The notes below the pieces were generated by a model that worked only from the letters and a program-made list of their open reading frames with translations, had not been told where the DNA came from and did no database searches. From Candidatus Altiarchaeia archaeon (GTDB lineage Archaea > Altiarchaeota > Altiarchaeia > IMC4 > QMZM01): 64,000 nt of DNA. The translations under genes were made by a program, and so were the position numbers. Shown in pieces: positions 1-64,000 of this stretch. The stretch is from contig JBAQYF010000031.1 in assembly GCA_049299895.1 (NCBI GenBank), forward strand, positions 96,644 through 160,643, given 5' to 3'. The number at the start of each line of letters is the position of its first letter. Within the stretch, counting starts at the first letter, position 1.

Positions 1-9568: not shown

Positions 9569-11627
9569 AGAACGTAGCACTGAGATAAAACTTTCCATAG
9601 TTATCCCGACATACAACGGGGAAAAATATCTACATAAGCCCCTTGACAGCATAATCCCCCAACTTAAAGGCATCGAGGACCAGACTGAAATAGTCATATC
9701 TGACAACGCATCAACCGACAAGACTGCACAGGTCGTGCAGGAATACATAAAGAACTATCCGAACGTGCGCATCAGATTCTCAAGGAACCAAGAGAACTTG
9801 GGCCCGGACAGAAATGCGCAGATAGTAATAGAACGCTCGGAGGGGGAATACTTCTGGTTCTTCAGCGACGATGATTCTATAAAAGAGGGAGGGCTGCAAA
9901 AAGTCCTTGGAGTAATAGAAGAACACCCGGAGTTAGCGACTATCTTCGTAAACTACCAGGGGGATTCTCCGCTGAAACTAAAAGAGGACGTCCTGTGCAA
10001 GAACGGCAATGAGTTCTTTGATGTAACCTGCTTCAAGAGCGGGCTCATGTCGAGCAACATACTCAAGAAAAGCATCTGGACGAGCGTGGACTCGTCAAAA
10101 TACGCAAAATCCAACTGGATACATATCGGCGTCCTGACTGAAATACTGGTAGACAAACCCAGCTATGTAATTTCCACCCCTTATCTGGTGCAGGGAATAG
10201 TCGAAGAAGTTGGTATCCGCTGGGGTAAACAGGAATCTGCAAGAATAGGCCTTCGATATGCCAAAATAATTAGAGGCATGAGCAAAGAGCACTACGAACC
10301 CAGAGTCATAAAAAAAGGGATCCATTCGATACGGGGCGGATATTTCCTAGACCTTCCTCTGGCCAAAGCCATGGGGCTGAAGGTGGATTATAAGCTATTA
10401 AAAGAGTTCTACGCAGTCTACGGCGAGATCCCGGCATTCTGGCTCCAGGACCTTCCAATACTCCTCACGCCGGGGGTATTATTCAAAGCCGCCTACAAGA
10501 TCGTATATCCGGCACGCAAGAAGATCAAGCGTTTTTTCTTTGAAAACAATGCAGAAAAAATGGATGAAAAGGCATCAAAGAATCCCTTTGTAAGCATTTA
10601 TGTCCCAGTATACAACGCACATGAGACGATAGACCGGACCATGGCCTCGATCCTGAAACAGACATACGACAACTATGAAGTCATCGTGGTCGACAACGCC
10701 TCATCCGACGACACGTGTAATATCATCAAGGGTTTCAATGATCCAAGAGTTGTGATCCATGTCAATGAAACAAATATAGGCGCGGAAAAAAATTGGGAGA
10801 AGTGCATAGAGCTTGCGTCAGGAGAGTATACTGCAGTCTTCCACGCAGACGACATATACGAACCGGACGTCATTGAAAAGGAGGTTAACGCATTCATGGA
10901 AAACCCATCCCTCCTAGGCGTTTTTACTCTTGCAACGTTCATTAACGACAGGGACGAAGTTATAGGGAAATCAGTTCTTCCTGCCAGGCTGCGCAGGAAA
11001 AAAGTGTACGACTACCCGGACATTCTGCTTGCGGTCCTTGACAGCCCGCTAAAGAATGTAAACCCGTTTATGACGCCTGCAGTCCTTGTGCGGACAGAGG
11101 TGTATAAAAAAATCATGCCCCTGCGCACGGAGGAGATCCGGACTGCAACGGACTTTGATCTGTGGCTCAGGTTGTCAAAAATGGGCCCTGTGACCATTCT
11201 AAGCGAAAGACTCCTGAATTACAGGATGAGCGCAGAACACATAATCTTCAAGCAGGATCGCTCCAGGACATATGAAGAAGGCTTCTTTAAAGTCCTCGAC
11301 GATCATACCGCAAGCAAACCCAAGGAGCTGATGATACCAAAAGAGGTCCTTGAGAGGTATGAGATCAGGCGTAATATAGACCGGCTAAAAAGGTCTGTGA
11401 ACTGTCTTTCCATGGGCGATTATGGCTCCGTAAAAGGTCTTCTGGAGAATTTTCCCAAGTGGTCCTTTCTTTGGCCCATACTCAAGAACATTAAGCAGCC
11501 AGTGCTTTTAGCCTATTGGAGTGCGGGTAATGTCATCCTGCTGACAGCTTATGCGGGCCTGGGTAAGCAACTGGGCAAAGGCCTACAGTGGTACCTGCAT
11601 GTCTGGAGAAGGAGATGGCTCAAGTGA
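9555..11627 (+). CDS. Tandem double GT2-family glycosyltransferase
   Basis: Two GT2 N-terminal signatures: 'LSIVIPTYNGEKYL...ISDNASTDKT' and 'VSIYVPVYNAHETI...VVDNASSDDT'. 690 aa. Confidence 0.8.
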   Translation: MEESKERSTEIKLSIVIPTYNGEKYLHKPLDSIIPQLKGIEDQTEIVISDNASTDKTAQVVQEYIKNYPNVRIRFSRNQENLGPDRNAQIVIERSEGEYFWFFSDDDSIKEGGLQKVLGVIEEHPELATIFVNYQGDSPLKLKEDVLCKNGNEFFDVTCFKSGLMSSNILKKSIWTSVDSSKYAKSNWIHIGVLTEILVDKPSYVISTPYLVQGIVEEVGIRWGKQESARIGLRYAKIIRGMSKEHYEPRVIKKGIHSIRGGYFLDLPLAKAMGLKVDYKLLKEFYAVYGEIPAFWLQDLPILLTPGVLFKAAYKIVYPARKKIKRFFFENNAEKMDEKASKNPFVSIYVPVYNAHETIDRTMASILKQTYDNYEVIVVDNASSDDTCNIIKGFNDPRVVIHVNETNIGAEKNWEKCIELASGEYTAVFHADDIYEPDVIEKEVNAFMENPSLLGVFTLATFINDRDEVIGKSVLPARLRRKKVYDYPDILLAVLDSPLKNVNPFMTPAVLVRTEVYKKIMPLRTEEIRTATDFDLWLRLSKMGPVTILSERLLNYRMSAEHIIFKQDRSRTYEEGFFKVLDDHTASKPKELMIPKEVLERYEIRRNIDRLKRSVNCLSMGDYGSVKGLLENFPKWSFLWPILKNIKQPVLLAYWSAGNVILLTAYAGLGKQLGKGLQWYLHVWRRRWLK

Positions 11628-12730
11628 AAAAAAAGATTCTGGTGGTAGACTCTTCAGCAGGCATCGGAGGGGGCCAGAGGATTGCATTTGATATCTGTTC
11701 ATCTCTAAGGGGCCGTTTTGAGTTTATAGTCACATCCCCAAAAGGAGTATACAATGAGAAATACTCAGAGATCAAAGTAAAAACGCGTATTCTTTCAGGA
11801 AGTTTTCCCATAAAACAGGTCAGCAGGATAATGATTGAAGAAAAGCCAGACATTATCCACGCCCACGGTACAAGAGCCGCCTTATGGGCACGTGCGGCAG
11901 TTCTGCTGACTAGAAAGAAGATCGCATTAGTCTATACCCTGCACGGTCTACATATATCCAAACGGGCTTTTCCAAGGAGGGAGATGCTTCTGCTGCTTGA
12001 AAGAATAATGAACCGATGGACAAGCGTTCTCGTCTGCGTGAGCGACGGGGATCGTGAAGAGGTACTGAGACATAAGCTGATAGATCCTGCGAAGATTGTC
12101 GTCATAAAGAACGGGATAGACGTTGACGCATTCAGAGCGGGCGCGAGGAACGCAGGGATTATAATAGAGGAGCTTAACATTGAAGGCTTCACTGTGTTAT
12201 GCAGCGTTGGGAGACTGCATCCTCAGAAAGATTTCTCAACTCTGCTTAAGGCTCTTAAGATCATCAACGAGAAGGAGGGTAGATTTGTCCTGCTCATAGC
12301 AGGAGACGGCCCGCTGCGAGGCTCTCTCGAATCAGAGGCAGAAAGTCTGTGCGTCTCATCTAAGGTGCGGTTCCTCGGGTTTCGGGAGGATGTTGCCGGC
12401 CTCATGGCGGCATCGGATATTATTGTTCTTTCAAGCAACTGGGAAGCATTCGGACTGGTATGCGTTGAAGCTGGAGCCGTCAAAAAGCCGGTTATAGCTT
12501 CTGACATCGAGGGCGTAAGAGAGGCCGTGCAGAGTGGCATCACTGGCTACCTATTTCGGAAAAACGATTCCATAGACCTTGCGGAAAAGATTTTTCTTCT
12601 CGCTTCCCCGGAAAAAAGAGCATCACTTGGCCTGGCAGGCTATGAATTTGTCTCAAAGAACTATGATATTAGGCGCATGGCTGAAGAATACCGGCGCCTG
12701 TTTGACGCGCAAAGACCTGCACCTTATTAG
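11615..12730 (+). CDS. GT4-family glycosyltransferase
   Basis: The ATG at 11615 is preceded by GGAGAAGGAG. 'GRLHPQKDF' and 'EAFGLVCVEAGAVKKPVIASDIEG' are GT4 EX7E-region motifs. Confidence 0.8.
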   Translation: MAQVKKKILVVDSSAGIGGGQRIAFDICSSLRGRFEFIVTSPKGVYNEKYSEIKVKTRILSGSFPIKQVSRIMIEEKPDIIHAHGTRAALWARAAVLLTRKKIALVYTLHGLHISKRAFPRREMLLLLERIMNRWTSVLVCVSDGDREEVLRHKLIDPAKIVVIKNGIDVDAFRAGARNAGIIIEELNIEGFTVLCSVGRLHPQKDFSTLLKALKIINEKEGRFVLLIAGDGPLRGSLESEAESLCVSSKVRFLGFREDVAGLMAASDIIVLSSNWEAFGLVCVEAGAVKKPVIASDIEGVREAVQSGITGYLFRKNDSIDLAEKIFLLASPEKRASLGLAGYEFVSKNYDIRRMAEEYRRLFDAQRPAPY

Positions 12731-12755
12731 ATTTGAGTTCTTATTAGATTACGAT

Positions 12756-14405
12756 ATGTCTTCATCAACAGCGAAGGTCCTTGCCAAGGGCACCTTTTGG
12801 GGCATCCTGAGCGCCTTTTTCATAAAGTTCCTGGGATTCTTCTACACGATAATGCTCCCGAGGCTATGCCCGAGCAAGGTGGAGCAGGGCATATTCTTTT
12901 ACGCGCTCAGCGTCGTTGCTATAATAGCTGTTTTTTCAGACCTTGGCCTGGGCCCTGGAGCCCTCGGAAGATATGTACCATATTATATCGGAAGAAAGGA
13001 GTATAACCATGCAAAAGCGGTCGTCAGGATCTCTCTACTCGCCGGCACTGCATTCTCGCTTGTCTGCGCGATTCTACTGATCGGTTCCGCGGGCTACCTC
13101 GCCAATTTTTTCAACAGTCCAACTCTAGTCCCAACTATAATCCAGGTATTTTATATAATGGCTCTTTATCTGTTTTTCATGAATTTTTTCCTGATTGCAG
13201 CAAATTTTCTCGGAGGGCTTAAGATACTTAAACTAAGCTCTCATATGAACAACATACAGAGCCTGGCTAAATTGTTCCTCACGGCTTTTTTTCTTGTATT
13301 CCTGGGCCCGTACGCAGTCAACATAGCCTGGGGTTTTACTCTCTCTTTTCTTGTGGCCTGCGTCTTCGGATGCTTCTGGGCATACAGGGAATATCGCAGG
13401 ATTCCTTTATCCGAGGAGATAGTTGACAACAGAAAGCTCCTCGTGGAGATGGTACCTTTCGGTCTCGTGCTTGTCCTCTTATCGTCTATGTCTACTATCA
13501 ACGGTTACGTTGACAGGCTTATGCTTGGTTATCTTATCGGGGGTACGGCAAGCCTTGAGATGATCGCAGTCTATTCCTTTGCCGTGAATCTTGGCGCAGT
13601 TATCTATCTGTTTTCAGGACCTGCCGTCGGAATATTCCTGCCGGTTATCTCGGAAGCATGGGGAAGGCAGGATCACCTGGAAATAGAGAAGGCATCTTCC
13701 ACGCTTATGAGATGGATCCTCTTTCTGTCAACGCCTGTGTTCATCACTTTTGTGGTTTTCCCCCGGGAGATACTTTCGATATTATACGGACCCAGCTATG
13801 GGATAGGAGCTATGGCGCTTGTTTTGTATTCTATCGGGATCTTTTTCTCTCTTTTCTCCTGGCCGGTGTATTATGGCCTGTCTGCTATGAGGAAGATAGG
13901 TATAAGCATAAAGATACTCATCGTAGGCATGGTCATAAACATCTCCCTGAACGCATTACTAATCCCCATTTATGGAATTGACGGGGCTGCATTCGGTTCC
14001 GCGGTCTCGCTGGTCATGATGACAGGGATATATCTTTACATAAGGGACAGAGTTTACATGAGGATCCCCTGCAATATGTACAAAGGCATATTGGCGGGGT
14101 TTATTGTCCTTGGCCTGCTTCTATGCCTCAAGATATCCCTTGGCTATTCACCTGATTTTGTAAGAGAATTTTCCGTTTCAGGAGGGGCAGATCAGGAGAT
14201 CATACGCAAAATCCTGAAAGCTGCATTCTTGGGATTACTTGGTGCCCTGACCTGCGGACTATACCTCTTTTTTGTCATAATCTTAAGAGCTTTAGAGACA
14301 GAGGATATTGAAGTGATCGCAGGGGGCATGCGCAGGATGGGATTGCCAGGGGGAATCATAAAGAAGACAGAAAAGATGCTAGGCAAAAGGGATATTCCGG
14401 CTTAA
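12756..14405 (+). CDS. Wzx-like polysaccharide flippase (MOP superfamily)
   Basis: A polytopic (~12 TM) protein beginning 'MSSSTAKVLAKGTFWG', typical of PST-family flippases. The upstream TTG-initiated extension overlaps the GT4 gene and is rejected. Confidence 0.7.
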   Translation: MSSSTAKVLAKGTFWGILSAFFIKFLGFFYTIMLPRLCPSKVEQGIFFYALSVVAIIAVFSDLGLGPGALGRYVPYYIGRKEYNHAKAVVRISLLAGTAFSLVCAILLIGSAGYLANFFNSPTLVPTIIQVFYIMALYLFFMNFFLIAANFLGGLKILKLSSHMNNIQSLAKLFLTAFFLVFLGPYAVNIAWGFTLSFLVACVFGCFWAYREYRRIPLSEEIVDNRKLLVEMVPFGLVLVLLSSMSTINGYVDRLMLGYLIGGTASLEMIAVYSFAVNLGAVIYLFSGPAVGIFLPVISEAWGRQDHLEIEKASSTLMRWILFLSTPVFITFVVFPREILSILYGPSYGIGAMALVLYSIGIFFSLFSWPVYYGLSAMRKIGISIKILIVGMVINISLNALLIPIYGIDGAAFGSAVSLVMMTGIYLYIRDRVYMRIPCNMYKGILAGFIVLGLLLCLKISLGYSPDFVREFSVSGGADQEIIRKILKAAFLGLLGALTCGLYLFFVIILRALETEDIEVIAGGMRRMGLPGGIIKKTEKMLGKRDIPA

Positions 14406-14430
14406 AATTAAGTAAGTATAATAGTATGTT

Positions 14431-15720
14431 ATGGAACCTGTTTTACAGCTTGCCCTGGATTACGTAGACAATAGCAGAGCGCTTAAGGCGGCTAAAGAAG
14501 CATCGGCCGGAGTCGACTGGCTCGAAGCCGGGACTCCGCTTATAAAGAGCGAAGGCCTCTCATCCGTAAGAGAGCTACGCAGATTGTTCCCAAAGCACAA
14601 GATCATCGCCGACATGAAGGTCATGGACACGGGTAGATTCGAAGTCGAGGCCGCAGCGAAAGCGGGAGCTGACATCGTAACGGTCCTTGCAGCGGCAGAC
14701 GATTCCACTATCATTGAGGCAGTAGAAGCGGCTAAGAACGTAGGCTGCGAGATAATGGTCGACCTCATAGGGGTCCCTGAACCGGACAACAGAGCAAAGG
14801 AGGTTGAAAAAATGGGCGTTGACTATGTCTGCGTTCATTTGTCGATCGACCAGCAGATGAGGGGAATAGATTTCTTCTCTGAATTGCGAAAAGTTGCAGG
14901 GGCCGTTAATATACCCGTTGCCGCGGCCGGAGGACTTAATACGGAGACTGCGGCTCCGGCAATCAACGCGGGGGCAAGTATAATCATCGTGGGCGGGGCC
15001 ATCACAAAAGCAGAGGATTCGGGCGCCGCTGCAAAGGCGATAAAGAAAGTCATGAAGAGCGGGAAAATCGAAAGCTCCAAACTGTACAAGAAATACACAG
15101 ACCCCCTCAAGGCCTTTTCCATGGTGTCGACGGCCAACATAAGCGATGCCATGCACAGGCTGCCCTGTATGGAAGGAATCAAACAAGTATCGGGCGGAAG
15201 GATATTTGGTCCCGCGGTGACGGTGCGCACATACCCGGGCGATTGGGCGAAACCGGTCGAGGCGATAGACAGCGCCAATGCGGGTGATGTATTAGTCGTT
15301 GACGCAGGCTCAGGGACGGCAGCGGTATGGGGGGAACTTGCATCGCACAGCGCGATCACAAAAAAAGTCGCAGGCATCGTGATAGACGGAGCTGCAAGGG
15401 ACATCGAGGACATAAGGAAATCGGGTTTTTCAGTATATTCAAGGTATGTTTCTCCCAATGCCGGCGAGCCTAAAGGATTCGGGGAAATAAACGTACCTAT
15501 CAGATGCGGCGGCATGTCTGTGCGGCCTGGCGACTACATTATAGGAGACGCCGACGGAGTGATAGTAGTCCCGAAAGAAAAGGCGGTCGAAGTTGCGAAC
15601 AGGGCAGTCGACGTCCTTGAGAGGGAGAACAGATTAAGGGAAGAAATAAAGAAGGGATCAACCCTTGCAAAAATAACGGAATTAAAGAAATGGGAGAAAA
15701 AAGAGGGTTGCTCTCTCTAA
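14431..15720 (+). CDS. Bifunctional 3-hexulose-6-phosphate synthase (OMPDC-fold) / RraA-like protein
   Basis: The N-terminus 'LQLALDY...IIADMKVMDTGR' carries the DxKxxD HPS/KGPDC signature. The C-terminal half, 'GDVLVVDAGSG...GIVIDGAARD', is an RraA/MenG-like fold. 429 aa. Confidence 0.75.
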   Translation: MEPVLQLALDYVDNSRALKAAKEASAGVDWLEAGTPLIKSEGLSSVRELRRLFPKHKIIADMKVMDTGRFEVEAAAKAGADIVTVLAAADDSTIIEAVEAAKNVGCEIMVDLIGVPEPDNRAKEVEKMGVDYVCVHLSIDQQMRGIDFFSELRKVAGAVNIPVAAAGGLNTETAAPAINAGASIIIVGGAITKAEDSGAAAKAIKKVMKSGKIESSKLYKKYTDPLKAFSMVSTANISDAMHRLPCMEGIKQVSGGRIFGPAVTVRTYPGDWAKPVEAIDSANAGDVLVVDAGSGTAAVWGELASHSAITKKVAGIVIDGAARDIEDIRKSGFSVYSRYVSPNAGEPKGFGEINVPIRCGGMSVRPGDYIIGDADGVIVVPKEKAVEVANRAVDVLERENRLREEIKKGSTLAKITELKKWEKKEGCSL

Positions 15721-16496
15721 TCGGTTGAGAGCATCTTTCTTATCTCGTTCCCTTTCTCGAACGCCGCATCTACGCACGCCATTATCTCTTCTTCGTTGAA
15801 GGAGCCTGTTCCTCCTTTTTGCATGGCGTTTATGTTCTCGGTCGTTGCAACGGTCAGCCGCGCATCCATTGCGTATTCTTCGTTCAGGGACGGGTCTATA
15901 AGCAGGTTTTTCCCTATTTTCGCAGTGGTGCAGGGTATCGGCACTCTTGATATGGGAAGTTTTCCTGAGTATTCTCCGTAGATTATCTTTCCGTCTTCGT
16001 ATTTCGGGAGCCTTGTATTGAGGAGCGCGGACATCGATGCTATTCCTCCTGCATCTATCAGGTTTCCGTCGTGGTCGAGGATGTGTATGTCTATGAAGAC
16101 TATCCATACGAGGTTGTCTTCTATCAGGAGTTTCTTTGTGTCTATCGCGCCCGATTCTCTTATGCCCCTGTCTATTACCCTTGCGACCTCTATCGAGTCT
16201 TCATTCGGCGGGCCTGATTCGAATCTTGGGGATGCCATGGGCCTAAATTCCGTACTCGTGCTCATGACTCCATCCTTGGGCCGGTCAGGGAATGGTTCTC
16301 CTACGTCTATACTTATGCCTGCGAGGACCTTGGTTTTTCCAAGTTGTACTAAGCAGGATCCTGGGGCCTTGTCTTTTACGTAGCCGTTGTCGATTATGAT
16401 CTTTCTGTGTTCGTCGAATTTTCTGCCATCCTCTCTCTTGCTTTCATTGACAAGATTGGTAATGTAGTCCTTTTTAAGGTATCCTTCAATCTCCAT
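15717..16496 (-). CDS. rrp42: Exosome complex subunit Rrp42 (RNase PH-like, non-catalytic)
   Basis: An RNase PH-fold sequence at the standard position, last in the exosome superoperon. Confidence 0.85.
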
Positions 16497-17235
16497 TTTC
16501 TACTCCTCCTTCCCCTACGAATTTTTTCATGCTGTCCATGAGGGTCTTCCTCTGCAGGTCGTACACCTTCATGCAGCCGTCGTATGCGAGCTTGTATGCT
16601 TCCTTGAATTCATCCCTTGAAAGCTTCCCGTCCATCTGCAACAGGACGATCTCTCCTTTTTTAGGTATAAGCGCCATCGGAAGGTCGCATTCCCCGAAGT
16701 TGTCCTCTTCTTTCATGAGGTCGACTACCACTTGTCCGTCCACCTTTCCTGCTGAGCACGCGCTGACGAGGTCCTTCATCGGGATGCCCGCATCCGCGAG
16801 AGCAAGCGATGCCGCCGTCAGTCCCACGCACCTTGTTCCCGCGTCTGCCTGTAGTATCTCTATGAATACGTCTATCACCGTGTTCGGGAAACGCTCCAGC
16901 ATGACTACGCTCGCGAGCGCTTCGGAGGTGACTTTTGATATTTCCACGCTCCTTCTGTCGGGGCCGGGCTTTTTTCGCTCGTCCACCGAGAAAGGCGCGA
17001 GGTTGTATACGCATCGAAGCATCGCCTTGGTCGGATCCTGGAGGAACTTTGGATGAAGCTCCCTGGGACCGTACACGCCCACCATGACCTTGTTCTTACC
17101 CCATTCAACATACGCTGAGCCGGCCGCTCTTTCAAGCACCGAGACTTCCATCTTTATGTCCCTGAGCTCTTCAAAGCCTCTGCCGTCCAGTCTTTTTCCG
17201 TCCTTGATCAAAACTACGTCGCCGTTTCCTGACAT
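16486..17235 (-). CDS. rrp41: Exosome complex exonuclease Rrp41
   Basis: '[34 protein letters not shown]' is the RNase PH catalytic-subunit pattern. Adjacent to rrp4 and rrp42. Confidence 0.9.
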
Positions 17236-17271
17236 TTTTCAATCCTCTGATTCATTAAAGTGAAATATGAT

Positions 17272-17922
17272 TTAACGTGATTCCTTGTCCAGGTATTCTG
17301 CTATCTGATCGGTCAAACCCTGGGTCTGCGCGTATTTCTCTATCTTCTTTATGGTGTTTACCGCAAGGTCCATGTTCCCGTCTTTTATCCAGATCTTGCC
17401 GTTCTGTCCTACTATTATCCTTGAACCTGTTTTCTCCCTTATCATGTTGAGCATTGACTTCTGCTTTCCGACGACCCTTGGGACTCTTTTTGGGTTGACG
17501 TCTATTATGAGGCCACTTTCTATCTTCCAGGGCTTCATGAGCTGGCAGGAATATACTTCATTTACTGAGCCGATCTTTGCAGTTATGATGTCTCCTACTT
17601 TGTAGTACCTTGAAAGGTCAGTCTTCGCTGCATCCCGGGAAACCTCTTCTCCGGACATGGCGCAGATGTAAGGGGAGTTGATATCGACAAGCCATTTGCC
17701 GGTCAGAACGTCCATTATCACGCCTATGACAACGTCCTCTCTTTTCGGGATGTATCCGCCGGACGATGGAACGACCTTTATCTTCCTGCCGTCTACGCGG
17801 ACAAGACCCTCCACCGCAGAATAAACATTCCCTCCTTCCATGTAACAATTCATGTCCGGGATTATCTCATTTCCTATCAGATCTCCTGGAACCACCAGGT
17901 CCCTGTCTTTGATATTCAACAT
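17272..17922 (-). CDS. rrp4: Exosome RNA-binding subunit Rrp4 (S1 + KH)
   Basis: 'VVPGDLIG' N-terminal motif, S1 and KH regions, and the operon position. Confidence 0.85.
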   Translation of the reverse strand: MLNIKDRDLVVPGDLIGNEIIPDMNCYMEGGNVYSAVEGLVRVDGRKIKVVPSSGGYIPKREDVVIGVIMDVLTGKWLVDINSPYICAMSGEEVSRDAAKTDLSRYYKVGDIITAKIGSVNEVYSCQLMKPWKIESGLIIDVNPKRVPRVVGKQKSMLNMIREKTGSRIIVGQNGKIWIKDGNMDLAVNTIKKIEKYAQTQGLTDQIAEYLDKESR

Positions 17923-17936
17923 AAAAAACGCCTCTA

Positions 17937-18632
17937 CTATTTCTCCATTAACTTGATCTTGACTTCGCCGTGCGTCAGGGAATTAAGCTTCGAATAAAAC
18001 TCGTCCTGCACGCCCGCCGGGATCTCAAGAAGGGACATAAGGTCTCCCCGGTCCCATTCCTCTTTCTTTACTTCGCCGTATTCGCGCAGTATCCTGTAAG
18101 TGTTTCCCGCGTAAGTCGCAGGTATCTTGACCGCCATCTGGACGGTGTCGAACTTTATGGGTAAGATGGGACGTATCTCTTTTACAACGACGTCGACCTG
18201 CTCTTTTGCGCTCTTGAAAGGGTCTATCATCACGCGCGCTTCCTCCATCGCAGCGTCTATTCTCGCGGGGGGATTAGGCGCCTTGGTCTGGGGGTTTATC
18301 GAGTTGCGCGAGATATAATTGATGATCTGCTTGCGCTTATCATCTATCATCTTCTTGCGCTGCTCCGCTGTAAGATGTATTTCTCCTTTGTGTATTATCT
18401 TGTCTACGACTGCTGCCAGGTCCGATGAGCCGAAGACTTTCATCAGGTTCTCATCCGCAGCTTTCTTGCTGGCGGACGCGTCCTTGAATACTTCCTGGAC
18501 TGCCAGAAGGTCGCCTAACGGAACAGGTGTCCCTTTCTTGTATTCCATTGCAAGATCGGGGTCTACGTAGAGTTCAAAGGTCTCTCCTCCCGTTTTGAGG
18601 CGGGCGATAATCGCTTTGTCTAGGCTTACCAT
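17937..18632 (-). CDS. Ribosome maturation protein SBDS/Sdo1
   Basis: Conserved SBDS N-terminal (FYSH) pattern 'TFELYVDPDLAMEYKKG'. Lies between psmA and rrp4 as in the archaeal superoperon. Confidence 0.85.
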   Translation of the reverse strand: MVSLDKAIIARLKTGGETFELYVDPDLAMEYKKGTPVPLGDLLAVQEVFKDASASKKAADENLMKVFGSSDLAAVVDKIIHKGEIHLTAEQRKKMIDDKRKQIINYISRNSINPQTKAPNPPARIDAAMEEARVMIDPFKSAKEQVDVVVKEIRPILPIKFDTVQMAVKIPATYAGNTYRILREYGEVKKEEWDRGDLMSLLEIPAGVQDEFYSKLNSLTHGEVKIKLMEK

Positions 18633-18714
18633 TTTTCCTCGGGACTAGTCCGTTAGAAACACTTTGTCGGACGAAAAAAGAACCACACCGGAGATCCGCA
18701 AGATAAAAAGCCTT

Positions 18715-19464
18715 TTATTCGGCCTTGGTTTTCTTGTCGGCTTCCAGATCCTTATCCAGCTTCGCGAGGGATTTGCCTATCTCTTCTTTGTCTACTCTCT
18801 GATATTTGCTTCCTATTTCGACAGTGATCATCTCAACGTTCTCTTTTTTTATCTTTTCTTCTGATACTACGTTGAGCCCTCGTAAAGCCAAATCAATGGC
18901 GTCGGTCCGGTTCATCCCTTCCTTGTAGTATTTCTCGAATATTTTTTCAACATCCGCCTTGCCTGTCCCGATGGAGGTGGCGGTGTATTCCGTGAATGCT
19001 CCGCTGGGGTCGGTCTCGAATAAGTAGGAGTTCTCGTTTACCCCTGCAATAAGTAGGGCGGTACCAAAAGGCCTTGCTCCGCCGTATTGAGTATAGTACT
19101 GCTTGATGTCGCATATGTCCCTTGTCAGTCCGGAAACGGATATCGGCTCGGCGTATGCGAGGCGATTCCTCTGCGCTTTGGTTCTCGCTTCCTCGATAAG
19201 CCTTCTTGCATCGGCTACGAGACCCGATGCTGCGATACCTATGTGCTCGTCTATCTGGAAGATCTTTTCGATAGAAGAAGGAACGATAAGTTTCGATGCT
19301 ATGTTCTTGTCAACCGCTAGCAGCACGCCACCCTTGTAGGTTATGCCGCAGGCAGTAGTTCCTCTCTTTACAGCTTCACGCGCGTATTCAACTTGAAACA
19401 GCCTCCCGTCGGGGCTGAAAACTGTTATGGCTCTGTCATAAGCCGCCGGACCCATCGGATACAT
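18715..19464 (-). CDS. psmA: Proteasome subunit alpha
   Basis: 'YDRAITVFSPDGRLFQVEYAREAVKRG' is the canonical 20S alpha N-terminus. Confidence 0.9.
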   Translation of the reverse strand: MYPMGPAAYDRAITVFSPDGRLFQVEYAREAVKRGTTACGITYKGGVLLAVDKNIASKLIVPSSIEKIFQIDEHIGIAASGLVADARRLIEEARTKAQRNRLAYAEPISVSGLTRDICDIKQYYTQYGGARPFGTALLIAGVNENSYLFETDPSGAFTEYTATSIGTGKADVEKIFEKYYKEGMNRTDAIDLALRGLNVVSEEKIKKENVEMITVEIGSKYQRVDKEEIGKSLAKLDKDLEADKKTKAE

Positions 19465-19635
19465 TCTTTTCTCACCTAGCGAATAATTTAATAGGATTTA
19501 TTGCTTAAATAAGGAGGGGAAACCAATTCTTGCAATACTATTCAATATAGGACCATGAGGTAATAAGGTGAAAGATTTGGAAAAACATCCCGGGGTAATC
19601 AGCCCGGGGAATTGACAGAAAAATCAGCGGGAGAG

Positions 19636-20145
19636 TTATGCGTTACCGAATATCTTCCTTGCGGTCTCCAGCCTTTCGCGCACTGTCTCGCCGTTCGTCT
19701 TCTCGGATACCTGGGTGCCGCCCGAATACTTGAGTATGTCGGACACGTTCACGGCCACGAGTTCCGCCGCTTTCGAAAGCGACATCCCGCGTGAATACAG
19801 ACGCGCCCCCAGCTTGATCCTGGCCTTTTTCACGACGTTCCCCTGGAAGAATCCGTTCTTTTTGTCGAATTGCTTGACGTCTTCCATCAGGCCTTCCAGG
19901 TTCCCTGCATTTATCTTCCGGTTGGCGTTCTCAAGTAGTTCACCGAACTGGGATTGATAATGCCTTTTCAGGAAAATCTTATGGAAAGAGTAGCTTATTA
20001 TGCCCACGTTTATCGCATCCGGATTCTGCGTTATGAACGCGATGTCTGCGCACTGGTCGGACAATTCCCGGAGCAGGTACGGGTTCCTTTTTTCCAGCGC
20101 GGAACGCAGTTCCTTTACAACGTCAAGATCGGTATTCTCATTCAT
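19636..20145 (-). CDS. Hypothetical protein (169 aa), possible HTH segment
   Basis: An ORF with no recognisable family. 'GMSLSKAAELVAVNVSDI' could be a helix-turn-helix. Confidence 0.4.
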   Translation of the reverse strand: MNENTDLDVVKELRSALEKRNPYLLRELSDQCADIAFITQNPDAINVGIISYSFHKIFLKRHYQSQFGELLENANRKINAGNLEGLMEDVKQFDKKNGFFQGNVVKKARIKLGARLYSRGMSLSKAAELVAVNVSDILKYSGGTQVSEKTNGETVRERLETARKIFGNA

Positions 20146-20158
20146 TCTGGTTCTGTTA

Positions 20159-20674
20159 TTATATGTGGAGGAGATTTATAAGCCCCGTGGAAACCGCCAC
20201 AAAAAAAGTGTATTTAATCAATTTAGCGCATAAGACCACTATCACGAATTCTTTATAATTCATCTTGGCAAGGCCCGGGATGACAGTCAGGGGATCAACG
20301 GGAATGGGCAAAGGGATCGGGGCGGCGAGTATCAAAAAGAGGCCGGGCCAGCCGTGTTTGTCCATCAGGTGCTTGGCTTTTTTCAGGTTTTCTTCTCCGA
20401 GCCTTTTTTCCACAAGCTCCGTTGCGTAGAATCCGATAGCGTAGTTTATGGACGTCCCGATCGTTGCGCCTACGGTGGCAACGACCACTATTTGAACGAG
20501 GTCCAGTTTAAGCCCCACCATAACGGGAAGGACTGCTTCGACCGAGAAGGGGATGAATATCGTCGAGCCGAGGATCGAGGAAATAAACAGCCCTGCGAGC
20601 CCGTAGTGCACTATCAGAGACGTCATCCAGCCTATAACGTCATGGAACATACCGGGTGGGTGCTCAATTGGGGG
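20159..20674 (-). CDS. DedA/VTT (SNARE-associated) family membrane protein
   Basis: Start chosen at the internal Met ('MPPIEHPP'), because the longer ORF overlaps dys. 'GWPGLFLILAAPIPLPIPVDPLTVIPGLAKM' matches the DedA core. Confidence 0.65.
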   Translation of the reverse strand, partial: PPIEHPPGMFHDVIGWMTSLIVHYGLAGLFISSILGSTIFIPFSVEAVLPVMVGLKLDLVQIVVVATVGATIGTSINYAIGFYATELVEKRLGEENLKKAKHLMDKHGWPGLFLILAAPIPLPIPVDPLTVIPGLAKMNYKEFVIVVLCAKLIKYTFFVAVSTGLINLLHI

Positions 20675-20723
20675 CATGATATAATTTATCGATATACGCC
20701 CATAAAATATAGATACCTGGAAA

Positions 20724-21659
20724 ATGGAGCCGATAAAAGACTTTAAACGCCCTACGGGCAACGTGGACGAACTGGTCAAAGGGATGTATGATTCCGGGGG
20801 ATTCACCGCAAAGAACCTCGGCATCGGGACAAACATCCTTGAGAGAATGGAGAAGGACGAATGCACACGCTTCCTGTCTTTTCCGGCGTGCATCATATCC
20901 ACGGGAACGCGCGGGGTCATAAAAGAGCTTGTTAAAGAGAAACTGTTCGACGTTGTGATCACGACCTGCGGAACGCTGGACCACGATCTTGCGCGCCTAT
21001 GGAAAGATTATTACCACGGAGACTTCGCATTAGACGACAAAGTGCTCCACAAGAAAGGAGTAAACAGACTGGGCAACATTCTCATACCGAACGAATGCTA
21101 CGGCGAGATCCTTGAAAAGAAGCTTCAACCGATGATCGAAGAGCTATACAAGGAAAAGAAGGAATGGTCCGGCCACGAACTCATCTGGAAGATAGGCGAG
21201 AAACTGGAGAAAGACAAAAGAAAGGATGAATCCATAATCTACTGGTGCTACAAGAACAAGATACCTGTCATGGTGCCGGGGATATTCGACGGCGCATTCG
21301 GCTCACAACTGTGGCTGTTCTGGCAGCAGCACCGCGACTTCAAGATAAATTTATTCCAGGACGAACAGGCGCTCTCAGACGTCGTATTCGACGCGAAAAA
21401 GGCGGGGGCGCTCATGATCGGAGGCGGGATCTCGAAGCATCACACGATATGGTGGAACCAGTTCAGGGACGGCCTGGACTATGCTGTTTACATAACTACT
21501 GCGACTCAATACGACGGAAGCCTATCCGGCGCGCGCCTGCAGGAAGCGATATCCTGGGGCAAGATAAAAGAAGAGGCAAGCCAGGTGACGATAGACGGCG
21601 ACGCGACGGTGATCCTTCCGTTGATGGCGGCGGCGTTGTTTGAGAGATTGAAAAAGTAG
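20724..21659 (+). CDS. dys: Deoxyhypusine synthase
   Basis: 311 aa. 'TCGTLDHDL' and 'MIGGGISKHH' regions are characteristic of DHS. Confidence 0.85.
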   Translation: MEPIKDFKRPTGNVDELVKGMYDSGGFTAKNLGIGTNILERMEKDECTRFLSFPACIISTGTRGVIKELVKEKLFDVVITTCGTLDHDLARLWKDYYHGDFALDDKVLHKKGVNRLGNILIPNECYGEILEKKLQPMIEELYKEKKEWSGHELIWKIGEKLEKDKRKDESIIYWCYKNKIPVMVPGIFDGAFGSQLWLFWQQHRDFKINLFQDEQALSDVVFDAKKAGALMIGGGISKHHTIWWNQFRDGLDYAVYITTATQYDGSLSGARLQEAISWGKIKEEASQVTIDGDATVILPLMAAALFERLKK

Positions 21660-21671
21660 AGAATTAATTCT

Positions 21672-22097
21672 CTAATGAACCAAACCGGGAAAAAAATACG
21701 TCGCTATTATCAGGTACAGGAGTAGCGCAGATCGTATCGACATAATATATATCTTCTTTCCTCTCAGTATCTGTATGTTTATCGCGGTATTCGCTATTGG
21801 GAGGAGCAGTATTATCGGGCTTATCGACCATGCGAAGTATCCGAATATTATGTATTCGCTCATCCTGTCCGCCGCCCAGTCCATGAGTTCGCCTACTTTT
21901 GATTCCAGTTTCTTTGCCCTTGCGACCGCGCCGTCCAATAAATCGAGGAGCGTTGCCGCGAGGATCGCAGCTATCGGATTGTATAACACGAATAGGGAGG
22001 CTACGACTGAGAGGCCGGATATCTGGCTGGGGGTTAACGGCAGGTTTATAGCAAGGTGCTTTCTTGCCTTCTTGAATGATTCTATAGGATTATCCAT
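21672..22097 (-). CDS. Small CDP-alcohol phosphatidyltransferase-family protein
   Basis: 'DLLDGAVARAKKLESKVGELMDWAADR' fits the D-G-x2-A-R-x8-G-x3-D-x3-D motif. 141 aa, membrane protein. Confidence 0.6.
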   Translation of the reverse strand: MDNPIESFKKARKHLAINLPLTPSQISGLSVVASLFVLYNPIAAILAATLLDLLDGAVARAKKLESKVGELMDWAADRMSEYIIFGYFAWSISPIILLLPIANTAINIQILRGKKIYIMSIRSALLLYLIIATYFFPGLVH

Positions 22098-22510
22098 AAC
22101 AGGAGTCCTCCGGTGAATAATATGTCCGCTATTATCATGTTCTTCATGGATTTTGGATAGAGCGAGAAATGCATTATCGTTTTATTGAAAGGATAGAAGG
22201 GGCGCGTCGGCCTTGTTAAAAAGTCGAGGAGGTAGTGAGCCAGTAGCGGGAAGAACATTACTGCGAAATTTCCGTATGCGTATGACAGGAGCATGATCGC
22301 TGCGCTGAATAATGCCAGCCCGTATAGCTCGTGGAAGCGGGAGCGGGATTCCGTGCCGTATCTTCCGGTGCGTATGGCCCGCATCGTGTGGCTCAGGTGG
22401 TCGAGGTCGGGGATCAGGCCGAATAGCACTCCCAGGAGTATCAGGTTAGGGTCCGCTGTCAGGCTGCATGCCACCAGATACGATGCTAGTATGTGCGCTG
22501 CGAGATTCAT
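22082..22510 (-). CDS. Membrane-bound metal-dependent hydrolase-like protein (DUF457/YdjM-like)
   Basis: A small 4-TM protein with a His/Asp-rich 'IPDLDHLSH' loop. Confidence 0.45.
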   Translation of the reverse strand: MNLAAHILASYLVACSLTADPNLILLGVLFGLIPDLDHLSHTMRAIRTGRYGTESRSRFHELYGLALFSAAIMLLSYAYGNFAVMFFPLLAHYLLDFLTRPTRPFYPFNKTIMHFSLYPKSMKNMIIADILFTGGLLLWIIL

Positions 22511-22513
22511 CGT

Positions 22514-23608
22514 TTATTCCTTTTTCAGGTATATTGTTTGGGTGGGGAATGGTATCTCTATTTTCTCCCTGTTCAGGGCGTTGTATACGCCGGTGTTGAG
22601 TTCGTCGGTTATTTTGAGCTGGTCTTTGAAGCTCTCTATCCATGCTACCAGTAAGAAATTCAGGCTGGAGTCTGCGAATTCTTTGAAGAACACCTGGGGT
22701 TCAGGGTCTTTTAGGACTGAACTGCTTTTCATGGCTACGTCCATGACTGTTTTTTTGACTTTTTCAACGTCTGAACCGTAGGCTACGCCGAAGTTGATCA
22801 TGACTTTCAGCCTGGAATCAGGAAGAGCGTAATTCGTCACTTCGTTTATGACGACTTTTTCGTTGGGTATTATGACGAATGTGTGGTCCGGGGTCTGTAT
22901 CTTTGTCGTTCTCAGGCCTATGTCCACTACTTCGCCGCTAAATGAACCAACCTGTATGCGGTCTCCCCGCGCAAAGGGGCGGTCTACCAGGATGAAGAAA
23001 CCTGCCATCAGGTTTGAGAGGGTGTCTTTTGCCGCAAAACCTATCGCGATACCTGCTATCCCCAGGCTTGCGACAAGGGGTGTTATCTCTATTCCCAGTT
23101 GCGAGAGAATGATCATGACTCCAAGAGCGTATATCCCGAATTTTACCAGCTTTGACAGGAAGGGTATTGCTTCATCGTCCAGGGTGCTTTCGGTCTTTGA
23201 GGCTATCCGGCCCCCCAGTTCATTGATCAGTATGCTCGCGATCCCTGCCGTTACATAAGCAATGATGGATATGAACAGTATCGTTACCCCTTTAGTGAAA
23301 TAGGCCATATATGGGCTTCCCTGGAGCAGGTAATCTGCCGCTATTTGCACGCCCAGGAGGATTATGGCATAATATATGGGTTTATGTATCAATTCAAGTA
23401 TCAGGTCGTCTGCCCTGGTCTCGGTTTTCTCCGCGATCTTTTTAAAGTATTTCTCAACAAAGAAAAAGACAATCTTTGCCGCTATGACTGATGAAAGAAC
23501 GATTAAAACGGCTATAAGCAGGTTTTTGAAGGGAATAAGAGATTCCGGGAGATAACCAGTCATGCTTTGATCTATGATCTCTGCTATTTTGATAGTCTCA
23601 TTAGTCAT
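22514..23608 (-). CDS. Small-conductance mechanosensitive channel (MscS family)
   Basis: 'GIAIGFAAKDTLSNLMAGFFILVDRPFARGDRI' is the MscS pore/beta-domain signature. N-terminal TM helices. Confidence 0.85.
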   Translation of the reverse strand: MTNETIKIAEIIDQSMTGYLPESLIPFKNLLIAVLIVLSSVIAAKIVFFFVEKYFKKIAEKTETRADDLILELIHKPIYYAIILLGVQIAADYLLQGSPYMAYFTKGVTILFISIIAYVTAGIASILINELGGRIASKTESTLDDEAIPFLSKLVKFGIYALGVMIILSQLGIEITPLVASLGIAGIAIGFAAKDTLSNLMAGFFILVDRPFARGDRIQVGSFSGEVVDIGLRTTKIQTPDHTFVIIPNEKVVINEVTNYALPDSRLKVMINFGVAYGSDVEKVKKTVMDVAMKSSSVLKDPEPQVFFKEFADSSLNFLLVAWIESFKDQLKITDELNTGVYNALNREKIEIPFPTQTIYLKKE

Positions 23609-23845
23609 GATATCTATTAGGTTTAGGGGTTTTTAAGGTTTCCGCAGGGATGAATCACACTAGTCGCAAAAAAAGCCATATTAGCGTCGATTAGTCAGGA
23701 TTTACCAGGCTTTTAACCTGATAGAATCATGGATGGAAACGAAAGGTATTTATATGAGTCATGACTAAATCATAACTATCAAAAAATTATCATAGTTTAT
23801 CCAAGACAGACCCGCAGTTTAATCATGACATCGGGGGAATAAATC

Positions 23846-24322
23846 ATGAAACAACAAGATTCATACAGCGACGAATTCGACCAGCTCACGGGCGAGATAT
23901 CGGACGTAGTAGAGGAAATACCCGATCCAGTCGTCGTAGGAAAGCTCCTATACAACATAGCCTCAGAAAAGAAGAGCTATAACCTTGTCGTAAAGGACAT
24001 AAACGCCAAATTCGACCAGTTAGGCGAAAAACTCGACAGGATCGCGACCCTCCTTGAGAAGATGAGCGAGAAGAAGGAAGCAGTCGTGACTGAAAGAAGA
24101 GCAGAAAGCATAGAGATATCAGACAGAGACAAAGAGATACTCGACTTCGTCAAAGCCAGGAAAAGAGTCTGCGCGGACGACGTACAAGACAGGTTCCAGT
24201 ATAAGGGCAGGAACGCTGCGAGCGCGAGGCTCCACAGGCTGTACAGGGACAAGGTACTGGAAAAAGTGCACGCAGGAAGAAACGTATACTACACGATAAG
24301 AAATCAGGACCAACCGGCATAA
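23846..24322 (+). CDS. Small transcriptional regulator with C-terminal winged-helix domain
   Basis: The C-terminal 'DKEILDFVKARKRVCADDVQDRF...SARLHRLYRDKVLEKVHAGRNVYYTI' has a wHTH (MarR/TrmB-like) pattern. Confidence 0.55.
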   Translation: MKQQDSYSDEFDQLTGEISDVVEEIPDPVVVGKLLYNIASEKKSYNLVVKDINAKFDQLGEKLDRIATLLEKMSEKKEAVVTERRAESIEISDRDKEILDFVKARKRVCADDVQDRFQYKGRNAASARLHRLYRDKVLEKVHAGRNVYYTIRNQDQPA

Positions 24323-24328
24323 TTACAT

Positions 24329-24545
24329 TCAACCAACCACCTCCATCATGCTCCCCCGAAAGGGGGACTTGATGGTTATGATCAACCAACCACCTCCATT
24401 CCAACAATGCCCCCCGACAAGGGGGGCATGGAATGGTAAAAATCAACCAACCACCTCCATCATACTCCCCCGAAAGGGGGCATGATGGTTATGATCAACC
24501 AACCTCCTTCATTCTCTTCCCCATGCAGGGAAGAAATGGTAATCT
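24329..24545. repeat. Four tandem ~53-60 nt units: conserved box ATCAACCAACCACCTCC + hairpin with C5/G5 stem and GAAA-type loop
   Basis: Read directly from the sequence. Units start near 24329, 24381, 24442 and 24495. The stems differ between units but stay complementary (CCATCATGCTCCCCC/GGGGGACTTGATGG; CCATTCC..ATGCCCCCC/GGGGGGCATGGAATGG; CCATCATACTCCCCC/GGGGGCATGATGG). Confidence 0.9.
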
Positions 24546-24678
24546 TTCTGAGAATAATTCTTTTCTGGATGATGCCCACGGGGCGATAAAATAACGTAGT
24601 CGCAGCAATTCGGTTTATATTAAACAGAGCGTATTAAAGAATCAGTCATGACTGGTGCGCCGACAGAAGAACGCATAC

Positions 24679-25896
24679 TCAGTCAACTATCTGCGACACG
24701 AACCATTCCCGGTCGAACTTCTTCAGGTCTTCGTATTTCTGCCCCATCCCAACGTAGATAACGGGCTTGTTCGTCACATGGGATATCGACAGAGCCGCCC
24801 CGCCCTTTGCGTCCGCGTCCATCTTCGTGAGTATGATCGCGTCTATTCCTATCTCACTGTTGAATTTCTCGGCTTGATCCAAGGCGTCGTTTCCTGTGAG
24901 GGAGTCGCCGATGAATATCTTTAAGTCCGGTTTGTTTACGCGGACGATCTTTTTCATCTCGTCCATCAGGTTCACGTTCGTCTGCATCCTCCCTGCGGTG
25001 TCTGCGAGGACGACGTCTACGTTCCGGGCTTTTGCATGGGCCACTGCGTCGAACATGACTGCTGCGGCGTCGCCCGTCTTCTGGTGTTTTATGAGTTTTA
25101 CCCCTACTGAGTCGGCGTGTTTTTCTATCTGTTCTATCGCGCCTGCCCGGAATGTGTCCCCTGCTGCAAGCACGACGGAAAAGCCGTTGTTCATCAGCAT
25201 CCTTGCCATCTTTGCTATCGTCGTGGTCTTGCCTGTTCCGTTGACCCCGAAGAACACTATCTTGTAGGGCTTTTCCCCTTCGCGTATGGATCCAAGGAGG
25301 TCCACTTCATTGTCGGGTGTGAGAACGTCTATGAGCGTCTTTTTGATAGAGACCTTGATGTAGTGGTCGAGGCTGTCTTTGTCTATGTCCCGGTTCAAGA
25401 GGCGTTCTCTGAGGTCCCGGAGTATTGCTTCCGAAGTCTCCATCGCCACGTCGTTTTCGAGGAGGTCCATCTGCAGTTCTGTGAGCACGCCGTCCAGGTC
25501 TTTCTCGTTCAGCCTGATGGTTTTACGGAATATCCCTTTTATCTGGGTGATGGTGGAAAGCTTTACGCCCCCCTTATCGCCTGAGTCGCGCGAGGGAACG
25601 TCTTTTCTGTCCCATGCCTCCTGGATGGCATCAATCTTCTGTATCTCCCGGACCGCGGAATGTTTCTCTTTAACTGTCTCAGCGTCGGTTTTGACCGTTT
25701 CGTCCTGTATCCTGGACCTGGGAATCTCTTCCTTTTTGTCTACTTTGAAGTAGTCTTCTCCGGGTTCCCGGCTGACAGGCCTTGCCTCCTCGCGGGGGAC
25801 CGTAACCTGCGCCGAGAGTTCCTGGAACTCCTTTTCCGCTACTTCCTCGGTCTTGCCGATGAATTTATTTATTTTGTCCTTAAGAGACTTGAACAT
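24679..25896 (-). CDS. ftsY: Signal recognition particle receptor FtsY
   Basis: NG domain with 'GVNGTGKTTTIAKMA', 'DTAGR' and 'TKMDADAKGGAALS'. Acidic N-terminal region. Confidence 0.9.
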   Translation of the reverse strand: MFKSLKDKINKFIGKTEEVAEKEFQELSAQVTVPREEARPVSREPGEDYFKVDKKEEIPRSRIQDETVKTDAETVKEKHSAVREIQKIDAIQEAWDRKDVPSRDSGDKGGVKLSTITQIKGIFRKTIRLNEKDLDGVLTELQMDLLENDVAMETSEAILRDLRERLLNRDIDKDSLDHYIKVSIKKTLIDVLTPDNEVDLLGSIREGEKPYKIVFFGVNGTGKTTTIAKMARMLMNNGFSVVLAAGDTFRAGAIEQIEKHADSVGVKLIKHQKTGDAAAVMFDAVAHAKARNVDVVLADTAGRMQTNVNLMDEMKKIVRVNKPDLKIFIGDSLTGNDALDQAEKFNSEIGIDAIILTKMDADAKGGAALSISHVTNKPVIYVGMGQKYEDLKKFDREWFVSQIVD

Positions 25897-25916
25897 TTTT
25901 CACTGTTACTTTTCTC

Positions 25917-26354
25917 TTATTTTTTTTCCTGCTGCATATGGGAAATAAGATGCCTGTATTCGTCATCCAGCGCCTGGATAGCGTCCGTGGTCTCGAGTGC
26001 CGCCTTTCTCATCTTCTCCTGGGCCTCGCCCGCCTGGCGGACCCTGTCCTCAAAGAATTTTCTGGCCTCAGGTATGCTCTTTTCAAGGGAAAGGGCCGAT
26101 CCTACTCCTACGAGGATCTTGTCCGTTTCCATCAGTTTCGCGCGTATGAATGAAGCTGAGCCGACGGAAACAAGTATCTCCGTTCCGGCCTTGTTCTCTT
26201 CGAGAGCGGAAATCGCATTCAACGAGCCGCGCAGCTCTTCCATGGTCGTTTCCAGTATCTGCATCTGGCGGTTGATCGATTCCATCTGTCTTTTGTATTG
26301 CTCGGCCTCCAACATGAGAGCCTGTATCTCTTCCCTTCCGTCTGTTGTTTCCAT
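25917..26354 (-). CDS. pfdA: Prefoldin subunit alpha
   Basis: 145 aa coiled-coil/beta-hairpin pattern, sitting beside ftsY as in most archaea. Confidence 0.8.
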   Translation of the reverse strand: METTDGREEIQALMLEAEQYKRQMESINRQMQILETTMEELRGSLNAISALEENKAGTEILVSVGSASFIRAKLMETDKILVGVGSALSLEKSIPEARKFFEDRVRQAGEAQEKMRKAALETTDAIQALDDEYRHLISHMQQEKK

Positions 26355-27032
26355 TCAAACACGCTCCAAAATTTTCACGTTCTTTCCGTCAGCGACTATG
26401 ACTTTCTCCGGCCTCCTCCTGGCAAAGACCCCGTCTTCGACGACGCCTGGTATGCACTTTAGGTCCGTTTCCAGTTTCCCGGGATCGACGATGTTGAACC
26501 TGCAGTCCAGGATGAGATTCCCGCTATCGGTTACAAAGCCTACGCGCCTGCGGGGAAGACCCCCCATCGCGACGATCTCGTCCCATACGTATTTTTCAGA
26601 AAAAGGAAGGACTTCCAGCGGCACCGGAAAATTCCCGAGCCGGGAAACCATCTTTGACCGGTCTACTATGACTATGAATTCTTTTGAAGCGGACGCGATT
26701 ATCTTCTCTCTTGTATGTGCGCCGCCCCCTCCTTTTATGAGATTGAACTTCGGGTCTACTTCATCCGCGCCGTCTACGTCCAAGTCCATTTTCGGGTGTT
26801 CGTTTACGTTCGATAGTCTTATTCCCAGGCTGCCTGCGAGTTTTTCCGATGCAACCGACGTGGGAACGGTCGTTATGTCGAGGCTTTGCTCTTTGATCTG
26901 CGCGGCGAGTTTTTCAATAAAAAACCGGACAGTGCTCCCTGTTCCGAGCCCCAGTATCATACCATCCTTAACGTAGCTGACCGCTTTTTCTCCGGCCGCT
27001 TTTTTCGATGCTTCCGCATCAGTACCGTTCAT
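26355..27032 (-). CDS. rpiA: Ribose-5-phosphate isomerase A
   Basis: 'GMILGLGTGSTV' and 'DGADEVD...KGGGGA' are RpiA motifs. Confidence 0.85.
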   Translation of the reverse strand: MNGTDAEASKKAAGEKAVSYVKDGMILGLGTGSTVRFFIEKLAAQIKEQSLDITTVPTSVASEKLAGSLGIRLSNVNEHPKMDLDVDGADEVDPKFNLIKGGGGAHTREKIIASASKEFIVIVDRSKMVSRLGNFPVPLEVLPFSEKYVWDEIVAMGGLPRRRVGFVTDSGNLILDCRFNIVDPGKLETDLKCIPGVVEDGVFARRRPEKVIVADGKNVKILERV

Positions 27033-27313
27033 TTGTTCACCTTGTGTATGTTCCGGATAATATGTCCTCCAAGCGCGGGATTCTTGCGGAACGCATCTAT
27101 TGCTTCCATCTCCGCGACGATCTCCAGGAGCGCCAATGCCTGCTTTTCCAGGTGTCCCGTCTGCTGGGCATCCCAGAGAAACAATTTAGCCTCGTCGAAT
27201 CCGTTCTTCTCGACGTTGCGTCCCACGCTGTGCAAAAACGTAGGATCGAAGAATTGATCCTTTATTCCGGGATGCTCCCGTACGAAACGTAAAAATTGAG
27301 TTAGTTCACCCAT
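27029..27313 (-). CDS. Hypothetical small protein (94 aa)
   Basis: An ORF overlapping the rpiA start by 4 nt, implying translational coupling. No recognisable family. Confidence 0.35.
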   Translation of the reverse strand: MGELTQFLRFVREHPGIKDQFFDPTFLHSVGRNVEKNGFDEAKLFLWDAQQTGHLEKQALALLEIVAEMEAIDAFRKNPALGGHIIRNIHKVNK

Positions 27314-27381
27314 GGAGAATTTTGAGCCCCAGGCTCTTTGTCATTAGGTAAATATTATCTTCTTTAAATAAGAGCGCATGC

Positions 27382-29280
27382 CTATACGAACCTCGGCCTC
27401 TCGGAAACATTCCTGGGAAGGGGAAGGGGCTTGTACGGCAGACCGGCTGTTTGACTCTTTACTTCGTCTATTAGTTCATTCAGGGTCATTTCTTTCTGTT
27501 CGCCTGTCGCTCTCACCCGGATCTTGTATTTCCCGCTCTTCTGCTCGTTCTCGCCGATAACAAGCGTGTAGGGGATCCATTCGGTCTCGGCTTCCCTTAT
27601 CTTCTTTCCGACCGTTTCATTGCGCTCGTCTATGTCCACGCGTATGCAGTTCTTCCCTATCTCGTCTGCTATTTCTTTTGTGTAATCGTTGAACTGCTCG
27701 TTCAATGGAGCAAGACGCACCTGGGTCGGCGACAGCCACACGGGGAGCATGGCTTTTTTGCCCTTCTGCGAATTGAGGTATGCCATTTCCAGGAGCGCGA
27801 AAACGTTCCGGTCTATGCTTCCAGAAATGCTCGCATGGAGCATAATGGGGTGTTTTTCCTTTCCTTCCGCGTCGATGTATTTTATCCCGAATCTTTCGGT
27901 ATTTTCAATGTCTATCTGCACGGTCGAGAGCGCAGATGCTTTGTTCAATGCGTCGACGAAGTTGAATTCGAATTTCATGACAAAGTAGAAGGGGCGCGAG
28001 TTCCACATCTCTATTATCACGGGTCTTCCTGCGAGCCTTACGAGTTCGTCCGCGAAATCCCTGTTTGCTTCGTAGAATTCGCGCACGAACCTTATCCCTA
28101 TTTCATATTCGACGCCCAGGTCTTCCATCCACTTCAACGAGAGCTTGAACTGCTTCAGGAATTCCTCCTTTGCACCGACCATGTCCTTTGTCAACGTGTG
28201 CATATCAGGCATGGTGAATGCCCTCAGCCGGCGCAGTCCCACCAGTTCTCCGCTCTTTTCGTAGCGGAAGCTGTAATGGGATAATTCATATAATCGGACA
28301 GGGAGGTGCTTGTATGATATGGTCATGTCATGCTTCATAAGGTATTGCCCGAAGCATGCTGCGAATCTCAGGAAGTATTCTTTTTCCCCGGACATCAGGC
28401 GGTACTGTCTTGCCGGGAAACGGTCCAGGTATTTGGACAGGCATGGATGGGCTATGTCATACATAATAGGTGTTTCCACCTGCATTCCCCCGAGGCCTGC
28501 GACTATGTTCGATACGCGCTCTTCGAGTAGCCTCTTTATCAATGAACCTTTTGGATACCAGCGCATGTTGCCCTGATCGCTCCCGGGCTCGTAATCTGCT
28601 ATCTCGTGTGCACGCATGTATTTTACGTGGGGAGGCTCCTGGTCTACTGCGCGCACTTTGTTGACTTCGTAGTCCGAGAACTTTTTTAAGTTCGTTTCTT
28701 CCTTTTTGAACTTGTATTCCGGGAGGGGTATGAGTTTGCCCTGCATGTCCAGTACGTACCACTCGGATTTAAGGGAGTCCTCTGTTTTGAGCGCCGCGGA
28801 TACGCGGGCTTCGGCTTTTTTCTCCTCCTTTGCTACGGATGCCGCCTCGGGGGCTATGCCTTCCGGGAGGATGGTCCTCGAAAGTTCCGACAGCGGGTGT
28901 CCCTTGCATTTTATCTCGAATCCCTTGTACCAGCCGAAAGGGGCCTTTATGACCTTGGCATCCTCTTTCTTCAATATTTCATAGGCGTCGTCCAGGACCT
29001 TTTTTGCAGTCTTCGGAGCCGACAGGGAGCTTGAAAGGTGGGCGTAGGGATACAATGCGATAGATGCAGCGGCAACGTCTTTTGCGGTCTTCTTTATTTC
29101 CGCGACCAGCTGGCTTGTAACGGAGTCCAGGCCGGATTCGTCGACTTTCTCCACTGCGATGAAGGCTACGAGAACGTTTTCAGCGGAGTCCTGGGTACCT
29201 GTCAGTTCCTCTGCGTCTTTTATGGCCTTCTTTTTAGCCTCAAATTTAATATAATCCGAATGTATCAGAAGAATTCGCAT
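27382..29280 (-). CDS. thrS: Threonyl-tRNA synthetase, archaeal type with N-terminal editing domain
   Basis: Start set at 'MRILLIHSDYIKFEAKKK', the archaeal ThrRS editing-domain N-terminus. Class II core with 'HRD' motifs and an anticodon-binding C-terminus. Confidence 0.85.
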   Translation of the reverse strand: MRILLIHSDYIKFEAKKKAIKDAEELTGTQDSAENVLVAFIAVEKVDESGLDSVTSQLVAEIKKTAKDVAAASIALYPYAHLSSSLSAPKTAKKVLDDAYEILKKEDAKVIKAPFGWYKGFEIKCKGHPLSELSRTILPEGIAPEAASVAKEEKKAEARVSAALKTEDSLKSEWYVLDMQGKLIPLPEYKFKKEETNLKKFSDYEVNKVRAVDQEPPHVKYMRAHEIADYEPGSDQGNMRWYPKGSLIKRLLEERVSNIVAGLGGMQVETPIMYDIAHPCLSKYLDRFPARQYRLMSGEKEYFLRFAACFGQYLMKHDMTISYKHLPVRLYELSHYSFRYEKSGELVGLRRLRAFTMPDMHTLTKDMVGAKEEFLKQFKLSLKWMEDLGVEYEIGIRFVREFYEANRDFADELVRLAGRPVIIEMWNSRPFYFVMKFEFNFVDALNKASALSTVQIDIENTERFGIKYIDAEGKEKHPIMLHASISGSIDRNVFALLEMAYLNSQKGKKAMLPVWLSPTQVRLAPLNEQFNDYTKEIADEIGKNCIRVDIDERNETVGKKIREAETEWIPYTLVIGENEQKSGKYKIRVRATGEQKEMTLNELIDEVKSQTAGLPYKPLPLPRNVSERPRFV

Positions 29281-29336
29281 AGCATTATCCCTCGATTCGT
29301 ATAATCTTTTAGGAGGACGTGAATAAATTATATACA

Positions 29337-29849
29337 ATGACGCTTATCTGCCCCAGATGCAAAGGAAAAGACATAGATTACCACGGAGTACTGGGAACAG
29401 AGGAGCCCAGGTATGCATGCAAGACCTGCGGCTACGAAGGACCCCTTGTATTGGAGGAGAAAGAATCAACGACAGATGAAGAAAAAGGCCTCCTTTGCCC
29501 CAACTGCGGCTCCGACGACATTGTAAATACTATCCCGGATAACGCAAAGGACAATTTCGAACCAGTATACGCATGCAGGAAATGCGGGTACAACGGTTCC
29601 ACGGCGCTTAAAAAGGACAATGCAACACACGGGGCGGGCACCTTTCCGTATACTGAGATAATGGTCTTCTTTTTCCTGTCCCTCGCATGGGTCATAGCAG
29701 GGGCGGGATGGGATTTCGCACTGCTTTTCTTTGCCGTGCCTTCTATGGTGCTGATCTTTTTCAGATACCTCCTTGGAGGAGCACATACCTATTCGGTTGA
29801 AGACGACCTGAAGAACCTCGATCAGGACGGCATGCCCAAAGGATCATAG
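29337..29849 (+). CDS. Membrane-anchored double zinc-ribbon protein
   Basis: Two CPxC(x16-17)CxxCGY zinc-ribbon repeats, then two predicted TM helices ('IMVFFFLSLAWVIAGAGW', 'ALLFFAVPSMVLIFF'). The GTG start at 29319 is an alternative. Confidence 0.5.
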   Translation: MTLICPRCKGKDIDYHGVLGTEEPRYACKTCGYEGPLVLEEKESTTDEEKGLLCPNCGSDDIVNTIPDNAKDNFEPVYACRKCGYNGSTALKKDNATHGAGTFPYTEIMVFFFLSLAWVIAGAGWDFALLFFAVPSMVLIFFRYLLGGAHTYSVEDDLKNLDQDGMPKGS

Positions 29850-29903
29850 GATCCGGCGCCCGTTTGTATCAGAAACAGAATAACCGGTATACGGCCGGGC
29901 GGC

Positions 29904-30788
29904 TCATCTCAGGCGCTTGCGCTCCTCTTCTATCCGCTTCATCGCGTTCTCGACGTCTATCCACATGCTCTCTATCTCTTTTAGGTCTGCGTCCATCTTC
30001 TTTCTGTCGTATTCTATCTTTTTCTCTTCCTTCTGTATGCGCAGCCTTTCGATCTCTATTCTCTTCTGGTCTTCTTCTATCTTGGTCTTGTAGTCTTCAA
30101 GCTTCTGTCCTGTTCCCTTGATCTCGTCCCACTGCTTTTCCACCTGGGAGACATTCTGGCCGAGGAATGCTTTCTGCGTTTCCAGTTCCTTCCATTCGGC
30201 TTCGATGCGTTTTTTGTCTTCTTCGATCTTCTGCATGTCTCCGGATCTCTGCCTCTTTATCTCTTCCAGCTCTTTCAGCTGGTCTGCGATGACCTGCATG
30301 TCGCACTCGAGTTTTTTTCTGTCCTCGTCCAAGTAAACCCTGCCCATCTCTATCTGCTTCCTCGTTTCTTCGAGGTCTTCGGGACGCAATTCCTGTATCT
30401 TCCTCCCCTGTTCCTCCCAGAGCATCTCCTTGGATTTTATCTCCTCCCATTTCTTGTTGACGGTCGCAAGCTCTTTTTCAAGGCTTTTTTTCTGGACTGT
30501 TATCTCCTCTTTTTCCCGGTCCAGGTCTTCGTCGAGGCGCAGTCTCTGCTTTATGAGTTCGGTCTTCTCCTCGTCCATGAGCTTTTTTTCGTAGCGGATG
30601 TTTCTGAAATTTATGAATGCAAGAGTGAATGTCAGGAGCAGGACGATAAACGTCAGATAGATTATCACGTCTTCCAGGCTCCCGGGGATCGCATCAAAAG
30701 CGTAGGCGCGGCCTGCCAGGGAAAACAGCAGGGATAGAACTGAACCGGTACGCAACCGCCCCGACTCAAAGAGACTCTTCAGTGACAT
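29904..30788 (-). CDS. N-terminally membrane-anchored coiled-coil protein, E/K-rich with periodic Trp
   Basis: Start set at 'MSLKSLFE'. One TM helix ('IIYLTFIVLLLTFTLAFI') followed by ~230 aa of heptad-like E/K/R repeats: 'KKWEEIKSKE', 'EAEWKELETQK', 'EKQWDEIKG'. Confidence 0.6.
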   Translation of the reverse strand: MSLKSLFESGRLRTGSVLSLLFSLAGRAYAFDAIPGSLEDVIIYLTFIVLLLTFTLAFINFRNIRYEKKLMDEEKTELIKQRLRLDEDLDREKEEITVQKKSLEKELATVNKKWEEIKSKEMLWEEQGRKIQELRPEDLEETRKQIEMGRVYLDEDRKKLECDMQVIADQLKELEEIKRQRSGDMQKIEEDKKRIEAEWKELETQKAFLGQNVSQVEKQWDEIKGTGQKLEDYKTKIEEDQKRIEIERLRIQKEEKKIEYDRKKMDADLKEIESMWIDVENAMKRIEEERKRLR

Positions 30789-30852
30789 GTTAACCACTCC
30801 TCTAGACGATAGTGCATCATTAATTAATGGGAATAGGTATAAATATCGTTTT

Positions 30853-31860
30853 TCATGCGGGGATGCAACAGGGTATGCTGGTAGCCCCAAGATCGCAGGT
30901 TGTCCATGCGCAGTCCGTCGGGACCCAGCCTCCTTTGGAGAGTGCACATGGATTCGAGGTACAGGCTGCTTCACCCAGATATTGATCGCAGGTTTTCACT
31001 GGATCTGATGAACAGCAGCTATGGCATGTTTGCATGTCCTTGGCAGGCCGGTAGTAATAATGACACCCGGGATAGGAATGACAGTCGTCCACGTTGCACG
31101 GTGCCCCAAGCCCATATTGTGAGCTGCAGCAACCCGTGCCAAACGTCCCTGAACACGGTTTTATGCACTTGCAGCACTTTGCGCACGTGCCCACGTTCTC
31201 TTTCTCCGTCCCGCCCTGGCATATCTCGCCTGCCGCAGTATCGCAGCCGCATGTGAGGCCGAATGTCTCGCATGTTTCTTCTTCGACGCATTCGCAGCAC
31301 TTCTGACCCGGGTCGCATCCCGGAGCCGCGCTCTCCTTGCATTTCCTGCCTGCCGGGCAGTCTCCGCAGGTATAGCCGTATTCAGTGCAGGTCTTCTCGG
31401 GAGTGATGCAATTATTGCAGCAGGTATCCGGGCAATCCGTAACGTCGGCGATACTTCCACCGGATGCGCAGACCTGCCCATCGGGGCAGCCGCATTGTCC
31501 CCCTACGTCGGCGCAGTTCTTTTCTGTTACCGCGTCGCCCATGCATTTGTCCATCTGAAGAGTGGGAACAAGAGCGAATGCGAGCCCGAGGAAAGCGACG
31601 ACTATGACCAGTCCCGCGAAGGAATTAAGCATGTAGTCTTTTCCGAGGGTACGGTTGGCCGGGTTGCCCGTAGAGTACAGGAAGGCGCCCAGAGCAAACA
31701 GTATGAGAACGATGGCCGGCGCGAACCACAGGACCATGCATACGACCGCCTGGTCTATCCCGCGCAGGCGGTCGAGGTATCCTGCCGCGGAAGCGGCGGA
31801 TGATAGGAAAAGCAGGATGAGAATGAACAACGAAATCTTTTTTTTCATACCAGTAAACAT
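30853..31860 (-). CDS. Cysteine-rich membrane/secreted protein (~60 Cys in a ~230-aa ectodomain)
   Basis: A signal peptide, then a two-helix anchor with the loop 'LYSTGNPANRTLGKD', then extremely Cys-rich sequence (CxxC, CC, CxC motifs throughout). Confidence 0.6.
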   Translation of the reverse strand: MFTGMKKKISLFILILLFLSSAASAAGYLDRLRGIDQAVVCMVLWFAPAIVLILFALGAFLYSTGNPANRTLGKDYMLNSFAGLVIVVAFLGLAFALVPTLQMDKCMGDAVTEKNCADVGGQCGCPDGQVCASGGSIADVTDCPDTCCNNCITPEKTCTEYGYTCGDCPAGRKCKESAAPGCDPGQKCCECVEEETCETFGLTCGCDTAAGEICQGGTEKENVGTCAKCCKCIKPCSGTFGTGCCSSQYGLGAPCNVDDCHSYPGCHYYYRPAKDMQTCHSCCSSDPVKTCDQYLGEAACTSNPCALSKGGWVPTDCAWTTCDLGATSIPCCIPA

Positions 31861-31927
31861 ATATAAAAAACATATATAAATCAGTTATACCTTAATAGTA
31901 ACTGTGCCTTCAGGTGTTAAAAAGATT

Positions 31928-34900
31928 ATGAACCGGAACAAACGACTCTTATGCATATCCGTGGTTTTCGCGGCTTTTTTCTTGTCGTACTCCGGTCAGG
32001 CATTCGCCGAACTGGCCTCCTGCAGCAAGTATCAGTATATCAACGTCAAGATCGCGCCTGAGGATACGAAAAATCCAAGACTGGAGCAGTTCCACGGGAT
32101 AGACACTGGCATCCATGACAGTTTCATCATCCAGGGCCCTTACAATCCCACGTATATCTGCGGCATAATGCTCAACGAGAAGCTGGACTGGAGCACGGAT
32201 TCTCTTGCCGCAGCCTGGGCCGCCAAGGGTACGACCATTAAGAAGGACGGGATAAGCATCAAGGAGGACCTGGGCGAAAATGGGAACGGCTGGCAGCTTT
32301 GCAGCGATGAGGACTGCGATAGCAATGATGCCTGCAGGATAGACGTAGGATTGATAGCTGCGTCAGGCCCGCATTGCGCACCATACGGCGTAAGCGATGA
32401 AAAAGAGAAATCAAAGAACAGCCACGGAGCAGTGATGGTCTTTGAACAGAGGTATATGGAAATGGCTTCAGATAACGGAGATACGTCTCTTTCAGTGAGC
32501 CCGACAATATACCGGCCCCTCTACGACTTGTTATGCGACGCCAAAGGGTATTGGTACGCCTGCGACAAAGAATCGTGCGCATGCGTTGACGACTATTCCT
32601 GCGGCAGCACGTCGGAAGGAAAGTGGGATTTCTGCCAGTACGGATGCGATCCCGCAACTGGAAAATGCAAAAGCGGCGAAGCGGTCAAGGATTGCTCTCC
32701 TGCAGAGGTTGCCGTAGGCGAGAGTCTCGGGCCGTTCGTGGATTCATGCAACATTGATGTCACACTAGAAGGATTAGATCAGGGCAATAACAGGGTCACG
32801 CTAGGACCGGTCACCTATGGTAAGGACGGCCAAAAGGACCTGCTGGTGGTTGATTGCGACGGCAGCGAGCAGGTAGTGACTACTGAAGAGGACACGGGCC
32901 AGGGCGAGAAGACGTGTTATGTGACCTGTAGCGGCTTGTTTTATGAGGGGAACGTTTTGAAGCCTGCCCTGGAAGTATGTTATAGGTATCCTGAGCCTGA
33001 AGAAAAGGAAGAGCCCAAGCCCGGACCCACGACGACGACCACCACGCTTTCTGAGACGCCTATCCCGAAAAAGGATATCAAGCCAAGTCCTCCGGTGCCT
33101 GTTTGCAAGCCGTATTATGAAGTGATGACCGTCCGGGGCGAGTCCTCCGATACGCCGGAAGTAAAAGAACCCGGCGAGTGCAAGTATACTGAAACGATAG
33201 AAATAAACCGGTCGGATAATTGCAAGAAGATCGGAGGAGACCTGAAGGATGAGAATTATAAGAAGATAGACATACCCGTATGCAAAGCTACCGGGAGCGT
33301 AGTCGAAGAAATGGGAAAGGACGTCATCGGGAATCCTTACGACTTCGAAGGCGAGAGAAAGAGGAGGGGGGGAGTAATATGCGACGGGGGGATAACCGAC
33401 GTAGGGTGGAATATCCAGGGGGACGAAATAGAGATATCGGTGGAATCCATGAGCGGCGCCAACGCCTCGGGCGATTACGACGACAACTGCGAATACATGG
33501 TCTGTCTCTATAAAACGAACGGCGAGAGGATAAAGTGCGGCGACGGGTTGACGACCCAGTGGTATGCGCGGGCAGAAGAAGAGGTCTTCCAGACCAATTA
33601 TTCCTCCATGGGCCTGGGGCAGTTCCTGTCTCTTGACACGCTTCTCGGATGGAATATAGACGACCTCGGGGGCAATTTCCAGATAGAACTGTTCTCCCGG
33701 CTGGAAGGAAAGCAGCCGGAAACGAACATCGAGAACCAGACATTCGAACTGTGCAAAGAGGGTTTTCTCACGCTGTGCACCGCCAACGAAAGCGAGAAAC
33801 AGTTCTGGATATTCCCGACCAACGTGACAAAAACAGTTTACTGGGGAGTTGAAGGAAGCGAATATTCCAATCTTGCCACAAAAAAGGAAGGCACAAATGA
33901 AACTACATGGCTCCTGAACAATTCCAGGTACTTGATGATGGATCTCAAGACCTGCATGATAAGCGACAAGTACGGCACCCCCAACGAGATCAAATATTAC
34001 ACTATCGCAAACGACCCGGCTTACAGAATTTATGTGAACGAAAGTTACGGGAACGAGACATACTACAAAAAATACCTGAACATGTCCCTTGACTCGGACT
34101 ATCTTTACTGCTACAAGACGGACCTGCGCAACACCAGCGGATGCGATGAGATGAACTACAACTGGTACAGCTTCACAGGCTACAACATAGACGAAATAGG
34201 GCGGGCTTACAGAGAAGACCTGAAGAATTGGAACAAAAACCAGGCCGTCGACGAATTATCCACGCTGGACATGGGCCGATCGAAAGTTGTCCCGGTTTAC
34301 GACCCGCACCCCTGCTCAGTCTCCATGGACAAGGATTATTACAAGGAGCAGGACACTATCACCATCGCATACACGAACACTGGCATTGAATGCAGCATGG
34401 CGCTTTACCCGTGGTCTCCCGATAAATCGGCAGGGCCGGTTAAGGAATGGACAGTTTACGGTTCCGGAACGCAAAACTACACCCTGAAGAAGGAAGATGC
34501 CCCGGGCAACTATACGATAGTCCTGAACTGCGGCGAGTGCTACGTAAAAGACAGAGCCTACGTCAACGTATCCATTATACAGAACGTCATGTCGCGCGTA
34601 TTCACAGTGTCGCCGTTCCTAGAGGACATACGGAACTCCCTGACTTGGACGGAGACTGGAGATAGCACCCTGTACGCGGGAGCAGGCTTCGACAGATACG
34701 ACCGCTGCGCTTTGTCATGCAACGCGAGCGATACGAAATTCAGGCTGCTCTCCGGCTGCTCCAACGCCCGGGGATCCGATGCAGTAGCATGCTCGAACTG
34801 CACAGACGAAGGGAACTGCACGGTAGACTCAAACGGCAAATGCCCCGGCACCAAGGGAGACTGCTGGGACCAGGTATGCAGGATTAGGTCGAGGAACTAC

Positions 34901-37900
34901 GCCCTGGAAGCAGAGCCGGGCAAAAAAGGGGATTCATTCCACGGCGTGCCCTATAATGGAAAGTGCCCGGCAGGTTTCCCGAAAGAGCCCATACAAATAG
35001 ATTATTACACAAGGCCCGCGGACGATGCAATGTGGAGCGTCGACGCCGGCGCCCTGGACCAGGGTCAGGTTGCGACCAAATGCTATCTTGACGGGGGAGT
35101 TATAGCGACGACGACATTCGATTTCAATTCATTGAAGGATAACGGACCTCTTGTGGATATGGTTTTCGTCATAGACACATCGGGTTCCATGGATCCCACA
35201 TGGGGCACCCTATGCGACATTATAGACCAAAAAGTCGTAAATACCCTCCATGATGCGGGCATCAACCTGCAGCATTATATATACGGGCTGGATAAAATTA
35301 AAAAATGCGCCAAGGGAGTTATACCGCTGCACGAAGAGAGCTGGGGCCCTGGGCTGGACTGGGTTTGGGAAAACCACACAGGCTGGAGAGAGGGGGCCAA
35401 AAGAGTTGTCATTGCGATAAGCGACCAAGACGGGGAAAAGGGAGAAGACAACCCGGAGTGGGACGAAACAAAACAGAGAAGTGTCGCAGGACACCTCATA
35501 AGCAAGAACATAATAATGAACGGCCTCTTCGTGTCGGGCGGAGATCCAAAAGTCCAGACAGAGATGGCGACAGTTTCCGGCCTGACAGGGGGGATCACCG
35601 CTCCTTTCGGCTCCGCGGAAGCGGTCGCAGAGAAATTGATAGAAATTGCTAAGGACATCAAAAAACCGGTATACGTTGTCGCCAGCAACGCCACTATCTA
35701 CATGAACCAGACCGCGCCCAACGTATGGGTTCTCTACCAGAACGAGAGCCAGAACGTATCAGTCAACGTTTCCAAGACCAAGGCAAAGACATCGAACGAA
35801 GAGAACCCGGGCGAAGCGGCCCAGACCGAGGAACTGAACCTGACGGTCTATCCGTCTCTCATGATCGTAGAAACCGCCAATATGCCTTTCAATATCACTT
35901 ATGTGAACATAACAAGGAACGGCAGCAGATACAATATAACGAGGGTCTATGTTCCGAACGAAACGGGCGCGGACTATGGAAAAGAGTTCATCGTTACCTC
36001 GAAATTAATCCTGAATTACACCCTGCTGGAGTCTGCAGAGTCGTTCACGGTGGATCTGAACAACTCGTACTACACGCAGGTGCGAAGGGACATAGATTAC
36101 GTTGCCTGCGATTACAAAACATGCGGGGGGGGCAATTACATGAATTACACGCTCGCCCCGAATGGCAGAGGTAATACCGCAAGCTGCGGGAACATCAGCT
36201 CCAAGGGGGAGGGCAGCATAAAGACTTACAGGCAGGAAACGCAGACAGAGTTCCTGGAAAAGGAATACGGCGAAGTAGACACGCTCGAGGTGGATGCGGT
36301 AAGCCATCAGAACGTTCTCTGCAGCACCCTGGACCAGTTGAAGATAGAGGGGACGTTCGAAGAATACTATGACCCGGGCGGGAATCTTATGATATATTCC
36401 GCAAGCGACGACCCGGTTAAAATAACGATAACGCCCGACATACTGAGCGGTTTCACATTCATAGTGAACGACTCGGCCGTGGCATACAGCGCCCTCTATT
36501 ATCCCGCAAGACACCAGCTTACAAGAAAGGAGTCTGCGCCCTACTCGGACTGGGAGTGGAGAAGCCTCATAGACAAATACGGCTACCAGGATCAAAGGTT
36601 CGGCTTCCCGGAGCAGTGCAAGAAGCTGTGCCCGGCGCTGAGATGCAGCTGCCAGCCAAACGATCGGTTGAACGCCTCATGCATTGACTTTGAATCCGGC
36701 TCCTCCGCAAAAAGAACCGACTGTGCCTGCGTTCCCCAGGAATGTTACCCTGATCCCTGCGTCTCCAACAGGACGTACCACGAAGAGGAGGGAAGCGTTG
36801 TCGCTAACGGAGACTATGAGACGGGCGATCTTTCTTTCTGGAGCAAGACGGATGTAGGAGGTACCGCAGACGTCGTTCTCTCGGGTCATTCAGGTTACAT
36901 GCTCAAGCTCAAAGGAGGCGTGCAGCAGGTCCTTGCGAACCTCAGCACAAACCCGTACAACAAGGTATGCATAGAATACGCCCTCGCAGAATACAGCGCA
37001 GACGGAGGGATCAATCTCACCATCACTGTCGATGGGAAAGACAATTCTTTCGAAGTATGGAAGAACACGGAAGAATGCCCCGACTGCCTGGGCTGGAACA
37101 AGAAATGTTTTCCTGCAGACGGTTACATATCTAAAGTAAAGGTCGAAAGCAAAACCCTTGCGTGGATAGACAATATTAACTACGGCAAATACTACGACTA
37201 CGTGGGAATGAGCACATACGCGACTGTGAACCTGGAGTACATGGACTTCATAGCAAAGGGCTGGCAGTCCTTCGGCATGCTTAAAACCTCGGCCATAACG
37301 CACAATGCCAACACATACAGCTTCGAAGTAGAAAGCCTGCCCAGGGTTTACATGGATAACCGGAACTTCCAGATCCCAAAGGAGAAGGTAGCGGCCATAT
37401 TAAGCGAACTTGCAGCGTATTCCGGGCAGGAATCATCTGGGGAAGGGCTGACGGAACTGAAAAAAGCATTCGCGGAAAACGGAGTATCCCTGAATAAATA
37501 CGTGCAAGTAGAGGATAATAACGGGAACTGGCGCGTGATTAACGGAAAGAGGAATTACGATTTATACCGGGACGCAGACGGCAACATCAAGGTAATGGGC
37601 ATAGGCTATGAGTACGCGACACTCTCGGAGGACGATTACAAGAACGGCTATTTTGTGATAAAGACATTCTTCAAGGATCTCTACATCCCCATGTCTCCCA
37701 ATGTCAAGCAATCCAGAACAGGGGAAGACCCGATATGCTACGACGTAGACATCAAATTCAGGAAGCCCACCGTGCTCACAGTGGACGTATCGCCCAGCGG
37801 CTACACTCTTACGCCCGGAACAAGAGTGACTGCGACATACACGCTCACATATTATAACGGAACACCCGTCCCAAATCAAAAAGTATACGTGGATCTTGCA

Positions 37901-38506
37901 GGCCAGGATATCTGGAAACTGTCACCCGAAGGAGTATACAAAGATTACATGTTCTCTATCCAGGAGATTGAAGACAACGCAGAGCAGCAGGAAATGCTGC
38001 GAAACAACCTTGCAGCCCTCGGATATTCAGACATCGCAGAGAAACTCGCGGACGCGCAATACTCAGAGAGCGCAGGGAATAAACTCATAATCACTGGAAA
38101 AATAAGCGCTACCATTGAGGTAGTGGATGGAGTATGTCATATGCTTGTCGGCAACAAAGACATTGTTATCGGAGTTGCAGATTACTTCGGAAGCAAGCTC
38201 CTTGTGTATGAAAACGAGGAGAACAAGCTCCTTGCATACACGATAACAGACGAGAACGGCGTGGCAAAATGCTCTTTTAAGCCGACGGGAACAACGGTCG
38301 GCGGCTCAAGCCCGGGCGGCAACACGTCTTCTCCTTCCTCCGCGAGCACCGGGATACACGTTGTAAGCATCAAGTCCCCGCTCTTTTCCAGGGAGTTCCT
38401 GCTGCTGGGATTAATACTGATATTCGGAGTGTTCTCTTACAGGTATTTCGGAAACAAGAAGATAGATCTGTTCAGCTGGTGGAGGGATTTCAAAGGCAAA
38501 AAATGA
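31928..38506 (+). CDS. Giant (2192 aa) secreted surface protein with vWA domain and C-terminal TM anchor
   Basis: ATG at 31928 (a GTG-initiated ORF runs from 31904). Signal peptide 'LLCISVVFAAFFLSYSGQAFA'. vWA MIDAS 'VFVIDTSGSMDP' near 35165. Very many N-x-S/T sequons. A Ser/Pro-rich linker is followed by a C-terminal TM helix 'LLLGLILIFGVFSY' and a basic tail. Confidence 0.75.
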   Translation: MNRNKRLLCISVVFAAFFLSYSGQAFAELASCSKYQYINVKIAPEDTKNPRLEQFHGIDTGIHDSFIIQGPYNPTYICGIMLNEKLDWSTDSLAAAWAAKGTTIKKDGISIKEDLGENGNGWQLCSDEDCDSNDACRIDVGLIAASGPHCAPYGVSDEKEKSKNSHGAVMVFEQRYMEMASDNGDTSLSVSPTIYRPLYDLLCDAKGYWYACDKESCACVDDYSCGSTSEGKWDFCQYGCDPATGKCKSGEAVKDCSPAEVAVGESLGPFVDSCNIDVTLEGLDQGNNRVTLGPVTYGKDGQKDLLVVDCDGSEQVVTTEEDTGQGEKTCYVTCSGLFYEGNVLKPALEVCYRYPEPEEKEEPKPGPTTTTTTLSETPIPKKDIKPSPPVPVCKPYYEVMTVRGESSDTPEVKEPGECKYTETIEINRSDNCKKIGGDLKDENYKKIDIPVCKATGSVVEEMGKDVIGNPYDFEGERKRRGGVICDGGITDVGWNIQGDEIEISVESMSGANASGDYDDNCEYMVCLYKTNGERIKCGDGLTTQWYARAEEEVFQTNYSSMGLGQFLSLDTLLGWNIDDLGGNFQIELFSRLEGKQPETNIENQTFELCKEGFLTLCTANESEKQFWIFPTNVTKTVYWGVEGSEYSNLATKKEGTNETTWLLNNSRYLMMDLKTCMISDKYGTPNEIKYYTIANDPAYRIYVNESYGNETYYKKYLNMSLDSDYLYCYKTDLRNTSGCDEMNYNWYSFTGYNIDEIGRAYREDLKNWNKNQAVDELSTLDMGRSKVVPVYDPHPCSVSMDKDYYKEQDTITIAYTNTGIECSMALYPWSPDKSAGPVKEWTVYGSGTQNYTLKKEDAPGNYTIVLNCGECYVKDRAYVNVSIIQNVMSRVFTVSPFLEDIRNSLTWTETGDSTLYAGAGFDRYDRCALSCNASDTKFRLLSGCSNARGSDAVACSNCTDEGNCTVDSNGKCPGTKGDCWDQVCRIRSRNYALEAEPGKKGDSFHGVPYNGKCPAGFPKEPIQIDYYTRPADDAMWSVDAGALDQGQVATKCYLDGGVIATTTFDFNSLKDNGPLVDMVFVIDTSGSMDPTWGTLCDIIDQKVVNTLHDAGINLQHYIYGLDKIKKCAKGVIPLHEESWGPGLDWVWENHTGWREGAKRVVIAISDQDGEKGEDNPEWDETKQRSVAGHLISKNIIMNGLFVSGGDPKVQTEMATVSGLTGGITAPFGSAEAVAEKLIEIAKDIKKPVYVVASNATIYMNQTAPNVWVLYQNESQNVSVNVSKTKAKTSNEENPGEAAQTEELNLTVYPSLMIVETANMPFNITYVNITRNGSRYNITRVYVPNETGADYGKEFIVTSKLILNYTLLESAESFTVDLNNSYYTQVRRDIDYVACDYKTCGGGNYMNYTLAPNGRGNTASCGNISSKGEGSIKTYRQETQTEFLEKEYGEVDTLEVDAVSHQNVLCSTLDQLKIEGTFEEYYDPGGNLMIYSASDDPVKITITPDILSGFTFIVNDSAVAYSALYYPARHQLTRKESAPYSDWEWRSLIDKYGYQDQRFGFPEQCKKLCPALRCSCQPNDRLNASCIDFESGSSAKRTDCACVPQECYPDPCVSNRTYHEEEGSVVANGDYETGDLSFWSKTDVGGTADVVLSGHSGYMLKLKGGVQQVLANLSTNPYNKVCIEYALAEYSADGGINLTITVDGKDNSFEVWKNTEECPDCLGWNKKCFPADGYISKVKVESKTLAWIDNINYGKYYDYVGMSTYATVNLEYMDFIAKGWQSFGMLKTSAITHNANTYSFEVESLPRVYMDNRNFQIPKEKVAAILSELAAYSGQESSGEGLTELKKAFAENGVSLNKYVQVEDNNGNWRVINGKRNYDLYRDADGNIKVMGIGYEYATLSEDDYKNGYFVIKTFFKDLYIPMSPNVKQSRTGEDPICYDVDIKFRKPTVLTVDVSPSGYTLTPGTRVTATYTLTYYNGTPVPNQKVYVDLAGQDIWKLSPEGVYKDYMFSIQEIEDNAEQQEMLRNNLAALGYSDIAEKLADAQYSESAGNKLIITGKISATIEVVDGVCHMLVGNKDIVIGVADYFGSKLLVYENEENKLLAYTITDENGVAKCSFKPTGTTVGGSSPGGNTSSPSSASTGIHVVSIKSPLFSREFLLLGLILIFGVFSYRYFGNKKIDLFSWWRDFKGKK

Positions 38507-39813
38507 GAAACAAATTGATAACGATCATGGTAATAGCACTCTTCATATTGCCTTATCTACCCATACAATCGGCGGAAGCCGCTAACCCGTGGGACCAATT
38601 TAAGATATGGAAAAAGAAGGCCCCGGTAAAGGACCTTAGGAATTACCTGGCATACGAACACTATGAGCATGAAAAACTCATCCTGTATCTGCTCGTACTG
38701 GGGATATACACATGGAACATAACGACAGACCTCCTAACCAACCTGGAGACGTATGTCATTATGAACCCGAAGCCCCTGGAGCCCTCGGTCCTGAACGTTA
38801 TGAATTTTTTCATCTTCAACCTGCAGGTAGCATACATCCTGGCCATCGCCGGAACCGCTCTTTATATAATCTTTGCGGCGGGAACGCCCAAGAAGAGGGC
38901 AAAGGCCAAATCCATGATGGGAAGGCTCGTAGTGGGGATGCTCCTTGTAAGCGTATCGCCCTACATCATAAATCTATTCTTAAATTTCACATCCGGCATG
39001 GCCGCAACCATCCTGAACCAGGCGGACAGCACTGTTGCTGCGACAGTATATACTGACCTCATATGGAAAACATACTGGCCGAGCGTGGCCATAATACTGG
39101 CCCCCATGGTAGGGCACTCTCTTGAACAGTGGAGCCACCATGCAGTGGTAGATAAAATCAGAAATGATTATGTAGCATCAAGCGCAGACGCCAGAAGGGA
39201 CAACGTAGTAGAGCAACTCCTCGGAGCAGGAAACCCGGAAGCCATCATTGCAGATACTGCAGATACGATTATGAAGGATCAGGAGCAGATCATCAGAAAG
39301 GATGGAAACTTCAAGGCTGACGCTAAATCGTGGGGTCAAAAACAGGGTTTTCTAAGCTGGGGAACGCTGGAATCGAAGTTTAAACTCATGAAGATAGCCC
39401 CGAAGCCGGAACAGACCTTCGCCTTCCTTATGTCCGAGATAGCATTGATTATCGGGTTATATGGATTCCTCGCCCTGCGCTATCTTATGCTCATGATATG
39501 GACGGTCCTCTTCCCGCTTAGCCTGTTTTTGTCCTCTTTCGAGATGACCCGGGGCATCGGCAGGAACATGATAGAACAAACCATCTTTTGGTCCATACTC
39601 CAGGTATTCTACGCCGTGACCATAGACGTCATCGCAGTAGGTTTCACCATACTCCCGTCGGGATTCGGTTACTTCGGCCTCGGCCTGCAATTCCCGGGTA
39701 TAAGCTTATTTTTCATCAGCTTCTTCTCGGTTGCTGCGGCCTTTTTGTTATTGCTCACACCGATCCTGGTGCTGATGCTATCGCAGAGGCTCAGCCAGAT
39801 GGACGTGGGCTGA
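38503..39813 (+). CDS. Paralogous polytopic membrane protein 1 of 5 (unknown family)
   Basis: Its ATG overlaps the giant gene's TGA (ATGA). Signal peptide. Conserved blocks 'QVAYILAIAGTALYIIFAAGTPKKRAKAKS' and 'LRYLMLMIWTVLFPLSLFLSSFEMTRGIGRNMIEQTIFW'. Confidence 0.7.
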   Translation: MRNKLITIMVIALFILPYLPIQSAEAANPWDQFKIWKKKAPVKDLRNYLAYEHYEHEKLILYLLVLGIYTWNITTDLLTNLETYVIMNPKPLEPSVLNVMNFFIFNLQVAYILAIAGTALYIIFAAGTPKKRAKAKSMMGRLVVGMLLVSVSPYIINLFLNFTSGMAATILNQADSTVAATVYTDLIWKTYWPSVAIILAPMVGHSLEQWSHHAVVDKIRNDYVASSADARRDNVVEQLLGAGNPEAIIADTADTIMKDQEQIIRKDGNFKADAKSWGQKQGFLSWGTLESKFKLMKIAPKPEQTFAFLMSEIALIIGLYGFLALRYLMLMIWTVLFPLSLFLSSFEMTRGIGRNMIEQTIFWSILQVFYAVTIDVIAVGFTILPSGFGYFGLGLQFPGISLFFISFFSVAAAFLLLLTPILVLMLSQRLSQMDVG

Positions 39814-39845
39814 TAGGAGGAAAGATACAGGGGCAATAAAAAAAC

Positions 39846-41117
39846 ATGCAAAGGAAAAAAGCAGTCTCTGGGTTGATAATACTTGGCATAATATTGAGCA
39901 TAGCAATGCTTTCATACAGCGTCAGCGCAGCTTCGAGTTCTAATGCCGGGCAACAGGGGATGTTTAAGAGCAGAAACCTCGGAGAAGCGGTCTATTATAT
40001 CAAAAGAACGGCGTACGCGTTCATGTCGCTCGATTACAGCAAAGAGGACATGAATTTTATCATAGCCAATTTCCGGGAGCTGATACTGCTTAATCCGGAG
40101 GCTTACAGCAGAGAAGTCCAGGATGGATTAAAATTCTTTCTGGGGATTATACAGCCCATGTACATATTATCCATAGCCGTTACCGCATTCTATCTTATAT
40201 TCATATCAGGCTCGCCGGGGGGTAGGTCCAAGGCAAAAACGTTCATGAAAGACCTGATTGTAGGGATGATAATAATATCTCTCTCTCCTATGCTGCTCCA
40301 GGGACTGATGAACCTGTCCGCGGAAATAACCAATGCCATCCTCGACCAGACCGATGTGTCAATAGTGACAAGAAACCTGGAGAGCACATTCGGGACCCCG
40401 GCAAAGAAGGGCATAACCGAGATCGGAATAGACGCATTGACAGGCCCGGTAATAGACCCGGCACTCATGGTCCTGACGGACGACACAAGTACCCTTGAGA
40501 ATCTGGGGAGCTATCTTCAATCTCATTCATGCACCCTGTGCATCATGCACTGGATGGTAACGTTCACGGAGATAGAATTAGGTTATTACACGTTTCTCCC
40601 GTTCCTGCTGGTAATATGGGGCATGGGAGTCTATTTTTTCCTGCGCTTCGCAATGATCACCCTGTTCATGATAATCTTCCCTCTGTCAGTGTTATTATAC
40701 TCCTTTGAAACAACCAAAGCAGTGGGAAGGAACATGCTGGAACAAACGATAATGTGGATATTCCTCCAGGTTTTCAGCGCAGTCATCGTTGTTTCCGTAG
40801 CACTCGCCCTGATACAGGCCAACCTGAGCCTGCTTACCCTACAGGGCATCCCGGAGGAGTGGGGCGCACTTATAGTAGAAGCGTTTTTGTTGCCTATTAC
40901 ATATCCTCTTGTAGCGGGAATTCCTTTGGATCCAGAGGCTATTATCACCCAGTTAACGAAGGTGGGGCCATTTGTCGGAATCCAGATCGGCGGAGGCATT
41001 AGTATCCCTAATATGCTTGCAACCCCCCTTATTGAATTCATACCCTTCGTCGGATGCTTCGTAATACTCGTTGCTCCTTTATTTATAATGAGGCTGTTCA
41101 AAGGATTCCTGCCCTGA
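39846..41117 (+). CDS. Paralogous polytopic membrane protein 2 of 5
   Basis: 'IQPMYILSIAVTAFYLIFISGSPGGRSKAKT' and 'FPLSVLLYSFETTKAVGRNMLEQTIMW'. Confidence 0.7.
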   Translation: MQRKKAVSGLIILGIILSIAMLSYSVSAASSSNAGQQGMFKSRNLGEAVYYIKRTAYAFMSLDYSKEDMNFIIANFRELILLNPEAYSREVQDGLKFFLGIIQPMYILSIAVTAFYLIFISGSPGGRSKAKTFMKDLIVGMIIISLSPMLLQGLMNLSAEITNAILDQTDVSIVTRNLESTFGTPAKKGITEIGIDALTGPVIDPALMVLTDDTSTLENLGSYLQSHSCTLCIMHWMVTFTEIELGYYTFLPFLLVIWGMGVYFFLRFAMITLFMIIFPLSVLLYSFETTKAVGRNMLEQTIMWIFLQVFSAVIVVSVALALIQANLSLLTLQGIPEEWGALIVEAFLLPITYPLVAGIPLDPEAIITQLTKVGPFVGIQIGGGISIPNMLATPLIEFIPFVGCFVILVAPLFIMRLFKGFLP

Positions 41118-41118
41118 G

Positions 41119-42774
41119 ATGAAAAATAAGACATTGATAATACTGGCGACAGCAATGCTGATGTTATTAGCGCTGGCTCCGCAGGGAGCAGCAAGACAGG
41201 GATGCTGCTCATCACATGGGGGGGTATGCCCGGATGTCTGCCCAAGCGGGGGCATAGGATACAAATGCTGCGACGGAAGCGCACTATCGGATACCTGTGC
41301 CCCATATTATCCGTGCAAGGCCGGTTCGGGAGAAACAAGCGAAAAAGAGACAGGACGACAGGGATGCTGCTCATCGCATTGGGGCGTATGCCCGGAGGTT
41401 TGCTCCGACGGCAAAACTATCGGATACAAATGCTGCGACGGAACCGCGCTGTCGGACAAATGTGCTCCCTATTATAAAGCCTGCGCACAAACAGCTTCCT
41501 CGGATGAGGATAAGTCAAAAAAGACCCCCGGAACAGACAAAGAGGACACCCCGGGAAAAAAGGCCCCGGGAGACTCGGGCACGGAAAAGCCCCCAGCAGA
41601 TAAGAGGCCTGCAGAGACCTCCCCGGGAGAAACGCCCAAATCAGAAAAAAAATCCCTGAAGGATCGCATATTCGGAACCGCGACCGAGATAGAAAAATAC
41701 GGAGAGGATTTGGAGGATAACAACCCGATTGCGCTAATGGCTAAAGGAGCTGCCGGAGCCACCGCAAAATATTTCGTAGTGGACGTTTTCATAAGGCTGT
41801 TCTTCCAGTACAACGTCGTATACCCCTGGATATTGAATTACGGAATGTCCTTCCCGAAAAACTACGAAGAAGCGATACTGGCCAATCCTTCTCTCATGGA
41901 TTCCTCCGCGAAAGGATTTAACCCGGAGATAACGAATGCCGTCGGATTTTCAATACGCCTGATGCTCCCATTCTATGTGATGGCAATAGTCCTCACCGCG
42001 GCGTACATGATATTCATCTCGGCCTCGCCCGAGGGAAGATCCAACGCAAAAAACCTCCTTAAAAGGTTATTAGTCTCCATGATATTCTTTTCGATGTCCC
42101 CCCTCATAATAGAAACGATGCTGGTAACCTCGCAGAGCATCTCTTCTGCGATCATGGGCCAGGCGGACCCGGCGAACGTAAGAACGGTCCTTGAAGGAGG
42201 GATGTGGGGTTCTTATATCATCTTCTGCAAGCTTGGGATAACCGACCTGGAAATAGCCATCCCTTACTGGACCGCCCTTTACGTCATGGCATGGCTCCCG
42301 TATATGGTGATAGGGATGAGACAGATAATGGTGACGCTCTTCTGCATGGTATTCCCCATAGGGATAGCCCTGTACTCATTCGTATTCCTGAGAGGCATCG
42401 GAAGAAAGATACTCGAACAGACCATTGTCTGGGTATACCTGCAGGCATTCCTGTCAGTGGCAATACTGGTCATCTCCCTTGGTTCAAGCTACTATTACCT
42501 GGTCCCGTCAGAGAATAATCCGAAGCTCACAAATTTTCCAATACCCGCAGTAATGGACCGAGGAATCCTCGCGCTATGGGAATGGCTCCCCGGAGTGAAC
42601 CAGGCCGCAAGCATGGACCCCACTACATTTATACCCGGGCTGCCTGCATCGTCCTGGACCCCTCCCCTGGGGATTACTTCAATCCTTGCATTTTCCATCG
42701 GTTCAATGGCCTACGCCCTGCTCATAGCAGTGCCTTTCATGATGCTCAGGCTGCTGGGCCATTTCCTCCCATAG
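41119..42774 (+). CDS. Paralogous polytopic membrane protein 3 of 5, with two N-terminal Cys-rich repeats
   Basis: Two ~50-aa repeats, 'QGCCSSHGGVCPDVCPSGGIGYKCCDGSALSDTCAPYY' and 'QGCCSSHWGVCPEVCSDGKTIGYKCCDGTALSDKCAPYY'. Then 'MLPFYVMAIVLTAAYMIFISASPEGRSNAKN' and 'FPIGIALYSFVFLRGIGRKILEQTIVW'. Confidence 0.7.
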   Translation: MKNKTLIILATAMLMLLALAPQGAARQGCCSSHGGVCPDVCPSGGIGYKCCDGSALSDTCAPYYPCKAGSGETSEKETGRQGCCSSHWGVCPEVCSDGKTIGYKCCDGTALSDKCAPYYKACAQTASSDEDKSKKTPGTDKEDTPGKKAPGDSGTEKPPADKRPAETSPGETPKSEKKSLKDRIFGTATEIEKYGEDLEDNNPIALMAKGAAGATAKYFVVDVFIRLFFQYNVVYPWILNYGMSFPKNYEEAILANPSLMDSSAKGFNPEITNAVGFSIRLMLPFYVMAIVLTAAYMIFISASPEGRSNAKNLLKRLLVSMIFFSMSPLIIETMLVTSQSISSAIMGQADPANVRTVLEGGMWGSYIIFCKLGITDLEIAIPYWTALYVMAWLPYMVIGMRQIMVTLFCMVFPIGIALYSFVFLRGIGRKILEQTIVWVYLQAFLSVAILVISLGSSYYYLVPSENNPKLTNFPIPAVMDRGILALWEWLPGVNQAASMDPTTFIPGLPASSWTPPLGITSILAFSIGSMAYALLIAVPFMMLRLLGHFLP

Positions 42775-42778
42775 AAAC

Positions 42779-43816
42779 ATGAAAAAAGAAAAGATCATAT
42801 CGGCTTTGATAATTGCCTTACTGTTCCTGCCGCTTATGGCATGCGCCGACGACGAGGACCCGACCAGAGCAGAGCCTTTAGCGAAGGTTATCGGCGGAGA
42901 ACTCGTAAAGATGTTGGCTAAATGGTGGATAGCTTACGCCGCCAAAGACCTTTTTGAGTTCCTTATCCGGATGACTGAACATCTGCGGGAATTTATCGTC
43001 GCCAATCCCCCGATGGAGGACATAAAAGGTGCGCAAGGCTTCTTTATCTCTCTGATGAGCCCGTTTTTCGTCCTGGGGATAGTGCTGACTTCGGCGTATC
43101 TCCTCTTGTACTCGGAGTCCCCGAGAGGCAGGTCCAAGGCAAAAGGGGTTCTTGTAAGGCTCATATATGCACTCATCCTCGTCTCTCTGTCCCCCTTGAT
43201 AATAGAGCTTCTTTTGACGTTATCCTCGGGCCTTGCCGGGAGTATAATCGATTACACCGACGTTGCTTTCGCAGGGACAATGTTATACGAGGGAGGCCGC
43301 CACATGTTCGACGTATTTTACTGGCTTACACTGTTACACCGTACCGGGGGGGTGGAACTGCTGCTCCTCTGGGAGACGTTCCTCTTAATCATGAACTTCG
43401 TGATAGCAATGAGGTATCTTCTCGTCATACTATGGAGCGTGTTGTTCCCGGTAAGCCTCCTCCTGTTCTCATTTACGCCCACTAAAAGAATAGGAAAAAA
43501 ATTCCTCCACCAGACCTTTTTGTGGACATTCGTGCAGGTCGGCTGGGCCATATCAATCCTCCTGATAAACGCATCGGTCAAAGGAATGGACGAGATCATG
43601 CCCGGGTATCCTGCAACAAAGATGGGACTAACATGCATATTCCTATTCCTCACTACCCCCAGGGTGATATGGGGACTGATGGACTGGCTCAGCCTGGGCG
43701 TAGAGGTCGTAGAGATAGTCAACGCGGCGCCGCTTTCAATGGGCGCACTGACGATGGACGAGATGAAGGTGGAAAGGGCAGTAATCGTAGAAGAACCGGC
43801 TCTGGAGGGGGTATAA
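42779..43816 (+). CDS. Paralogous polytopic membrane protein 4 of 5
   Basis: 'MSPFFVLGIVLTSAYLLLYSESPRGRSKAKG' and 'FPVSLLLFSFTPTKRIGKKFLHQTFLW'. Confidence 0.7.
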   Translation: MKKEKIISALIIALLFLPLMACADDEDPTRAEPLAKVIGGELVKMLAKWWIAYAAKDLFEFLIRMTEHLREFIVANPPMEDIKGAQGFFISLMSPFFVLGIVLTSAYLLLYSESPRGRSKAKGVLVRLIYALILVSLSPLIIELLLTLSSGLAGSIIDYTDVAFAGTMLYEGGRHMFDVFYWLTLLHRTGGVELLLLWETFLLIMNFVIAMRYLLVILWSVLFPVSLLLFSFTPTKRIGKKFLHQTFLWTFVQVGWAISILLINASVKGMDEIMPGYPATKMGLTCIFLFLTTPRVIWGLMDWLSLGVEVVEIVNAAPLSMGALTMDEMKVERAVIVEEPALEGV

Positions 43817-43819
43817 GAA

Positions 43820-44962
43820 ATGAAAAACATAAGCAGAAAAACACGCAAGAGAATAATAATACCCCTGGCGGCCATACTGGTCATAGGGTTAATGCTCAAC
43901 GCCAACGCATTTGGACCGCTGGTTTTCCTGGGCTACTTTGCCAAAGAATATTCTAAAGCCCTTCCAGGCGCCATATCAAAAGCCGCGGGGAATTGGGTTT
44001 CACTCACCATCCTGCGTTTGATTCTTGCGACTTTCATCTATTGGGGCGTCTTTTCCAGGTACGCAGACGTCTGCGACCACCTGCCGGAAGTCATCCTCAT
44101 GAACCCAAAAGTGATGATAGCAGACGCGGACGGCAACTACTACGGAAACCCCCCGGTGGAGAACCTCGTGAACGCATTCATCGGCATCGCGCAGCCGTTC
44201 TACGTGCTGGCGATAGTATCCGTCGCATTCTATCTATTATTCGTCTCAGGCTCTCCCCTGGGGAGGGCTAGAGCGAAAGCCAGCCTCATCCGGCTGGTCC
44301 TATCCATGGGACTGATAATCCTGACGATACCAATCATACAGCTATGCCTCGACATATCAGAGGTCTTGACCGGGAGCATCCTCGACATGGGGGATACGAC
44401 AACGGGCATAGCGGTCATGAAAGAAGCGATCTTCGGCCTGTGGGATAACTATTTTATGGCCATCCTCTTCAACTACTGGAACTCCGTTTATTTCCTGATG
44501 TTCTCGGGAGTGATGTTCTTTACGCCGTTCGTGATAGTAGGGCTGCGCTATTTTATGGTATTGTATTTTACGGCTCTATTCCCCCTGACAGTCCTCTGCT
44601 ATGCATTCTATTTCACGAGGAACATGGGAGGGCACATATTCAGGGAGACTTTCAGGTGGATATTCATACAACCCCTCTGGGCTCTGATACTCATAGCAGT
44701 ATCCGCCGCGACAATCTCCATGCCGCTTTTGAAAGACCCTACGGCCAGGATGGGCTTCGGCCTTGCGGCATTCATAGTCTTCATAATCGCGCCGCTCATA
44801 GTAGTCAAGGTCATGGACTGGCTGGCGATGCTCATGATAATACTGACGTCGATAGAGTTCCCGGGAATGCACGGCGTCGTGGGTATGATAGACGAATTGC
44901 AGGTTGAAGGCCCGGAAACCGAGGAGATAACTCCTCCTCCGCCTATCAGGCCTCATCCCTAA
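43820..44962 (+). CDS. Paralogous polytopic membrane protein 5 of 5
   Basis: 'AQPFYVLAIVSVAFYLLFVSGSPLGRARAKA' and 'FPLTVLCYAFYFTRNMGGHIFRETFRW'. Confidence 0.7.
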   Translation: MKNISRKTRKRIIIPLAAILVIGLMLNANAFGPLVFLGYFAKEYSKALPGAISKAAGNWVSLTILRLILATFIYWGVFSRYADVCDHLPEVILMNPKVMIADADGNYYGNPPVENLVNAFIGIAQPFYVLAIVSVAFYLLFVSGSPLGRARAKASLIRLVLSMGLIILTIPIIQLCLDISEVLTGSILDMGDTTTGIAVMKEAIFGLWDNYFMAILFNYWNSVYFLMFSGVMFFTPFVIVGLRYFMVLYFTALFPLTVLCYAFYFTRNMGGHIFRETFRWIFIQPLWALILIAVSAATISMPLLKDPTARMGFGLAAFIVFIIAPLIVVKVMDWLAMLMIILTSIEFPGMHGVVGMIDELQVEGPETEEITPPPPIRPHP

Positions 44963-45012
44963 AGTATAATATAGTATATATTCCAGAATATTGTATAATT
45001 ATGTAAAAAGCC

Positions 45013-46293
45013 ATGGCAGTAATACCCATACAGGAAGAATCCCAGGCCACGATAGAACAGAAAAGGGAGCAGGAGAAGATAATCAAAGTACAGGGCGGCT
45101 TTTCCCTGGAGCCCCAGACCATAGCAATAACCTTAGTCTCGCTGCTGATAGTGTTCTTCCTCTTCTTTTACACGGGCAACACACTAGACTTCCCCTATGG
45201 CGTGAGGATAGAAATCAGGGTCCTCATACCACTTCTCACGGTCGTCCTGATAGGCCTGATAATCAACAAATCCATCGTCAACTTCATGGAATACGAAAGA
45301 GGAGTCGTATTCAAATGGGGAAAATTCAACAGGATAGCAGGACCCGGCTGGGAAGTGATCTTCCCGCTGATGGAAAGATACATAAAAGCAGACCTGAGAC
45401 TGGAGGTAATAAGCCTCCCACCCCACGAAGTAGTCACAAAAGACAAGGTCCGATTCCTCGTATCCCCGGAGATATTCATGTACGTCTCCAACCCAAAAGA
45501 TGCTATCCTCAACGTCCAGAACTACAAAAAAGCAGTGATACAATACGTAACCAGCGCTCTTACCCACACCCTCGGGGACTCTACGTCGGACTACATAGTC
45601 GCGCACATGAACGAGATATCCGACATGCTCGGGCACGCAGTAGAGCACATAGCAAACACCCCCGGAAAAGAATGGGGCGTGGTCGTTCCCAGGGTGAAAC
45701 TCGCATACATAAGATTCCCGGACGAAGTGCAGTCCGCCATGCACAAAAAAGTAGCAAGCGAGCAGTTGAAACTTGCAGCCCATGAAAAGGCCGAAGCGAT
45801 AAAAACGGAAATAGACGCCATAAGAGAAGCAGGCGGAAAGCTCACCGACCCGGCGCTCACATACATGTACCTGGAATCGCTCGACAAAGTAGCCAAAGGA
45901 AAAGCAACAAAGATAGTACTGCCTCTCGAGATATCCAGAATGGCGGAAAGCATTACAAGGAGAACCAACGGCGCCATGGGAGGGGGCAGAGAAATGAATG
46001 TGCCGCCTGAAATGGTCCAGAGATACTCCGAGATGGTGGACAACTACGACAAAAGACTCAAAGACATAGAGGGCAGGTTAACCAGTTCAGAGGGAAAGGA
46101 AGACCGCAACCGCATGCTCAGAGAGGAATACAAGAAAAAACAGCTGGTAGACAAGACCATAAGAGAGGAAGCCGCACCAAAAGAGAAGCAGGCAGAAACG
46201 CCACGCGAAAAAACGGGCGCAAGCGACGACCGCGAATTGACCGAATACAAAGACAGGATCCGCGAGATAAAGAAAAGAGTGGGAATAGACTAA
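45013..46293 (+). CDS. SPFH/band-7 (stomatin/prohibitin-like) domain protein with C-terminal coiled coil
   Basis: N-terminal TM helix. 'RGVVFKWGKF...GPGWEVIFPLMERYIKADLRLEV...VKLAYIRFPDEVQSAMHKK' is the SPFH core. Confidence 0.8.
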   Translation: MAVIPIQEESQATIEQKREQEKIIKVQGGFSLEPQTIAITLVSLLIVFFLFFYTGNTLDFPYGVRIEIRVLIPLLTVVLIGLIINKSIVNFMEYERGVVFKWGKFNRIAGPGWEVIFPLMERYIKADLRLEVISLPPHEVVTKDKVRFLVSPEIFMYVSNPKDAILNVQNYKKAVIQYVTSALTHTLGDSTSDYIVAHMNEISDMLGHAVEHIANTPGKEWGVVVPRVKLAYIRFPDEVQSAMHKKVASEQLKLAAHEKAEAIKTEIDAIREAGGKLTDPALTYMYLESLDKVAKGKATKIVLPLEISRMAESITRRTNGAMGGGREMNVPPEMVQRYSEMVDNYDKRLKDIEGRLTSSEGKEDRNRMLREEYKKKQLVDKTIREEAAPKEKQAETPREKTGASDDRELTEYKDRIREIKKRVGID

Positions 46294-46296
46294 ACG

Positions 46297-46563
46297 ATGG
46301 AAAAACTGGACACAGACAACATATACGTAGACGAAGAAGAGAACTATGTAGCAATCAGAGTGAATACTAAGATATTCAAGATACATTCCATAATGAATGC
46401 CGCGGACGAATTCCTGGAGGAGTCCAACTTTATAGTGGACGGAGACCCTGAAAAGGACATAATAGTAAAATTCGTCCCTAAAAGACGATTCAACCGCCAG
46501 CAGCTCGCGGACCTCGCCCACAAGTTCTGCACCCTGCTCGTCACATTCAGTTCAACCAGGTGA
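46297..46563 (+). CDS. Hypothetical small protein (88 aa)
   Basis: An ORF starting 3 nt after the SPFH stop. No recognisable motifs. Confidence 0.35.
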   Translation: MEKLDTDNIYVDEEENYVAIRVNTKIFKIHSIMNAADEFLEESNFIVDGDPEKDIIVKFVPKRRFNRQQLADLAHKFCTLLVTFSSTR

Positions 46564-46573
46564 AAGAAAAAAA

Positions 46574-47188
46574 ATGTCTCTGCAAGAGGAACTAAAAAAA
46601 CTGGATTACAAAGGGATAGGAATACTTTTGATAATAGGCCTCGTCCTGGGAGTAATATACGGCGCCTTCTTTATCAATAATATCTTTTTCGGGATAGTCG
46701 CAATGGTAATAGCAGTCTTCGGAAGCTACTTTGTACTCTCGTCATTCTTCGAAGAAGATAAGCCGGAGAAGCTGGAACCAGGAGAGAAGATGATACTGCG
46801 CACCATGGACAGGGCGTACATACTGTTCCCGAAAAAAGGGGGTTTTCTTACCGCCCAGTCAGAAAGAGACCTTTCAGTATACCTGACGGACAGGAGGATT
46901 TTTGCGAAAAAATCGTCCGAGAAAGTCATATTTGAAAAGAACATAAGCGCGCTTTCCAGAGTCTCCACCGAAAAGAGAATGCTGACGAAATATCTGCGCC
47001 TAAGGTATTACTTGGAAGGAAAAGAAAAAGACGCGCTCCTCTTCGTCGGGGACACAGACATATGGATCAGGAGACTGGGCGAACTCGGAGTAAAAGAAAA
47101 AGACGCATACGAGTCGGACAAAGAGGAAGACAATAGTTTCGTGGAAGACGCAACCAGCCTGAAGAGCAAAGTAATGAAAAAGAAATAG
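46574..47188 (+). CDS. Membrane protein with bacterial-PH-like (YdbS/YdbT-type) domain
   Basis: Two N-terminal TM helices. The 'GEKMILRTMDRAYILFPKKGGFLT...LYLTDRRIF' pattern resembles bPH_2 domains. Confidence 0.4.
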   Translation: MSLQEELKKLDYKGIGILLIIGLVLGVIYGAFFINNIFFGIVAMVIAVFGSYFVLSSFFEEDKPEKLEPGEKMILRTMDRAYILFPKKGGFLTAQSERDLSVYLTDRRIFAKKSSEKVIFEKNISALSRVSTEKRMLTKYLRLRYYLEGKEKDALLFVGDTDIWIRRLGELGVKEKDAYESDKEEDNSFVEDATSLKSKVMKKK

Positions 47189-47197
47189 CAGACAGAC

Positions 47198-47884
47198 ATG
47201 AAAATAAAAAAATCCCGCCCAGACAGACGAATAATGCTCGCATTGATAATACTGATTACCGCATGCTGCCACACAGCCGCCGCCCAATCCGCAACGAGCA
47301 CAACCACGACTACACCCTCATCAGGAGGCTCAGACCTTGAACAATCAGGCTTTACAAAGGCGACCTGCACGTGCAAATGCAACGAAAAGAACATAAGCGC
47401 CGTAGGCATACTGAAGGCGGGAGCGTGGGAGAAGATTATATCCGTTGAACAGAACACCGCAGCAGGCAAATGCCAGGAGCAATGCGCGAAAACGTGCGGC
47501 GGAAGGACTACCTGCGCCAACCAGTCTGATTCGGATTGCAGCACATGCTGCGATACGTTCTGCACGAGCAGCTACAGCGGAGAAGCCGGAACAAGCACGG
47601 CAGCAGGCAAAACGCCGACCGATTTATGCAAAACATCATGCAAGAGCACGTGCAAATTCAAGGGAACCATAAACGGCATAACCGGCATAATATACATGAT
47701 AGCAGGGATGCTGGGCGCGCTCATGATAGCAATTCACGGGATAAGGATGGTAACGTCCCAGGACCCCCACGACAGGGACGCTGCAAAAAGCAGCATACTC
47801 CATGTGATAATAGCGTTGATCATAATTGCGATGGCTTCGGCGCTGGTCAACATGTTCATAACCATGGGGGGCTTGGAGATATAA
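47198..47884 (+). CDS. Small secreted Cys-rich protein with C-terminal helix-loop-helix membrane hairpin (pilin-like topology)
   Basis: Signal peptide, a Thr-rich linker 'ATSTTTTTPSSGG', ~20 Cys in ~100 aa, then two hydrophobic helices separated by 'HGIRMVTSQDPHDRDAAKSS'. Confidence 0.55.
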   Translation: MKIKKSRPDRRIMLALIILITACCHTAAAQSATSTTTTTPSSGGSDLEQSGFTKATCTCKCNEKNISAVGILKAGAWEKIISVEQNTAAGKCQEQCAKTCGGRTTCANQSDSDCSTCCDTFCTSSYSGEAGTSTAAGKTPTDLCKTSCKSTCKFKGTINGITGIIYMIAGMLGALMIAIHGIRMVTSQDPHDRDAAKSSILHVIIALIIIAMASALVNMFITMGGLEI

Positions 47885-47912
47885 CCAGTCAGATAATAAA
47901 TAAAAAGAGGCA

Positions 47913-49841
47913 CTAAAACGCCGCTTTCATGATAACGTATCCGTCGGACACCAACTTATCAATGATGTACTTGATGGCTGCAGGAGTAAGCTTTGTCTCC
48001 CGGGCAAGGTCATCGAGGCTCTTTTTACCGTCCACTTTTTCCATGATCTTTATTATCTGAGGATACTTGGCGTATTTCAATTTATCCATGAACCCTATTT
48101 TTTTCTTAAGCTGCGGAACATCCATCGGAGGGAGGGGCGGAGGCTGAGCCTGCGCAACGAGCAAAGCCTCAGTCACTTCCTCTTTTTTGATCACTATCTC
48201 CCGGGCATCCGCGGCCTGCTTCTTGATTTCTTCTCTCAGCAGTGCGCATTGAGCCAAAGGCGTTTTTGACTTGAGGGGCGCGACTGTTCCAGTTATTTCA
48301 TCCGGCTTCTTTTCAGAAGAGACCGGGGCATCCGCACCATCTATCCCCACAAAACGCTTCTTTCTCTTGTCCCAGCCCCAGTATACGTCTACTTCTTTTT
48401 TGAGGTCGCTTATCTCAGAGGAAGTCTTCTCATCCCATTCTTCTCCGGATGCTTCCTTGATCTTTTCTATAATGGATTCCTGATCCAGTGACGAGGAAAC
48501 GCCCGCCTCCAGATCGTCCCGGTTAGAAACATCCTGAGGGGGCGCACTATCCAAAGGAGGGGATTCAGCCTGCTTGACCGCTTCGCTATCCGTATTCGGG
48601 ATATCCCCAGGCCTGGGCGCAGCGACTACTCCTTCCAGCTTCTTCTTTTTCAGCCTCTGAAGGGTCGCATTCGCCCTTGCAAGCCATTGATCAGAAGGAG
48701 CCGGGGGGGAATGATCCACCGGAGCCTCCTCCGCAGCAGGCTGAAGCTTCTCATCGGGCATAGAATCATTCATAGGCGCAGAGACGGCATTTTCCGATAA
48801 TCGATTATGATTTCTACCCAGTATTGCATCTCTTACCCGCTCATTGAAATCGTCCGACAAGGTCTTATCAGATGAGGCAGTCTCTGCTTTCTGCTCCTTG
48901 GTATCCGCCCCGTGAAAAACCCCCTGAAGCTCCCGGCGTAATTGCACGGTCTCGGAAGACTCCTGAACATTCGACTGCGCATCTATCTTCTTTTCCCCGT
49001 CCTTTTCTTCCTGCCCGCTCCCGGGAACAGAACCGGAGGATATCTTCTCCCAGGGATCCTCGCGCAGGATCATCTCATCAAGGCTTTTTTCATCAGAAGA
49101 ACCGGATTCATCCGTCTTTACAGGACCATTATAAGACTTCCTCTCAGGACCCGCGTTTCCGGAGGGATGCCCGGACTGCGCAGGCGACGTCCCTTTAGAA
49201 GGCGCCTGTATACCTATCTCCTTGACGGCCTGAACCCCGGAAGAAAGAACGCCCGCATTATCGGACCCCTCTCCCTGCGAGCGATTAACAGCCCCGCCAG
49301 TCACCGTTTCACTGGAACGATCCTTTAGGTCGGCGTTTAATATCATCTCCAGATAAGGCTTTTCACGCTCCTCAAACTGCTTCCACTTGGCCTCAAGCTC
49401 CTTCCACTGGCTCTCAAGGTCGACGAGGCCTTCTTTGCGTATGTCCTCATCCACATGGCCTATCTCTTCCAGTGTCTTTCCCAGGTTTCTCACCAGTTCC
49501 AGGAGGATTGATTCATTTGCGGCAACGTATGGCTTGAATTCAGAATCCGCAAGCTCGTATACGGCAAACCCGCCTGATGACTCTTTGATAAGGTCCACTA
49601 AACCCAAAAATGCTTTTTCTCCGAGTAATTGCGCCCCGTCTTCGGAGCACGCAATGGAGGCGCCTATAATAAAGCCGTTCTGCAAGACCAGATCAGACTC
49701 ATACGTTTTTTGCTCCCGGAGCATCCTGACCCGGACCACGCCCTTAAAACTCTCCGGAAGGTCTCTTAGCATAGACCCTATGTTCTTCAGGTCTCCTGCC
49801 GCAATTCTCTTCTCCAATGAAAAATCCATTTTCGGATTCAT
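47913..49841 (-). CDS. Hypothetical protein: structured N-domain + ~400-aa disordered region + C-terminal winged helix
   Basis: ATG at 49841 (a TTG-initiated ORF runs to 49865). Low-complexity S/E/P/K-rich centre. The C-terminal 'DDLARETKLTPAAIKYIIDKLVSDGYVIMK' is wHTH-like. Confidence 0.5.
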   Translation of the reverse strand: MNPKMDFSLEKRIAAGDLKNIGSMLRDLPESFKGVVRVRMLREQKTYESDLVLQNGFIIGASIACSEDGAQLLGEKAFLGLVDLIKESSGGFAVYELADSEFKPYVAANESILLELVRNLGKTLEEIGHVDEDIRKEGLVDLESQWKELEAKWKQFEEREKPYLEMILNADLKDRSSETVTGGAVNRSQGEGSDNAGVLSSGVQAVKEIGIQAPSKGTSPAQSGHPSGNAGPERKSYNGPVKTDESGSSDEKSLDEMILREDPWEKISSGSVPGSGQEEKDGEKKIDAQSNVQESSETVQLRRELQGVFHGADTKEQKAETASSDKTLSDDFNERVRDAILGRNHNRLSENAVSAPMNDSMPDEKLQPAAEEAPVDHSPPAPSDQWLARANATLQRLKKKKLEGVVAAPRPGDIPNTDSEAVKQAESPPLDSAPPQDVSNRDDLEAGVSSSLDQESIIEKIKEASGEEWDEKTSSEISDLKKEVDVYWGWDKRKKRFVGIDGADAPVSSEKKPDEITGTVAPLKSKTPLAQCALLREEIKKQAADAREIVIKKEEVTEALLVAQAQPPPLPPMDVPQLKKKIGFMDKLKYAKYPQIIKIMEKVDGKKSLDDLARETKLTPAAIKYIIDKLVSDGYVIMKAAF

Positions 49842-49851
49842 CTCTCGCTGT

Positions 49852-50571
49852 TCATTCAGGGTCAAGCAATATCACGCCCTCAAAGGGATCTATTTTGAAA
49901 GGGATCAATACCTCATCCCGACCGCAGTCGCCCCACGCCATCTTGGGTAGGGTAAGGTATTCCTGGAGTATCACTTTATCTTCAACGGCTTTAAGCGCGA
50001 CAACTGCGTCGGAGAGTTCTTCCAGACGCTCCAGAACACGCAACTCATAAGGCCACTCCGTGAAAAGGAATACCCCTGTCGCATTGTTCTTCCGGAAAAG
50101 ATTCTTCCAGGAAAGAAACTCATCCAGCGATTCACTGCCGCATTGATCTATGAGCGTGGAAACTGAGTCATAAACGACGAGGGTATGATTGTTACCTGCA
50201 CTTGCGAGCGCGCCCTCAAGCGCCTTGGTTATGGAACACACATCCTTTGGATTCTTAACCTTGAACCGGCCGGACGGCGTTGCCCTGACGAGCCCCGAAT
50301 AGGCATCCACGAATATGAGCCGGTTGCCCCGCACATACCTGGCGGCATCCCAGCCGAATGAACGCATCTCGTATTCAACCGACGAAATATTCTTGCAGCA
50401 CGTAACGTAAACGCATGAATCACCCTCTTTGAGAGCCTCCACTGCTATCCTGTAAGCAAAAGGCGAGTTCTGCACGCCGGGATACGCCCACAATGTAGTA
50501 ATAGTATTATGGCGCAAACCCCCGTCCAGGAATTCATCCAGCCTCAAGATATTAGTCTTTCGAACACCCAT
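49852..50571 (-). CDS. KaiC/RecA-superfamily domain protein with degenerate Walker A (likely ATPase-dead)
   Basis: 'LDEFLDGGL...TLWAYPGVQNSPFAYRIA' matches the KaiC-like N-terminus, but the GxxGxGKT motif is replaced. 'RSFGWDAARYV' is KaiC-like. Confidence 0.6.
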   Translation of the reverse strand: MGVRKTNILRLDEFLDGGLRHNTITTLWAYPGVQNSPFAYRIAVEALKEGDSCVYVTCCKNISSVEYEMRSFGWDAARYVRGNRLIFVDAYSGLVRATPSGRFKVKNPKDVCSITKALEGALASAGNNHTLVVYDSVSTLIDQCGSESLDEFLSWKNLFRKNNATGVFLFTEWPYELRVLERLEELSDAVVALKAVEDKVILQEYLTLPKMAWGDCGRDEVLIPFKIDPFEGVILLDPE

Positions 50572-50847
50572 AACAAACCCCGCAAACGTGCAACAAAAAA
50601 GCGGTGCTTATTAACCTTTACACGTCTGAGAATATATACGTTTTCCAAACTGAACCGCGTGGTTTCCAACCACCCAGTTCCAAGTGCAGGTCACACCTGC
50701 ATGCCCCTACGGCGCACCTCCCTGACCCCCCCAGGTACTGTCTTCGCACGGCTCGACAACACTACCGTTATTCCAGGGGATACATAAAAAAGGCTTAGAG
50801 ATAGATATTTCCGGACTTGCATCTCAACATTTCTTATCCACAAGGAG

Positions 50848-51774
50848 TTATAAAAAATGCTCGTAGCCCTTTTTCTCCAGAGAACTCTCCGATCCATCCG
50901 ATACCAAAACAACACCCTGCCCGCCTACGACGCCTATCTCGGTCGTGTCTATTTTACGTTTGACCTTATCGTAATGTCTCTTTGGGATAGTGTATACAAG
51001 TTCGTAATCCCCGCCCCCGCATAGGGCGGAGTCCAGAGCGGATAAGCCCATCTTTCCCGCAAGCTTACGCGTGGATTCGGATACGGGAATCTGGTCCGCG
51101 AATACCTTTAATCCCACGCCGCTCATAGATGCAAGATCATGCAGGCATGTTGAAAGGCTGTCGGAGGTATCCGTGAGAGCGTTCGCGTATTTCCCGATGA
51201 CCAGTCCCTCCCTTACACGCGCTATGGGGGTAGTGGCCTTTTTCACCGCATCTTCATCCCCGGCTAAACGCTTGCCTGATAGCAGGACGCCGACTCCGAG
51301 GGATGCTGCTCCCAGGGCCCCTGTGACGGCGATGATATCTCCCCTTTTTGCTCCAGACCTGTGAACAGGCCTCTTTGTCTTTCCCACGCAGAAGCCGGAC
51401 AACGTCAATGCATCAGCTTCCTTGGTGTCTCCTCCGACGTATCTTGCACCGTACGCCCTGCATTGCTTTTCCGCGGCCCGCAGCATACGATCAAGATAAT
51501 CATATTCCAGCCCCCTCGACAGGCCGCATGCCATCAGGAACGCAACAGGCTTTGCCCCCATCGCCGCTACGTCGCTTACGTTGACGCTGACTATGAAGCG
51601 CCCGACCCCTTCAGGAGTCATGCCGGGGAGTATGTGCGTCTTCTGATATAGCATGTCGGTTGTGAGCACCAGGTACTCATCGCCGTGCCTTATGCATGCT
51701 GCGTCATCCCCGACGTCCAGGAATGAACCAAGCCGCTTTATCACTTCCTTTTCCCCCAGTTCGGATAGTTTCAT
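50848..51774 (-). CDS. thiL: Thiamine-monophosphate kinase (AIR-synthase-related family)
   Basis: 'VGDDAACI', 'TTDMLYQKTH' and 'GGDTKEAD' are ThiL-type motifs. 308 aa. Confidence 0.7.
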   Translation of the reverse strand: MKLSELGEKEVIKRLGSFLDVGDDAACIRHGDEYLVLTTDMLYQKTHILPGMTPEGVGRFIVSVNVSDVAAMGAKPVAFLMACGLSRGLEYDYLDRMLRAAEKQCRAYGARYVGGDTKEADALTLSGFCVGKTKRPVHRSGAKRGDIIAVTGALGAASLGVGVLLSGKRLAGDEDAVKKATTPIARVREGLVIGKYANALTDTSDSLSTCLHDLASMSGVGLKVFADQIPVSESTRKLAGKMGLSALDSALCGGGDYELVYTIPKRHYDKVKRKIDTTEIGVVGGQGVVLVSDGSESSLEKKGYEHFL

Positions 51775-51818
51775 CGCAATTTAACCGTTTAATCCAAGAA
51801 TTATTAGTTTGATTAATA

Positions 51819-53378
51819 ATGAAATTTGATACTAAAGACATCAAGAGCAGGGCAAAAGAGGACTTCGAGAAGACCTGGCTGGACACTGCGAAACTCCTGC
51901 CCGAGAAGAGCACAAAAGATTATTCCGGAGGAATCGGAAAAATCCATCCACTGCATTCACTGATACAGGATGTTCGAAAGATGTTTATTTCAGTCGGATT
52001 TTCCGAGATAGAAAACCCAGTCTACGTCCCGGAAGAAGAGGTCTACTGGCAGTATGGCCCCGAGGCGCCGGTCATACTGGACAGGTGCTACTATCTTGCA
52101 GGCCTCCCCCGCCCGGACATAGGCCTGGGGAAAACCGAGACTGAAAAGATCCACGCGATAAACCAGGAGATAAAGATCGAAAAAGTCAAGGAACTCCTGA
52201 GGGGCTACCGCGAGGGACTGATAGAAGGCGACAACCTATTGGAAGATATGGTAAACGATCTAGGCATTTCCACGGCGGAAGCGGCAAAAATCATAGACAT
52301 ATTCCCGGCCTTCAGAGAACTAAAAGCCGTCGCCGAGAAGACGACGCTCAGATCCCATATGACCGCTGCATGGTTTCCAACGCTTAAAGCACTCGCGGAA
52401 AAAGAGGAAATGCCTCTGCGCCTGTTCTCTATAGGCCTGCGGTTCAGAAGGGAGCAGAAGATGGATGCCACTCATTTGCGCGCGCATTACGGGGCCTCCT
52501 GTGTCATCATGGATCCCGACATAAGTCTTTCTGCAGGAAAGAAAGTTTCGGAGAAGATGATAGAGCGGCTGGGATTCAAGGACATCAATTACGTCATAAA
52601 GAAAGCGACTGCCAATTACTATGCCCCGGGTATGGAGTATGAGATATTCTCAGGGAACGTGGAGGTCGCAGACTGCGGCATGTATTCTCCCGTCGCTCTC
52701 TCCAATTACGGGATAGAATACCCTGTTTTCAATATCGGATTCGGCCTGGAGCGCATACTCATGATCAAAAAGAGACAGACGGACGTACGCGAACTCATGT
52801 ACCCGCAGTTCTACAAGGTATTATCTTTCACCGACAAGGAACTCATAGAACAGATAGCAATCGAGCGCAAACCCCGGACTGAAGAAGGGAAAGAACTTGC
52901 AGTCAATATAACCGAGGTCGCCCGCAAAAACGCCAACGCCGGCTCCCCATGCAAATACGCAGCATATGAAGGAAAATTCATGGGAAAAGACATCATAGTC
53001 CATGTCATGGAAAAAGAGGACGGAACAAAGCTCCTGGGCCCTGCGGCACTGAATAACATATACGCATACCAGGGCGGAATATACGGCCTGCCCAAAGATA
53101 TGAGCGCCCTGAAAAAGGATCTCCCGGATGTCTTGGAAAAAGGAGCTATCGCATCCTTCGGTTTCCTCGACGCGCTCTCCAACCGCTTCGCATCCGACAT
53201 AGAAGACTCAATAAATAGGGGCCAGACCTCGGGGATATTCGCCTCCAAGATGGCCAAGACCCCGGGAGAGATAAACATATCAGTGTCAGATGCCGCCAGA
53301 AGATTCATAGGCGGCAAGAACCAGCCGATCGCCCTGAAAGGGCCTGTTTTTATGTCCGTCGAGTTCATGCTTAAATAA
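51819..53378 (+). CDS. sepS: O-phosphoseryl-tRNA(Cys) synthetase (SepRS)
   Basis: Close block-by-block similarity to methanogen SepRS: 'HPLHSLIQDVRKMFISVGF', 'LRSHMTAAWFPTLKAL', 'RLFSIGLRFRREQKMDATHL', 'CGMYSPVALSNYGIEYPVFNIGFGLERILM'. Confidence 0.85.
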   Translation: MKFDTKDIKSRAKEDFEKTWLDTAKLLPEKSTKDYSGGIGKIHPLHSLIQDVRKMFISVGFSEIENPVYVPEEEVYWQYGPEAPVILDRCYYLAGLPRPDIGLGKTETEKIHAINQEIKIEKVKELLRGYREGLIEGDNLLEDMVNDLGISTAEAAKIIDIFPAFRELKAVAEKTTLRSHMTAAWFPTLKALAEKEEMPLRLFSIGLRFRREQKMDATHLRAHYGASCVIMDPDISLSAGKKVSEKMIERLGFKDINYVIKKATANYYAPGMEYEIFSGNVEVADCGMYSPVALSNYGIEYPVFNIGFGLERILMIKKRQTDVRELMYPQFYKVLSFTDKELIEQIAIERKPRTEEGKELAVNITEVARKNANAGSPCKYAAYEGKFMGKDIIVHVMEKEDGTKLLGPAALNNIYAYQGGIYGLPKDMSALKKDLPDVLEKGAIASFGFLDALSNRFASDIEDSINRGQTSGIFASKMAKTPGEINISVSDAARRFIGGKNQPIALKGPVFMSVEFMLK

Positions 53379-53450
53379 GGACAATATTTAAATACTGGAG
53401 CCCTAATATTAAACAGTATTCTACATATTAGGTAATCTTATATAATAAAG

Positions 53451-56400
53451 ATGAAAACAGTCCTCCAAGTATCCCTTAACTCCCTCGACCTGCAGGAAGC
53501 GCTCAGCATAGCGGAAAAAGCCGCAAACGAGGGGATCACCTGGATAGAGGTTGGAAGCAGCCTGATAAAAGCAGCAGGCCTCGCCGCCGTAACCGAACTA
53601 CGCAAAAGATACCCCAACGCCAGGATAACTGCGGACATGAAGATAATCCATTCCCCGGAAGAAGTCTCCGCCGTCGCAGACGCAGGCGCAGACATAATGA
53701 TGTTCTTTTCCGGAACAGACGAAGGATTGGTCCGCGAATGCGTAAAAGCCGCCAAGGCCGCCGATATCGAGCTGATGGCAGACATCTACACAAGCGTTTT
53801 TCCAACCGGAGACGCAAAGAGATTCGAGGACCTCGGAGTAAACTACTTGTTCACAAGGTCCCAAGACCTGAAAAACGTAGCTTCTTCCGTACGGATACCC
53901 GTAGCCGTGCCTATTGGAAGAGACCCTGAAGCCGCCAAAAAGGCCGTCGAAAACGGAGCAAAAATACTCAACATAAGCGACTTTCCGAAAAGGGAGAGAA
54001 TAAACAACTTTTTGGATAGAGTCCCCGGGCTACATGAGGGGGAAGATACAAAGCCGGAACCCACATACCCAAAAACCGCACCCGCAAATAAACAGATCCC
54101 TTATACAACAGCCCCAACGCCCGCTAAAGCCGCATCATCCGAATCACTTGGTTCTGCCCCGGTCCTGTCCGAATTCGAAAGACTCAACCAGCTATTCCTG
54201 AACCTCGAAGAAAAACGCAAGATAGAGGAAAACAAGAGGATACTCCTGGAAAGGAATATCGAGAACAAAGAAAAAGAGCACCGAGAGATACTGGAAAACG
54301 AAAGGAAACGAGTGGATGAGGAGATAGCAAAGATAGAATCGGAAAAAGAGGACATACGCAGATACCGGGAAAAACTGGAAAAAGATTCCGCTGAAACAGA
54401 ACAGCAAAGAAAACGCATAGTAGAAGAATGGGGAAGGATAAAGCAGGCCGAGATATCGTTCGAAGACACCCAGAAGCGCAAGCTGGAAGAATACAACGCC
54501 AAAAAAGAAGAGATCTGGAAGAAATGGGAAGAAGACCAGAAAAAGAGATGGATGAACGCATCCGCGGAAATAGATGAAGAAAAGAAGAAGACAGAAGCCC
54601 GATGGGCTGACCTGGAGGACCTCGGGAAGAGAATAGACGCAGAAAAAAAGAAACTAGAAGAACAAAATGCGTCAATCAGCCAGGACAAGTCCGAAACAGA
54701 AAAGAGATTCCAGGAAGTGGCGAATCTGCGCAAACTACATGAAAGCAACCTTGCACTGCTGGAGGAGGACAGAAGGCAGATAGAGGAGCAGAAAAAATAC
54801 ATCGAAGAACAGAAAAAATACGTAGACGAACAGAAAGCCTCTTTCGACAGCAAATGGAACGAATACAAGGCGGGGCTGGAAGCAAACCTTGAAGAACAGA
54901 AAAAAACGCTGGAAGCTCAAAAACTCATCCTGTCAGAGGAAAAACTGCAGGTAAAATCAGAAAAACAGGACATAGAAAAACTAAAGCTGGACGTTTCCGA
55001 AGAGCTGGAAAAAGCAAGAAAGAAAAGAGAGGAAGCAGAAGAACTGCAAAGACAGGCTGCCGAAGAACGAAACAGGATAGAAGAAAGGATAACGGAAGAG
55101 CAAAAGAAGCTGGAAGAAAAACTGTCCGCAGAGCAGAAAAAAATAGAAGACCGCCAAATAGAGATAGAAGCAAGAGAAGAAGAAGCCTACAAGGCCGCGG
55201 AGATAATCGAAAAAGCCAAGAGCATAACCCAGGAAATGCTCATGGTAGAAGAAGAGGCAAGGAAGGCGGAACAGAAATGGAAGGAAGTGTCCCAGGCGGA
55301 AAAAAGGATCCGGGAAACGGAAAGAAAGATAGACGAGCAACAGAGAAACAGAAAACAAGAACTACAGGAACTGGAGAAGGAACGCTGGATGCTCCATGAC
55401 GAACTCAAAAAGATAGAGAACAACTGGACCACGCTCGCCGAGATAGAGAAAAAACAGGAAGAAGAAAAGAGGATACTCGACCAAGAGCGCGCGGAAAACG
55501 CGGAACACAGAAAGTGCATAGAGGAAGAATTCAAAAAGATCGAAGGGCAGGAAAAAGAGCGTAAGGACTCCGAAGGCGTATTCGAGCAAGCGCAGCAGGG
55601 GAAGCTGAAGGAATACCAAAAGAAAAACGAAGAAGCCTGGAACGCCTGGGAAGGAGACCAAAAGAAGATATGGAGAGAAGAATTCGAAAAGATCGAAAAC
55701 GAACGCAAAAAGCTCGAATTAGAAAAAGCCGAACTCAAAACAAAGGTTGCACAGATACAACTTGAATCCTGGAAAACCGCGGAAGAGTCGCAAAAGATAG
55801 AGAAAAAACTTTCCCTGGCAGAAGAAAAAGAGAAGATAACAGAAGACAACCTAAGGAGAATCACTGAAAAAGAGTACAGCCAAAGGGAGCTGATAGAAGA
55901 GATAGAAAAAGAGCGCTGGAGAATACACGACGAACTGCAGAAGGTCGAGAAAAGCTGGGCTTCCATCAAGGAGATAGAGAAAAAATACGAAAAAGACAAG
56001 GAGTCCATCGTAAAAGACCGCCTGTTCATCGAAGAACAGAAAAAGAAACTCGAGGCAGACGAACGGAACCTGGAAGAGGAATACGCCAAACTCAAATCGG
56101 AGTTGGAATCGTTCGAGAACCAAAAGAGAAACCACCTCGAAAGCCTGCGGGAGAGAGAAGAAGAACTGTCCGGGATACACGGAAAGACTGATGAAGGGGC
56201 CTTGCGGCGCAGGGAAGAGATTGAGTGCATAGAGAAGGAGCGCTGGAAAATAGACGCAGAAACGCGCAGCATAGAAGCCAAATGGGCGCAGGTAAAGGAA
56301 TCAGAGAAAAAGCTTGAAACAGACAGGAACAGCATAGCGCAGGAAAGAGAATACCTCGACGAGATAAAGAAGAAGATAGAGGATGAAGCAATCAAACTCG

Positions 56401-64000: not shown

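What the first reader, a model, noticed from the sequence alone, without database searches (positions are those of the whole stretch)
24329..24545. Array of four tandem units: conserved 'ATCAACCAACCACCTCC' box + hairpin whose stem varies with compensatory changes
The units sit in the convergent gap between the wHTH regulator and ftsY. Each has the same 17-nt box followed by a hairpin with a C5-6/G5-6 stem and a GAAA or GACAA loop. The stem sequences differ between units (CATCATG, CATTCCAACAATG, CATCATA, a degenerate fourth) but both arms change together. That is the signature of selection on structure rather than sequence. The box contains CACCTCC, which is identical to the 3' end of 16S rRNA. 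On the minus strand each unit therefore reads hairpin then AUGAUGGAGGUGGUUGGUUGA, a strong Shine-Dalgarno GGAGGUG inside a micro-ORF M(M)EVVG-stop, repeated three times. Possible roles are a set of bidirectional terminators, a small structured RNA, a ribosome or anti-SD decoy, or a miniature repeat element.
Basis: seen in the sequence. Interest (0 to 1): 0.6.

Follow-up and report, generated by a model that had tools for sequence, protein, structure and literature searches.

The report
Conserved anti-SD-box hairpin RNA array
The four box-plus-hairpin units are real and are one copy of an undescribed structured RNA element that follows the stop codon of one conserved, self-regulated transcription-factor gene throughout the archaeal phylum Altiarchaeota; it is not a mobile repeat, and its function is not known.

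Summary
Four tandem units lie at 24328-24545, each a C/A-rich box (TCAACCAACCACCTCC) followed by a GC-rich hairpin, in the convergent gap between a 158-aa winged-helix gene and ftsY.

The array is locus-specific, not dispersed. In about 30 Altiarchaeota loci and three metagenome contigs, 1-6 such units always start 0-40 nt after the stop of the orthologous winged-helix gene, on its sense strand. This is true whatever gene lies downstream. A covariance model finds no other copy in the 64-kb window. Rfam 15 has no match.

The box core (CCAACCACC[U/C]CC) is conserved, while hairpin sequences turn over completely but stay paired. The last hairpin is followed by a U/C-rich tail.

In Micrarchaeota and Iainarchaeota homologue loci, CACCUCC is enriched just downstream on the sense strand (P about 7e-16). 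There it sits in a hairpin loop.

The protein looks like an autoregulated DNA-binding factor: a TATA box plus a GTCATGAC palindrome is conserved at its promoter.

Best reading: a co-transcribed 3' RNA module. The hairpins would set or protect the 3' end, and the exposed anti-Shine-Dalgarno-like boxes would act as pairing or binding sites. Function is inferred, not shown. The minus-strand micro-ORF and MITE readings are rejected.

The parts
23747..23765 (+). Promoter of the winged-helix gene: TATA-like box TATTTATAT (23747-23755) directly followed by the palindrome GTCATGAC (23758-23765), the presumed autoregulatory operator
   Evidence: Sequence. The same TATA plus GTCATGAC arrangement lies upstream of the ATG in 22 of 25 Altiarchaeota loci. 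TCATGA-type tandem palindromes follow the TATA box in Micrarchaeota and Iainarchaeota homologues. Only two GTCATGAC copies exist in the window.
23846..24322 (+). 158-aa protein with three long N-terminal helices and a C-terminal winged helix-turn-helix. It is a lineage-specific family of Altiarchaeota with homologues in Micrarchaeota and Iainarchaeota
   Evidence: ORF. 42 homologues were found, the named ones Altiarchaeota. The alignment has invariant residues in the winged helix. Pfam and NCBIfam give only sub-threshold BlaI and ArsR-type hits. The AlphaFold model has pLDDT 77, about 90 in the winged helix. The best Foldseek matches are ArsR/SmtB and BlaI/MecI repressors.
24328..24380 (+). 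Unit 1: box TTCAACCAACCACCTCC (24328-24344), hairpin 24343-24375 (CCAUCA..CCCCC GAAA GGGGG..UGAUGG), spacer UUAUG
   Evidence: z -5.2. Covariance-model hit 24326-24389, E 3.8e-5.
24381..24441 (+). Unit 2: box ATCAACCAACCACCTCC (24381-24397), two-tier hairpin 24396-24436 (CCAUUCC / internal loop / UGCCCCCC GACAA GGGGGGCA / GGAAUGG)
   Evidence: z -8.4. Orthologous units in L002, L009, L089 and L099 keep the outer helix. They vary the inner one with one compensatory C-G to U-A change and U.G wobbles.
24442..24493 (+). Unit 3: box ATCAACCAACCACCTCC (24442-24458), hairpin 24457-24488 (CCAUCAU..CCCCC GAAA GGGGG.AUGAUGG), spacer UUAUG
   Evidence: z -4.6. Covariance-model hit 24440-24502, E 8.6e-6. 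A near-identical strain (L001) carries an indel variant of this hairpin that still pairs.
24494..24545 (+). Unit 4 (degenerate): box ATCAACCAACCTCCTTC (24494-24510), weaker hairpin about 24510-24538 (loop CAUGCA)
   Evidence: 2 mismatches; z -3.0. A comparable degenerate last unit is present in L003, L094 and L099.
24539..24575 (+). U/C-rich tail after the last hairpin (GUAAUCUUUCUGAGAAUAAUUCUUUUCUGG), a possible archaeal-type oligo-U termination zone for the sense transcript
   Evidence: In related loci the last hairpin is followed by ..UUCUCAUU(U/C)U.. and a run of four or more T within 60 nt in 12 of 18 loci. The tail is part of the covariance-model consensus.
24645..24652 (.). Second copy of the GTCATGAC palindrome, between the array and the ftsY stop codon; specific to this clade
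   Evidence: one of only two copies in 64 kb. Present at the same place in L002, L003, L004, L006 and L094. Absent downstream in most other Altiarchaeota.
24679..25896 (-). ftsY (SRP receptor), convergent neighbour; not part of the element but its frequent neighbour
   Evidence: PF02881 and PF00448 homologues; the closest named ones are Candidatus Altiarchaeota.

Best explanation
The array is the local form of a conserved, sense-strand structured RNA module. It is transcribed as the 3' end of the mRNA of an autoregulated winged-helix transcription factor.

Each unit presents a single-stranded C/A-rich box directly 5' of a stable GC-rich hairpin. The box has a conserved core CCAACCACC[U/C]CC, which in this clade contains CACCUCC, the sequence of the 16S rRNA 3' end.

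The last hairpin is followed by a U/C-rich tail.

Proposed mechanism:
1. The hairpins plus tail end the transcript and protect it from 3'-to-5' decay. This would leave a stable 3' fragment, that is, a 3'UTR-borne small RNA.
2. The exposed boxes are its recognition sites. They would most likely act as seeds that pair with G-rich, Shine-Dalgarno-like sequences of target mRNAs and mask their ribosome-binding sites. This is how anti-RBS small RNAs of Methanosarcina and C-rich-seed small RNAs of Firmicutes act.
3. Because the factor represses its own promoter, factor and RNA would be made together, forming a mixed protein-RNA regulatory module.

What is shown:
- the anatomy of the units;
- the phylum-wide linkage to the gene and its strand;
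- structural conservation of the hairpins;
- the absence of dispersed copies;
- the absence of any Rfam match.

What is inferred: transcription itself, 3' end formation, processing, base-pairing targets, and the autoregulation of the protein.

The confidence of 0.45 is for the whole statement. The descriptive core (a conserved, gene-linked, structured, probably sense-strand RNA element) I put at about 0.8. The specific pairing-seed mechanism I put at about 0.3.
For: **Linkage to the gene and strand**
- In 22 of 24 Altiarchaeota loci, nearly all box matches lie 0-300 nt after the stop of the winged-helix orthologue on its sense strand. About 7 stray hits occur in roughly 2 x 230 kb.
- The metagenome scan gave three true arrays (L089, L094, L099) with 5-6 units, all directly behind the orthologue, plus 9 hairpin-less chance singletons.
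- The covariance model R1 finds only units 1 and 3 in the window with filters off. In 32 related loci it gives 52 hits with E up to 1, of which 47 lie on the gene's sense strand directly behind the gene. Of the remaining 5, the best (E 0.07) is a sense-strand hit ~90 nt upstream of the stop, inside the L021 gene, and the four antisense hits have E 0.46 or worse.
- The downstream gene varies: ftsY, small membrane proteins, a pilin-like protein, a deacetylase-like gene. ftsY without the adjacent gene has no array.

**Structure**
- Of 62 box-anchored 52-nt segments, 90% fold with z below -2 (median -5.3), although the hairpin sequences are unrelated between species.
- On a sequence-based MAFFT alignment of 16 units from 13 loci, 82% of basal-helix cells pair.
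- In the same alignment, 13 cells have changes on both sides (0 of 500 shuffles reach this), and the covariation score is 0.317 against 0.200 (1 of 500).
- All slid controls score 0.098 or less.

**Sense strand**
- The element always directly follows the stop codon.
- In loci where a same-strand gene starts about 20 nt after the last hairpin, there is no room for an antisense promoter.
- Sequence-based alignments show U.G wobbles 7 against C.A 1. Ungapped stems show G:T 12 against A:C 5.
- GAAA, GCAA and GUAA (GNRA) loops occur on this strand.
- A U/C-rich tail follows the last hairpin.

**Breadth**
- CACCTCC lies within 250 nt downstream of homologues in 15 of 57 Micrarchaeota/Iainarchaeota-type loci on the sense strand and in 0 on the antisense strand. 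The expected number is 0.65 (P 7e-16).
- There it sits in the loop of a closing stem followed by a U-rich tail.
- The best R1 hit in those loci (L052, E 0.09) lies exactly at the gene's stop.

**The protein is a DNA-binding autoregulator, not obviously the box reader**
- TATA plus a GTCATGAC or TCATGA palindrome is conserved at its promoter across phyla.
- The fold is ArsR/BlaI-like.

**Precedent**
- Archaeal small RNAs that mask ribosome-binding sites are known (sRNA154 loop 2 and sRNA41 of Methanosarcina mazei; PMC5867862).
Against: - No expression data exist. Transcription, the 3' end and any processing are all inferred.
- Strand evidence is suggestive, not decisive. Counting G.U pairs in minimum-free-energy folds shows no asymmetry (32 against 35), and both strands fold about equally well.
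- In many Altiarchaeota the box reads CCACCCCC, which is not a perfect copy of the 16S 3' end. The most conserved part is therefore CCAACCACC rather than the anti-SD heptamer.
- Shine-Dalgarno-like motifs precede only about 8 of 65 long ORFs in the window.
- No extended complement of the box was found in the 64 kb, so no target is in hand.
- The organism's own 16S 3' end could not be read, because no rRNA lies in the window.
- The bacterial-type terminator scan found nothing.
- The T runs after the last hairpin are short and not universal.
Confidence: 0.45

Rival explanations
1. Purely cis-acting 3'-end module. The tandem hairpins, with the U/C-rich tail, are terminators or exonuclease blocks for the winged-helix mRNA, and in convergent arrangements also for ftsY. 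The box is part of the termination or stability signal, for example a binding site for a KH-domain factor such as NusA or aCPSF1/FttA. There is no trans-acting role.
For: - The array fills the whole convergent gap in several loci. The ftsY or other convergent stop lies 7-14 nt from the last hairpin in L012, L015 and L031.
- A U/C-rich tail follows the last hairpin.
- Another intergenic region of the window has two GC hairpins with a GCAAGC loop and a GGGGUAUU tail right after a stop codon. Hairpins at 3' ends may therefore be used more widely in this genome.
- Unit number varies from 1 to 6 without obvious constraint.
Against: - A generic terminator does not explain a 9-12-nt single-stranded sequence kept across a phylum and partly across phyla at one gene only.
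- Archaeal termination is known to need oligo-U rather than hairpins (established knowledge). The T runs here are short or absent in some loci.
- No such box accompanies the other hairpins in the window.
Confidence: 0.25
2. rRNA-3'-end mimic for protein binding. The boxes imitate the single-stranded 3' tail of 16S rRNA (..CACCUCC..). They would bind a protein that normally recognises that tail, or the winged-helix protein itself. This would give autogenous control of the mRNA or titration of the factor, by analogy with ribosomal-protein operons that carry rRNA mimics and with CsrB-type protein sponges.
For: - The CACCUCC core is conserved next to the same gene in Altiarchaeota, Micrarchaeota and Iainarchaeota.
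- The boxes are multiple, exposed and single-stranded.
- Invariant protein residues and an invariant RNA motif are always adjacent, which fits a direct partnership.
Against: - The protein has a conserved palindromic DNA operator at its own promoter and a DNA-repressor-like fold, so it already has a DNA site.
- Many Altiarchaeota boxes read CCACCCCC, an imperfect mimic.
- No candidate binding protein was tested or can be tested here.
Confidence: 0.12
3. DNA-level element. The boxes are iterated binding sites on double- or single-stranded DNA for a DNA-binding protein. The palindromes would be cruciform or roadblock elements, for example a transcription roadblock between convergent genes or a replication or segregation site.
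For: - There is regular spacing of a conserved box.
- A DNA-binding factor is encoded next door.
- In this clade a second operator palindrome lies just beyond the array.
- Hairpins are equally stable on both strands.
Against: - The box is non-palindromic and strictly strand-specific relative to the gene.
- The factor's conserved operator is a different sequence.
- Spacing between boxes varies from 17 to about 100 nt between species.
- Compensatory and wobble changes that keep the hairpins argue for a single-stranded nucleic acid.
- No AT-rich unwinding region or orc1/cdc6 context was seen.
Confidence: 0.06
4. Minus-strand reading: each unit is a hairpin followed by a strong Shine-Dalgarno sequence GGAGGUG and a micro-ORF M(M)EVVG-stop, or a ribosome decoy in the ftsY 3' UTR.
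For: - The sequences are literally present in units 1-3.
- The minus strand folds as well as the plus strand.
Against: - In most Altiarchaeota the reverse complement of the box (GGGGUGGUUGGCUG) has no ATG and no in-frame stop.
- The element occurs without ftsY downstream and is missing behind ftsY where the winged-helix gene is not adjacent.
- Orientation always follows the winged-helix gene.
Confidence: 0.03
5. Repeat element of a mobile or defence kind: MITE, REP/BIME-like element, degenerate CRISPR array, or type III antitoxin RNA repeats.
For: - The array is tandem with palindromic parts.
- Unit number varies between strains.
Against: - There are no dispersed copies.
- The same locus is occupied across a phylum.
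- The variable parts are hairpins that are orthologous between strains, not unique spacers.
- CRISPR repeat models match only at E 8-10.
- There are no terminal inverted repeats or target-site duplications, and no toxin-like gene downstream.
Confidence: 0.02

Closest known systems
Small RNAs that mask ribosome-binding sites through C-rich or anti-RBS seeds (Methanosarcina mazei sRNA154 loop 2 and sRNA41; RsaE/RoxS-type C-rich-motif small RNAs of Firmicutes)
   Same: - There are exposed C-rich motifs complementary to Shine-Dalgarno sequences.
- Several motifs occur per RNA, next to stable hairpins and a U-rich 3' tail.
- The archaeal precedents are summarised in PMC5867862. The RsaE/RoxS comparison is from my own knowledge.
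   Different: - There is no sequence or Rfam relationship.
- Here the RNA directly follows a protein-coding gene, with no room for its own promoter.
- The motif is a longer C/A-rich box (CCAACCACC[U/C]CC) that sits 5' of the hairpin rather than in a loop, at least in Altiarchaeota.
- Targets and even transcription are unknown.
3'UTR-derived small RNAs and transcription-factor/small-RNA gene pairs of bacteria (for example CpxQ from cpxP; OxyR-OxyS, SgrR-SgrS, GcvA-GcvB)
   Same: A regulatory RNA is physically and probably transcriptionally coupled to a regulator gene. The RNA would be produced from the 3' end of an mRNA ending at a hairpin plus U tail. This comparison is from my own knowledge.
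   Different: - Those are bacterial, Hfq-dependent, and in most pairs divergently transcribed.
- Here the pairing of gene and RNA is conserved across archaeal phyla, and the RNA is modular with 1-6 repeated units.
REP/BIME elements of bacteria
   Same: - There are tandem imperfect palindromes with a short conserved single-stranded head.
- They lie in gaps after genes, often convergent.
- The stems tolerate compensatory change.
- Proposed roles are in mRNA 3'-end stability and termination.
   Different: REPs are dispersed in hundreds of copies and mobilised by RAYT transposases. This element has one locus per genome segment examined and is syntenic across a phylum.
Protein-sponge RNAs with repeated motifs (CsrB/RsmZ) and tandem C-rich 3'UTR repeats bound by KH proteins (15-lipoxygenase DICE element)
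   Same: Repeated short single-stranded motifs are separated by hairpins, with variable unit number. This comparison is from my own knowledge.
   Different: The motif differs (C/A-rich, not GGA). No CsrA is known in archaea, and no binding protein has been identified. This is an analogy only.
Phage lambda nut sites / rrn antitermination boxes (boxA followed by boxB hairpin)
   Same: A conserved single-stranded box lies next to a hairpin with a GNRA-like loop, read on nascent RNA. This comparison is from my own knowledge.
   Different: Nut sites lie upstream of the terminators they override and are single. This element is at a gene's 3' end, tandem, and archaeal. There is no sequence similarity.

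Membership tests
Any Rfam 15 family | Covariance-model score at or above the family's gathering threshold | tested here: not met
   There were no matches in the window. In 14 related loci the only matches were tRNAs elsewhere. In E-value mode the best hit was 18.7 bits against a threshold of 100 (Virus_CITE_3). All hits were chance-level.
MITE / REP-BIME dispersed repeat | Many copies dispersed over intergenic regions of the genome | tested here: not met
   - There are no further box or model hits in 64 kb.
- About 225 kb of related loci have hits only behind the winged-helix gene.
- The metagenome-wide 19-mer scan gave only 3 true arrays, all at the orthologous locus.
MITE / REP-BIME dispersed repeat | Terminal inverted repeats with target-site duplication (MITE), or a GTAG-type head plus an associated RAYT transposase (REP) | tested here: inconclusive
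   No terminal inverted repeats or duplications flank the array. The head sequence is unrelated to GTAG. The presence of a RAYT gene elsewhere in the genome could not be checked.
CRISPR array | Near-identical direct repeats of 24-48 nt separated by unique, non-palindromic spacers, usually with cas genes | tested here: not met
   - The variable parts are hairpins that are orthologous between strains.
- The conserved part is 17-18 nt.
- CRISPR-DR models match only at E 7.6-9.8.
- cas genes were not searched for.
Bacterial-type intrinsic terminator | GC-rich hairpin immediately followed by a run of at least 5 U in 8 | tested here: not met
   The scan found 0 sites in 23600-25000 on either strand. 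After hairpins 1-3 comes UUAUGA or UAAAAA. After hairpin 4 there is a U/C-rich stretch with UUU and UUUU only.
Archaeal oligo-U termination signal | A run of U (usually 5 or more) at the transcript 3' end; a hairpin is not required | tested here: inconclusive
   A run of four or more T lies within 60 nt after the last hairpin in 12 of 18 loci. A run of five or more is present in only 5 of the 18 (L013, L015, L016, L018 and the near-identical L026/L027 pair). The window has only TTTT at 24561-24564. No 3'-end data exist.
Type III toxin-antitoxin RNA (ToxI-like) | Tandem near-identical repeats upstream of an endoribonuclease toxin gene that processes them | tested here: not met
   The units differ in their hairpins. 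They lie downstream of a winged-helix gene. The downstream genes are ftsY, membrane or other proteins.
Anti-RBS / C-rich-seed trans-acting small RNA (functional class, not a sequence family) | Exposed motif complementary to Shine-Dalgarno sequences | tested here: met
   - The box contains CACCUCC, unpaired in the predicted folds of the sense strand.
- The same heptamer is enriched downstream of homologues in other phyla.
- Caveat: many Altiarchaeota have CCACCCCC instead.
Anti-RBS / C-rich-seed trans-acting small RNA (functional class, not a sequence family) | A discrete stable transcript exists and represses identified targets by pairing at their ribosome-binding sites | not testable with these tools
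   No transcriptome, 3'-end or target data exist. No extended complement of the box was found in the 64-kb window. Only about 8 of 65 long ORFs have SD-like motifs.
ArsR/BlaI-type winged-helix repressor (the neighbouring protein) | Winged helix-turn-helix fold and family-level sequence score | tested here: inconclusive
   The fold is predicted with pLDDT about 90 in the domain, and the best Foldseek matches are ArsR/SmtB and BlaI/MecI. However, the Pfam and NCBIfam scores are below the curated cut-offs (19 against 22.6 bits; 18.9 against 55 bits).

The most novel reading that the evidence does not exclude
An ancient transcription-factor/riboregulator module shared by Altiarchaeota and DPANN-type archaea. 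The winged-helix repressor and a co-transcribed RNA that displays copies of the 16S rRNA 3'-end sequence are made together. The RNA would act globally on translation in one of two ways. It could occupy Shine-Dalgarno sequences of many mRNAs. Or it could titrate a factor that reads the 16S 3' tail. Either way it would be a new class of archaeal translational regulator built as a 'ribosome-tail mimic'.
Probability: 0.2. Interest if true: 0.8.

Novelty: new variant of a known kind. Interest (0 to 1): 0.6.

Why it matters
Altiarchaeota and the Micrarchaeota and Iainarchaeota lineages are uncultivated archaea. Very few regulatory RNAs have been described for them.

This work defines a candidate RNA family with several useful properties:
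- a fixed genomic address, directly behind one conserved, apparently self-repressed winged-helix gene;
- a modular architecture of 1-6 box-plus-hairpin units;
- a single-stranded motif conserved over very large evolutionary distances, which in many lineages equals the anti-Shine-Dalgarno tail of 16S rRNA.

If the RNA is expressed, it offers a concrete handle on post-transcriptional control in these lineages. It would also be an example of a transcription factor and a riboregulator inherited as one unit.

If it is only a 3'-end or terminator module, it would still show that a sequence-specific signal accompanies hairpins at an archaeal mRNA 3' end. That is not part of the current oligo-U picture of archaeal termination.

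The model and alignments made here would let the family be added to RNA databases and looked for in metatranscriptomes.

Tried and rejected
- **Known RNA families.** Rfam was run at gathering thresholds on the window and 14 loci, and in E-value mode on the array and on a Micrarchaeota counterpart. Nothing beyond chance was found.
- **tRNA or tmRNA.** None in the window.
- **Bacterial promoter and terminator scan.** Uninformative.
- **Dispersed repeat.** Rejected by the box search, the covariance model and the metagenome scan.
- **Link to ftsY.** Rejected. ftsY loci without the adjacent winged-helix gene lack the array (L004, L005), and arrays occur with other downstream genes.
- **Minus-strand micro-ORF.** Rejected as not conserved.
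- **Strand from folding energy or G.U counts in minimum-free-energy folds.** No signal (Wilcoxon p 0.72; 32 against 35). I rely on weaker indicators instead.
- **Pairing of the box with the gene's own 5' region.** Several orthologues are leaderless, and no conserved complement was seen.
- **The box as the protein's DNA operator.** Unlikely. The conserved operator is the palindrome GTCATGAC or TCATGA.
- **nhmmer with a 23-nt box profile against DPANN-type loci.** Too short to be significant (best E 0.71, although at the right place).
- **RNAalifold on Micrarchaeota counterparts.** The alignment was too poor to give a structure.
- **Literature.** A search for Altiarchaeota non-coding RNA and a search for the box sequence found nothing relevant.
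- **Pfam and NCBIfam for the protein.** Only sub-threshold hits.
Full report
**1. The observation**

Reading 24100-24800 shows four head-to-tail units at 24328-24545.
- The 17-nt box ATCAACCAACCACCTCC is exact at 24381 and 24442.
- It has one mismatch at 24328 and two at 24494.
- With up to three mismatches there is only one other hit in 64 kb, on the other strand. None of 100 dinucleotide shuffles reach five hits.

TRF reports a period-61 array. Each box overlaps the base of a hairpin:

| Unit | Hairpin coordinates | Sequence |
|---|---|---|
| 1 | 24343-24375 | CCAUCA..CCCCC-GAAA-GGGGG..UGAUGG |
| 2 | 24396-24436 | CCAUUCC..UGCCCCCC-GACAA-GGGGGGCA..GGAAUGG |
| 3 | 24457-24488 | CCAUCAU..CCCCC-GAAA-GGGGG.AUGAUGG |
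| 4 | about 24510-24538 | weaker hairpin |

The region folds much better than shuffles on either strand (z -6.6 and -5.4). Perfect GC-rich hairpins of at least 8 bp are otherwise rare in the window.

- a 158-aa protein with a C-terminal winged helix at 23846-24322 on the plus strand;
- ftsY at 24679-25896 on the minus strand.

**2. Where the window comes from**

The 158-aa protein is identical to a protein of a 'Candidatus Altiarchaeia archaeon' MAG. The closest named FtsY homologues are also Altiarchaeota.

**3. The element is tied to one gene across a phylum**

I fetched orthologous loci in three ways:
- through exact-protein look-ups;
- through a genome-collection scan with an alignment of the 158-aa family;
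- through a metagenome scan with the box.

Close relatives carry the same array with 3-6 units:
- L001, L002 and L003;
- L089, L094 and L099.

A relative with 67% FtsY identity (L006) has one full unit, CAGCCAACCACCUCC plus CCACCCCCCC-GUAA-GGGGGGGUGG, and one degenerate unit.

Printing the 330 nt after the gene in 23 Altiarchaeota genomes shows the same pattern in 21 of them; L019 and L028 have no box match. One to four boxes of the type (AAUU)CAGCCAACCACC[U/C]CC or CCCCAACCACCCC are each followed by a GC-rich hairpin of unrelated sequence.

A simple box pattern hits the sense strand 0-300 nt after the stop in 22 of 24 loci and almost nowhere else.

A covariance model was built from 16 units of 13 loci.
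- In the window, with filters off, it finds only units 1 and 3 (E 4e-5 and 9e-6) and nothing else below E 0.5.
- In 32 related loci it gives 52 hits with E up to 1. Forty-seven of them lie at the same address and strand. Of the other five, the best (E 0.07) is a sense-strand hit inside the L021 gene, and the four antisense hits have E 0.46 or worse.

The metagenome scan with a 19-mer returned three true arrays, each directly behind the orthologous gene. It also returned nine single hits without a hairpin or the gene, about what chance predicts.

The downstream neighbour varies: convergent ftsY, small membrane proteins, a pilin-like protein, others. Where ftsY lacks the adjacent winged-helix gene there is no array.

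So this is not a MITE, REP or CRISPR-like repeat, and it belongs to the winged-helix gene rather than to ftsY.

**4. Structure is conserved, sequence of the hairpins is not**

I took 62 non-identical 52-nt segments chosen only by the position of a box.
- 90% fold with z below -2 against shuffles (median -5.3).
- This holds although the arms share no similarity between lineages.

On a sequence-based MAFFT alignment of 16 units (A4), the seven basal pairs give these figures:

| Measure | Observed | Control |
|---|---|---|
| Cells forming a standard pair | 82% | 37-61% when the partner is slid by 1-3 columns |
| Cells with changes on both sides | 13 | reached by 0 of 500 shuffles |
| Covariation score | 0.317 | 0.200 in shuffles (1 of 500 reach it); 0.098 or less when slid |

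Examples visible:
- L016 against L025, second hairpin: CCGUAAC/GUUACGG becomes CCGCAAU/AUUGCGG, two double changes.
- L013 against L020: the outermost C-G becomes U-A.
- L026 against L022: A-U becomes G.U.

Among close strains the changes are mostly C-to-U wobbles, indels and loop changes. It rests on the wider comparison rather than on the four paralogous units alone.

**5. Which strand**

Folding energy does not discriminate. G.U counts in minimum-free-energy folds do not discriminate either (32 against 35).

The indicators that do point somewhere all point to the sense strand of the winged-helix gene:
- The element always starts 0-40 nt after that gene's stop.
- In several loci a same-strand gene starts about 20 nt after the last hairpin, which leaves no room for an antisense promoter.
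- In sequence-based alignments the non-Watson-Crick pairs are U.G on this strand, 7 against 1 C.A.
- Ungapped stems show G:T 12 against A:C 5.
- Loops of the window clade are often GAAA, GCAA or GUAA on this strand.
- The last hairpin is followed by a U/C-rich tail..UUCUCAUU(U/C)U.., which is part of the model consensus.

There is no room for a separate promoter between the stop and the first box. The RNA is therefore most simply the 3' end of the winged-helix mRNA. I rate the sense-strand reading as probable, not proven.

**6. The neighbouring protein**

The family has about 40 members in the protein database, all from Altiarchaeota and relatives.

The AlphaFold model shows three long helices and a confident winged helix. 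The best structural matches are ArsR/SmtB and BlaI/MecI repressors. Pfam and NCBIfam scores are below threshold.

Its promoter is strikingly conserved.
- A TATA box is directly followed by GAGUCAUGACUAAAUCAUAA. GTCATGAC lies upstream of the ATG in 22 of 25 Altiarchaeota loci.
- Several orthologues appear leaderless.
- TCATGA-type palindromes in tandem follow the TATA box of the Micrarchaeota and Iainarchaeota homologues too.

This is the classic layout of an archaeal autorepressor (an inference). It also means that the C/A-rich box is not this protein's DNA operator.

The window has only two GTCATGAC copies: the promoter one (23758) and one at 24645 between the array and the ftsY stop. The second copy is specific to this clade.

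**7. Beyond Altiarchaeota**

The genome scan also returned 57 loci from Micrarchaeota, Iainarchaeota and relatives.
- CACCTCC lies within 250 nt after the homologous gene on the sense strand in 15 of them.
- It lies there on the antisense strand in none.
- The expected number is 0.65 (P about 7e-16).

In these loci the motif (..AUUCACCUCCCAC..) sits in the loop of a closing stem whose sequence differs between genomes, and a U-rich tail follows.

Iainarchaeota-type loci even keep UUCAGCC..CCACCUCC and the ..UUUCUCAUUU tail. The best model hit in these 484 kb (L052, E 0.09) lies exactly at the gene's stop.

I regard homology with the Altiarchaeota element as likely but not established. The Micrarchaeota version is embedded in a larger RNA that begins with GCUGGCAAGGCGACC, which I could not resolve.

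**8. What it most likely does**

The anatomy is that of a small regulatory RNA or 3'UTR regulatory module: one or more exposed C-rich motifs, stable hairpins and a U-rich 3' tail.

In this clade and in the DPANN-type loci, the motif equals the 3' tail of 16S rRNA (established knowledge). It would therefore pair with Shine-Dalgarno sequences. Archaeal small RNAs that mask ribosome-binding sites are known (PMC5867862).

My best explanation is a co-transcribed 3' RNA with two parts:
- hairpins that end and protect it;
- boxes that act as pairing seeds, or possibly as protein sites.

It would be made together with the autoregulated factor.

Weak points:
- There are no expression data.
- Many Altiarchaeota boxes read CCACCCCC.
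- SD-like motifs are infrequent upstream of the window's ORFs.
- No target was found in the window.

Rivals, in order of likelihood:
1. a purely cis-acting termination or stability module, with the box as a factor site;
2. an rRNA-tail mimic that binds a protein;
3. a DNA-level site;
4. the minus-strand SD plus micro-ORF reading, contradicted by comparative data;
5. a mobile or defence repeat, also contradicted by comparative data.

**9. Comparison with known systems and novelty**

No Rfam family matches, and I found nothing in the literature library.

It works like anti-RBS or C-rich-seed small RNAs, or like REP-type 3' hairpins, but it fails the defining tests for REP/MITE, CRISPR, ToxI-like repeats and bacterial intrinsic terminators.

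I class it as a new variant of a known kind: a new, phylum-wide RNA family of unknown function with an unusual, fixed partnership with a transcription-factor gene.

Noticed in passing
window 23747-23765 and 24645-24652; also L002, L003, L004, L006, L094: The palindrome GTCATGAC occurs only twice in 64 kb. One copy is fused to the TATA box of the winged-helix gene. The other lies about 27 nt beyond the ftsY stop codon, so the two copies bracket the gene plus array. In L002 and L003 the downstream copy is doubled with 17-nt spacing and overlaps the ftsY stop region. This may be a roadblock or an antisense promoter control site. The sequence before it (GTATTAAAGAATCA) resembles the promoter's TATA region.
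   Followed up: partly
L033, L035-L040, L043, L046, L048, L049, L055, L058, L063, L064, L068, L070, L072, L078 (10-80 nt after the winged-helix homologue): Micrarchaeota-type loci carry a conserved GCUGGCAAGGCGACC motif right after the gene. A larger structured region of about 100-200 nt follows and contains the CACCUCCCAC loop. Altiarchaeota L013, L014 and L020 keep AUCACGCUGGCAA just before their first box. This looks like a longer relative of the same RNA. It is not in Rfam.
   Followed up: partly
L054 about 4923-4947 (upstream of the winged-helix homologue): An Iainarchaeota-type locus has AACCCAACCACCUCCAUUCC in the 5' region of the gene. This is nearly identical to the window's unit-2 box plus first stem bases, despite the phylum-level distance.
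   Followed up: no
window 3237-3256 and 3303-3322: Two tandem GC hairpins lie in another intergenic region, starting 5 nt after the stop of the ORF 1943-3232. They are CCCCACAG-CAAG-CUGUGGGG and CCCAUGCUG-CAA-GCAGCGGGG. Both are followed by GGGGUAUU-type tails and both share a GCAAGC centre. They may be a second kind of 3'-end hairpin element in this genome. No C/A-rich box accompanies them.
   Followed up: partly
L089 3349-3390, 3449-3498, 3557-3594, 3654-3692: In one strain the units are separated by an extra insert of about 45 nt (AUCAAUACUCCUGAAGGAGUAAACUCUCAAAAUCAAAGAUUUUGCG). The insert has two small hairpins of its own and is repeated four times. The array therefore grows by duplication of composite units.
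   Followed up: no
L011, L015, L017, L021, L029 (between units): A second, small conserved hairpin (AUCACAUC-loop-GAUGUGGU, with a U.G wobble) precedes GUAAUUCAGCCAACCACC in several Altiarchaeota. The first unit is preceded by the 5' half only (AUCACAUCACCCCAACCACC).
   Followed up: no
window 53451-58874: There is a very long ORF (1807 aa) in a stretch with extreme A-over-T skew (0.61-0.67) and many short tandem repeats rich in A and G. It is probably a repetitive, charged protein.
   Followed up: no
window 24590-24628; L002 about 1600-1640: Between the array and the second palindrome, a block of about 30 nt (CGCAGCAAUUCGGUUUAUAUUAAACAGAG) is conserved with L002 and contains a small hairpin (GGUUUA-UAU-UAAACA). 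Its role is unknown.
   Followed up: no

What the first reader, a model, noticed from the sequence alone, without database searches (positions are those of the whole stretch)
30853..47884. Cell-envelope island: giant vWA surface protein, five tandem paralogous membrane proteins, Cys-rich modules, SPFH and pilin-like proteins
Seventeen kilobases are devoted to secreted or membrane proteins of no recognisable family, packed tightly together. The giant gene, the five paralogs, SPFH and the downstream small genes are all on the + strand, with gaps of 0-50 nt and ATGA or near-ATGA overlaps. That layout implies co-translated stoichiometric assembly. This is a candidate for an undescribed archaeal surface structure, adhesion apparatus or secretion apparatus. 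The five polytopic paralogs could form a hetero-oligomeric membrane channel or platform that handles the 2192-aa vWA protein or the Cys-rich, pilin-like subunit.
Basis: partly seen in the sequence, partly recalled or inferred. Interest (0 to 1): 0.85.

Follow-up and report, generated by a model that had tools for sequence, protein, structure and literature searches.

The report
Archaeal type IV secretion-like pilus module
This gene cluster in an uncultured Altiarchaeota archaeon is not made of orphan proteins: it is the membrane and pilus part of a chromosomal machine related to bacterial conjugation (type IV secretion), with five diverged copies of the normally pentameric VirB6 subunit, two pilins and a giant adhesin.

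Summary
Genes 30853-47884 are as described: five paralogs, a 2192-aa protein, SPFH, a pilin-like protein, and gaps of -4 to 50 nt.

The proteins are recognisable:
- The 228-aa protein is a VirB2/TrbC-type pilin (Pfam T4SS_pilin, 7e-14).
- The paralog HMM finds the single-copy gene in pilin-X-VirB4 operons elsewhere.
- The giant protein carries a vWA domain.

The array is old and ordered. Positions 1-5 form separate clades in four lineages (NJ bootstrap 90-100%), and five loci each hold exactly five copies.

The SPFH and 88-aa genes have orthologs directly after VirB4 in other Altiarchaeota. One relative carries VirB4 and the five-copy array side by side.

No VirB4 ATPase lies in this 64-kb window, so I infer it is encoded elsewhere.

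Best reading: a vertically inherited, T4SS-derived pilus or contact apparatus with a hetero-pentameric VirB6 platform. The substrate is unknown. The closest parallels are Ced/Ted and the five VirB6 copies of Rickettsia. It is a new variant of a known kind.

The parts
29904..30788 (-). Upstream TM plus E/K-rich coiled-coil protein. The likely start is M63 of the 356-aa ORF. It is a conserved neighbour; whether it belongs to the system is uncertain.
   Evidence: A 54%-identical ortholog sits at the same position in L006. No Pfam hit.
30853..31860 (-). Second, divergently transcribed VirB2-like pilin: signal peptide, two-helix hairpin, and a 230-aa Cys-rich C-terminal extension (42 Cys).
   Evidence: Pfam T4SS_pilin at E=1.8e-4, below cut-off. 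jackhmmer from the 228-aa pilin gives 6e-4. The L006 ortholog is a plain 103-aa pilin-sized protein. Hydropathy.
31928..38506 (+). Giant (2192 aa) type-I surface protein with signal peptide, Cys-rich region, PT linker, vWA domain, 41 N-glycosylation sequons and a C-terminal TM anchor. Proposed adhesin.
   Evidence: Full-length ortholog in L006 at 35% identity and in L004 at 62%. A giant gene precedes the paralog array in L007 and L009 too.
35156..35683 (+). vWA domain of the giant protein, with MIDAS-type DTSGS.
   Evidence: Motif. Pfam VWA is only E=0.011 here, but 41 bits in the L007 ortholog at the equivalent position. The profile of four orthologs hits integrin alpha-L I-domains at E=2.6e-4. 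The same region is fused to a VirB6-like domain in P0052.
38503..39813 (+). VirB6-like paralog 1 (WAX07_10845). Its ATG overlaps the giant gene's TGA.
   Evidence: Position-1 clade has 98% bootstrap.
39846..41117 (+). VirB6-like paralog 2 (WAX07_10850).
   Evidence: Weak T4SS_pilin hairpin hit at E=3e-3. Weak NCBIfam pLS20_p028 conjugation TM protein hit at 1e-3. Position-2 clade 100%.
41119..42774 (+). VirB6-like paralog 3, with an N-terminal extracellular extension carrying two Cys-rich repeats.
   Evidence: Position-3 clade 100%.
42779..43816 (+). VirB6-like paralog 4. This is the shortest copy (core only) and the one that was modelled.
43820..44962 (+). VirB6-like paralog 5.
   Evidence: T4SS_pilin hairpin at E=3.7e-3. 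Position-5 clade 90%.
44963..45012 (+). 50-nt AT-rich spacer (TATAATATAGTATATATT...TTGTATAATTATG). Possibly an internal archaeal promoter.
   Evidence: Sequence. This is inference only.
45013..46293 (+). SPFH/Band 7 membrane protein (WAX07_10870). In other Altiarchaeota its orthologs lie directly after VirB4.
   Evidence: Band_7 at 6e-25. Orthologs at 46-61% identity lie downstream of VirB4 in L017, L027, L031, L035 and L099.
46297..46563 (+). 88-aa cytoplasmic protein that always follows the SPFH gene.
   Evidence: Orthologs at 42-53% identity follow Band_7 after VirB4 in L017, L027, L031, L035 and L099. No family hit.
46574..47188 (+). 204-aa protein (WAX07_10880): N-terminal TM hairpin plus a PH-like domain. 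A conserved core partner placed between the array and the pilin.
47198..47884 (+). VirB2/TrbC-type pilin (WAX07_10885 by position) with a 120-aa Cys-rich N-terminal extension.
   Evidence: Pfam T4SS_pilin at 7e-14 (52 bits, cut-off 26.6) and TrbC at 1.3e-7. NCBIfam Mbov_0395 pilin-like conjugal transfer protein at 1.5e-9. A pilin also ends the cluster in L001, L009 and the L006 lineage.
47913..49865 (-). Convergent 650-aa protein with a C-terminal winged HTH and a weak DUF2226 match. It is a conserved neighbour and a possible regulator; whether it belongs is uncertain.
   Evidence: HTH_24 at 1e-5. A 45%-identical ortholog sits at the same place in L001.

Best explanation
The cluster encodes the membrane-platform, pilin and adhesin part of a chromosomal, vertically inherited machine derived from a type IV secretion system and found across Altiarchaeota.

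Shown:
- The 228-aa protein is a VirB2/TrbC-type pilin, and the 335-aa protein is probably one too. Both carry Cys-rich extracellular extensions.
- The five paralogs have the VirB6/TrwI/DotA fold. Their N-terminal hairpin is pilin-like, as in CedA and VirB6. They belong to the same family as the single-copy gene in pilin-VirB6-X-VirB4 operons.
- The five positions are ancient and non-interchangeable.
- SPFH and the 88-aa protein are shared with the VirB4 operon of relatives.

Inferred:
1. The five paralogs assemble 1:1:1:1:1 into a hetero-pentameric stalk base in the cytoplasmic membrane, replacing the VirB6 homopentamer.
2. Sec-inserted pilins are extracted from the membrane and polymerised on this platform into a filament decorated with disulfide-rich domains.
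3. The giant vWA protein, anchored by its C-terminal helix, mediates contact with a partner cell or surface. This would parallel the adhesin genes that precede the channel genes in monoderm conjugation operons such as pCF10 PrgB (my own knowledge).
4. Energy comes from a PrgI/TraC-like plus VirB4 pair encoded elsewhere in the genome. SPFH/p88 and the PH-domain protein would act as membrane-proximal scaffolds or adaptors.

The cargo is not known. It could be DNA exchange as in Ced/Ted, proteins, or nothing beyond adhesion.
For: Pilin:
- Pfam T4SS_pilin 7e-14 and TrbC 1.3e-7. NCBIfam pilin-like conjugal transfer protein 1.5e-9.

VirB6 fold:
- AF2 pLDDT 91.5.
- Foldseek PDB top 7 are all TrwI/VirB6 of R388 (E=9e-4, prob 1.0).

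Family links:
- hhalign gives 99.8% probability to an Altiarchaeota protein with weak Pfam TrbL and a precomputed TrbL_3 hit.
- 37 of 87 family members hit T4SS_pilin in the N-terminal hairpin. jackhmmer from the pilin recovers all paralogs. This matches the CedA/VirB6-pilin relationship reported in PMC9905601.

Context:
- The family HMM finds the single gene between pilin and VirB4 in more than ten loci at 1e-14 to 1e-20.
- L007 and L017 have the five-copy array next to pilin, PrgI-like and VirB4 genes.
- SPFH and p88 orthologs lie directly after VirB4 in five or more loci.

The number five:
- There are exactly five members in the window, L001, L009, L007 and L017.
- Positional clades have 90-100% bootstrap.
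- VirB6 and VirB5 are pentamers and the pilus is five-fold symmetric (PMC12624023).

Vertical inheritance:
- GC content is uniform and neighbours are housekeeping genes. ThrRS is adjacent in a lineage only 40% identical. The window has no integrase, relaxase or T4CP.

Adhesin link:
- P0052 fuses the giant's vWA region (41% identity) to a VirB6-like domain.
Against: - No VirB4, PrgI/TraC-like or Mrr/PAP2 gene lies anywhere in the 64-kb window, nor in about 12 kb of extra flank. I could not show that the source genome has one.
- Sequence-level membership in Pfam TrbL fails for the window paralogs. Profiles find no PDB VirB6.
- TM-scores to TrwI are modest, at 0.38-0.50.
- Hetero-pentamer formation, pilus formation and any substrate are untested.
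- Some Altiarchaeota 'pilins' carry fusions of 600-1200 aa that seem hard to fit into a compact filament.
- For the L007 lineage, the five copies could not be mapped onto positions 1-5 (35% bootstrap).
Confidence: 0.7

Rival explanations
1. An adhesion or surface-display system with no transport. The VirB2-like hairpins are only membrane anchors for Cys-rich, M23, PKD or MopE-type ectodomains. The VirB6-like proteins form a passive scaffold or microdomain with SPFH that holds the giant vWA adhesin. No ATPase and no pilus are involved.
For: - The window has no ATPase.
- Pilin-domain proteins in relatives carry very large ectodomains: 448 aa with Peptidase_M23, 615 aa, and 1173 aa with MopE/PKD.
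- SPFH proteins organise membrane microdomains (general knowledge).
- The vWA-VirB6 fusion P0052 exists.
Against: - SPFH and p88 orthologs are operonic with VirB4 in relatives.
- L017 and L007 place the array next to VirB4.
- VirB4 is 63-89% identical across Altiarchaeota, which implies a working machine.
- Small, plain pilins of 94-144 aa coexist in those loci.
Confidence: 0.18
2. A decaying remnant of an integrated conjugative element that has lost its ATPases and no longer functions.
For: - VirB4, T4CP and relaxase are absent from the window.
- The pilin is frameshifted and the giant gene truncated in the L001 relative.
Against: - All eleven ORFs are intact in the window.
- The same order is kept in lineages 35-60% identical, with positional clades at 90-100%.
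- p204 is 50-86% conserved.
- There is no integrase or tRNA, GC content is flat, and housekeeping synteny is conserved.
- The L001 defects co-occur with fragmented RNA polymerase genes, so they look like assembly errors.
Confidence: 0.05
3. A hetero-oligomeric membrane transporter or channel unrelated to T4SS. On this view, the resemblance to VirB6 is only that of generic helical bundles.
For: - There is no significant Pfam TrbL hit.
- TM-scores are at most 0.5.
Against: - All seven top Foldseek hits are TrwI.
- The family occupies the VirB6 slot in pilin-X-VirB4 operons.
- A bona fide VirB2 pilin ends the operon.
Confidence: 0.04

Closest known systems
VirB6/TrwI (R388) and DotA (Legionella Dot/Icm): the pentameric stalk or protochannel subunit of bacterial T4SS
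   Same: - Polytopic helical fold. These are the best and only strong structural matches.
- The N-terminal hairpin is related to the pilin.
- The gene sits beside the VirB2 pilin, and beside VirB4 in relatives.
- The number five matches the pentamer.
   Different: - There are five diverged genes (25-29% identity) in fixed order instead of one.
- No Pfam TrbL match.
- Each copy has its own signal-like N-terminal helix.
- It is archaeal and chromosomal.
- No VirB5, VirB8 or VirB10 was recognised.
Rickettsiales rvh T4SS (RvhB6a-e)
   Same: - Five VirB6 paralogs.
- No VirB5.
- The system is inherited vertically and is scattered over several chromosomal islets (PMC2653234).
- The paralogs carry divergent flanking extensions.
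   Different: - It is bacterial and diderm, with VirB7-11 and VirD4 present.
- RvhB6 proteins are 670-1150 aa.
- No giant vWA adhesin, SPFH or PH-domain partner.
- The five-fold expansion must have arisen independently.
Ced (Sulfolobales) and Ted (Thermoproteales) DNA-import systems
   Same: - They are archaeal, chromosomal, domesticated T4SS derivatives built from a VirB2-like pilin, a VirB6-like channel and a VirB4-like ATPase, with components sometimes separated by other genes.
- The CedA N-terminus is homologous to its pilin (PMC9905601).
   Different: - They have a single VirB6-like gene and no giant adhesin or SPFH.
- They occur in a different phylum.
- I did not test sequence relatedness to CedA or TedA.
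- DNA import is demonstrated for Ced and is unknown here.
Monoderm MPF-FATA conjugation systems and the Patescibacteria T4SS
   Same: - The pilin matches Pfam T4SS_pilin and the Mycoplasma ICE pilin-like family.
- The VirB4 of relatives carries PrgI/TraC-like and AAA_10 domains.
- Adhesin genes precede the channel genes in pCF10 (my own knowledge).
   Different: - No relaxase or coupling protein was seen, and the system is not on a mobile element.
- VirB6 is multiplied five-fold.
Giant SPEARE-type surface proteins of Nanohaloarchaeota
   Same: A giant membrane-anchored adhesin-like protein is genetically tied to T4SS parts in an archaeon (PMC10266531).
   Different: There, the giant protein itself carries the VirB4/TraG ATPase domain. 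Here the giant protein has a vWA domain and no ATPase, and it is followed by VirB6-like genes.

Membership tests
VirB2/TrbC conjugative pilin (Pfam PF18895, PF04956) | Profile match above the curated cut-off | tested here: met
   For the 228-aa protein, T4SS_pilin scores 52.1 bits (cut-off 26.6) and TrbC 32.1 bits (cut-off 27.9). The 335-aa protein reaches only 22 bits, below cut-off.
VirB2/TrbC conjugative pilin (Pfam PF18895, PF04956) | Signal sequence followed by two hydrophobic helices joined by a short basic loop | tested here: met
   Hydropathy segments at 11-32, 158-186 and 194-226 in the 228-aa protein, and at 7-30, 34-68 and 75-104 in the 335-aa protein.
VirB2/TrbC conjugative pilin (Pfam PF18895, PF04956) | Polymerises with lipid into a helical pilus | not testable with these tools
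   Needs purification and cryo-EM.
VirB6/TrbL family | Sequence profile match (Pfam TrbL PF04610 or TrbL_3 PF19590) | tested here: not met
   No hit for any window paralog at E<=10. None of 87 family members hit at E<=0.01. Only a family member in L012 reaches TrbL at E=3.9e-4, below cut-off. PDB sequence profiles find nothing.
VirB6/TrbL family | VirB6 fold | tested here: met
VirB6/TrbL family | Encoded with VirB2 and VirB4 | tested here: inconclusive
   VirB2 is in the same operon in the window. VirB4 is adjacent only in relatives: L007, L017, L049-L062 and L096. It is absent from the window.
VirB6/TrbL family | Pentameric assembly at the stalk base | not testable with these tools
   No multimer prediction was available. 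The indirect evidence is exactly five ordered paralogs in five loci.
Minimal archaeal T4SS derivative (Ced/Ted-like: VirB2 + VirB6 + VirB4) | VirB4-family ATPase present | tested here: not met
   It is not in the 64-kb window by Pfam scan of all ORFs of 150 aa or more or by tblastn. Presence elsewhere in the genome could not be checked. VirB4 is widespread in Altiarchaeota: 469 hits, at 63-89% identity among the listed Altiarchaeota-type hits.
Integrative conjugative element or conjugative plasmid | Relaxase, coupling protein, integrase, and atypical composition or a tRNA target | tested here: not met
   None were found in the window. GC content is 0.47-0.52 throughout. ThrRS synteny is kept in a distant lineage.
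von Willebrand A domain | Profile match plus MIDAS DxSxS...T...D | tested here: inconclusive
   In the window protein, Pfam VWA gives E=0.011 over 14 aa, and a DTSGS motif is present. The L007 ortholog scores 41 bits. The four-ortholog profile hits integrin I-domains at E=2.6e-4 over about 200 residues.
SPFH/Band 7 | Pfam Band_7 above cut-off, with an N-terminal membrane segment | tested here: met
   88.7 bits against a cut-off of 23.6. Hydrophobic segments at 30-92.

The most novel reading that the evidence does not exclude
Altiarchaeota, the archaea known for a double membrane and for hami, carry a phylum-wide, domesticated T4SS. In this version the stalk is an obligate hetero-pentamer of five ancient VirB6 paralogs. 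It would build a disulfide-decorated conjugative-type pilus next to a giant vWA adhesin, for DNA or protein exchange between cells. That would make it the first hetero-oligomeric VirB6 stalk, and the first T4SS-type machine, described for this phylum. A more remote possibility, which nothing here supports, is that the machine helps assemble hami-like appendages, whose assembly factors are still unknown (PMC4460559).
Probability: 0.3. Interest if true: 0.8.

Novelty: new variant of a known kind. Interest (0 to 1): 0.66.

Why it matters
Why VirB6 forms a pentamer under a hexameric ATPase is an open structural question in T4SS biology. A natural system with five fixed, diverged subunits would break the symmetry, so each position could be labelled, mutated or imaged separately.

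The finding also extends domesticated T4SS-like machines in archaea beyond Ced and Ted, to a phylum of uncultured subsurface organisms. In that phylum a VirB4 ortholog is highly conserved yet, as far as full-text searches show, undiscussed. It gives candidate genes for cell-cell contact, biofilm formation or gene exchange in Altiarchaeota. Finally, it assigns a function to a family of at least 433 sequence clusters that currently has no annotation.

Tried and rejected
- **The search for related loci with the five-paralog alignment.** It failed because no stretch was conserved enough. I redid it with orthologs of paralog 1.
- **Sequence searches of PDB.** The paralog profiles, the pilin and the giant protein gave nothing useful. 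The weak HincII match in the giant protein is treated as spurious.
- **KaiC-like ATPase at 49852-50571 as the motor.** A KaiC-like gene also sits near T4SS genes in L012. However, the two share only generic similarity, the adjacent large proteins are unrelated, and the window copy lacks a normal Walker A. Rejected.
- **p204 as VirB3 or VirB8.** hhalign to the PrgI/TraC-like protein was negative, and the fold is PH-like. Rejected.
- **Finding VirB4 in the source genome.** Flank look-ups returned only short Logan contigs without it. Cluster names and two candidate VirB4 loci belonged to other genomes. This remains unresolved.
- **Independent origin of the five copies in the L007 lineage.** An NJ tree suggested it, but bootstrap support is only 35%. 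I make no claim.
- **Homology between the giant protein and the long extensions of fused VirB6-like proteins.** It was found only for P0052.
- **Bacterial promoter and terminator scan**. It is not informative for an archaeon.

Full report
**Source and setting**

The window is core chromosome of an archaeon with H4MPT-type C1 metabolism. It carries MCH, an archaeal ThrRS with its editing domain, PheRS-alpha, the exosome, the proteasome, FtsY and a large glycosylation cluster. Exact matches identify it as an NCBI MAG named 'Candidatus Altiarchaeia archaeon', on a contig of 160,990 bp. The locus tags are WAX07_10845/10850 for paralogs 1 and 2 and WAX07_10880 for the 204-aa gene. GC content is flat at 0.47-0.52 across the region. 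There are no tRNA genes. No integrase, relaxase or coupling protein appears among the ORFs of 150 aa or more.

**Check of the observation**

The + strand series runs giant, five paralogs, SPFH, 88 aa, 204 aa and 228 aa. Its spacings are -4 (an ATGA overlap), 32, 1, 4, 3, 50, 3, 10 and 9 nt.

The five paralogs are 25-29% identical and share invariant motifs: NP, SGSPxGRxKAK between two helices, and FP...F...G...T..W...Q.

Cys-rich modules are real. The 335-aa protein has 42 Cys, paralog 3 has two GCCSSHGGVCP...CAPYY repeats, and the N-terminal part of the 228-aa protein has 16 Cys.

The vWA call rests on a DTSGS motif in the window protein, where Pfam gives only E=0.011 over 14 residues. Three further results make it credible:
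- The L007 ortholog scores 41 bits on Pfam VWA at the equivalent position.
- The L006 ortholog gives E=6.5e-4.
- A profile of four orthologous segments hits integrin I-domains and collagen VI vWA domains in PDB (E=2.6e-4, about 200 residues aligned).

**What the proteins are**

The 228-aa protein is a VirB2/TrbC-type pilin preceded by a Cys-rich ectodomain. It scores T4SS_pilin 7e-14 and TrbC 1.3e-7, and hits the NCBIfam pilin-like conjugal transfer protein of Mycoplasma ICEs at 1.5e-9.

The divergently transcribed 335-aa protein has the same hairpin at sub-threshold level (1.8e-4; 6e-4 by jackhmmer). Its ortholog in a distant lineage is a plain 103-aa, pilin-sized protein.

The five paralogs have no Pfam domain except weak T4SS_pilin hits over their first helical hairpin. 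Across the family, 37 of 87 members show this. A full HMMER search of 1.84 billion representatives found 433 clusters at E<=1e-3 and 310 at E<=1e-10. Many are fused to long extensions. All members that carry a name come from Altiarchaeota.

An AlphaFold2 model of paralog 4, built on 87 family members, is confident (pLDDT 91.5, pTM 0.80). Its structural matches point one way:
- Foldseek's seven best PDB hits are all TrwI/VirB6 chains of the R388 T4SS stalk (E=9e-4, probability 1.0, TM 0.38-0.50).

A family member in locus L012 (hhalign probability 99.8%) carries a precomputed TrbL_3 hit and a weak Pfam TrbL hit. A pilin-like N-terminus followed by further helices is the architecture reported for CedA, TedA and VirB6 (PMC9905601).

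Sequence-level membership in Pfam TrbL is not met, and PDB sequence profiles find nothing. 'VirB6-like' therefore rests on fold and context.

**Context**

I fetched 80 loci around relatives of an Altiarchaeota VirB4 and scanned them with the paralog HMM.

- **Loci with more distant VirB4 (about 40% identity).** The HMM picks out exactly the single 330-370-aa gene in the order pilin, this gene, one gene, VirB4 (E=1e-14 to 1e-20). One such locus looks like a mobile element, with ParA and an integrase.
- **Altiarchaeota 'type A' loci.** The order is a VirB6-like fusion of about 1600 aa, a 174-aa gene, a VirB6-like gene of about 600 aa, a 375-aa gene, PrgI/TraC-like, VirB4, a pilin fusion, then three small pilins. 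The flanks are housekeeping genes.
- **The L007/L017 lineage.** The order is pilin, PrgI-like, VirB4, SPFH, a ~90-aa gene and an Mrr_cat/PAP2 protein. These converge on a five-copy array preceded by a giant vWA protein.
- **VirB4 conservation.** VirB4 is 63-89% identical across most of the 120 listed hits, nearly all from Altiarchaeota-type MAGs. These include Ca. Altiarchaeales archaeon IMC4.

The decisive link to the window is this. Its SPFH (46-61% identity) and 88-aa protein (42-53% identity) have orthologs immediately downstream of VirB4 in L017, L027, L031, L035 and L099/L100. The window cluster therefore shares parts with the VirB4 operon, although the window has no VirB4, PrgI/TraC-like or Mrr/PAP2 gene.

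Some Altiarchaeota VirB4 loci have no VirB6-like gene within 10 kb (L023, L035, L047). Dispersal of the parts is thus normal in this phylum, as it is in Rickettsia (PMC2653234).

**The number five**

The window, L001/L005, L009, L007/L008 and L017 each contain exactly five family members in tandem. In the L006 lineage the five are visible in the gene table.

An all-against-all BLAST matrix shows position-specific orthology. In a bootstrapped NJ tree on 304 HMM-aligned columns, positions 1-5 form clades with 98, 100, 100, 100 and 90% support. Each clade contains the window copy and its counterparts in lineages down to about 30% identity. The five-fold duplication is therefore ancient, and order and identity have been kept.

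VirB6 and VirB5 are pentamers, the stalk and pilus are five-fold symmetric, and VirB6 is the platform that recruits VirB2 (PMC12624023). From this I infer a 1:1:1:1:1 hetero-pentamer. The inference is not demonstrated. Whether the L007 lineage reached five copies independently is unresolved (35% bootstrap).

**Other parts**

- **The 204-aa protein.** It is conserved (50-86% identity) and keeps its slot between paralog 5 and the pilin even in L009 (38% identity). Its model shows an N-terminal TM hairpin plus a PH-like domain. It is not VirB3-like.
- **The giant protein.** It has full-length orthologs (35% in L006, 62% in L004) and a conserved Cys-rich segment around aa 1500-1630 that is shared with the L007 and L009 giants. 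One family member, P0052, fuses a region 41% identical to the window vWA domain to a VirB6-like domain. This is a single fusion-type hint that the two interact physically.
- **Pilin fusions in relatives.** These include Peptidase_M23, which may play a VirB1-like wall-opening role, and MopE/PKD domains.

**Mechanism and its status**

Shown:
- the pilin identity;
- the VirB6 fold and the VirB6 slot in operons;
- the ancient ordered five-copy array;
- co-conservation of giant, five VirB6-like genes, p204 and pilin;
- sharing of SPFH and p88 with VirB4 operons;
- the chromosomal, non-mobile setting.

Inferred:
- the hetero-pentameric stalk;
- pilin polymerisation on it;
- the giant vWA protein as contact adhesin;
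- VirB4 supplied in trans;
- SPFH, p88 and the PH-domain protein as scaffolds or adaptors.

Unknown: the cargo. The Mrr_cat (PD-(D/E)xK) membrane protein next to VirB4 in relatives and the Ced/Ted precedent hint at DNA. I give that no more than about 0.3.

**Novelty**

Full-text searches found no paper that combines Altiarchaeota with VirB4, and none that discusses a T4SS of this phylum. T4SS derivatives in archaea (Ced, Ted) and five VirB6 paralogs (Rickettsia) are both known. I therefore class this as a new variant of a known kind. It is not categorically new.

Noticed in passing
window 53451-58874 (+): An 1807-aa protein with no Pfam hit. A globular N-terminal domain of about 190 aa is followed by about 1600 aa of E/K-rich coiled coil (E 21.5%, K 15.3%) with a recurring IEKERWKL.DE.KK motif. 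This explains the extreme AT skew (0.61-0.67) of this stretch. A DUF1616 membrane protein follows it.
   Followed up: partly
window 29904-30788 (-): The TM protein upstream of the cluster has a similar E/K-rich coiled coil with periodic W. It is conserved next to the cluster in L006 (54% identity). It may belong to the same envelope system or to the coiled-coil family of the 1807-aa protein.
   Followed up: partly
window 49852-50571 (-): A KaiC/RecA-superfamily protein (Pfam ATPase, 7e-21) whose Walker A position reads YPGVQNSPF instead of GxxGxGKT, so it is probably catalytically inactive. It overlaps the start of the 650-aa HTH/DUF2226 gene.
   Followed up: partly
window 149-3232 (+): LuxE-like acyl-protein synthetase and LuxC-like acyl-CoA reductase, with an AMP-binding enzyme, sit at the head of a sugar-modification and glycosyltransferase cluster (to about 14400). 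This is an unusual pairing for an archaeal glycan locus.
   Followed up: no
L017 13957-15681; L007 13116-14918; L099 13779-15422: A 547-600-aa membrane protein with Mrr_cat (a PD-(D/E)xK nuclease fold), with or without PAP2, is a conserved neighbour of VirB4 in Altiarchaeota. It is a possible pointer to DNA as cargo. It is absent from the window.
   Followed up: partly
L022 10804-13247, L023 16096-18691, L047 12835-16191 (- strand): Next to Altiarchaeota VirB4 there are arrays of 3-4 further proteins (190-400 aa) that contain a pilin-type hairpin (jackhmmer 1e-23 to 1e-28). The VirB6-like HMM does not match them. They form a second, uncharacterised hairpin-containing family.
   Followed up: no
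L001/L005 15312-15847 and 1-6474: In the closest long relative, the pilin is split by a frameshift and only the last 376 aa of the giant gene are present. They lie beside fragmented RNA polymerase genes. This looks like long-read assembly error or chimerism, not biology.
   Followed up: partly
L009 14819-16165; L013 5288-8809; contig of P0017 17886-19733: T4SS_pilin domains are fused to large ectodomains: Peptidase_M23 (448 aa), MopE/PKD (1173 aa) and an unknown domain (615 aa). It is an open question whether such proteins can polymerise or act as anchored minor subunits.
   Followed up: no
P0052 (1028 aa, JGI metagenome): A single protein joins a vWA region 41% identical to the window giant protein (aa 85-251) to a C-terminal VirB6-like domain (aa 738-1025).
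   Followed up: partly

What the first reader, a model, noticed from the sequence alone, without database searches (positions are those of the whole stretch)
31928..38506. 2192-aa vWA-domain giant protein with extreme N-glycosylation sequon density and C-terminal TM anchor
It has a signal peptide, Cys-containing N-terminal modules, a vWA MIDAS (DTSGSM) near 35165, and stretches such as 35690-36110 where N-x-S/T sequons occur every 5-15 residues (NATIYMNQTAPN..NESQNVSVNVSK..NLTV..NITYVNITRNGSRYNITR..NETG..NYTL..NNSY). It ends with a Ser/Pro-rich stalk, a single TM helix and a basic tail. The C-terminal anchor is not a PGF-CTERM. This looks like a heavily glycosylated adhesin or S-layer-like protein, and its glycan may come from the glycan cluster at 0-14 kb plus the GT-C candidate at 58933-60753.
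Basis: partly seen in the sequence, partly recalled or inferred. Interest (0 to 1): 0.55.

Follow-up and report, generated by a model that had tools for sequence, protein, structure and literature searches.

The report
Giant adhesin in archaeal VirB6/VirB2 operon
The 2192-residue glycoprotein-like surface protein is real, and it is the first gene of a conserved Altiarchaeales operon that also encodes five VirB6-like membrane proteins and cysteine-rich VirB2-like pilins, so it looks like the adhesin of an undescribed surface apparatus derived from type IV secretion rather than a free-standing S-layer protein.

Summary
The ORF 31928-38506 (+) is intact. It has a signal peptide, 71 Cys, a DTSGS motif, a Ser/Gly/Pro linker, one C-terminal TM helix and a basic tail. 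It carries 41 N-x-S/T sequons against about 18 expected (z about 6) and 19 reverse-orientation motifs.

The vWA call is supported only weakly. The window protein has no Pfam hit. Three of five homologues hit Pfam VWA, the family profile's PDB hits are all vWA domains, and the model is poor. The vWA is the least conserved part and is missing from a distant homologue. The C-terminal anchor and tail are the most conserved part.

The gene overlaps by 4 bp the first of five paralogous polytopic proteins. Each paralogue has its own orthologue in every related locus. A confident model of one paralogue (pLDDT 82) matches only VirB6/TrwI of the R388 T4SS stalk, which is a pentamer. Cys-rich TrbC/VirB2-like pilins flank the cluster. 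No VirB4 ATPase, coupling protein or relaxase is present, and the locus sits among housekeeping genes.

My best reading is a membrane-anchored, N-glycosylated adhesin docked on a T4SS-derived VirB6x5/VirB2 platform. The S-layer reading and the proposed link to the 0-14 kb glycan cluster and the "GT-C" gene are not supported. The system appears undescribed.

The parts
29904..30788 (-). Single-pass membrane protein with a long coiled coil. It lies downstream of the divergent pilin gene. The probable start is the ATG at 30788; the listed ORF extends to 30974.
   Evidence: One TM plus E/K-rich coiled coil. There are only weak SMC-type coiled-coil hits. Orthologues sit in the same position in L001 (85% identity) and L002 (43%).
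30853..31860 (-). Divergently transcribed Cys-rich VirB2-like pilin: signal peptide, two-helix hairpin, then a 230-aa domain. The protein has 42 Cys in all.
   Evidence: Pfam T4SS_pilin PF18895 E 1.8e-4 at aa 46-93, below the cut-off. The hairpin loop STGNPANRTLGK has the same pattern as the paralogues' loop. Orthologues are in L001, L003 and L002; in L002 only the 102-aa hairpin is present, and it carries a Pfam T4SS_pilin hit.
31861..31927 (.). 67-bp AT-rich divergent intergenic region with two TATA-like runs and a GGTG before the ATG at 31928.
   Evidence: Sequence read directly. Promoter function is inferred.
31928..38506 (+). The 2192-aa giant surface protein, the subject of the finding.
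   Evidence: Intact ORF. Only five full-length relatives were retrieved from 5.8 billion proteins. Alignment is A1.
31928..32008 (+). Signal peptide, aa 1-27, with an AFA|E cleavage motif.
   Evidence: Read from the sequence. A hydrophobic N-terminus is conserved in the homologues. No predictor was run.
35147..35677 (+). Divergent vWA domain, aa ~1074-1250, with DTSGS at 35174-35188.
   Evidence: D1083, S1085, S1087, S1165 and D1166 are invariant. The A1 profile's PDB hits are all vWA, best 4rck at E 0.003. Pfam VWA hits 3 of 5 homologues, best E 2e-4, but not the window protein. The AF2 model shows alternating strands and helices at pLDDT 50-71. Foldseek finds vWA structures 5a8j, 4fx5, 8zdf_B and 7o4k_4. 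The domain is absent from the L006 homologue.
35687..36199 (+). Sequon-dense beta-rich segment, aa 1254-1424, with 17 N-x-S/T.
   Evidence: Most of these sequons are conserved in P0002, P0003 and P0004.
36785..37207 (+). CBM-like jelly-roll domain, aa ~1620-1760. It starts with NGDYETGDLSFW.
   Evidence: The model is all-beta here at pLDDT 50-80. Foldseek finds CBM61, CBM16, CBM6, CBM35 and CBM28 with TM (target) 0.45-0.58. Pfam CBM_4_9 gives E 0.069 in one homologue. The domain is conserved in L006.
38282..38503 (+). Ser/Gly/Pro/Thr linker (aa 2119-2143), juxtamembrane KSPLFS motif and TM helix (2144-2171), and cytoplasmic tail RYFGNKKIDLFSWWRDFKGKK (2172-2192).
   Evidence: This holds the most conserved 60-aa window of the protein: 53% invariant against 25% overall. 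The motif SYR[YF]F..K.D..WW[RK]D.[KR]G is kept in the distant L006 homologue and occurs once per locus.
38503..39813 (+). VirB6-like polytopic paralogue 1. Its ATG overlaps the giant gene's stop codon (ATGA).
   Evidence: Overlap read directly; the same 4-bp overlap is seen in L001 and L002. Paralogue alignment is A3. It has a 1:1 orthologue in each locus.
39846..41117 (+). VirB6-like polytopic paralogue 2.
   Evidence: It has a weak T4SS_pilin hit (E 0.003) and a pLS20_p028 conjugation TM-protein hit (E 0.0011) on the hairpin.
41119..42774 (+). VirB6-like polytopic paralogue 3, with an N-terminal extension. The protein has 18 Cys, and the extension carries two copies of a GCCSSHGGVCP...KCCDG module.
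42779..43816 (+). VirB6-like polytopic paralogue 4, the one that was modelled.
   Evidence: AF2 gives pLDDT 82.2 and pTM 0.70. The top five Foldseek PDB hits are all TrwI/VirB6 of R388 (prob 1.0, TM by target 0.41-0.53, E 0.0065-0.016); the next unrelated hits have prob <= 0.41. hhalign against a VirB6 alignment gives E 9e-4, aligning FP..LLYSF.PTK with GP..CLLW.PTK.
43820..44962 (+). VirB6-like polytopic paralogue 5.
   Evidence: It has a weak T4SS_pilin hit at E 0.0037.
45013..46293 (+). SPFH/Band-7 membrane scaffold protein. It is an accessory gene: present in the Altiarchaeales loci but absent from L006.
   Evidence: Pfam Band_7 E 6e-25. Synteny.
46297..46563 (+). Conserved 88-aa soluble protein of unknown function.
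   Evidence: Orthologues in L001 (95% identity) and L002 (67%). Coordinates.
46574..47188 (+). Conserved membrane protein with a hydrophobic N-terminal region (two TM helices read by eye; the hydropathy scan called one) and a ~140-aa soluble domain.
   Evidence: Orthologues in L002 and in the distant L006. No informative family or PDB hit.
47198..47884 (+). Cys-rich TrbC/VirB2-family pilin: signal peptide, a Thr- and Cys-rich region (the protein has 16 Cys in all), then a C-terminal two-helix hairpin.
   Evidence: Pfam T4SS_pilin 52.1 bits (cut-off 26.6) and TrbC 32.1 bits (cut-off 27.9). NCBIfam pilin-like conjugal transfer protein E 1.5e-9, 37.4 bits against a cut-off of 40. Pilin genes sit at the same operon end in L002, L006 and the P0181 contig.

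Best explanation
Proposed role. The 2192-aa protein is the large extracellular adhesin subunit of a chromosomally fixed surface apparatus of Altiarchaeales. That apparatus derives from the stalk and pilus module of type IV secretion systems.

Shown.
- The protein has a Sec-type N-terminus and a single C-terminal TM helix.
- Its ~2100-aa ectodomain holds Cys-rich modules, a divergent vWA domain with a DxSxS...D site, a sequon-dense beta region and a CBM-like jelly roll.
- Sequons are enriched in the glycosylation orientation only, and they are conserved among close relatives.
- Its stop codon overlaps the start of the first of five paralogous polytopic proteins.
- The order giant, five paralogues, small proteins, Cys-rich VirB2-like pilin(s) is kept in every related locus.
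- One paralogue folds like VirB6/TrwI.

Inferred.
- After export the protein stays in the cytoplasmic membrane and is N-glycosylated.
- Its anchor and tail, the most conserved part, dock it to a ring built from one copy of each VirB6-like paralogue. This would be a pseudo-fivefold version of the homopentameric VirB6 platform.
- It occupies the place that the VirB5 tip adhesin has in bacterial systems.
- The Cys-rich VirB2-like pilins are recruited to the same platform.
- The vWA and jelly-roll domains bind a partner surface, by metal-dependent protein binding and by glycan binding respectively. The purpose would be cell-cell or cell-substrate attachment.
- Energy for any filament growth would have to come from an ATPase encoded elsewhere.
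For: ORF and topology.

Sequons: 41 against 18.4 +/- 4 expected, 19 reverse motifs, 20 of 41 conserved in three homologues.

vWA: invariant DxSxS and SD, PDB profile hits that are all vWA, Pfam VWA in 3 of 5 homologues, and Foldseek vWA hits.

Jelly roll.

Operon: the ATGA overlap. The gene order is identical in L001, L002 and L003, the P0181 contig, L004 from an Altiarchaeales MAG and the distant L006. Each locus has exactly five paralogues with 1:1 orthology.

VirB6 likeness: the model has pLDDT 82. The top five PDB hits are all TrwI/VirB6, with a clear gap to the next unrelated hits. hhalign gives E 9e-4 on the VirB6 signature. Four of five paralogues give weak T4SS_pilin hits on the N-terminal hairpin. 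That fits the published VirB6/VirB2 and CedA/CedA1 relationship (PMC9905601).

Pilin: bona fide TrbC/VirB2 pilin hits.

Pentamer precedent: VirB6 is a pentamer carrying a VirB5 pentamer, and it recruits VirB2 (PMC12624023). Rickettsia has five VirB6 paralogues and no VirB5 (PMC2653234).

Anchor: it is the most conserved segment, and the vWA the least.
Against: - No VirB4-type ATPase, coupling protein, VirB3, VirB8 or relaxase is in the window or in any syntenic locus. In known systems VirB4 is needed to extract pilins.
- The VirB6 link rests on one predicted structure, with Foldseek E of only 0.006-0.016 and TM 0.4-0.5.
- The hhalign probability is 23%.
- Pfam TrbL/VirB6 and PDB sequence searches find nothing.
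- No contact between the giant protein and the paralogues was tested.
- The C-half model of the giant protein is poor (pLDDT 42), so the domain calls are soft.
- The MIDAS Thr is not clearly conserved. The window protein has G-L-D-W where three homologues have G-T-x-W.
- Expression, glycosylation and surface exposure are unverified.
Confidence: 0.5

Rival explanations
1. The protein is a free-standing, heavily N-glycosylated cell-envelope protein, either an S-layer-like sheet or a generic adhesin. Its neighbours are unrelated membrane proteins. Its glycan is made by the 0-14 kb cluster and transferred by the polytopic protein at 58933-60753.
For: It has a signal peptide, a C-terminal TM anchor, a Ser/Pro/Gly/Thr stalk and 2.2-fold sequon enrichment. 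A real glycan cluster with DegT aminotransferases, GT2, GT4 and GT10-like enzymes and a flippase lies at 0.1-14.4 kb.
Against: - There is no S-layer domain or PGF-CTERM.
- The stop/start overlap and the strictly conserved operon with five paralogues and pilins argue for a shared function.
- Sequon richness is lineage-specific; P0005 is depleted at z -3.
- The glycan cluster is 17 kb away, behind housekeeping genes.
- There is no STT3/AglB in the window, and the 'GT-C' gene has only a DUF1616 N-terminal hit.
- Altiarchaeales are reported to have a double membrane rather than an S-layer (PMC4460559).
Confidence: 0.2
2. The cluster is a working DNA-transfer machine, either conjugative or a Ced/Ted-like DNA importer. 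The giant protein is its mating-pair adhesin, analogous to PrgB or TraN. The ATPase and DNA-processing genes are encoded elsewhere in the genome.
For: VirB6-like and VirB2-like components are present. Archaeal Ced/Ted systems are minimal VirB2/VirB6/VirB4 sets, and their genes can be separated (PMC9905601). Adhesins are part of mating-pair formation (PMC12624023).
Against: - There is no VirB4/CedB, T4CP, relaxase or integrase in 64 kb or in the five other loci.
- The flanks are housekeeping genes (ThrRS, PheRS, AIR-synthase-like) with conserved synteny, so this is not a mobile element.
- Five fixed VirB6 paralogues and large Cys-rich pilin ectodomains are unlike Ced/Ted.
Confidence: 0.2
3. The resemblance to VirB6 and VirB2 is convergent or spurious. 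On this view the five paralogues are a novel helical membrane-protein family, for example a transporter or an insertase for Cys-rich exoproteins, and the giant protein is simply their largest client.
For: Foldseek E-values are modest and helical membrane bundles match easily. The hhalign probability is 23%. There are no Pfam VirB6/TrbL or PDB sequence hits. All secreted products of the cluster are Cys-rich.
Against: - The only PDB hits with high probability are VirB6 chains.
- The aligned motif coincides with the VirB6 signature P...[W/F].PTK.
- A pilin that passes the Pfam thresholds for T4SS_pilin and TrbC sits in the same operon in every locus.
- The paralogue HMM hits those pilins' hairpins at E 4e-8 in an 11-protein search.
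Confidence: 0.1

Closest known systems
Stalk and pilus-base module of bacterial type IV secretion systems (R388 TrwI/VirB6 pentamer, TrwJ/VirB5 pentamer, TrwL/VirB2 pilin)
   Same: A polytopic protein with the VirB6 fold and the VirB6 signature motif. TrbC/VirB2-family pilin genes are in the same operon. The number five matches the VirB6 pentamer. A large extracellular adhesin is encoded next to the VirB6 genes, where bacteria encode VirB5.
   Different: Five distinct paralogues replace one gene. VirB3, VirB4, VirB8-11, VirD4 and a relaxase are all absent. The pilins carry 130-230-aa Cys-rich ectodomains. The putative adhesin is 2192 aa, anchored by a TM helix, and unrelated to the helical VirB5. 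The host is an archaeon and the locus is chromosomal and vertically inherited.
Rickettsiales vir homolog (rvh) T4SS
   Same: Five tandem VirB6 paralogues and no VirB5 (PMC2653234). Some VirB6 copies carry large extra domains.
   Different: rvh keeps VirB4, VirB8-11 and VirD4. It is bacterial. Its VirB6 proteins are 670-1150 aa, and it has no separate giant vWA protein.
Archaeal Ced and Ted DNA-import systems (CedA/TedA VirB6-like, CedA1/TedC VirB2-like, CedB/TedB VirB4-like)
   Same: They are archaeal, chromosomal, domesticated T4SS derivatives with a VirB6-like protein and a VirB2-like pilin. The N-terminal hairpin of the VirB6-like protein resembles the pilin (PMC9905601).
   Different: Ced and Ted have a VirB4-family ATPase, a single VirB6-like gene, small pilins and no giant adhesin. 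They are found in Crenarchaeota. No sequence similarity to them was tested here.
vWA-domain tip adhesins of pili (PilY1 of type IV pili; RrgA and GBS104 of sortase pili) and the conjugation adhesin PrgB (recalled from own knowledge, not tested here)
   Same: A large surface protein with a vWA/MIDAS-type domain or other adhesive domains, encoded with the filament or secretion genes and used for attachment.
   Different: There is no sequence relationship. The anchoring is different (C-terminal TM helix with a conserved tail, not sortase or pilus incorporation). The vWA here is an optional insertion.
Archaeal S-layer glycoproteins and the Altiarchaeum hamus protein
   Same: A signal peptide, many N-glycosylation sequons and a Ser/Thr-rich stalk next to a C-terminal membrane anchor.
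   Different: There are no S_layer_N, NosD or FKBP_C domains such as the hamus protein has (PMC4975002). There is no PGF-CTERM. The operon context is T4SS-like.

Membership tests
vWA domain (Pfam VWA PF00092 / VWA_2 PF13519) | Match to the family HMM above the curated threshold | tested here: not met
   The window protein has no VWA hit at E <= 1. Three of five homologues hit PF00092, with a best E of only 2e-4, and two hit PF13519 at E 0.025.
vWA domain (Pfam VWA PF00092 / VWA_2 PF13519) | MIDAS motif DxSxS after the first strand, plus a downstream Thr and Asp | tested here: inconclusive
   D1083, S1085 and S1087 are invariant. So are S1165-D1166, at the end of a strand, which align with the LSDG of 4rck. 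The Thr position is not conserved: the window protein has G-L-D-W where three homologues have G-T-x-W.
vWA domain (Pfam VWA PF00092 / VWA_2 PF13519) | Alpha/beta Rossmann-like fold | tested here: inconclusive
   AF2 shows alternating strands and helices over aa 1074-1243, but pLDDT is only 50-71. Foldseek finds vWA structures at E 3e-4 to 2.5e-3 with large rmsd. All sixteen PDB hits of the family profile are vWA domains, best E 0.003.
Type IV secretion system (VirB/D4 type, including archaeal Ced/Ted) | VirB4-family ATPase, the signature protein | tested here: not met
   There is no such Pfam hit in the 51 ORFs scanned (all ORFs >= 150 aa judged to be genes). None is in the gene lists of L001-L003, L006 or the P0181 contig. 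The rest of the genome could not be searched.
Type IV secretion system (VirB/D4 type, including archaeal Ced/Ted) | VirB6/TrbL-like polytopic inner-membrane protein | tested here: inconclusive
   At fold level the feature is met: the top five PDB hits are all TrwI/VirB6 with prob 1.0. hhalign gives E 9e-4 but probability 23%, on the P...W.PTK signature. There is no Pfam TrbL/VirB6 hit and no PDB sequence hit.
Type IV secretion system (VirB/D4 type, including archaeal Ced/Ted) | TrbC/VirB2-family pilin | tested here: met
   Gene 47198-47884 scores 52.1 bits on PF18895 (cut-off 26.6) and 32.1 bits on PF04956 (cut-off 27.9). Weaker hits fall on 30853-31860 and on four paralogue hairpins.
Type IV secretion system (VirB/D4 type, including archaeal Ced/Ted) | Coupling protein and relaxase (conjugative subtype), or location on a mobile element | tested here: not met
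   None is in the window. The flanks are ThrRS, PheRS and other housekeeping genes, syntenic across genera.
Archaeal S-layer glycoprotein / archaeosortase substrate | S-layer domain families, or a PGF-CTERM type sorting signal | tested here: not met
   There are no Pfam or NCBIfam hits. The C-terminus reads KSPLFSREF-TM-RYFGNKKIDLFSWWRDFKGKK.
Archaeal S-layer glycoprotein / archaeosortase substrate | Actual N-glycosylation and lattice formation | not testable with these tools
   Only sequon statistics are available.
Carbohydrate-binding module, beta-jelly roll (CBM4_9 / 6 / 16 / 61-like) | Jelly-roll fold and family HMM match | tested here: inconclusive
   Foldseek finds CBM61, CBM16, CBM6, CBM35 and CBM28 with TM (target) 0.45-0.58 from a model segment with pLDDT 50-80. 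Pfam CBM_4_9 reaches only E 0.069, in one homologue.
Hamus (grappling-hook) protein of Ca. Altiarchaeum | S_Layer_N, NosD and FKBP_C domains (PMC4975002) | tested here: not met
   None of these domains is found.

The most novel reading that the evidence does not exclude
Altiarchaeales and related uncultivated archaea possess a previously undescribed surface organelle. A hetero-pentameric ring of five specialised VirB6 paralogues anchors a giant glycosylated vWA/CBM adhesin. It also assembles or holds VirB2-type pilins that carry large Cys-rich ectodomains. It works without a dedicated VirB4 ATPase. It would be a third archaeal domestication of the T4SS, independent of Ced and Ted. Its use would be cell-cell contact, for example biofilm formation, DNA exchange or docking of episymbionts, across a double-membrane envelope.
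Probability: 0.3. Interest if true: 0.8.

Novelty: new variant of a known kind. Interest (0 to 1): 0.6.

Why it matters
If the reading holds, it extends the T4SS stalk and pilus module into a new archaeal phylum, in a form not seen before. There are five fixed VirB6 paralogues, pilins with large Cys-rich ectodomains, a giant TM-anchored adhesin in place of VirB5, and no ATPase encoded in the cluster.

It gives a natural test of whether a VirB6 pentamer can be built from five different subunits. The same question is open for the five VirB6 genes of Rickettsia.

It also points to a candidate attachment machine in Altiarchaeales. These are abundant subsurface carbon fixers with a double membrane. 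Apart from the hami of one genus, the genetic basis of their surface structures has not been described in the literature searched.

For annotation, it shows that 'vWA domain-containing protein' names an optional insert. The conserved features of the family are the anchor motif and the operon partners.

Tried and rejected
- **HincII hit.** The Pfam and PDB hit to restriction endonuclease HincII (aa 642-771; E 0.003 and 0.1) is below threshold, lies in an N/Y/K-rich stretch, and appears in only 1 of 5 homologues. I treat it as chance.
- **Hamus or S-layer identity.** No shared domains.
- **PGF-CTERM or another known sorting signal.** None found. The anchor motif occurs only in the giant protein of each locus, so it is not a general sorting tag in the DNA sampled.
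- **Mobile element.** There is no integrase, relaxase or tRNA, and synteny with housekeeping genes is conserved.
- **KaiC-like ATPase (49852-50571) as the motor.** It is adjacent in the window and in the P0181 contig. However, no ORF of its size lies at that position in L004, and it is on the opposite strand, so I do not count it as part of the system.
- **PDB sequence searches.** The paralogue profile, the pilin, the 204-aa protein and the 'GT-C' protein gave nothing useful.
- **hhalign of the paralogue profile against the small-pilin alignment.** Only probability 15% and E 0.0017, on the hairpin loop. This is suggestive, not proof.
- **The search for related loci with the five-paralogue alignment.** It failed because no stretch was conserved enough. 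The orthologue alignment found only two GTDB species genomes.
- **Repeat search for giant-protein homologues.** A profile that included the L006 protein returned the same five proteins because of the word-index limit. The family size is therefore a lower bound.
- **Pfam scan of six long VirB6-like fusion proteins.** It gave no informative domains.
- **AF2 model of aa 1001-2192.** Too poor (pLDDT 42) to define the remaining domains. The N-terminal half was not modelled.

Full report
**1. The observation**

The ORF is real and uninterrupted. The ATG at 31928 gives 2192 aa. This is identical to an NCBI protein named 'vWA domain-containing protein [Candidatus Altiarchaeia archaeon]' from a 161-kb contig. 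The archaeal assignment fits the window. It holds an archaea-type ThrRS editing domain, exosome and proteasome subunits, deoxyhypusine synthase and methenyl-H4MPT cyclohydrolase.

The N-terminus has the form of a Sec signal peptide. The protein holds 71 Cys and the motif VFVIDTSGSM. It ends with a Ser/Gly/Pro/Thr linker, one hydrophobic helix and a basic tail.

Sequon statistics:
- There are 41 N-x-S/T sequons against 18.4 +/- 4.0 in shuffles, with a maximum of 33 in 2000 shuffles.
- The reverse motif [ST]-x-N occurs 19 times, which is the composition expectation.
- Density is five times that of the other 42 ORFs in the window.
- 20 of the 41 sites are shared with all three close homologues.
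- The distant homologue P0005 is depleted (4 against 14 expected; 13 reverse motifs).

So the enrichment is real, specific to the glycosylation orientation and conserved among close relatives. It is a lineage trait, not a family trait.

**2. Domains of the protein**

No Pfam, NCBIfam or PDB sequence search recognises the window protein itself, apart from a sub-threshold HincII hit that I treat as chance.

Evidence for the vWA domain:
- Pfam VWA hits three of the five homologues, best E 2e-4.
- All sixteen PDB hits of the family profile are vWA domains, best 4rck at E 0.003. The alignment pairs DxSxS, the SD of strand 4 and a C-terminal TGG.
- D1083, S1085, S1087, S1165 and D1166 are invariant.
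- The AF2 model of aa 1001-2192 is poor overall (pLDDT 42, five-sequence alignment). Over aa 1074-1243 it shows alternating strands and helices at pLDDT 50-71.
- Foldseek on that model recovers vWA structures.

The same model has an all-beta domain at aa ~1640-1750 with pLDDT 50-80. Foldseek matches it to carbohydrate-binding jelly rolls (CBM61, 16, 6, 35 and 28) with TM by target of 0.45-0.58.

I therefore accept a divergent vWA domain, with the MIDAS Thr unresolved, and a CBM-like jelly roll. Both calls are at moderate confidence.

Conservation runs against the name of the protein. The vWA region is the least conserved part, at 12-13% invariant columns. The last 60-70 residues are the most conserved, at 53% against 25% overall. 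These residues comprise the KSPLFS motif, the TM helix and the tail SYRYF..K.D..WWRD.KG.

**3. The neighbourhood**

The stop codon of the giant gene overlaps the ATG of the next gene (ATGA). Five consecutive genes follow: 38503-39813, 39846-41117, 41119-42774, 42779-43816 and 43820-44962. They encode paralogous polytopic proteins, 26-32% identical to the reference paralogue 42779-43816. They share an N-P motif, a two-helix hairpin with the loop SGSPxGRxKAK, and a later block LFPLSxLLYSFxxT[KR]xIG.

After them come:
- an SPFH protein;
- an 88-aa protein;
- a 204-aa membrane protein with a hydrophobic N-terminal region (two TM helices by eye; the hydropathy scan called one);
- a Cys-rich protein whose C-terminal hairpin passes the Pfam thresholds for T4SS_pilin and TrbC/VirB2.

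A second Cys-rich pilin-like gene and a coiled-coil membrane protein are transcribed divergently upstream.

**4. Conservation of the operon**

The same order is found in four places:
- L001, L002 and L003, whose giant proteins are 60%, 33% and 54% identical to the window protein;
- the contig carrying P0181;
- L004, from a Candidatus Altiarchaeales MAG;
- the more distant L006.

In all of them each window paralogue has its own orthologue, closer than any other paralogue. The count is always five.

In L006 the giant protein is represented by two genes. A 585-aa secreted protein resembles part of the N-terminal half. A 1219-aa protein aligns with aa 882-1064, 1304-1763, 1895-2003 and 2103-2190. 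It keeps the anchor motif, but the 240 residues holding the vWA are replaced by 23 residues. The vWA is thus an insertion into an older scaffold.

The locus sits between ThrRS and the AIR-synthase-like and PheRS genes in several genomes. The window has no tRNA, integrase or relaxase. The locus is therefore chromosomal and vertically inherited.

**5. What the paralogues are**

A model of paralogue 4, built from 32 sequences, is confident (pLDDT 82.2, pTM 0.70). Its five best PDB matches are all TrwI/VirB6 chains of the R388 T4SS stalk. They have probability 1.0, about 270 aligned columns, TM by target 0.41-0.53 and E 0.0065-0.016. The next unrelated entries drop to probability 0.41 or less, with rmsd above 17 A.

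I built a VirB6 alignment from R388 TrwI and seven plasmid homologues. hhalign against the paralogue profile gives E 9e-4 and probability 23% over 175 columns. It places FP(L)S.LLYSF.PTK.IG on the VirB6 signature GP(I)F.FCLLW.PTK..F.

Four of the five paralogues give weak T4SS_pilin hits on the N-terminal hairpin. The paralogue HMM hits the hairpin of bona fide pilins in L006 at E 4e-8. This matches the published observation that the N-terminus of VirB6/CedA is homologous to the VirB2/CedA1 pilin (PMC9905601).

The family is not small. It has 456 representatives at 50% clustering in 1.84 billion proteins. The few named members are Altiarchaeota hypothetical proteins.

**6. Mechanism**

In the R388 machine VirB6 is a pentamer embedded in the inner membrane. 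It carries a pentamer of the tip adhesin VirB5 and recruits VirB2 pilins (PMC12624023). Rickettsia has five tandem VirB6 paralogues and no VirB5 (PMC2653234).

By analogy, I propose three things:
- The five Altiarchaeal paralogues form a hetero-pentameric platform.
- The giant protein is held on or beside the platform by its invariant anchor and tail, and plays the adhesin role.
- The Cys-rich pilins are its other clients.

The operon, the fold match, the pilin family membership and the sequence features are shown. The assembly, the contact, glycosylation and adhesion are inferred.

The main weakness is that no VirB4-type ATPase is in the cluster in any locus. Two possibilities follow. The apparatus may be a static platform rather than a growing pilus. 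Or its motor may be encoded elsewhere, which I could not check.

**7. Rivals**

- A free-standing S-layer-like glycoprotein is made unlikely by the coupled, conserved operon and the lack of S-layer features.
- A complete DNA-transfer system is possible only if the ATPase lies elsewhere.
- A spurious VirB6 resemblance cannot be excluded. It is disfavoured by the motif match and by the bona fide pilin in the same operon.

**8. Novelty**

Full-text searches found no description of this system. The terms tried were Altiarchaeota with type IV secretion, VirB2/VirB6 in archaea, PF18895, and VirB6 with DPANN. The proteins are annotated as hypothetical.

I rate it a new variant of a known kind: a T4SS-derived module with an unusual composition. 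As a bare 'giant vWA glycoprotein' the finding would be modest. The operon context raises the interest.

Noticed in passing
window 53451-58874 (+): This 1807-aa protein has an N-terminal ~180-aa OMP-decarboxylase/HPS-like TIM-barrel domain (Pfam OMPdecase E 3e-14). It is fused to about 1600 aa of Glu/Lys-rich coiled coil. That composition produces the extreme AT skew of 0.6-0.67 in this stretch. An ORF (214 aa) occupies the same position after PheRS in L004; its homology was not checked.
   Followed up: partly
window 41119-41500 (+), N-terminus of VirB6-like paralogue 3: There are two tandem copies of a ~45-aa Cys-rich module (RQGCCSSHGGVCPDVCPSGGIGYKCCDGSALSDTCAPYY) ahead of a Pro/Lys/Glu-rich linker. 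Every secreted part of the cluster is unusually Cys-rich for an anaerobe's surface. The divergent pilin has 42 Cys, the terminal pilin 16 and the giant protein 71.
   Followed up: no
P0005 / L002 1298-9010: The distant homologue of the giant protein is depleted in sequons (4 against 14 expected; 13 reverse motifs), while the close homologues are enriched. It also carries two large insertions, after the vWA and around alignment columns 2230-2480. This suggests that use of N-glycosylation on this protein differs between lineages.
   Followed up: partly
window 149-14405 (+): This is a large glycan-type cluster. It has an AMP-binding fragment, a LuxE-like acyl-protein synthetase, a LuxC-like acyl-CoA reductase, an SDR, a GNAT, three aminotransferases (two of them DegT), a GT10-like enzyme, a double GT2, a GT4 and a Wzx/MurJ-like flippase. 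The LuxC/LuxE pair inside a sugar cluster is unusual. No link to the giant protein could be shown.
   Followed up: partly
Only its first 94 residues match a family (DUF1616). It has no STT3/AglB match, no PMT match and no PDB relative.
   Followed up: partly
window 47913-50571 (-): A 650-aa protein (DUF2226-like N-terminus, long acidic low-complexity middle, C-terminal winged helix) is followed by a KaiC-like ATPase. The pair lies immediately downstream of the cluster on the other strand. It is also present in the P0181 contig, but no ORF of the KaiC protein's size lies at that position in L004.
   Followed up: partly
L004 1-6111: In the Altiarchaeales MAG CAVVMY01 the region that should hold the giant gene is broken into several ORFs (3062-4450, 4239-4958, 5053-6111). 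This could be frameshift errors of a long-read assembly or a pseudogene.
   Followed up: no
window 29319-29849 (+): This 176-aa protein has two zinc ribbons and two C-terminal TM helices. It is conserved next to ThrRS in L001 (76% identity). Its function is unknown.
   Followed up: no
P0038, P0095, P0106, P0113, P0134, P0144: Some relatives of the VirB6-like module are fused to 700-1700 further residues with no Pfam domains. One of them is from Candidatus Altiarchaeota. This recalls the extended VirB6 proteins of Rickettsiales.
   Followed up: partly

What the first reader, a model, noticed from the sequence alone, without database searches (positions are those of the whole stretch)
38503..44962. 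Five tandem paralogs share two strongly conserved membrane blocks around an SP-x-GR-[SA]-KAK loop
Seen directly in the translations. Block A is [NM]P...Q(P/V)(F/M)Y(V/I)L(A/S)I...(F/A)Y(L/I)(L/I)F.SGSP.GR(S/A)KAK...(R/K)L(L/I)V.M...S.SP.II, ending in a D at a conserved spacing. Block B is (L/M)R(Y/F)(L/F)M...(L/V)(L/F)FP(L/V)S(L/V)(L/F)L(S/Y)SF..T(K/R).(I/V)G(R/K).(I/M)(L/I)(E/H)QT(I/F).W. The N-terminal ectodomains vary from ~35 to ~300 aa, and paralog 3 carries Cys-rich repeats. Five-fold duplication, kept in one operon, suggests a hetero-oligomeric ring or channel. I cannot match the motifs to VirB6/TrbL, FlaJ/TadC or any other family from memory.
Basis: seen in the sequence. Interest (0 to 1): 0.75.

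Follow-up and report, generated by a model that had tools for sequence, protein, structure and literature searches.

The report
Five VirB6-like paralogs in Altiarchaeota
The five tandem membrane proteins are very divergent archaeal relatives of VirB6, which forms a five-subunit base for the pilus of bacterial conjugation machines, and a fixed set of exactly five copies is conserved across Altiarchaeota, which suggests, but does not prove, a five-different-subunit base for an undescribed cell-surface filament or adhesion apparatus.

Summary
Five co-directional, tightly spaced genes (38503-44962) are true paralogs, with pairwise BLASTP E-values of 1e-12 to 1e-32, and they share the two conserved blocks described.

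The family can be identified. Block A, with the SP-x-GR-x-KAK loop, is a VirB2/T4SS-pilin-like transmembrane hairpin. Block B and the remaining helices form a TrbL/VirB6-type core.

- Each paralog directly hits relatives annotated TrbL_3.
- Each paralog also hits a single-copy relative that sits beside VirB3, VirB4 and three pilin genes.

Exactly five copies occur in all nine independent complete loci. Position-by-position orthology was tested in seven of them and holds. The copies always lie behind a giant Cys-rich surface protein. In the seven arrays with downstream sequence, a 2-TM PH-like protein and Cys-rich pilin fusions follow. No VirB4 ATPase lies in cis.

VirB6 is a homopentamer and VirB2 pili have five protofilaments, so a heteropentameric pilus or adhesin platform is the best reading. 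Stoichiometry and energy source were not tested. Rickettsia's five VirB6 paralogs are the closest precedent.

Verdict: a new variant of a known kind, of moderate to high interest.

The parts
38503..39813 (+). P1: VirB6-like paralog 1 (436 aa from the ATG at 38503). It has a signal peptide, an ectodomain, the pilin-like hairpin block A (nt 38764-39027; loop TPKKRAKAK at 38884-38910), a ~150-aa extracytoplasmic insert and block B (nt 39478-39591).
   Evidence: (P0002 = NCBI WAX07_10845, 436 aa)
39846..41117 (+). P2: VirB6-like paralog 2 (423 aa). Block A is at nt 40092-40355 (loop SPGGRSKAK) and block B at nt 40644-40757.
   Evidence: Pfam T4SS_pilin E 0.0031 at aa 96-152. NCBIfam pLS20_p028 conjugation TM protein E 0.0011.
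41119..42774 (+). P3: VirB6-like paralog 3 (551 aa). It has an N-terminal ~230-aa ectodomain with two Cys-rich repeats and a Pro/Lys/Glu-rich linker. Block A is at ~nt 41884-42168 (loop SPEGRSNAK) and block B at nt 42319-42432.
42779..43816 (+). P4: VirB6-like paralog 4 (345 aa). It is the shortest paralog and the most conserved of the two whose orthologs were searched (P1 and P4). Block A is at nt 43004-43261 (loop SPRGRSKAK) and block B at nt 43412-43525. This is the paralog that was modelled.
43820..44962 (+). P5: VirB6-like paralog 5 (380 aa). Block A is at ~nt 44102-44395 (loop SPLGRARAK) and block B at nt 44546-44659. In other lineages this position carries long C-terminal extensions (498-790 aa in total).
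   Evidence: Pfam T4SS_pilin E 0.0037.
31904..38506 (+). Giant secreted Cys-rich protein (2200 aa, 71 Cys). It has a signal peptide, a trace DxSxS (vWA-like) motif and a conserved C-terminal TM anchor (FSYR/KF..DL..WW.D.RG). Its stop codon overlaps the P1 start. It is orthologous in every five-array locus compared.
   Evidence: No PDB or Pfam relatives.
46574..47188 (+). Conserved 204-aa protein with two TM helices and a PH-like domain. A cytoplasmic location is inferred from the charged N-terminus and the even number of TM helices.
47198..47884 (+). VirB2-type pilin with an N-terminal Cys-rich domain (228 aa). The pilin hairpin is at aa 155-220, with loop TSQDPHDRDAAK.
   Evidence: Pfam T4SS_pilin 7e-14 and TrbC/VirB2 1.3e-7, both above threshold. 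NCBIfam Mbov_0395 pilin-like 1.5e-9. It aligns to block A of P4.
30853..31860 (-). Divergently transcribed 335-aa protein: signal peptide, pilin-like hairpin (aa ~41-94) and a 42-Cys C-terminal domain.
   Evidence: Pfam T4SS_pilin 1.8e-4, sub-threshold. A small pilin-like gene occupies the same place in L003 and in the P0017 contig.
45013..46293 (+). SPFH/Band-7 membrane scaffold protein inside the operon. It is present only in the window's subclade.
   Evidence: Pfam Band_7 6.3e-25. Synteny; absent in L004 and L013-L015.
46297..46563 (+). 88-aa soluble protein that follows Band_7 in the same subclade.
   Evidence: Only a weak HxsD-like hit, TIGR03976 E 0.006.
47913..50571 (-). Divergent pair that may be associated: a 650-aa DUF2226-like protein with a C-terminal winged HTH, and a 239-aa KaiC-like ATPase. 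The pair is conserved next to the cluster only in the window's subclade.
   Evidence: HTH_24 1.1e-5; KaiC 7.3e-21

Best explanation
P1-P5 are five anciently diverged paralogs of the TrbL/VirB6 polytopic membrane protein of type IV secretion (conjugation-type) machines.

Architecture. Each has a cleavable signal peptide, a paralog-specific ectodomain and a VirB2-pilin-like TM hairpin (block A). The basic loop of the hairpin, S-P-x-G-R-x-K-A-K, would face the cytoplasm. A helical extracytoplasmic segment follows, then the VirB6 core helices (block B: R-Y...F-P...S-F-x-x-T-[KR]-x-G...Q-T..W).

Inferred mechanism. One copy of each paralog assembles into a pseudo-five-fold heteropentamer. This would be the counterpart of the VirB6 homopentamer at the base of the T4SS stalk. 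The pentamer would serve as the membrane platform on which the locus's own VirB2-type pilins are recruited. These pilins carry Cys-rich domains at the N- or C-terminus. They would polymerise into a five-protofilament fibre. The translationally coupled giant Cys-rich protein would act as a tip, adhesin or anchored partner.

Setting. The apparatus is chromosomal and appears to be vertically inherited in Altiarchaeota. It most likely serves adhesion or cell-cell contact. Whether it also carries DNA or protein is open. The ATPase that drives it is not in the locus. It may be a VirB4 encoded elsewhere.

Shown: paralogy, VirB6/VirB2 homology, five-fold conservation, positional orthology and synteny. 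Inferred: topology, 1:1:1:1:1 stoichiometry, pilus formation and function.
For: Homology to VirB6:
- A profile of 77 family members against all PDB sequences returns one hit, TrwI/VirB6, over block B. On its own it is not significant (E 0.9).
- hhalign against a VirB6 alignment picks the same region (E 0.03).
- The Foldseek top five hits are all TrwI chains, with probability 1.00 and target TM-score 0.45-0.52. All other hits in the top ten have probability 0.44 or less and TM about 0.15; lower TrwI chains reappear at 0.84-0.96.
- Single window paralogs hit P0086 at 1e-19 to 7e-29. P0086 has a precomputed Pfam TrbL_3 annotation.
- They hit P0194 at 4e-9 to 4e-15. P0194 lies next to PrgI/VirB3, VirB4 and three T4SS_pilin genes in an Altiarchaeales MAG.
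- Distant members give sub-threshold TrbL and TrbL_4 hits.

Block A is pilin-like:
- 43 of 77 members hit PF18895 at E up to 0.1 (best 4.7e-7).
- The locus's genuine pilin aligns to block A and shares the S..P..R..AK loop.
- The N-terminal parts of CedA and VirB6 are known to resemble CedA1 and VirB2 (PMC9905601).

Five-ness:
- Exactly five tandem copies occur in the window, L001, L003, L004, L013, L014, L015, L017 and L023.
- Position i best-hits position i across the eight loci compared.
- Gaps are small or overlapping.
- VirB6 is a pentamer that recruits VirB2 (PMC12624023).
- All VirB2-type pili have five protofilaments (PMC9905601).

Context:
- The giant protein and the PH-like protein are orthologous in every array compared.
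- Pilin genes are present.
- GC content matches the flanks.
- Synteny with ThrRS is kept in a genome at 40% identity.
Against: - No Pfam or NCBIfam TrbL/VirB6 model reaches even E = 1 directly on the five proteins.
- The local Pfam copy did not reproduce the precomputed TrbL_3 call for P0086.
- No VirB4, VirB3 or other T4SS ATPase was found. Not in the Pfam-scanned ORFs of the 64-kb window. Not in 10 kb further left. Not in the flanks of the five-array loci checked for long Walker-A proteins. VirB4 is the one universal T4SS component.
- Co-assembly and stoichiometry were not tested. Five could be a coincidence.
- Rickettsia's five VirB6 paralogs have never been shown to form a heteropentamer.
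- No filament has been linked to this locus.
Confidence: 0.55

Rival explanations
1. The five VirB6-like proteins do not form one complex. Each forms its own homo-oligomer, or is used alternately. This would give five specialised variants of the platform with different ectodomains, for different partners, substrates or conditions, as is often assumed for the multiple VirB6 genes of Rickettsiales.
For: The ectodomains differ greatly between positions and between lineages. Examples are the Cys repeats in P3, a vWA domain at position 3 in L017, and Ig-like C-terminal extensions in long family members such as P0086, P0122 and P0130. Rickettsia keeps five VirB6 genes, and Anaplasma has several VirB6 paralogs, so the number is not universal (PMC2653234; PMC7648143 listed).
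Against: The number is exactly five in all nine independent complete loci. Order and orthology are fixed down to about 30% identity. Alternative variants would be expected to vary in copy number. Tight or overlapping gene junctions suggest equimolar co-expression.
Confidence: 0.2
2. The array is not a pilus platform. It is a dedicated membrane conduit or anchor for export and display of the giant Cys-rich protein and the other Cys-rich proteins. The VirB6-like fold would be reused as a channel or holdfast, and the pilin-like proteins would stay membrane-anchored rather than polymerise.
For: - The giant gene is translationally coupled to P1 and is orthologous in every array compared.
- The giant protein ends in a conserved TM anchor.
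- No assembly ATPase is present in cis.
- The pilin-like proteins carry large fused domains that are unusual for polymerising VirB2 pilins.
Against: All these proteins have ordinary signal peptides, so Sec export would suffice. Both termini of VirB2-type pilins lie on the pilus exterior (background knowledge of F and T pilus structures). Fused domains at either end are therefore compatible with polymerisation. VirB6 acting as a stand-alone exporter is unprecedented.
Confidence: 0.17
3. The proteins form a novel channel or transporter family unrelated to type IV secretion. The similarities to VirB6 and to pilins would be convergent features of hydrophobic helices.
For: No curated model reaches threshold on the five proteins. 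hhalign probability against a five-sequence VirB6 alignment is low, with E 0.03.
Against: - Independent methods all converge on the same single target, TrwI.
- Hits to a family member embedded in a VirB3-VirB4-pilin locus are direct and significant.
- A genuine TrbC/VirB2 pilin lies in the same operon.
Confidence: 0.03

Closest known systems
TrwI/VirB6 of plasmid R388 (TrbL/VirB6 family, PF04610; PDB 7O3V, 8RT9, 8RTD)
   Same: It is the best and essentially only structural and profile match. It is a polytopic inner-membrane protein. The block B region aligns to the conserved TrwI segment LAKIALALLAGLGPLFILALIWQPTHRFF..Q. VirB6 is a pentamer that recruits VirB2 pilins (PMC12624023).
   Different: - Sequence identity is 11-15%.
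- The Pfam TrbL model does not detect the window proteins.
- TrwI is a single gene that forms a homopentamer; here there are five distinct genes.
- R388 encodes VirB3, VirB4, VirB5 and VirB7-11 around it, and none of these is seen here.
- The archaeal proteins have cleavable signal peptides and large variable ectodomains.
Single-copy archaeal TrbL_3-type VirB6-like proteins, e.g. MBM3308945.1 (P0194) and P0086
   Same: They belong to the same sequence family, with full-length HMM matches (phmmer 1e-9 to 1e-29). They have the same order of pilin-like hairpin followed by TrbL core; P0178 has T4SS_pilin at 88-138 and TrbL at 128-296. P0194 is also labelled Altiarchaeales.
   Different: P0194 is single-copy in its 9.9-kb contig; the P0086 contig has at least two tandem copies. 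These proteins are 600-750 aa long, with C-terminal extensions that include HhH DNA-binding domains in P0180. P0194 sits in a canonical locus with PrgI/VirB3, VirB4 and three small pilins. The window's array has five copies, a giant surface protein, Cys-rich pilin fusions and no ATPase.
Rickettsia rvh T4SS with five tandem VirB6 paralogs, RvhB6a-e (PMC2653234)
   Same: It has 'an extraordinary five copies' of VirB6. They are conserved mainly in the TrbL/VirB6 core and have divergent flanking regions. The system is chromosomal and vertically inherited, and VirB5 is missing.
   Different: It is a bacterial, diderm system with VirB3, VirB4, VirB8-11 and VirD4 all present. The proteins are much larger (674-1154 aa). 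No sequence relationship beyond the superfamily was tested. The duplication is independent, so the similarity is convergent. The stoichiometry is unknown there as well.
Archaeal Ced/Ted DNA-import systems (CedA/TedA, CedA1/TedC, CedB/TedB; PMC9905601)
   Same: These are archaeal, chromosomal, domesticated T4SS derivatives. Each has a VirB6-like membrane protein whose N-terminal part resembles the system's own VirB2-like pilin. Their pili have five protofilaments.
   Different: Ced and Ted have one VirB6-like gene and a VirB4-like ATPase in or near the locus. They have no giant Cys-rich protein and no Cys-rich pilin fusions.

Membership tests
TrbL/VirB6 superfamily (PF04610 TrbL, PF19590 TrbL_3, PF19597 TrbL_4) | A significant match of the protein itself to a curated family model | tested here: not met
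   No TrbL-type Pfam hit at E up to 1 on P1-P5. None at E up to 0.1 among the 77 members of A4. NCBIfam gives only a sub-threshold hit to the pLS20_p028 conjugation TM protein, E 0.0011.
TrbL/VirB6 superfamily (PF04610 TrbL, PF19590 TrbL_3, PF19597 TrbL_4) | Significant sequence homology to recognised family members (transitive) | tested here: met
TrbL/VirB6 superfamily (PF04610 TrbL, PF19590 TrbL_3, PF19597 TrbL_4) | Fold matching a solved VirB6 structure | tested here: met
TrbL/VirB6 superfamily (PF04610 TrbL, PF19590 TrbL_3, PF19597 TrbL_4) | Polytopic membrane protein with an extracytoplasmic N-terminus, about five TM helices and a large extracytoplasmic loop | tested here: met
   Hydropathy gives a signal peptide plus 5-6 hydrophobic segments. 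The AF2 helices agree. Basic loops (GRSKAK and T[KR].G[RK]) fall on the same side. Topology is inferred from the positive-inside rule and was not measured.
Type IV secretion system (as a locus) | A VirB4-family ATPase, the only universal T4SS component, encoded with the system | tested here: not met
   No VirB4, DUF87 or AAA_10 hit among the Pfam-scanned ORFs of at least 150 aa in the window or in 10 kb further left. No long Walker-A protein lies in the flanks of L003, L004 or L013-L015. The feature is met only for the single-copy relative in L020. The rest of the genome could not be searched.
Type IV secretion system (as a locus) | A VirB2/TrbC-type pilin gene in the locus | tested here: met
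   47198-47884 matches T4SS_pilin at 7e-14 and TrbC at 1.3e-7, both above threshold. Pilin genes also lie downstream of the array in L001, L003, L004, L013 and L015.
VirB6 homopentamer-type assembly (stalk base) | Five subunits per complex | not testable with these tools
   Only single-chain prediction was available. The evidence is indirect: five conserved orthogroups.
VirB2/T4SS pilin (PF18895, PF04956), considered for block A | A small (~70-120 aa mature) two-helix protein with a basic loop, scoring above the family threshold | tested here: not met
   Block A scores 14-18 bits against a cut-off of 26.6. The proteins are 345-551 aa with further TM helices. Block A is therefore a pilin-like module within a VirB6-like protein, not a pilin.
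GspF/PilC/FlaJ/TadC platform proteins (T2SSF, PF00482) | A T2SSF domain or fold | tested here: not met
Ced/Ted systems | A CedA/TedA-like protein together with a CedB/TedB (VirB4-like) ATPase | tested here: not met
   The architecture (pilin-like N-terminal part plus VirB6-like core) agrees with the description in PMC9905601. No ATPase is in cis. Sequence similarity to CedA or TedA was not tested.

The most novel reading that the evidence does not exclude
Altiarchaeota carry a domesticated, T4SS-derived surface-filament machine in which the VirB6 homopentamer has been replaced by an obligate heteropentamer of five differentiated subunits. Each subunit contributes one pilin-like hairpin, and together the hairpins template the five protofilaments. 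Such a base is intrinsically asymmetric. It could seed the one-start (C1) helical lattice seen in archaeal VirB2-type pili. The filament would be decorated with disulfide-rich domains and coupled to a giant adhesin. It would be assembled without a locus-encoded VirB4, and possibly without VirB4 at all. The SPFH, PH-like or KaiC-like partners might take over that role.
Probability: 0.2. Interest if true: 0.85.

Novelty: new variant of a known kind. Interest (0 to 1): 0.62.

Why it matters
VirB6 is the least understood core component of conjugation machines. Its pentameric stalk base, and the 5-versus-6 symmetry mismatch with VirB3/VirB4, were seen only recently.

A lineage that has fixed five different VirB6 subunits gives a natural experiment. 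Each position in the ring can be labelled, mutated or modelled separately. This lets one ask how pilins are recruited to five sites and how a helical pilus is seeded. It may also explain, by analogy, why Rickettsia keeps five VirB6 genes.

For archaeal biology, the finding points to an undescribed, conserved cell-surface apparatus in Altiarchaeota, a phylum known for unusual appendages (hami). The apparatus comprises a giant Cys-rich protein and Cys-rich pilin fusions. It extends the repertoire of chromosomally domesticated T4SS derivatives beyond Ced and Ted.

The apparent lack of a VirB4 in cis raises the question of how such a system is powered.

Tried and rejected
- Pfam and NCBIfam scans of the five proteins gave nothing above threshold, only weak T4SS_pilin and conjugation hits.
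- hhalign of the family against a five-sequence VirB6 alignment built from plasmid records picked the right region but was statistically weak (E 0.03, probability 1.7).
- The first profile search of the word-indexed protein database recovered mostly P1 orthologs. Single-protein and exhaustive profile searches were needed.
The metagenome scan was therefore never run.
- The afdb50 fold library was unavailable.
- The giant protein has no detectable relatives in PDB or Pfam beyond a trace vWA motif. It lacks the S_Layer_N/NosD/FKBP_C architecture of the hamus protein (PMC4975002).
- I tested whether the conserved 204-aa protein is VirB8- or VirB3-like. It is not. It has two TM helices plus a PH-like domain.
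- I looked for VirB4 throughout the window and by walking the contig. There is none to the left. The right-hand look-up returned only a short contig.
- No tRNA genes or compositional shift suggest a mobile island.
- A FlaJ/TadC/GspF platform and ABC/MFS permeases were considered and rejected for lack of any sequence or fold signal.
- Literature searches found no paper that links Altiarchaeota with VirB6 or T4SS.


Full report
**1. The observation**

The interval 38503-44962 holds five co-directional ORFs:
- P1: 38503/38479-39813
- P2: 39846-41117
- P3: 41119-42774
- P4: 42779-43816
- P5: 43820-44962

They are separated by 32, 1, 4 and 3 nt. The ATG of P1 overlaps the stop codon of the upstream 2200-aa gene, as ATGA at 38503-38506.

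MAFFT gives 25-29% pairwise identity. Pairwise BLASTP E-values are 1e-12 to 7e-32 at a database size of 1e8.

Each protein has an N-terminal signal-like helix, a variable region, and block A. Block A is two hydrophobic helices joined by the loop [ST]-P-x-x-R-x-x-A-K. A further extracytoplasmic segment follows, about 150 aa longer in P1. Then come block B and two or three more hydrophobic helices. P3 has two Cys-rich repeats in a roughly 230-aa N-terminal region.

**2. Where the window comes from**

The proteins are identical to hypothetical proteins WAX07_10845, WAX07_10850, WAX07_10860 and WAX07_10880 of an NCBI MAG labelled Candidatus Altiarchaeia, on a 160,990-bp contig.

The surroundings are ordinary archaeal chromosome:
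- ThrRS with the archaeal editing domain, and PheRS
- exosome, proteasome and SBDS genes
- deoxyhypusine synthase, FtsY and MCH
- a glycosylation gene block

GC content is uniform across the cluster and there are no tRNA genes. A scan of one genome per GTDB species found close relatives only in Altiarchaeota/Altiarchaeales MAGs.

**3. What the family is**

Curated models do not recognise the five proteins. Pfam gives only sub-threshold T4SS_pilin hits (E 0.003-0.05) on block A of P2, P4 and P5. NCBIfam gives only weak hits to a pLS20 conjugation membrane protein and a Mycoplasma ICE pilin-like protein.

An exhaustive profile search of 1.84 billion cluster representatives found 383 relatives at E up to 1e-3 and 305 at E up to 1e-10. 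Among 77 diverse members, 43 hit PF18895 T4SS_pilin at E up to 0.1 (best 4.7e-7).

The operon's own pilin (47198-47884) scores above threshold for T4SS_pilin (7e-14) and TrbC/VirB2 (1.3e-7). It aligns to block A of P4 and shares the loop pattern: pilin TSQDPHDRDAAK against P4 SESPRGRSKAK. An iterated search seeded with that pilin collects block A of every paralog in every locus. Block A is therefore a VirB2-pilin-like hairpin.

The rest of the protein is VirB6-like. Several lines of evidence converge:
- A profile of the 77 members searched against all 177,635 distinct PDB sequences returned a single hit, TrwI (VirB6 of R388), over block B. It is not significant on its own (E 0.9).
- hhalign against a small VirB6 alignment built from plasmid records found the same region, weakly (E 0.03).
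- The top five Foldseek PDB hits are all TrwI chains, with probability 1.00 and target TM-score 0.45-0.52. All other hits in the top ten have probability 0.44 or less and TM about 0.15.
- Each also hits P0194 at 4e-9 to 4e-15. P0194 is MBM3308945.1, likewise labelled Candidatus Altiarchaeales.
- P0194 lies in a canonical locus: the VirB6-like gene, PrgI/VirB3-like, VirB4 (DUF87, P-loop_TraG, AAA_10) and three small T4SS_pilin genes.
- Other distant members give sub-threshold TrbL (5.7e-4, 5e-3) or TrbL_4 (2e-3) hits directly after the pilin-like hairpin. One carries C-terminal HhH DNA-binding domains.

One caveat applies. The local Pfam copy did not list TrbL_3 for P0086, so that label rests on the precomputed annotation.

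The architecture matches published work. [quoted passage not shown]

**4. The number five and the locus**

A local HMM search of all fetched loci finds exactly five tandem family members in each independent complete locus: the window, L001 (the same contig as L011), L003, L004, L013, L014, L015, L017 and L023.

In seven complete loci and one truncated locus, the best hit of the protein at position i is the protein at position i in every other locus, down to about 28-35% identity. The exceptions are p5 queries against L012, where p5 is cut off by the contig end, and one p1-to-p2 case. The five-fold duplication is therefore old. Each copy is retained and the order is frozen.

Junctions are short or overlapping in other genomes too.

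Genes that accompany the array:
- a giant Cys-rich secreted protein (1219-2570 aa) with a conserved C-terminal TM anchor lies upstream. It is orthologous across the six loci compared. A 2121-aa protein lies upstream in L023 too. L001 lacks a full-length copy and in L017 the upstream gene is cut by the contig end.
- one or more pilin genes follow downstream, usually fused to Cys-rich domains.

An SPFH/Band-7 protein, an 88-aa protein and a divergent DUF2226-wHTH plus KaiC-like ATPase pair occur only in the window's subclade.

A VirB4 ATPase is never seen next to the array. It is absent from the Pfam-scanned ORFs of the 64-kb window, from 10 kb further left, and from the flanks of five other loci checked.

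**5. Mechanism**

In the R388 machine, VirB6 is a pentamer at the membrane base of the stalk. VirB5 sits on top, and VirB6 recruits VirB2 pilins for pilus growth (PMC12624023). All VirB2-type pili, bacterial and archaeal, are built from five protofilaments. The symmetry is either C5 or a one-start helix with a twist of about 74-76 degrees (PMC9905601).

The simplest reading of five non-redundant, co-translated VirB6-like subunits is a 1:1:1:1:1 heteropentamer occupying the place of the VirB6 homopentamer. Each subunit would present one pilin-like hairpin and a different ectodomain.

On this platform the Cys-rich pilins would polymerise. Both termini of VirB2-type pilins lie on the pilus exterior (background knowledge of the F and T pilus structures). 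This fits the Cys-rich domains being fused at the N-terminus in one pilin (47198-47884) and at the C-terminus in the other (30853-31860).

The giant protein, coupled to P1, would be a tip, adhesin or anchored partner.

The homology, copy number, orthology and synteny are shown. The topology is inferred from hydropathy, the AF2 model and the positive-inside rule. The stoichiometry, the existence of a filament and the function (adhesion or cell contact, possibly transfer) are inferred.

The energy source is unknown. A VirB4 encoded elsewhere is plausible, because a canonical VirB3-VirB4-VirB6-pilin locus exists in a MAG that also carries the Altiarchaeales label. Co-occurrence in one genome was not testable.

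**6. Rivals**

- The five may be alternative, separately assembling VirB6 variants. The strictly constant number and order argue against this, but it is not excluded.
- The array may anchor or export the giant protein without making a pilus. The lack of an ATPase and the bulky pilin fusions support this. Ordinary signal peptides argue against it.
- A channel family unrelated to T4SS is essentially excluded by the convergent evidence above.

**7. Comparison and novelty**

The closest structural relative is TrwI/VirB6. The closest sequence relatives are single-copy archaeal TrbL_3-type proteins.

The closest analogy is the Rickettsia rvh system, with 'an extraordinary five copies' of VirB6 (PMC2653234). 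That expansion is independent and bacterial, and it retains VirB3, VirB4, VirB8-11 and VirD4.

Ced and Ted are the known domesticated archaeal T4SS derivatives. They have one VirB6-like gene and a VirB4-like ATPase.

In the searchable literature I found no paper that connects Altiarchaeota with VirB6 or T4SS. The comparative genomics paper on Altiarchaeales mentions no secretion, pili or conjugation genes.

I therefore rate this a new variant of a known kind. It is a VirB6-family expansion fixed at five in an archaeal phylum, within a distinctive T4SS-derived surface-protein locus without a cis ATPase. Interest is moderate to high. The finding is not a new protein fold or principle. It does give a direct handle on VirB6 pentamer function and points to an undescribed archaeal surface apparatus.

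Noticed in passing
window 53451-58874 (+): An 1807-aa ORF with no Pfam hit. The first ~190 residues look like an enzyme-like globular domain. About 1600 residues of Glu/Lys-rich coiled coil follow, with a recurring unit 'IEKERWKL.DE.KK.E'. This accounts for the extreme A-over-T skew (0.6-0.67) at 54-58 kb.
   Followed up: partly
window 29904-30974 (-): A 356-aa ORF directly upstream of the cluster, overlapping the 3' end of the divergently transcribed pilin-like gene. It has hydrophobic N-terminal segments and then an E/K-rich coiled coil with Trp-containing repeats (EAEWKELE, VEKQWDEIK, IESMWIDVE). These resemble the repeats of the 1807-aa protein. A 263-310-aa gene occupies the same place in L003 and in the P0017 contig.
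   Followed up: no
window 41119-41500 (N-terminal part of P3): Two copies of a ~40-aa Cys-rich unit (RQGCCSSH.GVCP.VC...GYKCCDG.ALSD.CAPYY), followed by a Pro/Lys/Glu/Thr-rich linker. The unit was not matched to any known domain.
   Followed up: no
L020 (P0194, MBM3308945.1) and P0180: An Altiarchaeales-labelled contig carries a canonical minimal T4SS: a VirB6-like gene, PrgI/VirB3, VirB4 and three small pilins. This is separate from the five-copy array type. Some single-copy family members end in tandem HhH DNA-binding domains (HHH_5, 7.9e-19), which hints at DNA handling by that branch.
   Followed up: partly
L001 1-6474: In this relative, the place of the giant gene is taken by two short ORFs (392 and 352 aa). 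These are interleaved with fragments of RNA polymerase subunit genes (Rpb1 and Rpb2 domains) on the opposite strand. The cause could be rearrangement, gene decay or a misassembly.
   Followed up: no
window 46297-46563 (+): The 88-aa protein that follows the SPFH gene has a weak match to the His-Xaa-Ser system protein HxsD (TIGR03976, E 0.006, far below the cut-off). Its role is unknown.
   Followed up: no
P0086 (L021): The precomputed annotation lists PF19590 TrbL_3 as a confident hit. The session's own Pfam scan of the same protein returned no TrbL family at E up to 0.01. This is probably a difference between Pfam releases, but it was not resolved.
   Followed up: partly
window 149-3232 (+): A LuxE-like acyl-protein synthetase, a LuxC-like acyl-CoA reductase and an AMP-binding enzyme sit at the head of a sugar-modification and glycosyltransferase block. 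This is an unusual fatty-acyl reductase module inside an archaeal glycosylation locus.
   Followed up: no
L017 2259-3860: In another lineage, the paralog at position 3 of the five-copy array carries a genuine vWA domain (PF00092) in its ectodomain. This parallels the trace DxSxS motif in the window's giant protein.
   Followed up: no

What the first reader, a model, noticed from the sequence alone, without database searches (positions are those of the whole stretch)
53451..58874. HPS-like (OMPDC-fold) domain fused to a 1600-aa E/K-rich coiled coil with periodic ERWKL motif
The first ~190 aa align block-for-block with the HPS domain of the 14431-15720 gene (LQxxLD, W-E-G-LIK, ADMK). The DxKxxD signature reads D-M-K-I-I-H, so the last Asp is replaced and the domain may be catalytically altered. 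A Pro/Thr/Ala linker joins it to one uninterrupted ORF of highly charged heptad repeats with a recurring 'IE(K/Q)ERWKLxDEQKKLE' unit every ~110 aa. A metabolic TIM-barrel fused to a giant filament-forming coiled coil has no obvious precedent. It may be a scaffold or cytoskeleton-like protein with a recruited or moonlighting enzyme head.
Basis: seen in the sequence. Interest (0 to 1): 0.65.

Follow-up and report, generated by a model that had tools for sequence, protein, structure and literature searches.

The report
Dead-enzyme head on giant helical rod
This is a real, conserved 1807-residue protein of Altiarchaeales archaea that joins a degenerate, probably inactive copy of the sugar-phosphate enzyme HPS to a highly charged alpha-helical rod of up to about 230 nm built from ~109-residue units; it belongs to an undescribed lineage-specific family that is probably structural, with no function yet shown.

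Summary
Window 53451-58874 (+) is one uninterrupted 1807-aa ORF. It has an HPS/OMPDC-fold (beta/alpha)8 head (res 1-190), a disordered Pro/Thr/Ala linker (197-239) and a 1568-aa E/K/R-rich helical rod. The rod carries 11 'IEKERWKL.DEQKK' motifs, mostly 109 aa apart.

The fusion is not an artefact. Two independent Altiarchaeales contigs carry continuous orthologs of 1451 and 1741 aa in the same SepRS / gene / DUF1616 synteny. A third, long-read contig differs only by 1-nt frameshifts. Shorter relatives (540-675 aa, head + W-motif helix + usually a C-terminal winged-helix-like domain) also lie at or near SepRS in other Altiarchaeales. All named members are 'hypothetical protein'.

The head is a degenerate HPS paralog. 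Asp67, the His136 loop and both phosphate loops are gone here, and Glu33/Lys64 are lost across the family.

The rod is not a canonical a/d coiled coil. Its heptads read h-EEE-KKK, with one hydrophobic position and an acidic 'd'. That places it between tropomyosin and a charged single alpha-helix.

Both parts are under purifying selection (dN/dS 0.12 and 0.20). Rod length changes by whole-unit indels.

Most likely it is a cytoplasmic spacer or tether with a pseudoenzyme head. Its function and oligomeric state are inferred, not shown.

The parts
53387..53413 (+). Conserved AT-rich intergenic elements (TTTAAATA at 53387-53394, TAATATTAAA at 53404-53413). These are the likely archaeal TATA-type promoter of the gene.
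   Evidence: They are nearly invariant in four orthologous loci even though coding-region synonymous sites are near saturation. The promoter function is inferred.
53451..58874 (+). Whole gene: one 1807-aa ORF made of pseudo-HPS head, linker and charged helical rod.
   Evidence: Continuous orthologs of 1451 aa and 1741 aa exist.
53451..54020 (+). Head, residues 1-190: a complete (beta/alpha)8 barrel of the HPS/KGPDC/OMPDC suprafamily with degenerate catalytic residues.
   Evidence: Pfam PF00215 scores 54 bits. AlphaFold2 predicts 8 strands with pLDDT above 90. Foldseek top hits are HPS 9lj9 and 3ajx (TM 0.83) and KGPDC. Residue losses are shown.
54039..54167 (+). Disordered Pro/Thr/Ala-rich linker, residues 197-239.
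   Evidence: pLDDT is below 50. It is only 33% identical to L003, against 78% for the head. Its length varies among orthologs.
54168..58871 (+). Alpha-helical rod, residues 240-1807 (1568 aa, net charge -43, about 233 nm if fully helical). Its heptads are of the h-EEE-KKK type.
54408..54560 (+). Family-conserved Trp-rich segment EEWGRIKQAEISFEDTQKRKLEEYNAKKEEIWKKWEEDQKKRW (residues ~320-370). It is shared with the short-form relatives.
55371..58733 (+). Array of 11 'IEKERWKL.DEQKK' units, residues ~641-1761, typically 109 aa each.
57195..58085 (+). Rod units (residues ~1249-1545) that are missing from the L003 and L001 orthologs but largely present in L094. This is a rod-length polymorphism by whole-unit indels.
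   Evidence: alignment. These units are 50-60% identical to one another. L094 motif spacing is given.
58827..58871 (+). C-terminal family motif DDLKILEEEHTKKKK (the DLxxLKxEHxK motif). In short-form relatives it precedes a winged-helix-like domain that is absent here.
14431..15720 (+). Canonical-looking paralog: an HPS-RraA-type bifunctional protein with intact DxKxxD, His loop and GG loops.
   Evidence: NCBIfam PRK07028 scores 588.8 bits and TIGR03128 scores 231.6 bits against a cutoff of 200. See also the alignment.
51819..53378 (+). Upstream neighbour: an O-phosphoseryl-tRNA synthetase-like class II aaRS. Its position next to the gene is conserved across the family.
58933..60753 (+). Downstream neighbour: a 606-aa polytopic DUF1616 membrane protein, 58 nt away on the same strand. 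It is conserved only in the long-form clade.

Best explanation
The gene encodes a cytoplasmic structural protein specific to Altiarchaeales. Its N-terminal domain is a duplicated 3-hexulose-6-phosphate synthase that keeps the TIM-barrel fold but has lost the catalytic and phosphate-binding machinery. It is therefore a pseudoenzyme. It most likely serves as a folded dimerisation or docking head, since this suprafamily forms obligate dimers.

A disordered linker connects the head to a very long, highly charged alpha-helix. The helix's heptads have a single hydrophobic position followed by three acidic and three basic residues. That pattern stabilises the helix through i/i+4 salt bridges and leaves a one-residue hydrophobic seam plus a conserved Trp motif every ~109 residues.

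The rod acts as a semi-rigid spacer or tether. Its length is tuned by gain and loss of whole units: about 50 nm in the common short forms and about 180-230 nm in this clade.

What is shown: the gene is real, the fold, the residue losses, the helicity, the periodicity, the family and its synteny, and purifying selection.

What is inferred: loss of enzyme activity, dimerisation through the head, cytoplasmic location, and the spacer/tether role.
For: - The ORF is continuous here and in two independent contigs. The split in L001 is due to 1-nt indels, and the downstream frame still encodes the conserved protein.
- The head has the HPS fold. AlphaFold2 gives pLDDT above 90 with 8 strands. Foldseek top hits are HPS and KGPDC.
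- The catalytic inventory is largely lost. Asp67 is His here and Arg in the orthologs. The His136 equivalent is Thr or Val, with a 12-aa loop deletion. The phosphate loops 'AGG' and 'VGGAI' are replaced. In family members the DMK triad reads DMD, DTD, DIS, NMS or NLG, and Glu33 is A, G, S or C.
- An intact HPS paralog exists in the same window.
- The rod is predicted as long uninterrupted helices with pLDDT 80-94.
- Heptad position a is 88% L/I/V, b-d are 46-58% acidic and e-g are 36-48% basic.
- Rod-wide, the second core position is hydrophobic in only 12-21% of heptads.
- i/i+4 opposite-charge pairs make up 0.203 of positions, against 0.141 +/- 0.008 in shuffles.
- Purifying selection acts on the head (dN/dS 0.12) and on the rod (0.20).
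- Unit-wise indels separate the orthologs.
- The family and its position next to or near SepRS are conserved. The own promoter region is conserved.
- There is no signal peptide or TM segment in the sequence.
Against: - There is no expression or biochemical data.
- In this clade Glu33, Asp62 and Lys64 are retained and the head is strongly constrained. Residual metal or ligand binding, or a changed chemistry, is therefore not excluded.
- The oligomeric state is unresolved. The primary hydrophobic stripe (67%) is as strong as in tropomyosin, hydrophobic periodicity peaks at 3.52 residues, and some segments have a/d-like pairs. Partial two-stranded coiled-coil formation is possible.
- Only monomer predictions were available.
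- dS is about 1-1.6 and near saturation, so the dN/dS values are rough.
- The spacer/tether role is an inference from anatomy. No partner has been identified.
Confidence: 0.6

Rival explanations
1. The protein is a canonical two-stranded coiled-coil, filament-forming cytoskeletal protein. The rod dimerises in register along its length and assembles into filaments, as crescentin, FilP or intermediate filaments do.
For: Hydrophobic periodicity of 3.52 residues lies above the shuffles (power 2.98 against 1.41, the largest power seen in 200 shuffles at the three heptad harmonics 1/7, 2/7 and 3/7). The primary heptad stripe is 67% hydrophobic, similar to tropomyosin at 0.71. Some Trp-containing segments have a/d-like spacing. 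The head belongs to an obligately dimeric suprafamily (established knowledge).
Against: The second core position is hydrophobic in only 0.25 of heptads (0.32 with Ala), against 0.43 (0.78) in tropomyosin. In the ERW units, 'd' is 58% Asp/Glu. The flanking e and g positions are both basic, which would be repulsive in a parallel homodimer. There is no Pfam filament or coiled-coil family hit.
Confidence: 0.2
2. The protein is an active or regulatory sugar-phosphate enzyme or sensor tethered to a scaffold. The head still binds or converts a RuMP-pathway metabolite and the rod localises it.
For: Glu33, Asp62, Lys64 and Asp111 are retained in the long-form clade. Head dN/dS is 0.12. The barrel is complete.
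Against: The Asp67 and His136 equivalents and both phosphate-binding loops are lost. The position of the lost Asp varies (H or R) even among close orthologs. Lys64 and Glu33 are not conserved in the wider family. HPS equivalog models score 86 bits against a cutoff of 200. A canonical HPS paralog is present.
Confidence: 0.1
3. The protein is a nucleoid or partner tether. As in the short forms, it links a DNA- or protein-binding end to the head. Here the winged-helix end has been lost or replaced by another interaction, for example with the co-oriented DUF1616 membrane protein.
For: Short-form relatives end in a ~60-aa domain whose only (sub-threshold) matches are Lrp- or MarR-type winged helices (E 0.18-0.6). 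DUF1616 lies 27-58 nt downstream on the same strand in all four long-form loci.
Against: No winged-helix sequence is found anywhere in the window. The winged-helix assignment itself is below significance. The DUF1616 linkage is restricted to one clade, and co-transcription has not been shown.
Confidence: 0.1
4. The gene is an assembly or sequencing artefact, or a decaying pseudogene. The head and rod would really be separate genes, or the rod would be non-coding low-complexity sequence.
For: In L001 the head is called as a separate 214-aa gene followed by a 1055-aa gene. In L002 the reading frames are scrambled.
Against: Three independent assemblies give continuous ORFs. After its 1-nt insertion, L001 encodes the conserved 'VENGAKILNISDFP...' in the shifted frame, and it has a second frameshift near the C-terminus, which is typical of long-read indel errors. 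dN/dS is 0.12-0.27 in the head and in every rod segment compared. There are no recent DNA tandem repeats.
Confidence: 0.02

Closest known systems
[quoted passage not shown]
   Same: Both have the (beta/alpha)8 fold. The best PDB sequence and structure matches are 9lj9, 3ajx, 3f4w and 1kv8. The blocks LQV.L, WIEVG..LIK..GL, ADMK and AGAD are retained. The head is 38% identical to the genome's own HPS domain.
   Different: The third residue of DxKxxD is His or Arg. The His136 equivalent and its HxxxDxQ loop are deleted. The phosphate-binding GG loops are replaced. It scores far below the equivalog cutoffs. Catalytic Lys and Glu are not conserved across the family. It is fused to a 1568-aa rod.
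Known HPS fusion proteins: HPS-PHI, Fae-HPS and HPS-RraA-like (NCBIfam PRK07028)
   Same: An HPS-type barrel sits at one end of a multidomain protein. The head is closest to the PRK07028-type HPS (124 bits).
   Different: Those fusions join two enzymes or enzyme-like domains of one pathway. This one joins a degenerate barrel to a non-enzymatic helical rod. The survey of archaeal fusion proteins that was consulted discusses HPS only as the Hps-Phi fusion. It was searched only for the terms 'hexulose', 'coiled-coil' and 'Altiarchae' (PMC11237513).
Charged single alpha-helix (ER/K, CSAH) domains, e.g. the myosin VI and myosin X lever extensions and caldesmon
   Same: E+K+R make up about 49% of the rod. 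i/i+4 opposite-charge pairs are enriched. Charge periodicity is about 7 residues. AlphaFold2 predicts long isolated helices. Both are easily mistaken for coiled coils.
   Different: This rod is about 10-20 times longer than described SAH domains. It also carries a periodic Trp motif.
Long coiled-coil structural proteins: tropomyosin, bacterial crescentin/FilP/Scy, and the SMC/Rad50 arms
   Same: It is a very long helical rod with heptad phasing and stutter-like phase shifts (109 = 15x7+4). It has quasi-repeat units, as tropomyosin does.
   Different: The second core position is mostly acidic. It has no ABC ATPase head or hinge. SMC models score 15-17 bits against cutoffs of 567-729. No Pfam family matches the rod.
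Spectrin repeat (~106 aa, conserved Trp)
   Same: The unit length of about 109 aa and a conserved Trp in an 'ERW..L' context resemble the helix C 'ERW..L' of spectrin repeats (a resemblance recalled from memory).
   Different: There is no PF00435 hit at E <= 1. AlphaFold2 predicts helices of 148 and 184 residues that run through unit borders, with no three-helix bundles. The resemblance is rejected.

Membership tests
OMP decarboxylase / HUMPS suprafamily (Pfam PF00215) | Pfam gathering score reached | tested here: met
   54.3 bits against a cutoff of 27, over residues 4-115 only.
OMP decarboxylase / HUMPS suprafamily (Pfam PF00215) | (beta/alpha)8 barrel fold | tested here: met
   AlphaFold2 gives 8 strands and 8 helices with pLDDT above 90. 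Foldseek probability is 1.00 to HPS, KGPDC and OMPDC, with TM up to 0.83.
3-hexulose-6-phosphate synthase (TIGR03128 / PRK07028 equivalogs) | Curated equivalog score | tested here: not met
   TIGR03128 scores 86 bits against 200. PRK07028 scores 124 bits against 593.
3-hexulose-6-phosphate synthase (TIGR03128 / PRK07028 equivalogs) | DxKxxD signature (KGPDC Asp62, Lys64, Asp67) | tested here: not met
   It reads D-M-K-I-I-H here, with R in L001 and L003. In other family members the DMK triad reads DMD, DTD, DIS, NMS or NLG.
3-hexulose-6-phosphate synthase (TIGR03128 / PRK07028 equivalogs) | Catalytic His (KGPDC His136) in the HxxxDxQ loop after beta-6 | tested here: not met
   A 12-residue deletion removes the loop. 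The aligned residue is Thr135, and Val in the orthologs.
3-hexulose-6-phosphate synthase (TIGR03128 / PRK07028 equivalogs) | Phosphate-binding Gly loops after beta-7 and beta-8 (AGG, VGGAI) | tested here: not met
   The sequence is 'AVPIGRD' and 'ILNISDF' in place of 'AAAGGLN' and 'IIVGGAI'.
3-hexulose-6-phosphate synthase (TIGR03128 / PRK07028 equivalogs) | HPS catalytic activity | not testable with these tools
   This needs an enzyme assay on the purified head.
Canonical two-stranded coiled coil | Both a and d heptad positions predominantly hydrophobic | tested here: not met
   Position a is 67-88% hydrophobic. Position a+3 is 12% and a+4 is 21%. In the ERW units 'd' is 58% acidic. The tropomyosin control gives 0.71/0.43, or 0.95/0.78 with Ala.
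Canonical two-stranded coiled coil | Heptad (3.5-residue) hydrophobic periodicity | tested here: met
   The peak is at 3.52 residues with power 2.98, against 1.41, the largest power seen in 200 shuffles at the three heptad harmonics 1/7, 2/7 and 3/7.
Canonical two-stranded coiled coil | Dimeric state | not testable with these tools
   Only monomer structure prediction was available.
Charged single alpha-helix (ER/K / CSAH) | High E/K/R content with enriched i/i+4 opposite-charge pairs and ~7-residue charge periodicity | tested here: met
   E+K+R is 49%. The pair fraction is 0.203 against 0.141 +/- 0.008. The charge spectrum peaks at periods 6.85-7.25 with power 6.4, against a shuffle maximum of 5.1.
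Charged single alpha-helix (ER/K / CSAH) | Absence of a conserved hydrophobic seam; monomeric in solution | tested here: inconclusive
   A conserved one-residue seam is present. The monomeric state cannot be tested here.
Spectrin repeat (PF00435) | Pfam match and a three-helix bundle per ~106-aa unit | tested here: not met
   There is no hit at E <= 1. AlphaFold2 helices span the unit borders.
SMC / Rad50-type proteins | ABC ATPase head halves at both termini, plus a hinge | tested here: not met
   TIGR02169 scores 17 bits against 729 and TIGR02168 scores 15 bits against 567, both confined to the rod. The termini are a TIM barrel and a short charged tail.

The most novel reading that the evidence does not exclude
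The ~109-residue units, each with an invariant IEKERW(K/M)L.DE patch on a continuous helix, would place docking sites about 16 nm apart. On this reading the protein is a molecular ruler or side-binding protein, analogous to tropomyosin or nebulin, for a periodic cellular structure of the double-membraned Altiarchaeales. The pseudoenzyme head would be the anchoring end, and unit number would set a cellular dimension. Such a structure would be a previously unknown archaeal cytoskeletal system.
Probability: 0.1. Interest if true: 0.8.

Novelty: new variant of a known kind. Interest (0 to 1): 0.5.

Why it matters
Altiarchaeales are uncultivated, double-membraned subsurface archaea whose cell biology is almost unknown. 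This family is conserved across the order's sampled genomes, is under purifying selection, and keeps a fixed genomic position next to or near SepRS. It has nevertheless never been named.

It offers a clear case of a central-metabolism TIM barrel recruited as a non-catalytic head.

It also offers a natural alpha-helix of about 1570 residues whose heptads sit between a coiled coil and a charged single helix. That would be by far the longest SAH-like element if it is monomeric.

Finally, it shows rod length varying by whole-unit gain and loss (about 50 to 230 nm). This makes a testable handle on whether archaea use helical rulers or tethers.

Tried and rejected
- **Spectrin-like repeats.** The 109-aa unit and conserved Trp suggested this. 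It is rejected: there is no Pfam hit, and AlphaFold2 helices run through the unit borders.
- **SMC, Rad50, LmuB or HmpF relationship.** Only weak, compositionally biased hits appeared, far below the cutoffs.
- **Defence-system membership.** PADLOC gave nothing for the window protein.
- **Winged-helix domain elsewhere in the window.** tblastn with four family C-termini found nothing.
- **DNA-level tandem repeats in the rod.** Only two trivial 15- and 21-bp arrays were found, so the units are old.
- **Word-indexed protein searches with rod or family profiles.** These were swamped by E/K-rich candidates and returned almost nothing new. The exhaustive HMMER search was what revealed the family.
- **Pseudo-alignment of repeat-shifted rod segments for AlphaFold2.** MAFFT simply overlaid the overlapping parts, so the rod was folded from a single sequence.
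- **Foldseek against AFDB50.** The library was unavailable.
- **Literature searches.** Searches for Altiarchaeum/Altiarchaeota with 'coiled-coil' or 'cytoskeleton', and for HPS with 'coiled-coil', found no description of this protein.
Full report
**1. The observation**

Window 53451-58874 (+) is a single ATG-to-stop ORF of 1807 codons.

Head. The first ~175 residues align with the HPS domain of the 14431-15720 gene at 38% identity (E 4e-33), with one 12-residue gap. They pass the Pfam OMPdecase threshold (54 bits against 27). They score only 86-124 bits on NCBIfam HPS equivalogs, whose cutoffs are 200-593. The first block is LQVSLN rather than LQxxLD.

Rod. It is 23.6% Glu, 16.5% Lys and 8.7% Arg. 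It carries 11 copies of an IEKERWKL.DEQKK-like motif. Nine of the ten spacings are 79-111 residues (five at 108 or 109, one at 111), and one is 177.

**2. Is the fusion real?**

The closest database protein, P0001, is a stand-alone 214-aa head from a 103-kb contig (L001). That contig has the same gene order: SepRS, head, a 1055-aa gene, DUF1616. Taken at face value this would refute the fusion.

The DNA alignment shows a single extra base in L001. After it, the +1 frame reads 'LVENGAKILNISDFP...' and runs without a stop into the rod. A second frameshift lies near the C-terminus. L001 belongs to a MAG named MFD04492.bin.2.19 with Flye-style contig names, so long-read indel errors are the likely cause. 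That last step is an inference.

Two other assemblies carry uninterrupted orthologs:
- L003, Ca. Altiarchaeales nzgw1: 1451 aa.
- L094, a JGI metagenome contig: 1741 aa.

Both are flanked by SepRS and/or DUF1616. The fusion is therefore real and conserved, and the organism is an Altiarchaeales archaeon.

**3. A wider family**

An exhaustive HMMER search of 1.84 billion representative proteins with a head-plus-rod-start profile was run. It found about a dozen proteins, many of 540-675 aa, that match through both parts.

They share:
- the degenerate head;
- a 'L.NIK.IL..LE.QR' helix start;
- E.EW..I motifs;
- a 'DLL.LK.EH.K' motif;
- in most of the full-length (597-675 aa) members, a C-terminal ~60-residue domain.

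The only hits for that C-terminal domain, all sub-threshold, are Lrp- or MarR-type winged helices. The window protein ends exactly at the DDLKILEEEHTKKKK motif. No winged helix is encoded anywhere in the window.

Every labelled member is 'hypothetical protein' from Ca. Altiarchaeales: ex4484_43 and ex4484_96.

In five further loci the gene again follows or lies close to SepRS. AIRS, a KaiC-like ATPase (often fused to an Arf/Ras-like GTPase), DUF2226 and Roadblock/LC7 genes lie divergently upstream. The window keeps AIRS, KaiC-like and DUF2226-wHTH genes at 47913-51774.

The 80-nt region upstream of the ATG, with TTTAAATA and TAATATTAAA boxes, is almost invariant in four loci. This suggests the gene has its own promoter.

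**4. The head**

AlphaFold2 with a 17-sequence alignment gives a complete eight-stranded barrel (pLDDT above 90), a disordered linker (197-239) and one helix from 239 to 479. Foldseek places the head with HPS (9lj9, 3ajx, 3f4w), KGPDC and OMPDC.

The residues below are mapped through the HMMER and BLAST alignments. KGPDC residue numbers come from established knowledge of 1kv8/1kw1.

| KGPDC position | State in this protein and family |
|---|---|
| Glu33, Asp62, Lys64, Asp111-equivalent | Retained in this clade |
| Asp67 | His here, Arg in close orthologs |
| His136 | Thr or Val, and its HxxxDxQ loop is deleted |
| Gly-rich phosphate loops after beta-7 and beta-8 | Replaced |
| Lys64 in the wider family | D, R, S, I, M or G |
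| Glu33 in the wider family | A, G, S or C |

The residues invariant across the family are L38, G43, G79, D81, Y132, P150 and G169. Their positions, and the fact that they are mostly Gly, Pro and hydrophobic residues, suggest structural rather than catalytic roles. This was not tested here.

The same window encodes an intact HPS-RraA-type paralog (588.8 bits on PRK07028).

The head is best read as a pseudoenzyme retained for its fold. This suprafamily forms obligate dimers with shared active sites (established knowledge), so a dimerisation or docking role is the natural inference. It was not tested here.

**5. The rod**

A single-sequence AlphaFold2 run on residues 1195-1530 gives two helices of 148 and 184 residues (mean pLDDT 86.6) with one two-residue break. 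There are no three-helix bundles.

Hydrophobic periodicity peaks at 3.52 residues. The heptad anatomy, however, is unusual. In the nine heptads after each ERW motif, pooled over 24 units from three orthologs:
- position a is 88% L/I/V;
- positions b, c and d are 46-58% acidic;
- positions e, f and g are 36-48% basic.

Over the whole rod, the best-phased position is hydrophobic in 67% of heptads. The a+3 position is hydrophobic in 12% and a+4 in 21%.

| Sequence | LIVMFWY only | Counting Ala |
|---|---|---|
| Tropomyosin | 0.71 / 0.43 | 0.95 / 0.78 |
| Myosin VI SAH region | 0.33 / 0.11 | 0.33 / 0.11 |
| This rod | 0.67 / 0.25 | 0.72 / 0.32 |

Opposite-charge i/i+4 pairs are enriched by 8 SD. 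Charge periodicity is about 7 residues.

The rod is thus a 'half-core' heptad helix. It is stabilised like a charged single alpha-helix but carries a conserved one-residue hydrophobic seam and a periodic Trp patch. The heptad phase jumps at each unit border (109 = 15x7+4). Fully helical, 1568 residues correspond to about 233 nm.

No Pfam, NCBIfam or PADLOC family describes the rod.

**6. Evolution**

Compared with L003:

| Region | Amino-acid identity | dN/dS |
|---|---|---|
| Head | 78% | 0.12 |
| Rod | 62% | 0.20 |
| Linker | 33% | not computable (pS too high) |

dS is about 1-1.6, so these ratios are rough.

The orthologs are collinear. Most of the length difference between them is whole-unit insertion or deletion, placed at or near the ERW motif. 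About three units (residues ~1249-1545) are present here and largely in L094 but absent from L003 and L001. Their mutual identity is 50-60%, against 25-45% for other unit pairs. No DNA-level tandem repeat is detectable. Rod length is therefore evolutionarily adjustable, while the sequence of each unit is constrained.

**7. Interpretation**

The best-supported reading is a cytoplasmic structural spacer or tether. It has a folded, probably dimeric, catalytically dead HPS-like head, a flexible linker, and a very long semi-rigid charged helix whose length varies by unit number.

The rivals, each given with confidence in its own section:
- a canonical coiled-coil filament;
- a still-active or ligand-sensing head;
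- a nucleoid or membrane tether, based on the short forms' winged helix and the co-oriented DUF1616 gene;
- an artefact.

The artefact reading is effectively excluded. The oligomeric state and the partner are the main unknowns.

**8. Novelty**

The building blocks are known kinds: an OMPDC-fold barrel, a pseudoenzyme, and an ER/K-like helix or coiled coil. The combination, the family and the rod's length and heptad type were not found in any curated library or paper searched. I rate it a new variant of a known kind. It is moderately interesting now and would be highly interesting if the periodic motif proves to be a ruler for a cellular structure.

Noticed in passing
window 31904-38506 (+): A 2200-aa ORF with an N-terminal signal-like hydrophobic segment, a C-terminal TM anchor, Cys-rich regions and a vWA-like 'VFVIDTSGSM' motif. 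It has no Pfam hit at E <= 0.001. It is probably a giant cell-surface protein.
   Followed up: partly
window 47913-50571 (-); L084, L088, L090, L092: A conserved divergent neighbourhood lies upstream of AIRS/SepRS. It contains a KaiC-like ATPase (in other Altiarchaeales fused to an Arf/Ras-like small GTPase), DUF2226 and 2-3 Roadblock/LC7 genes. In the window the DUF2226 protein is 650 aa, with long disordered acidic regions and a C-terminal HTH_24 winged helix. This is a possible archaeal small-GTPase/Roadblock module.
   Followed up: partly
window 14431-15720 (+): An HPS-RraA-type bifunctional protein scores 588.8 bits on PRK07028, just under the curated cutoff of 593. It is the likely evolutionary source of the degenerate head.
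   Followed up: partly
window 45013-47884 (+); L001 2166-5280: An SPFH/Band_7 protein is followed by small ORFs and a TrbC/VirB2-type 'T4SS pilin' domain protein. The arrangement is conserved in L001. A conjugation-type pilin is unexpected in an archaeal chromosome.
   Followed up: no
L001 10560-10575 and near 13900: The Altiarchaeales MAG MFD04492.bin.2.19 has at least two 1-nt frameshifts in the ortholog. Gene callers therefore split it into 214-aa and 1055-aa proteins. Public protein databases hold the truncated, frameshift-tailed head (P0001).
   Followed up: yes
L002 3429-5400: In Ca. Altiarchaeales ex4484_43 the family gene is broken into several frames, with near-duplicate 'KRKLEEYKAKRE.IWKK' segments. 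This looks like repeat-induced misassembly or decay. The winged-helix-like C-terminus is still readable in another frame.
   Followed up: partly
window 58933-60753 (+): A DUF1616 polytopic membrane protein (606 aa) lies 58 nt downstream on the same strand in the window. DUF1616 also follows the gene on the same strand in the other three long-form loci (27 nt in L003). In a short-form locus (L088) a PMT/GT-C-type glycosyltransferase occupies the convergent position. The functional link has not been tested.
   Followed up: no
window 53370-53450: The intergenic region between SepRS and the gene is more conserved than the coding sequence across four loci. It has two AT-rich TATA-like boxes.
   Followed up: partly
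P0041 (532 aa): One relative has the degenerate head and a short W-motif helix fused to a C-terminal HATPase_c_4 ('RecG C-terminal'-like, Pfam E 4e-26) region instead of the rod and winged helix. The head therefore occurs in more than one architecture.
   Followed up: no
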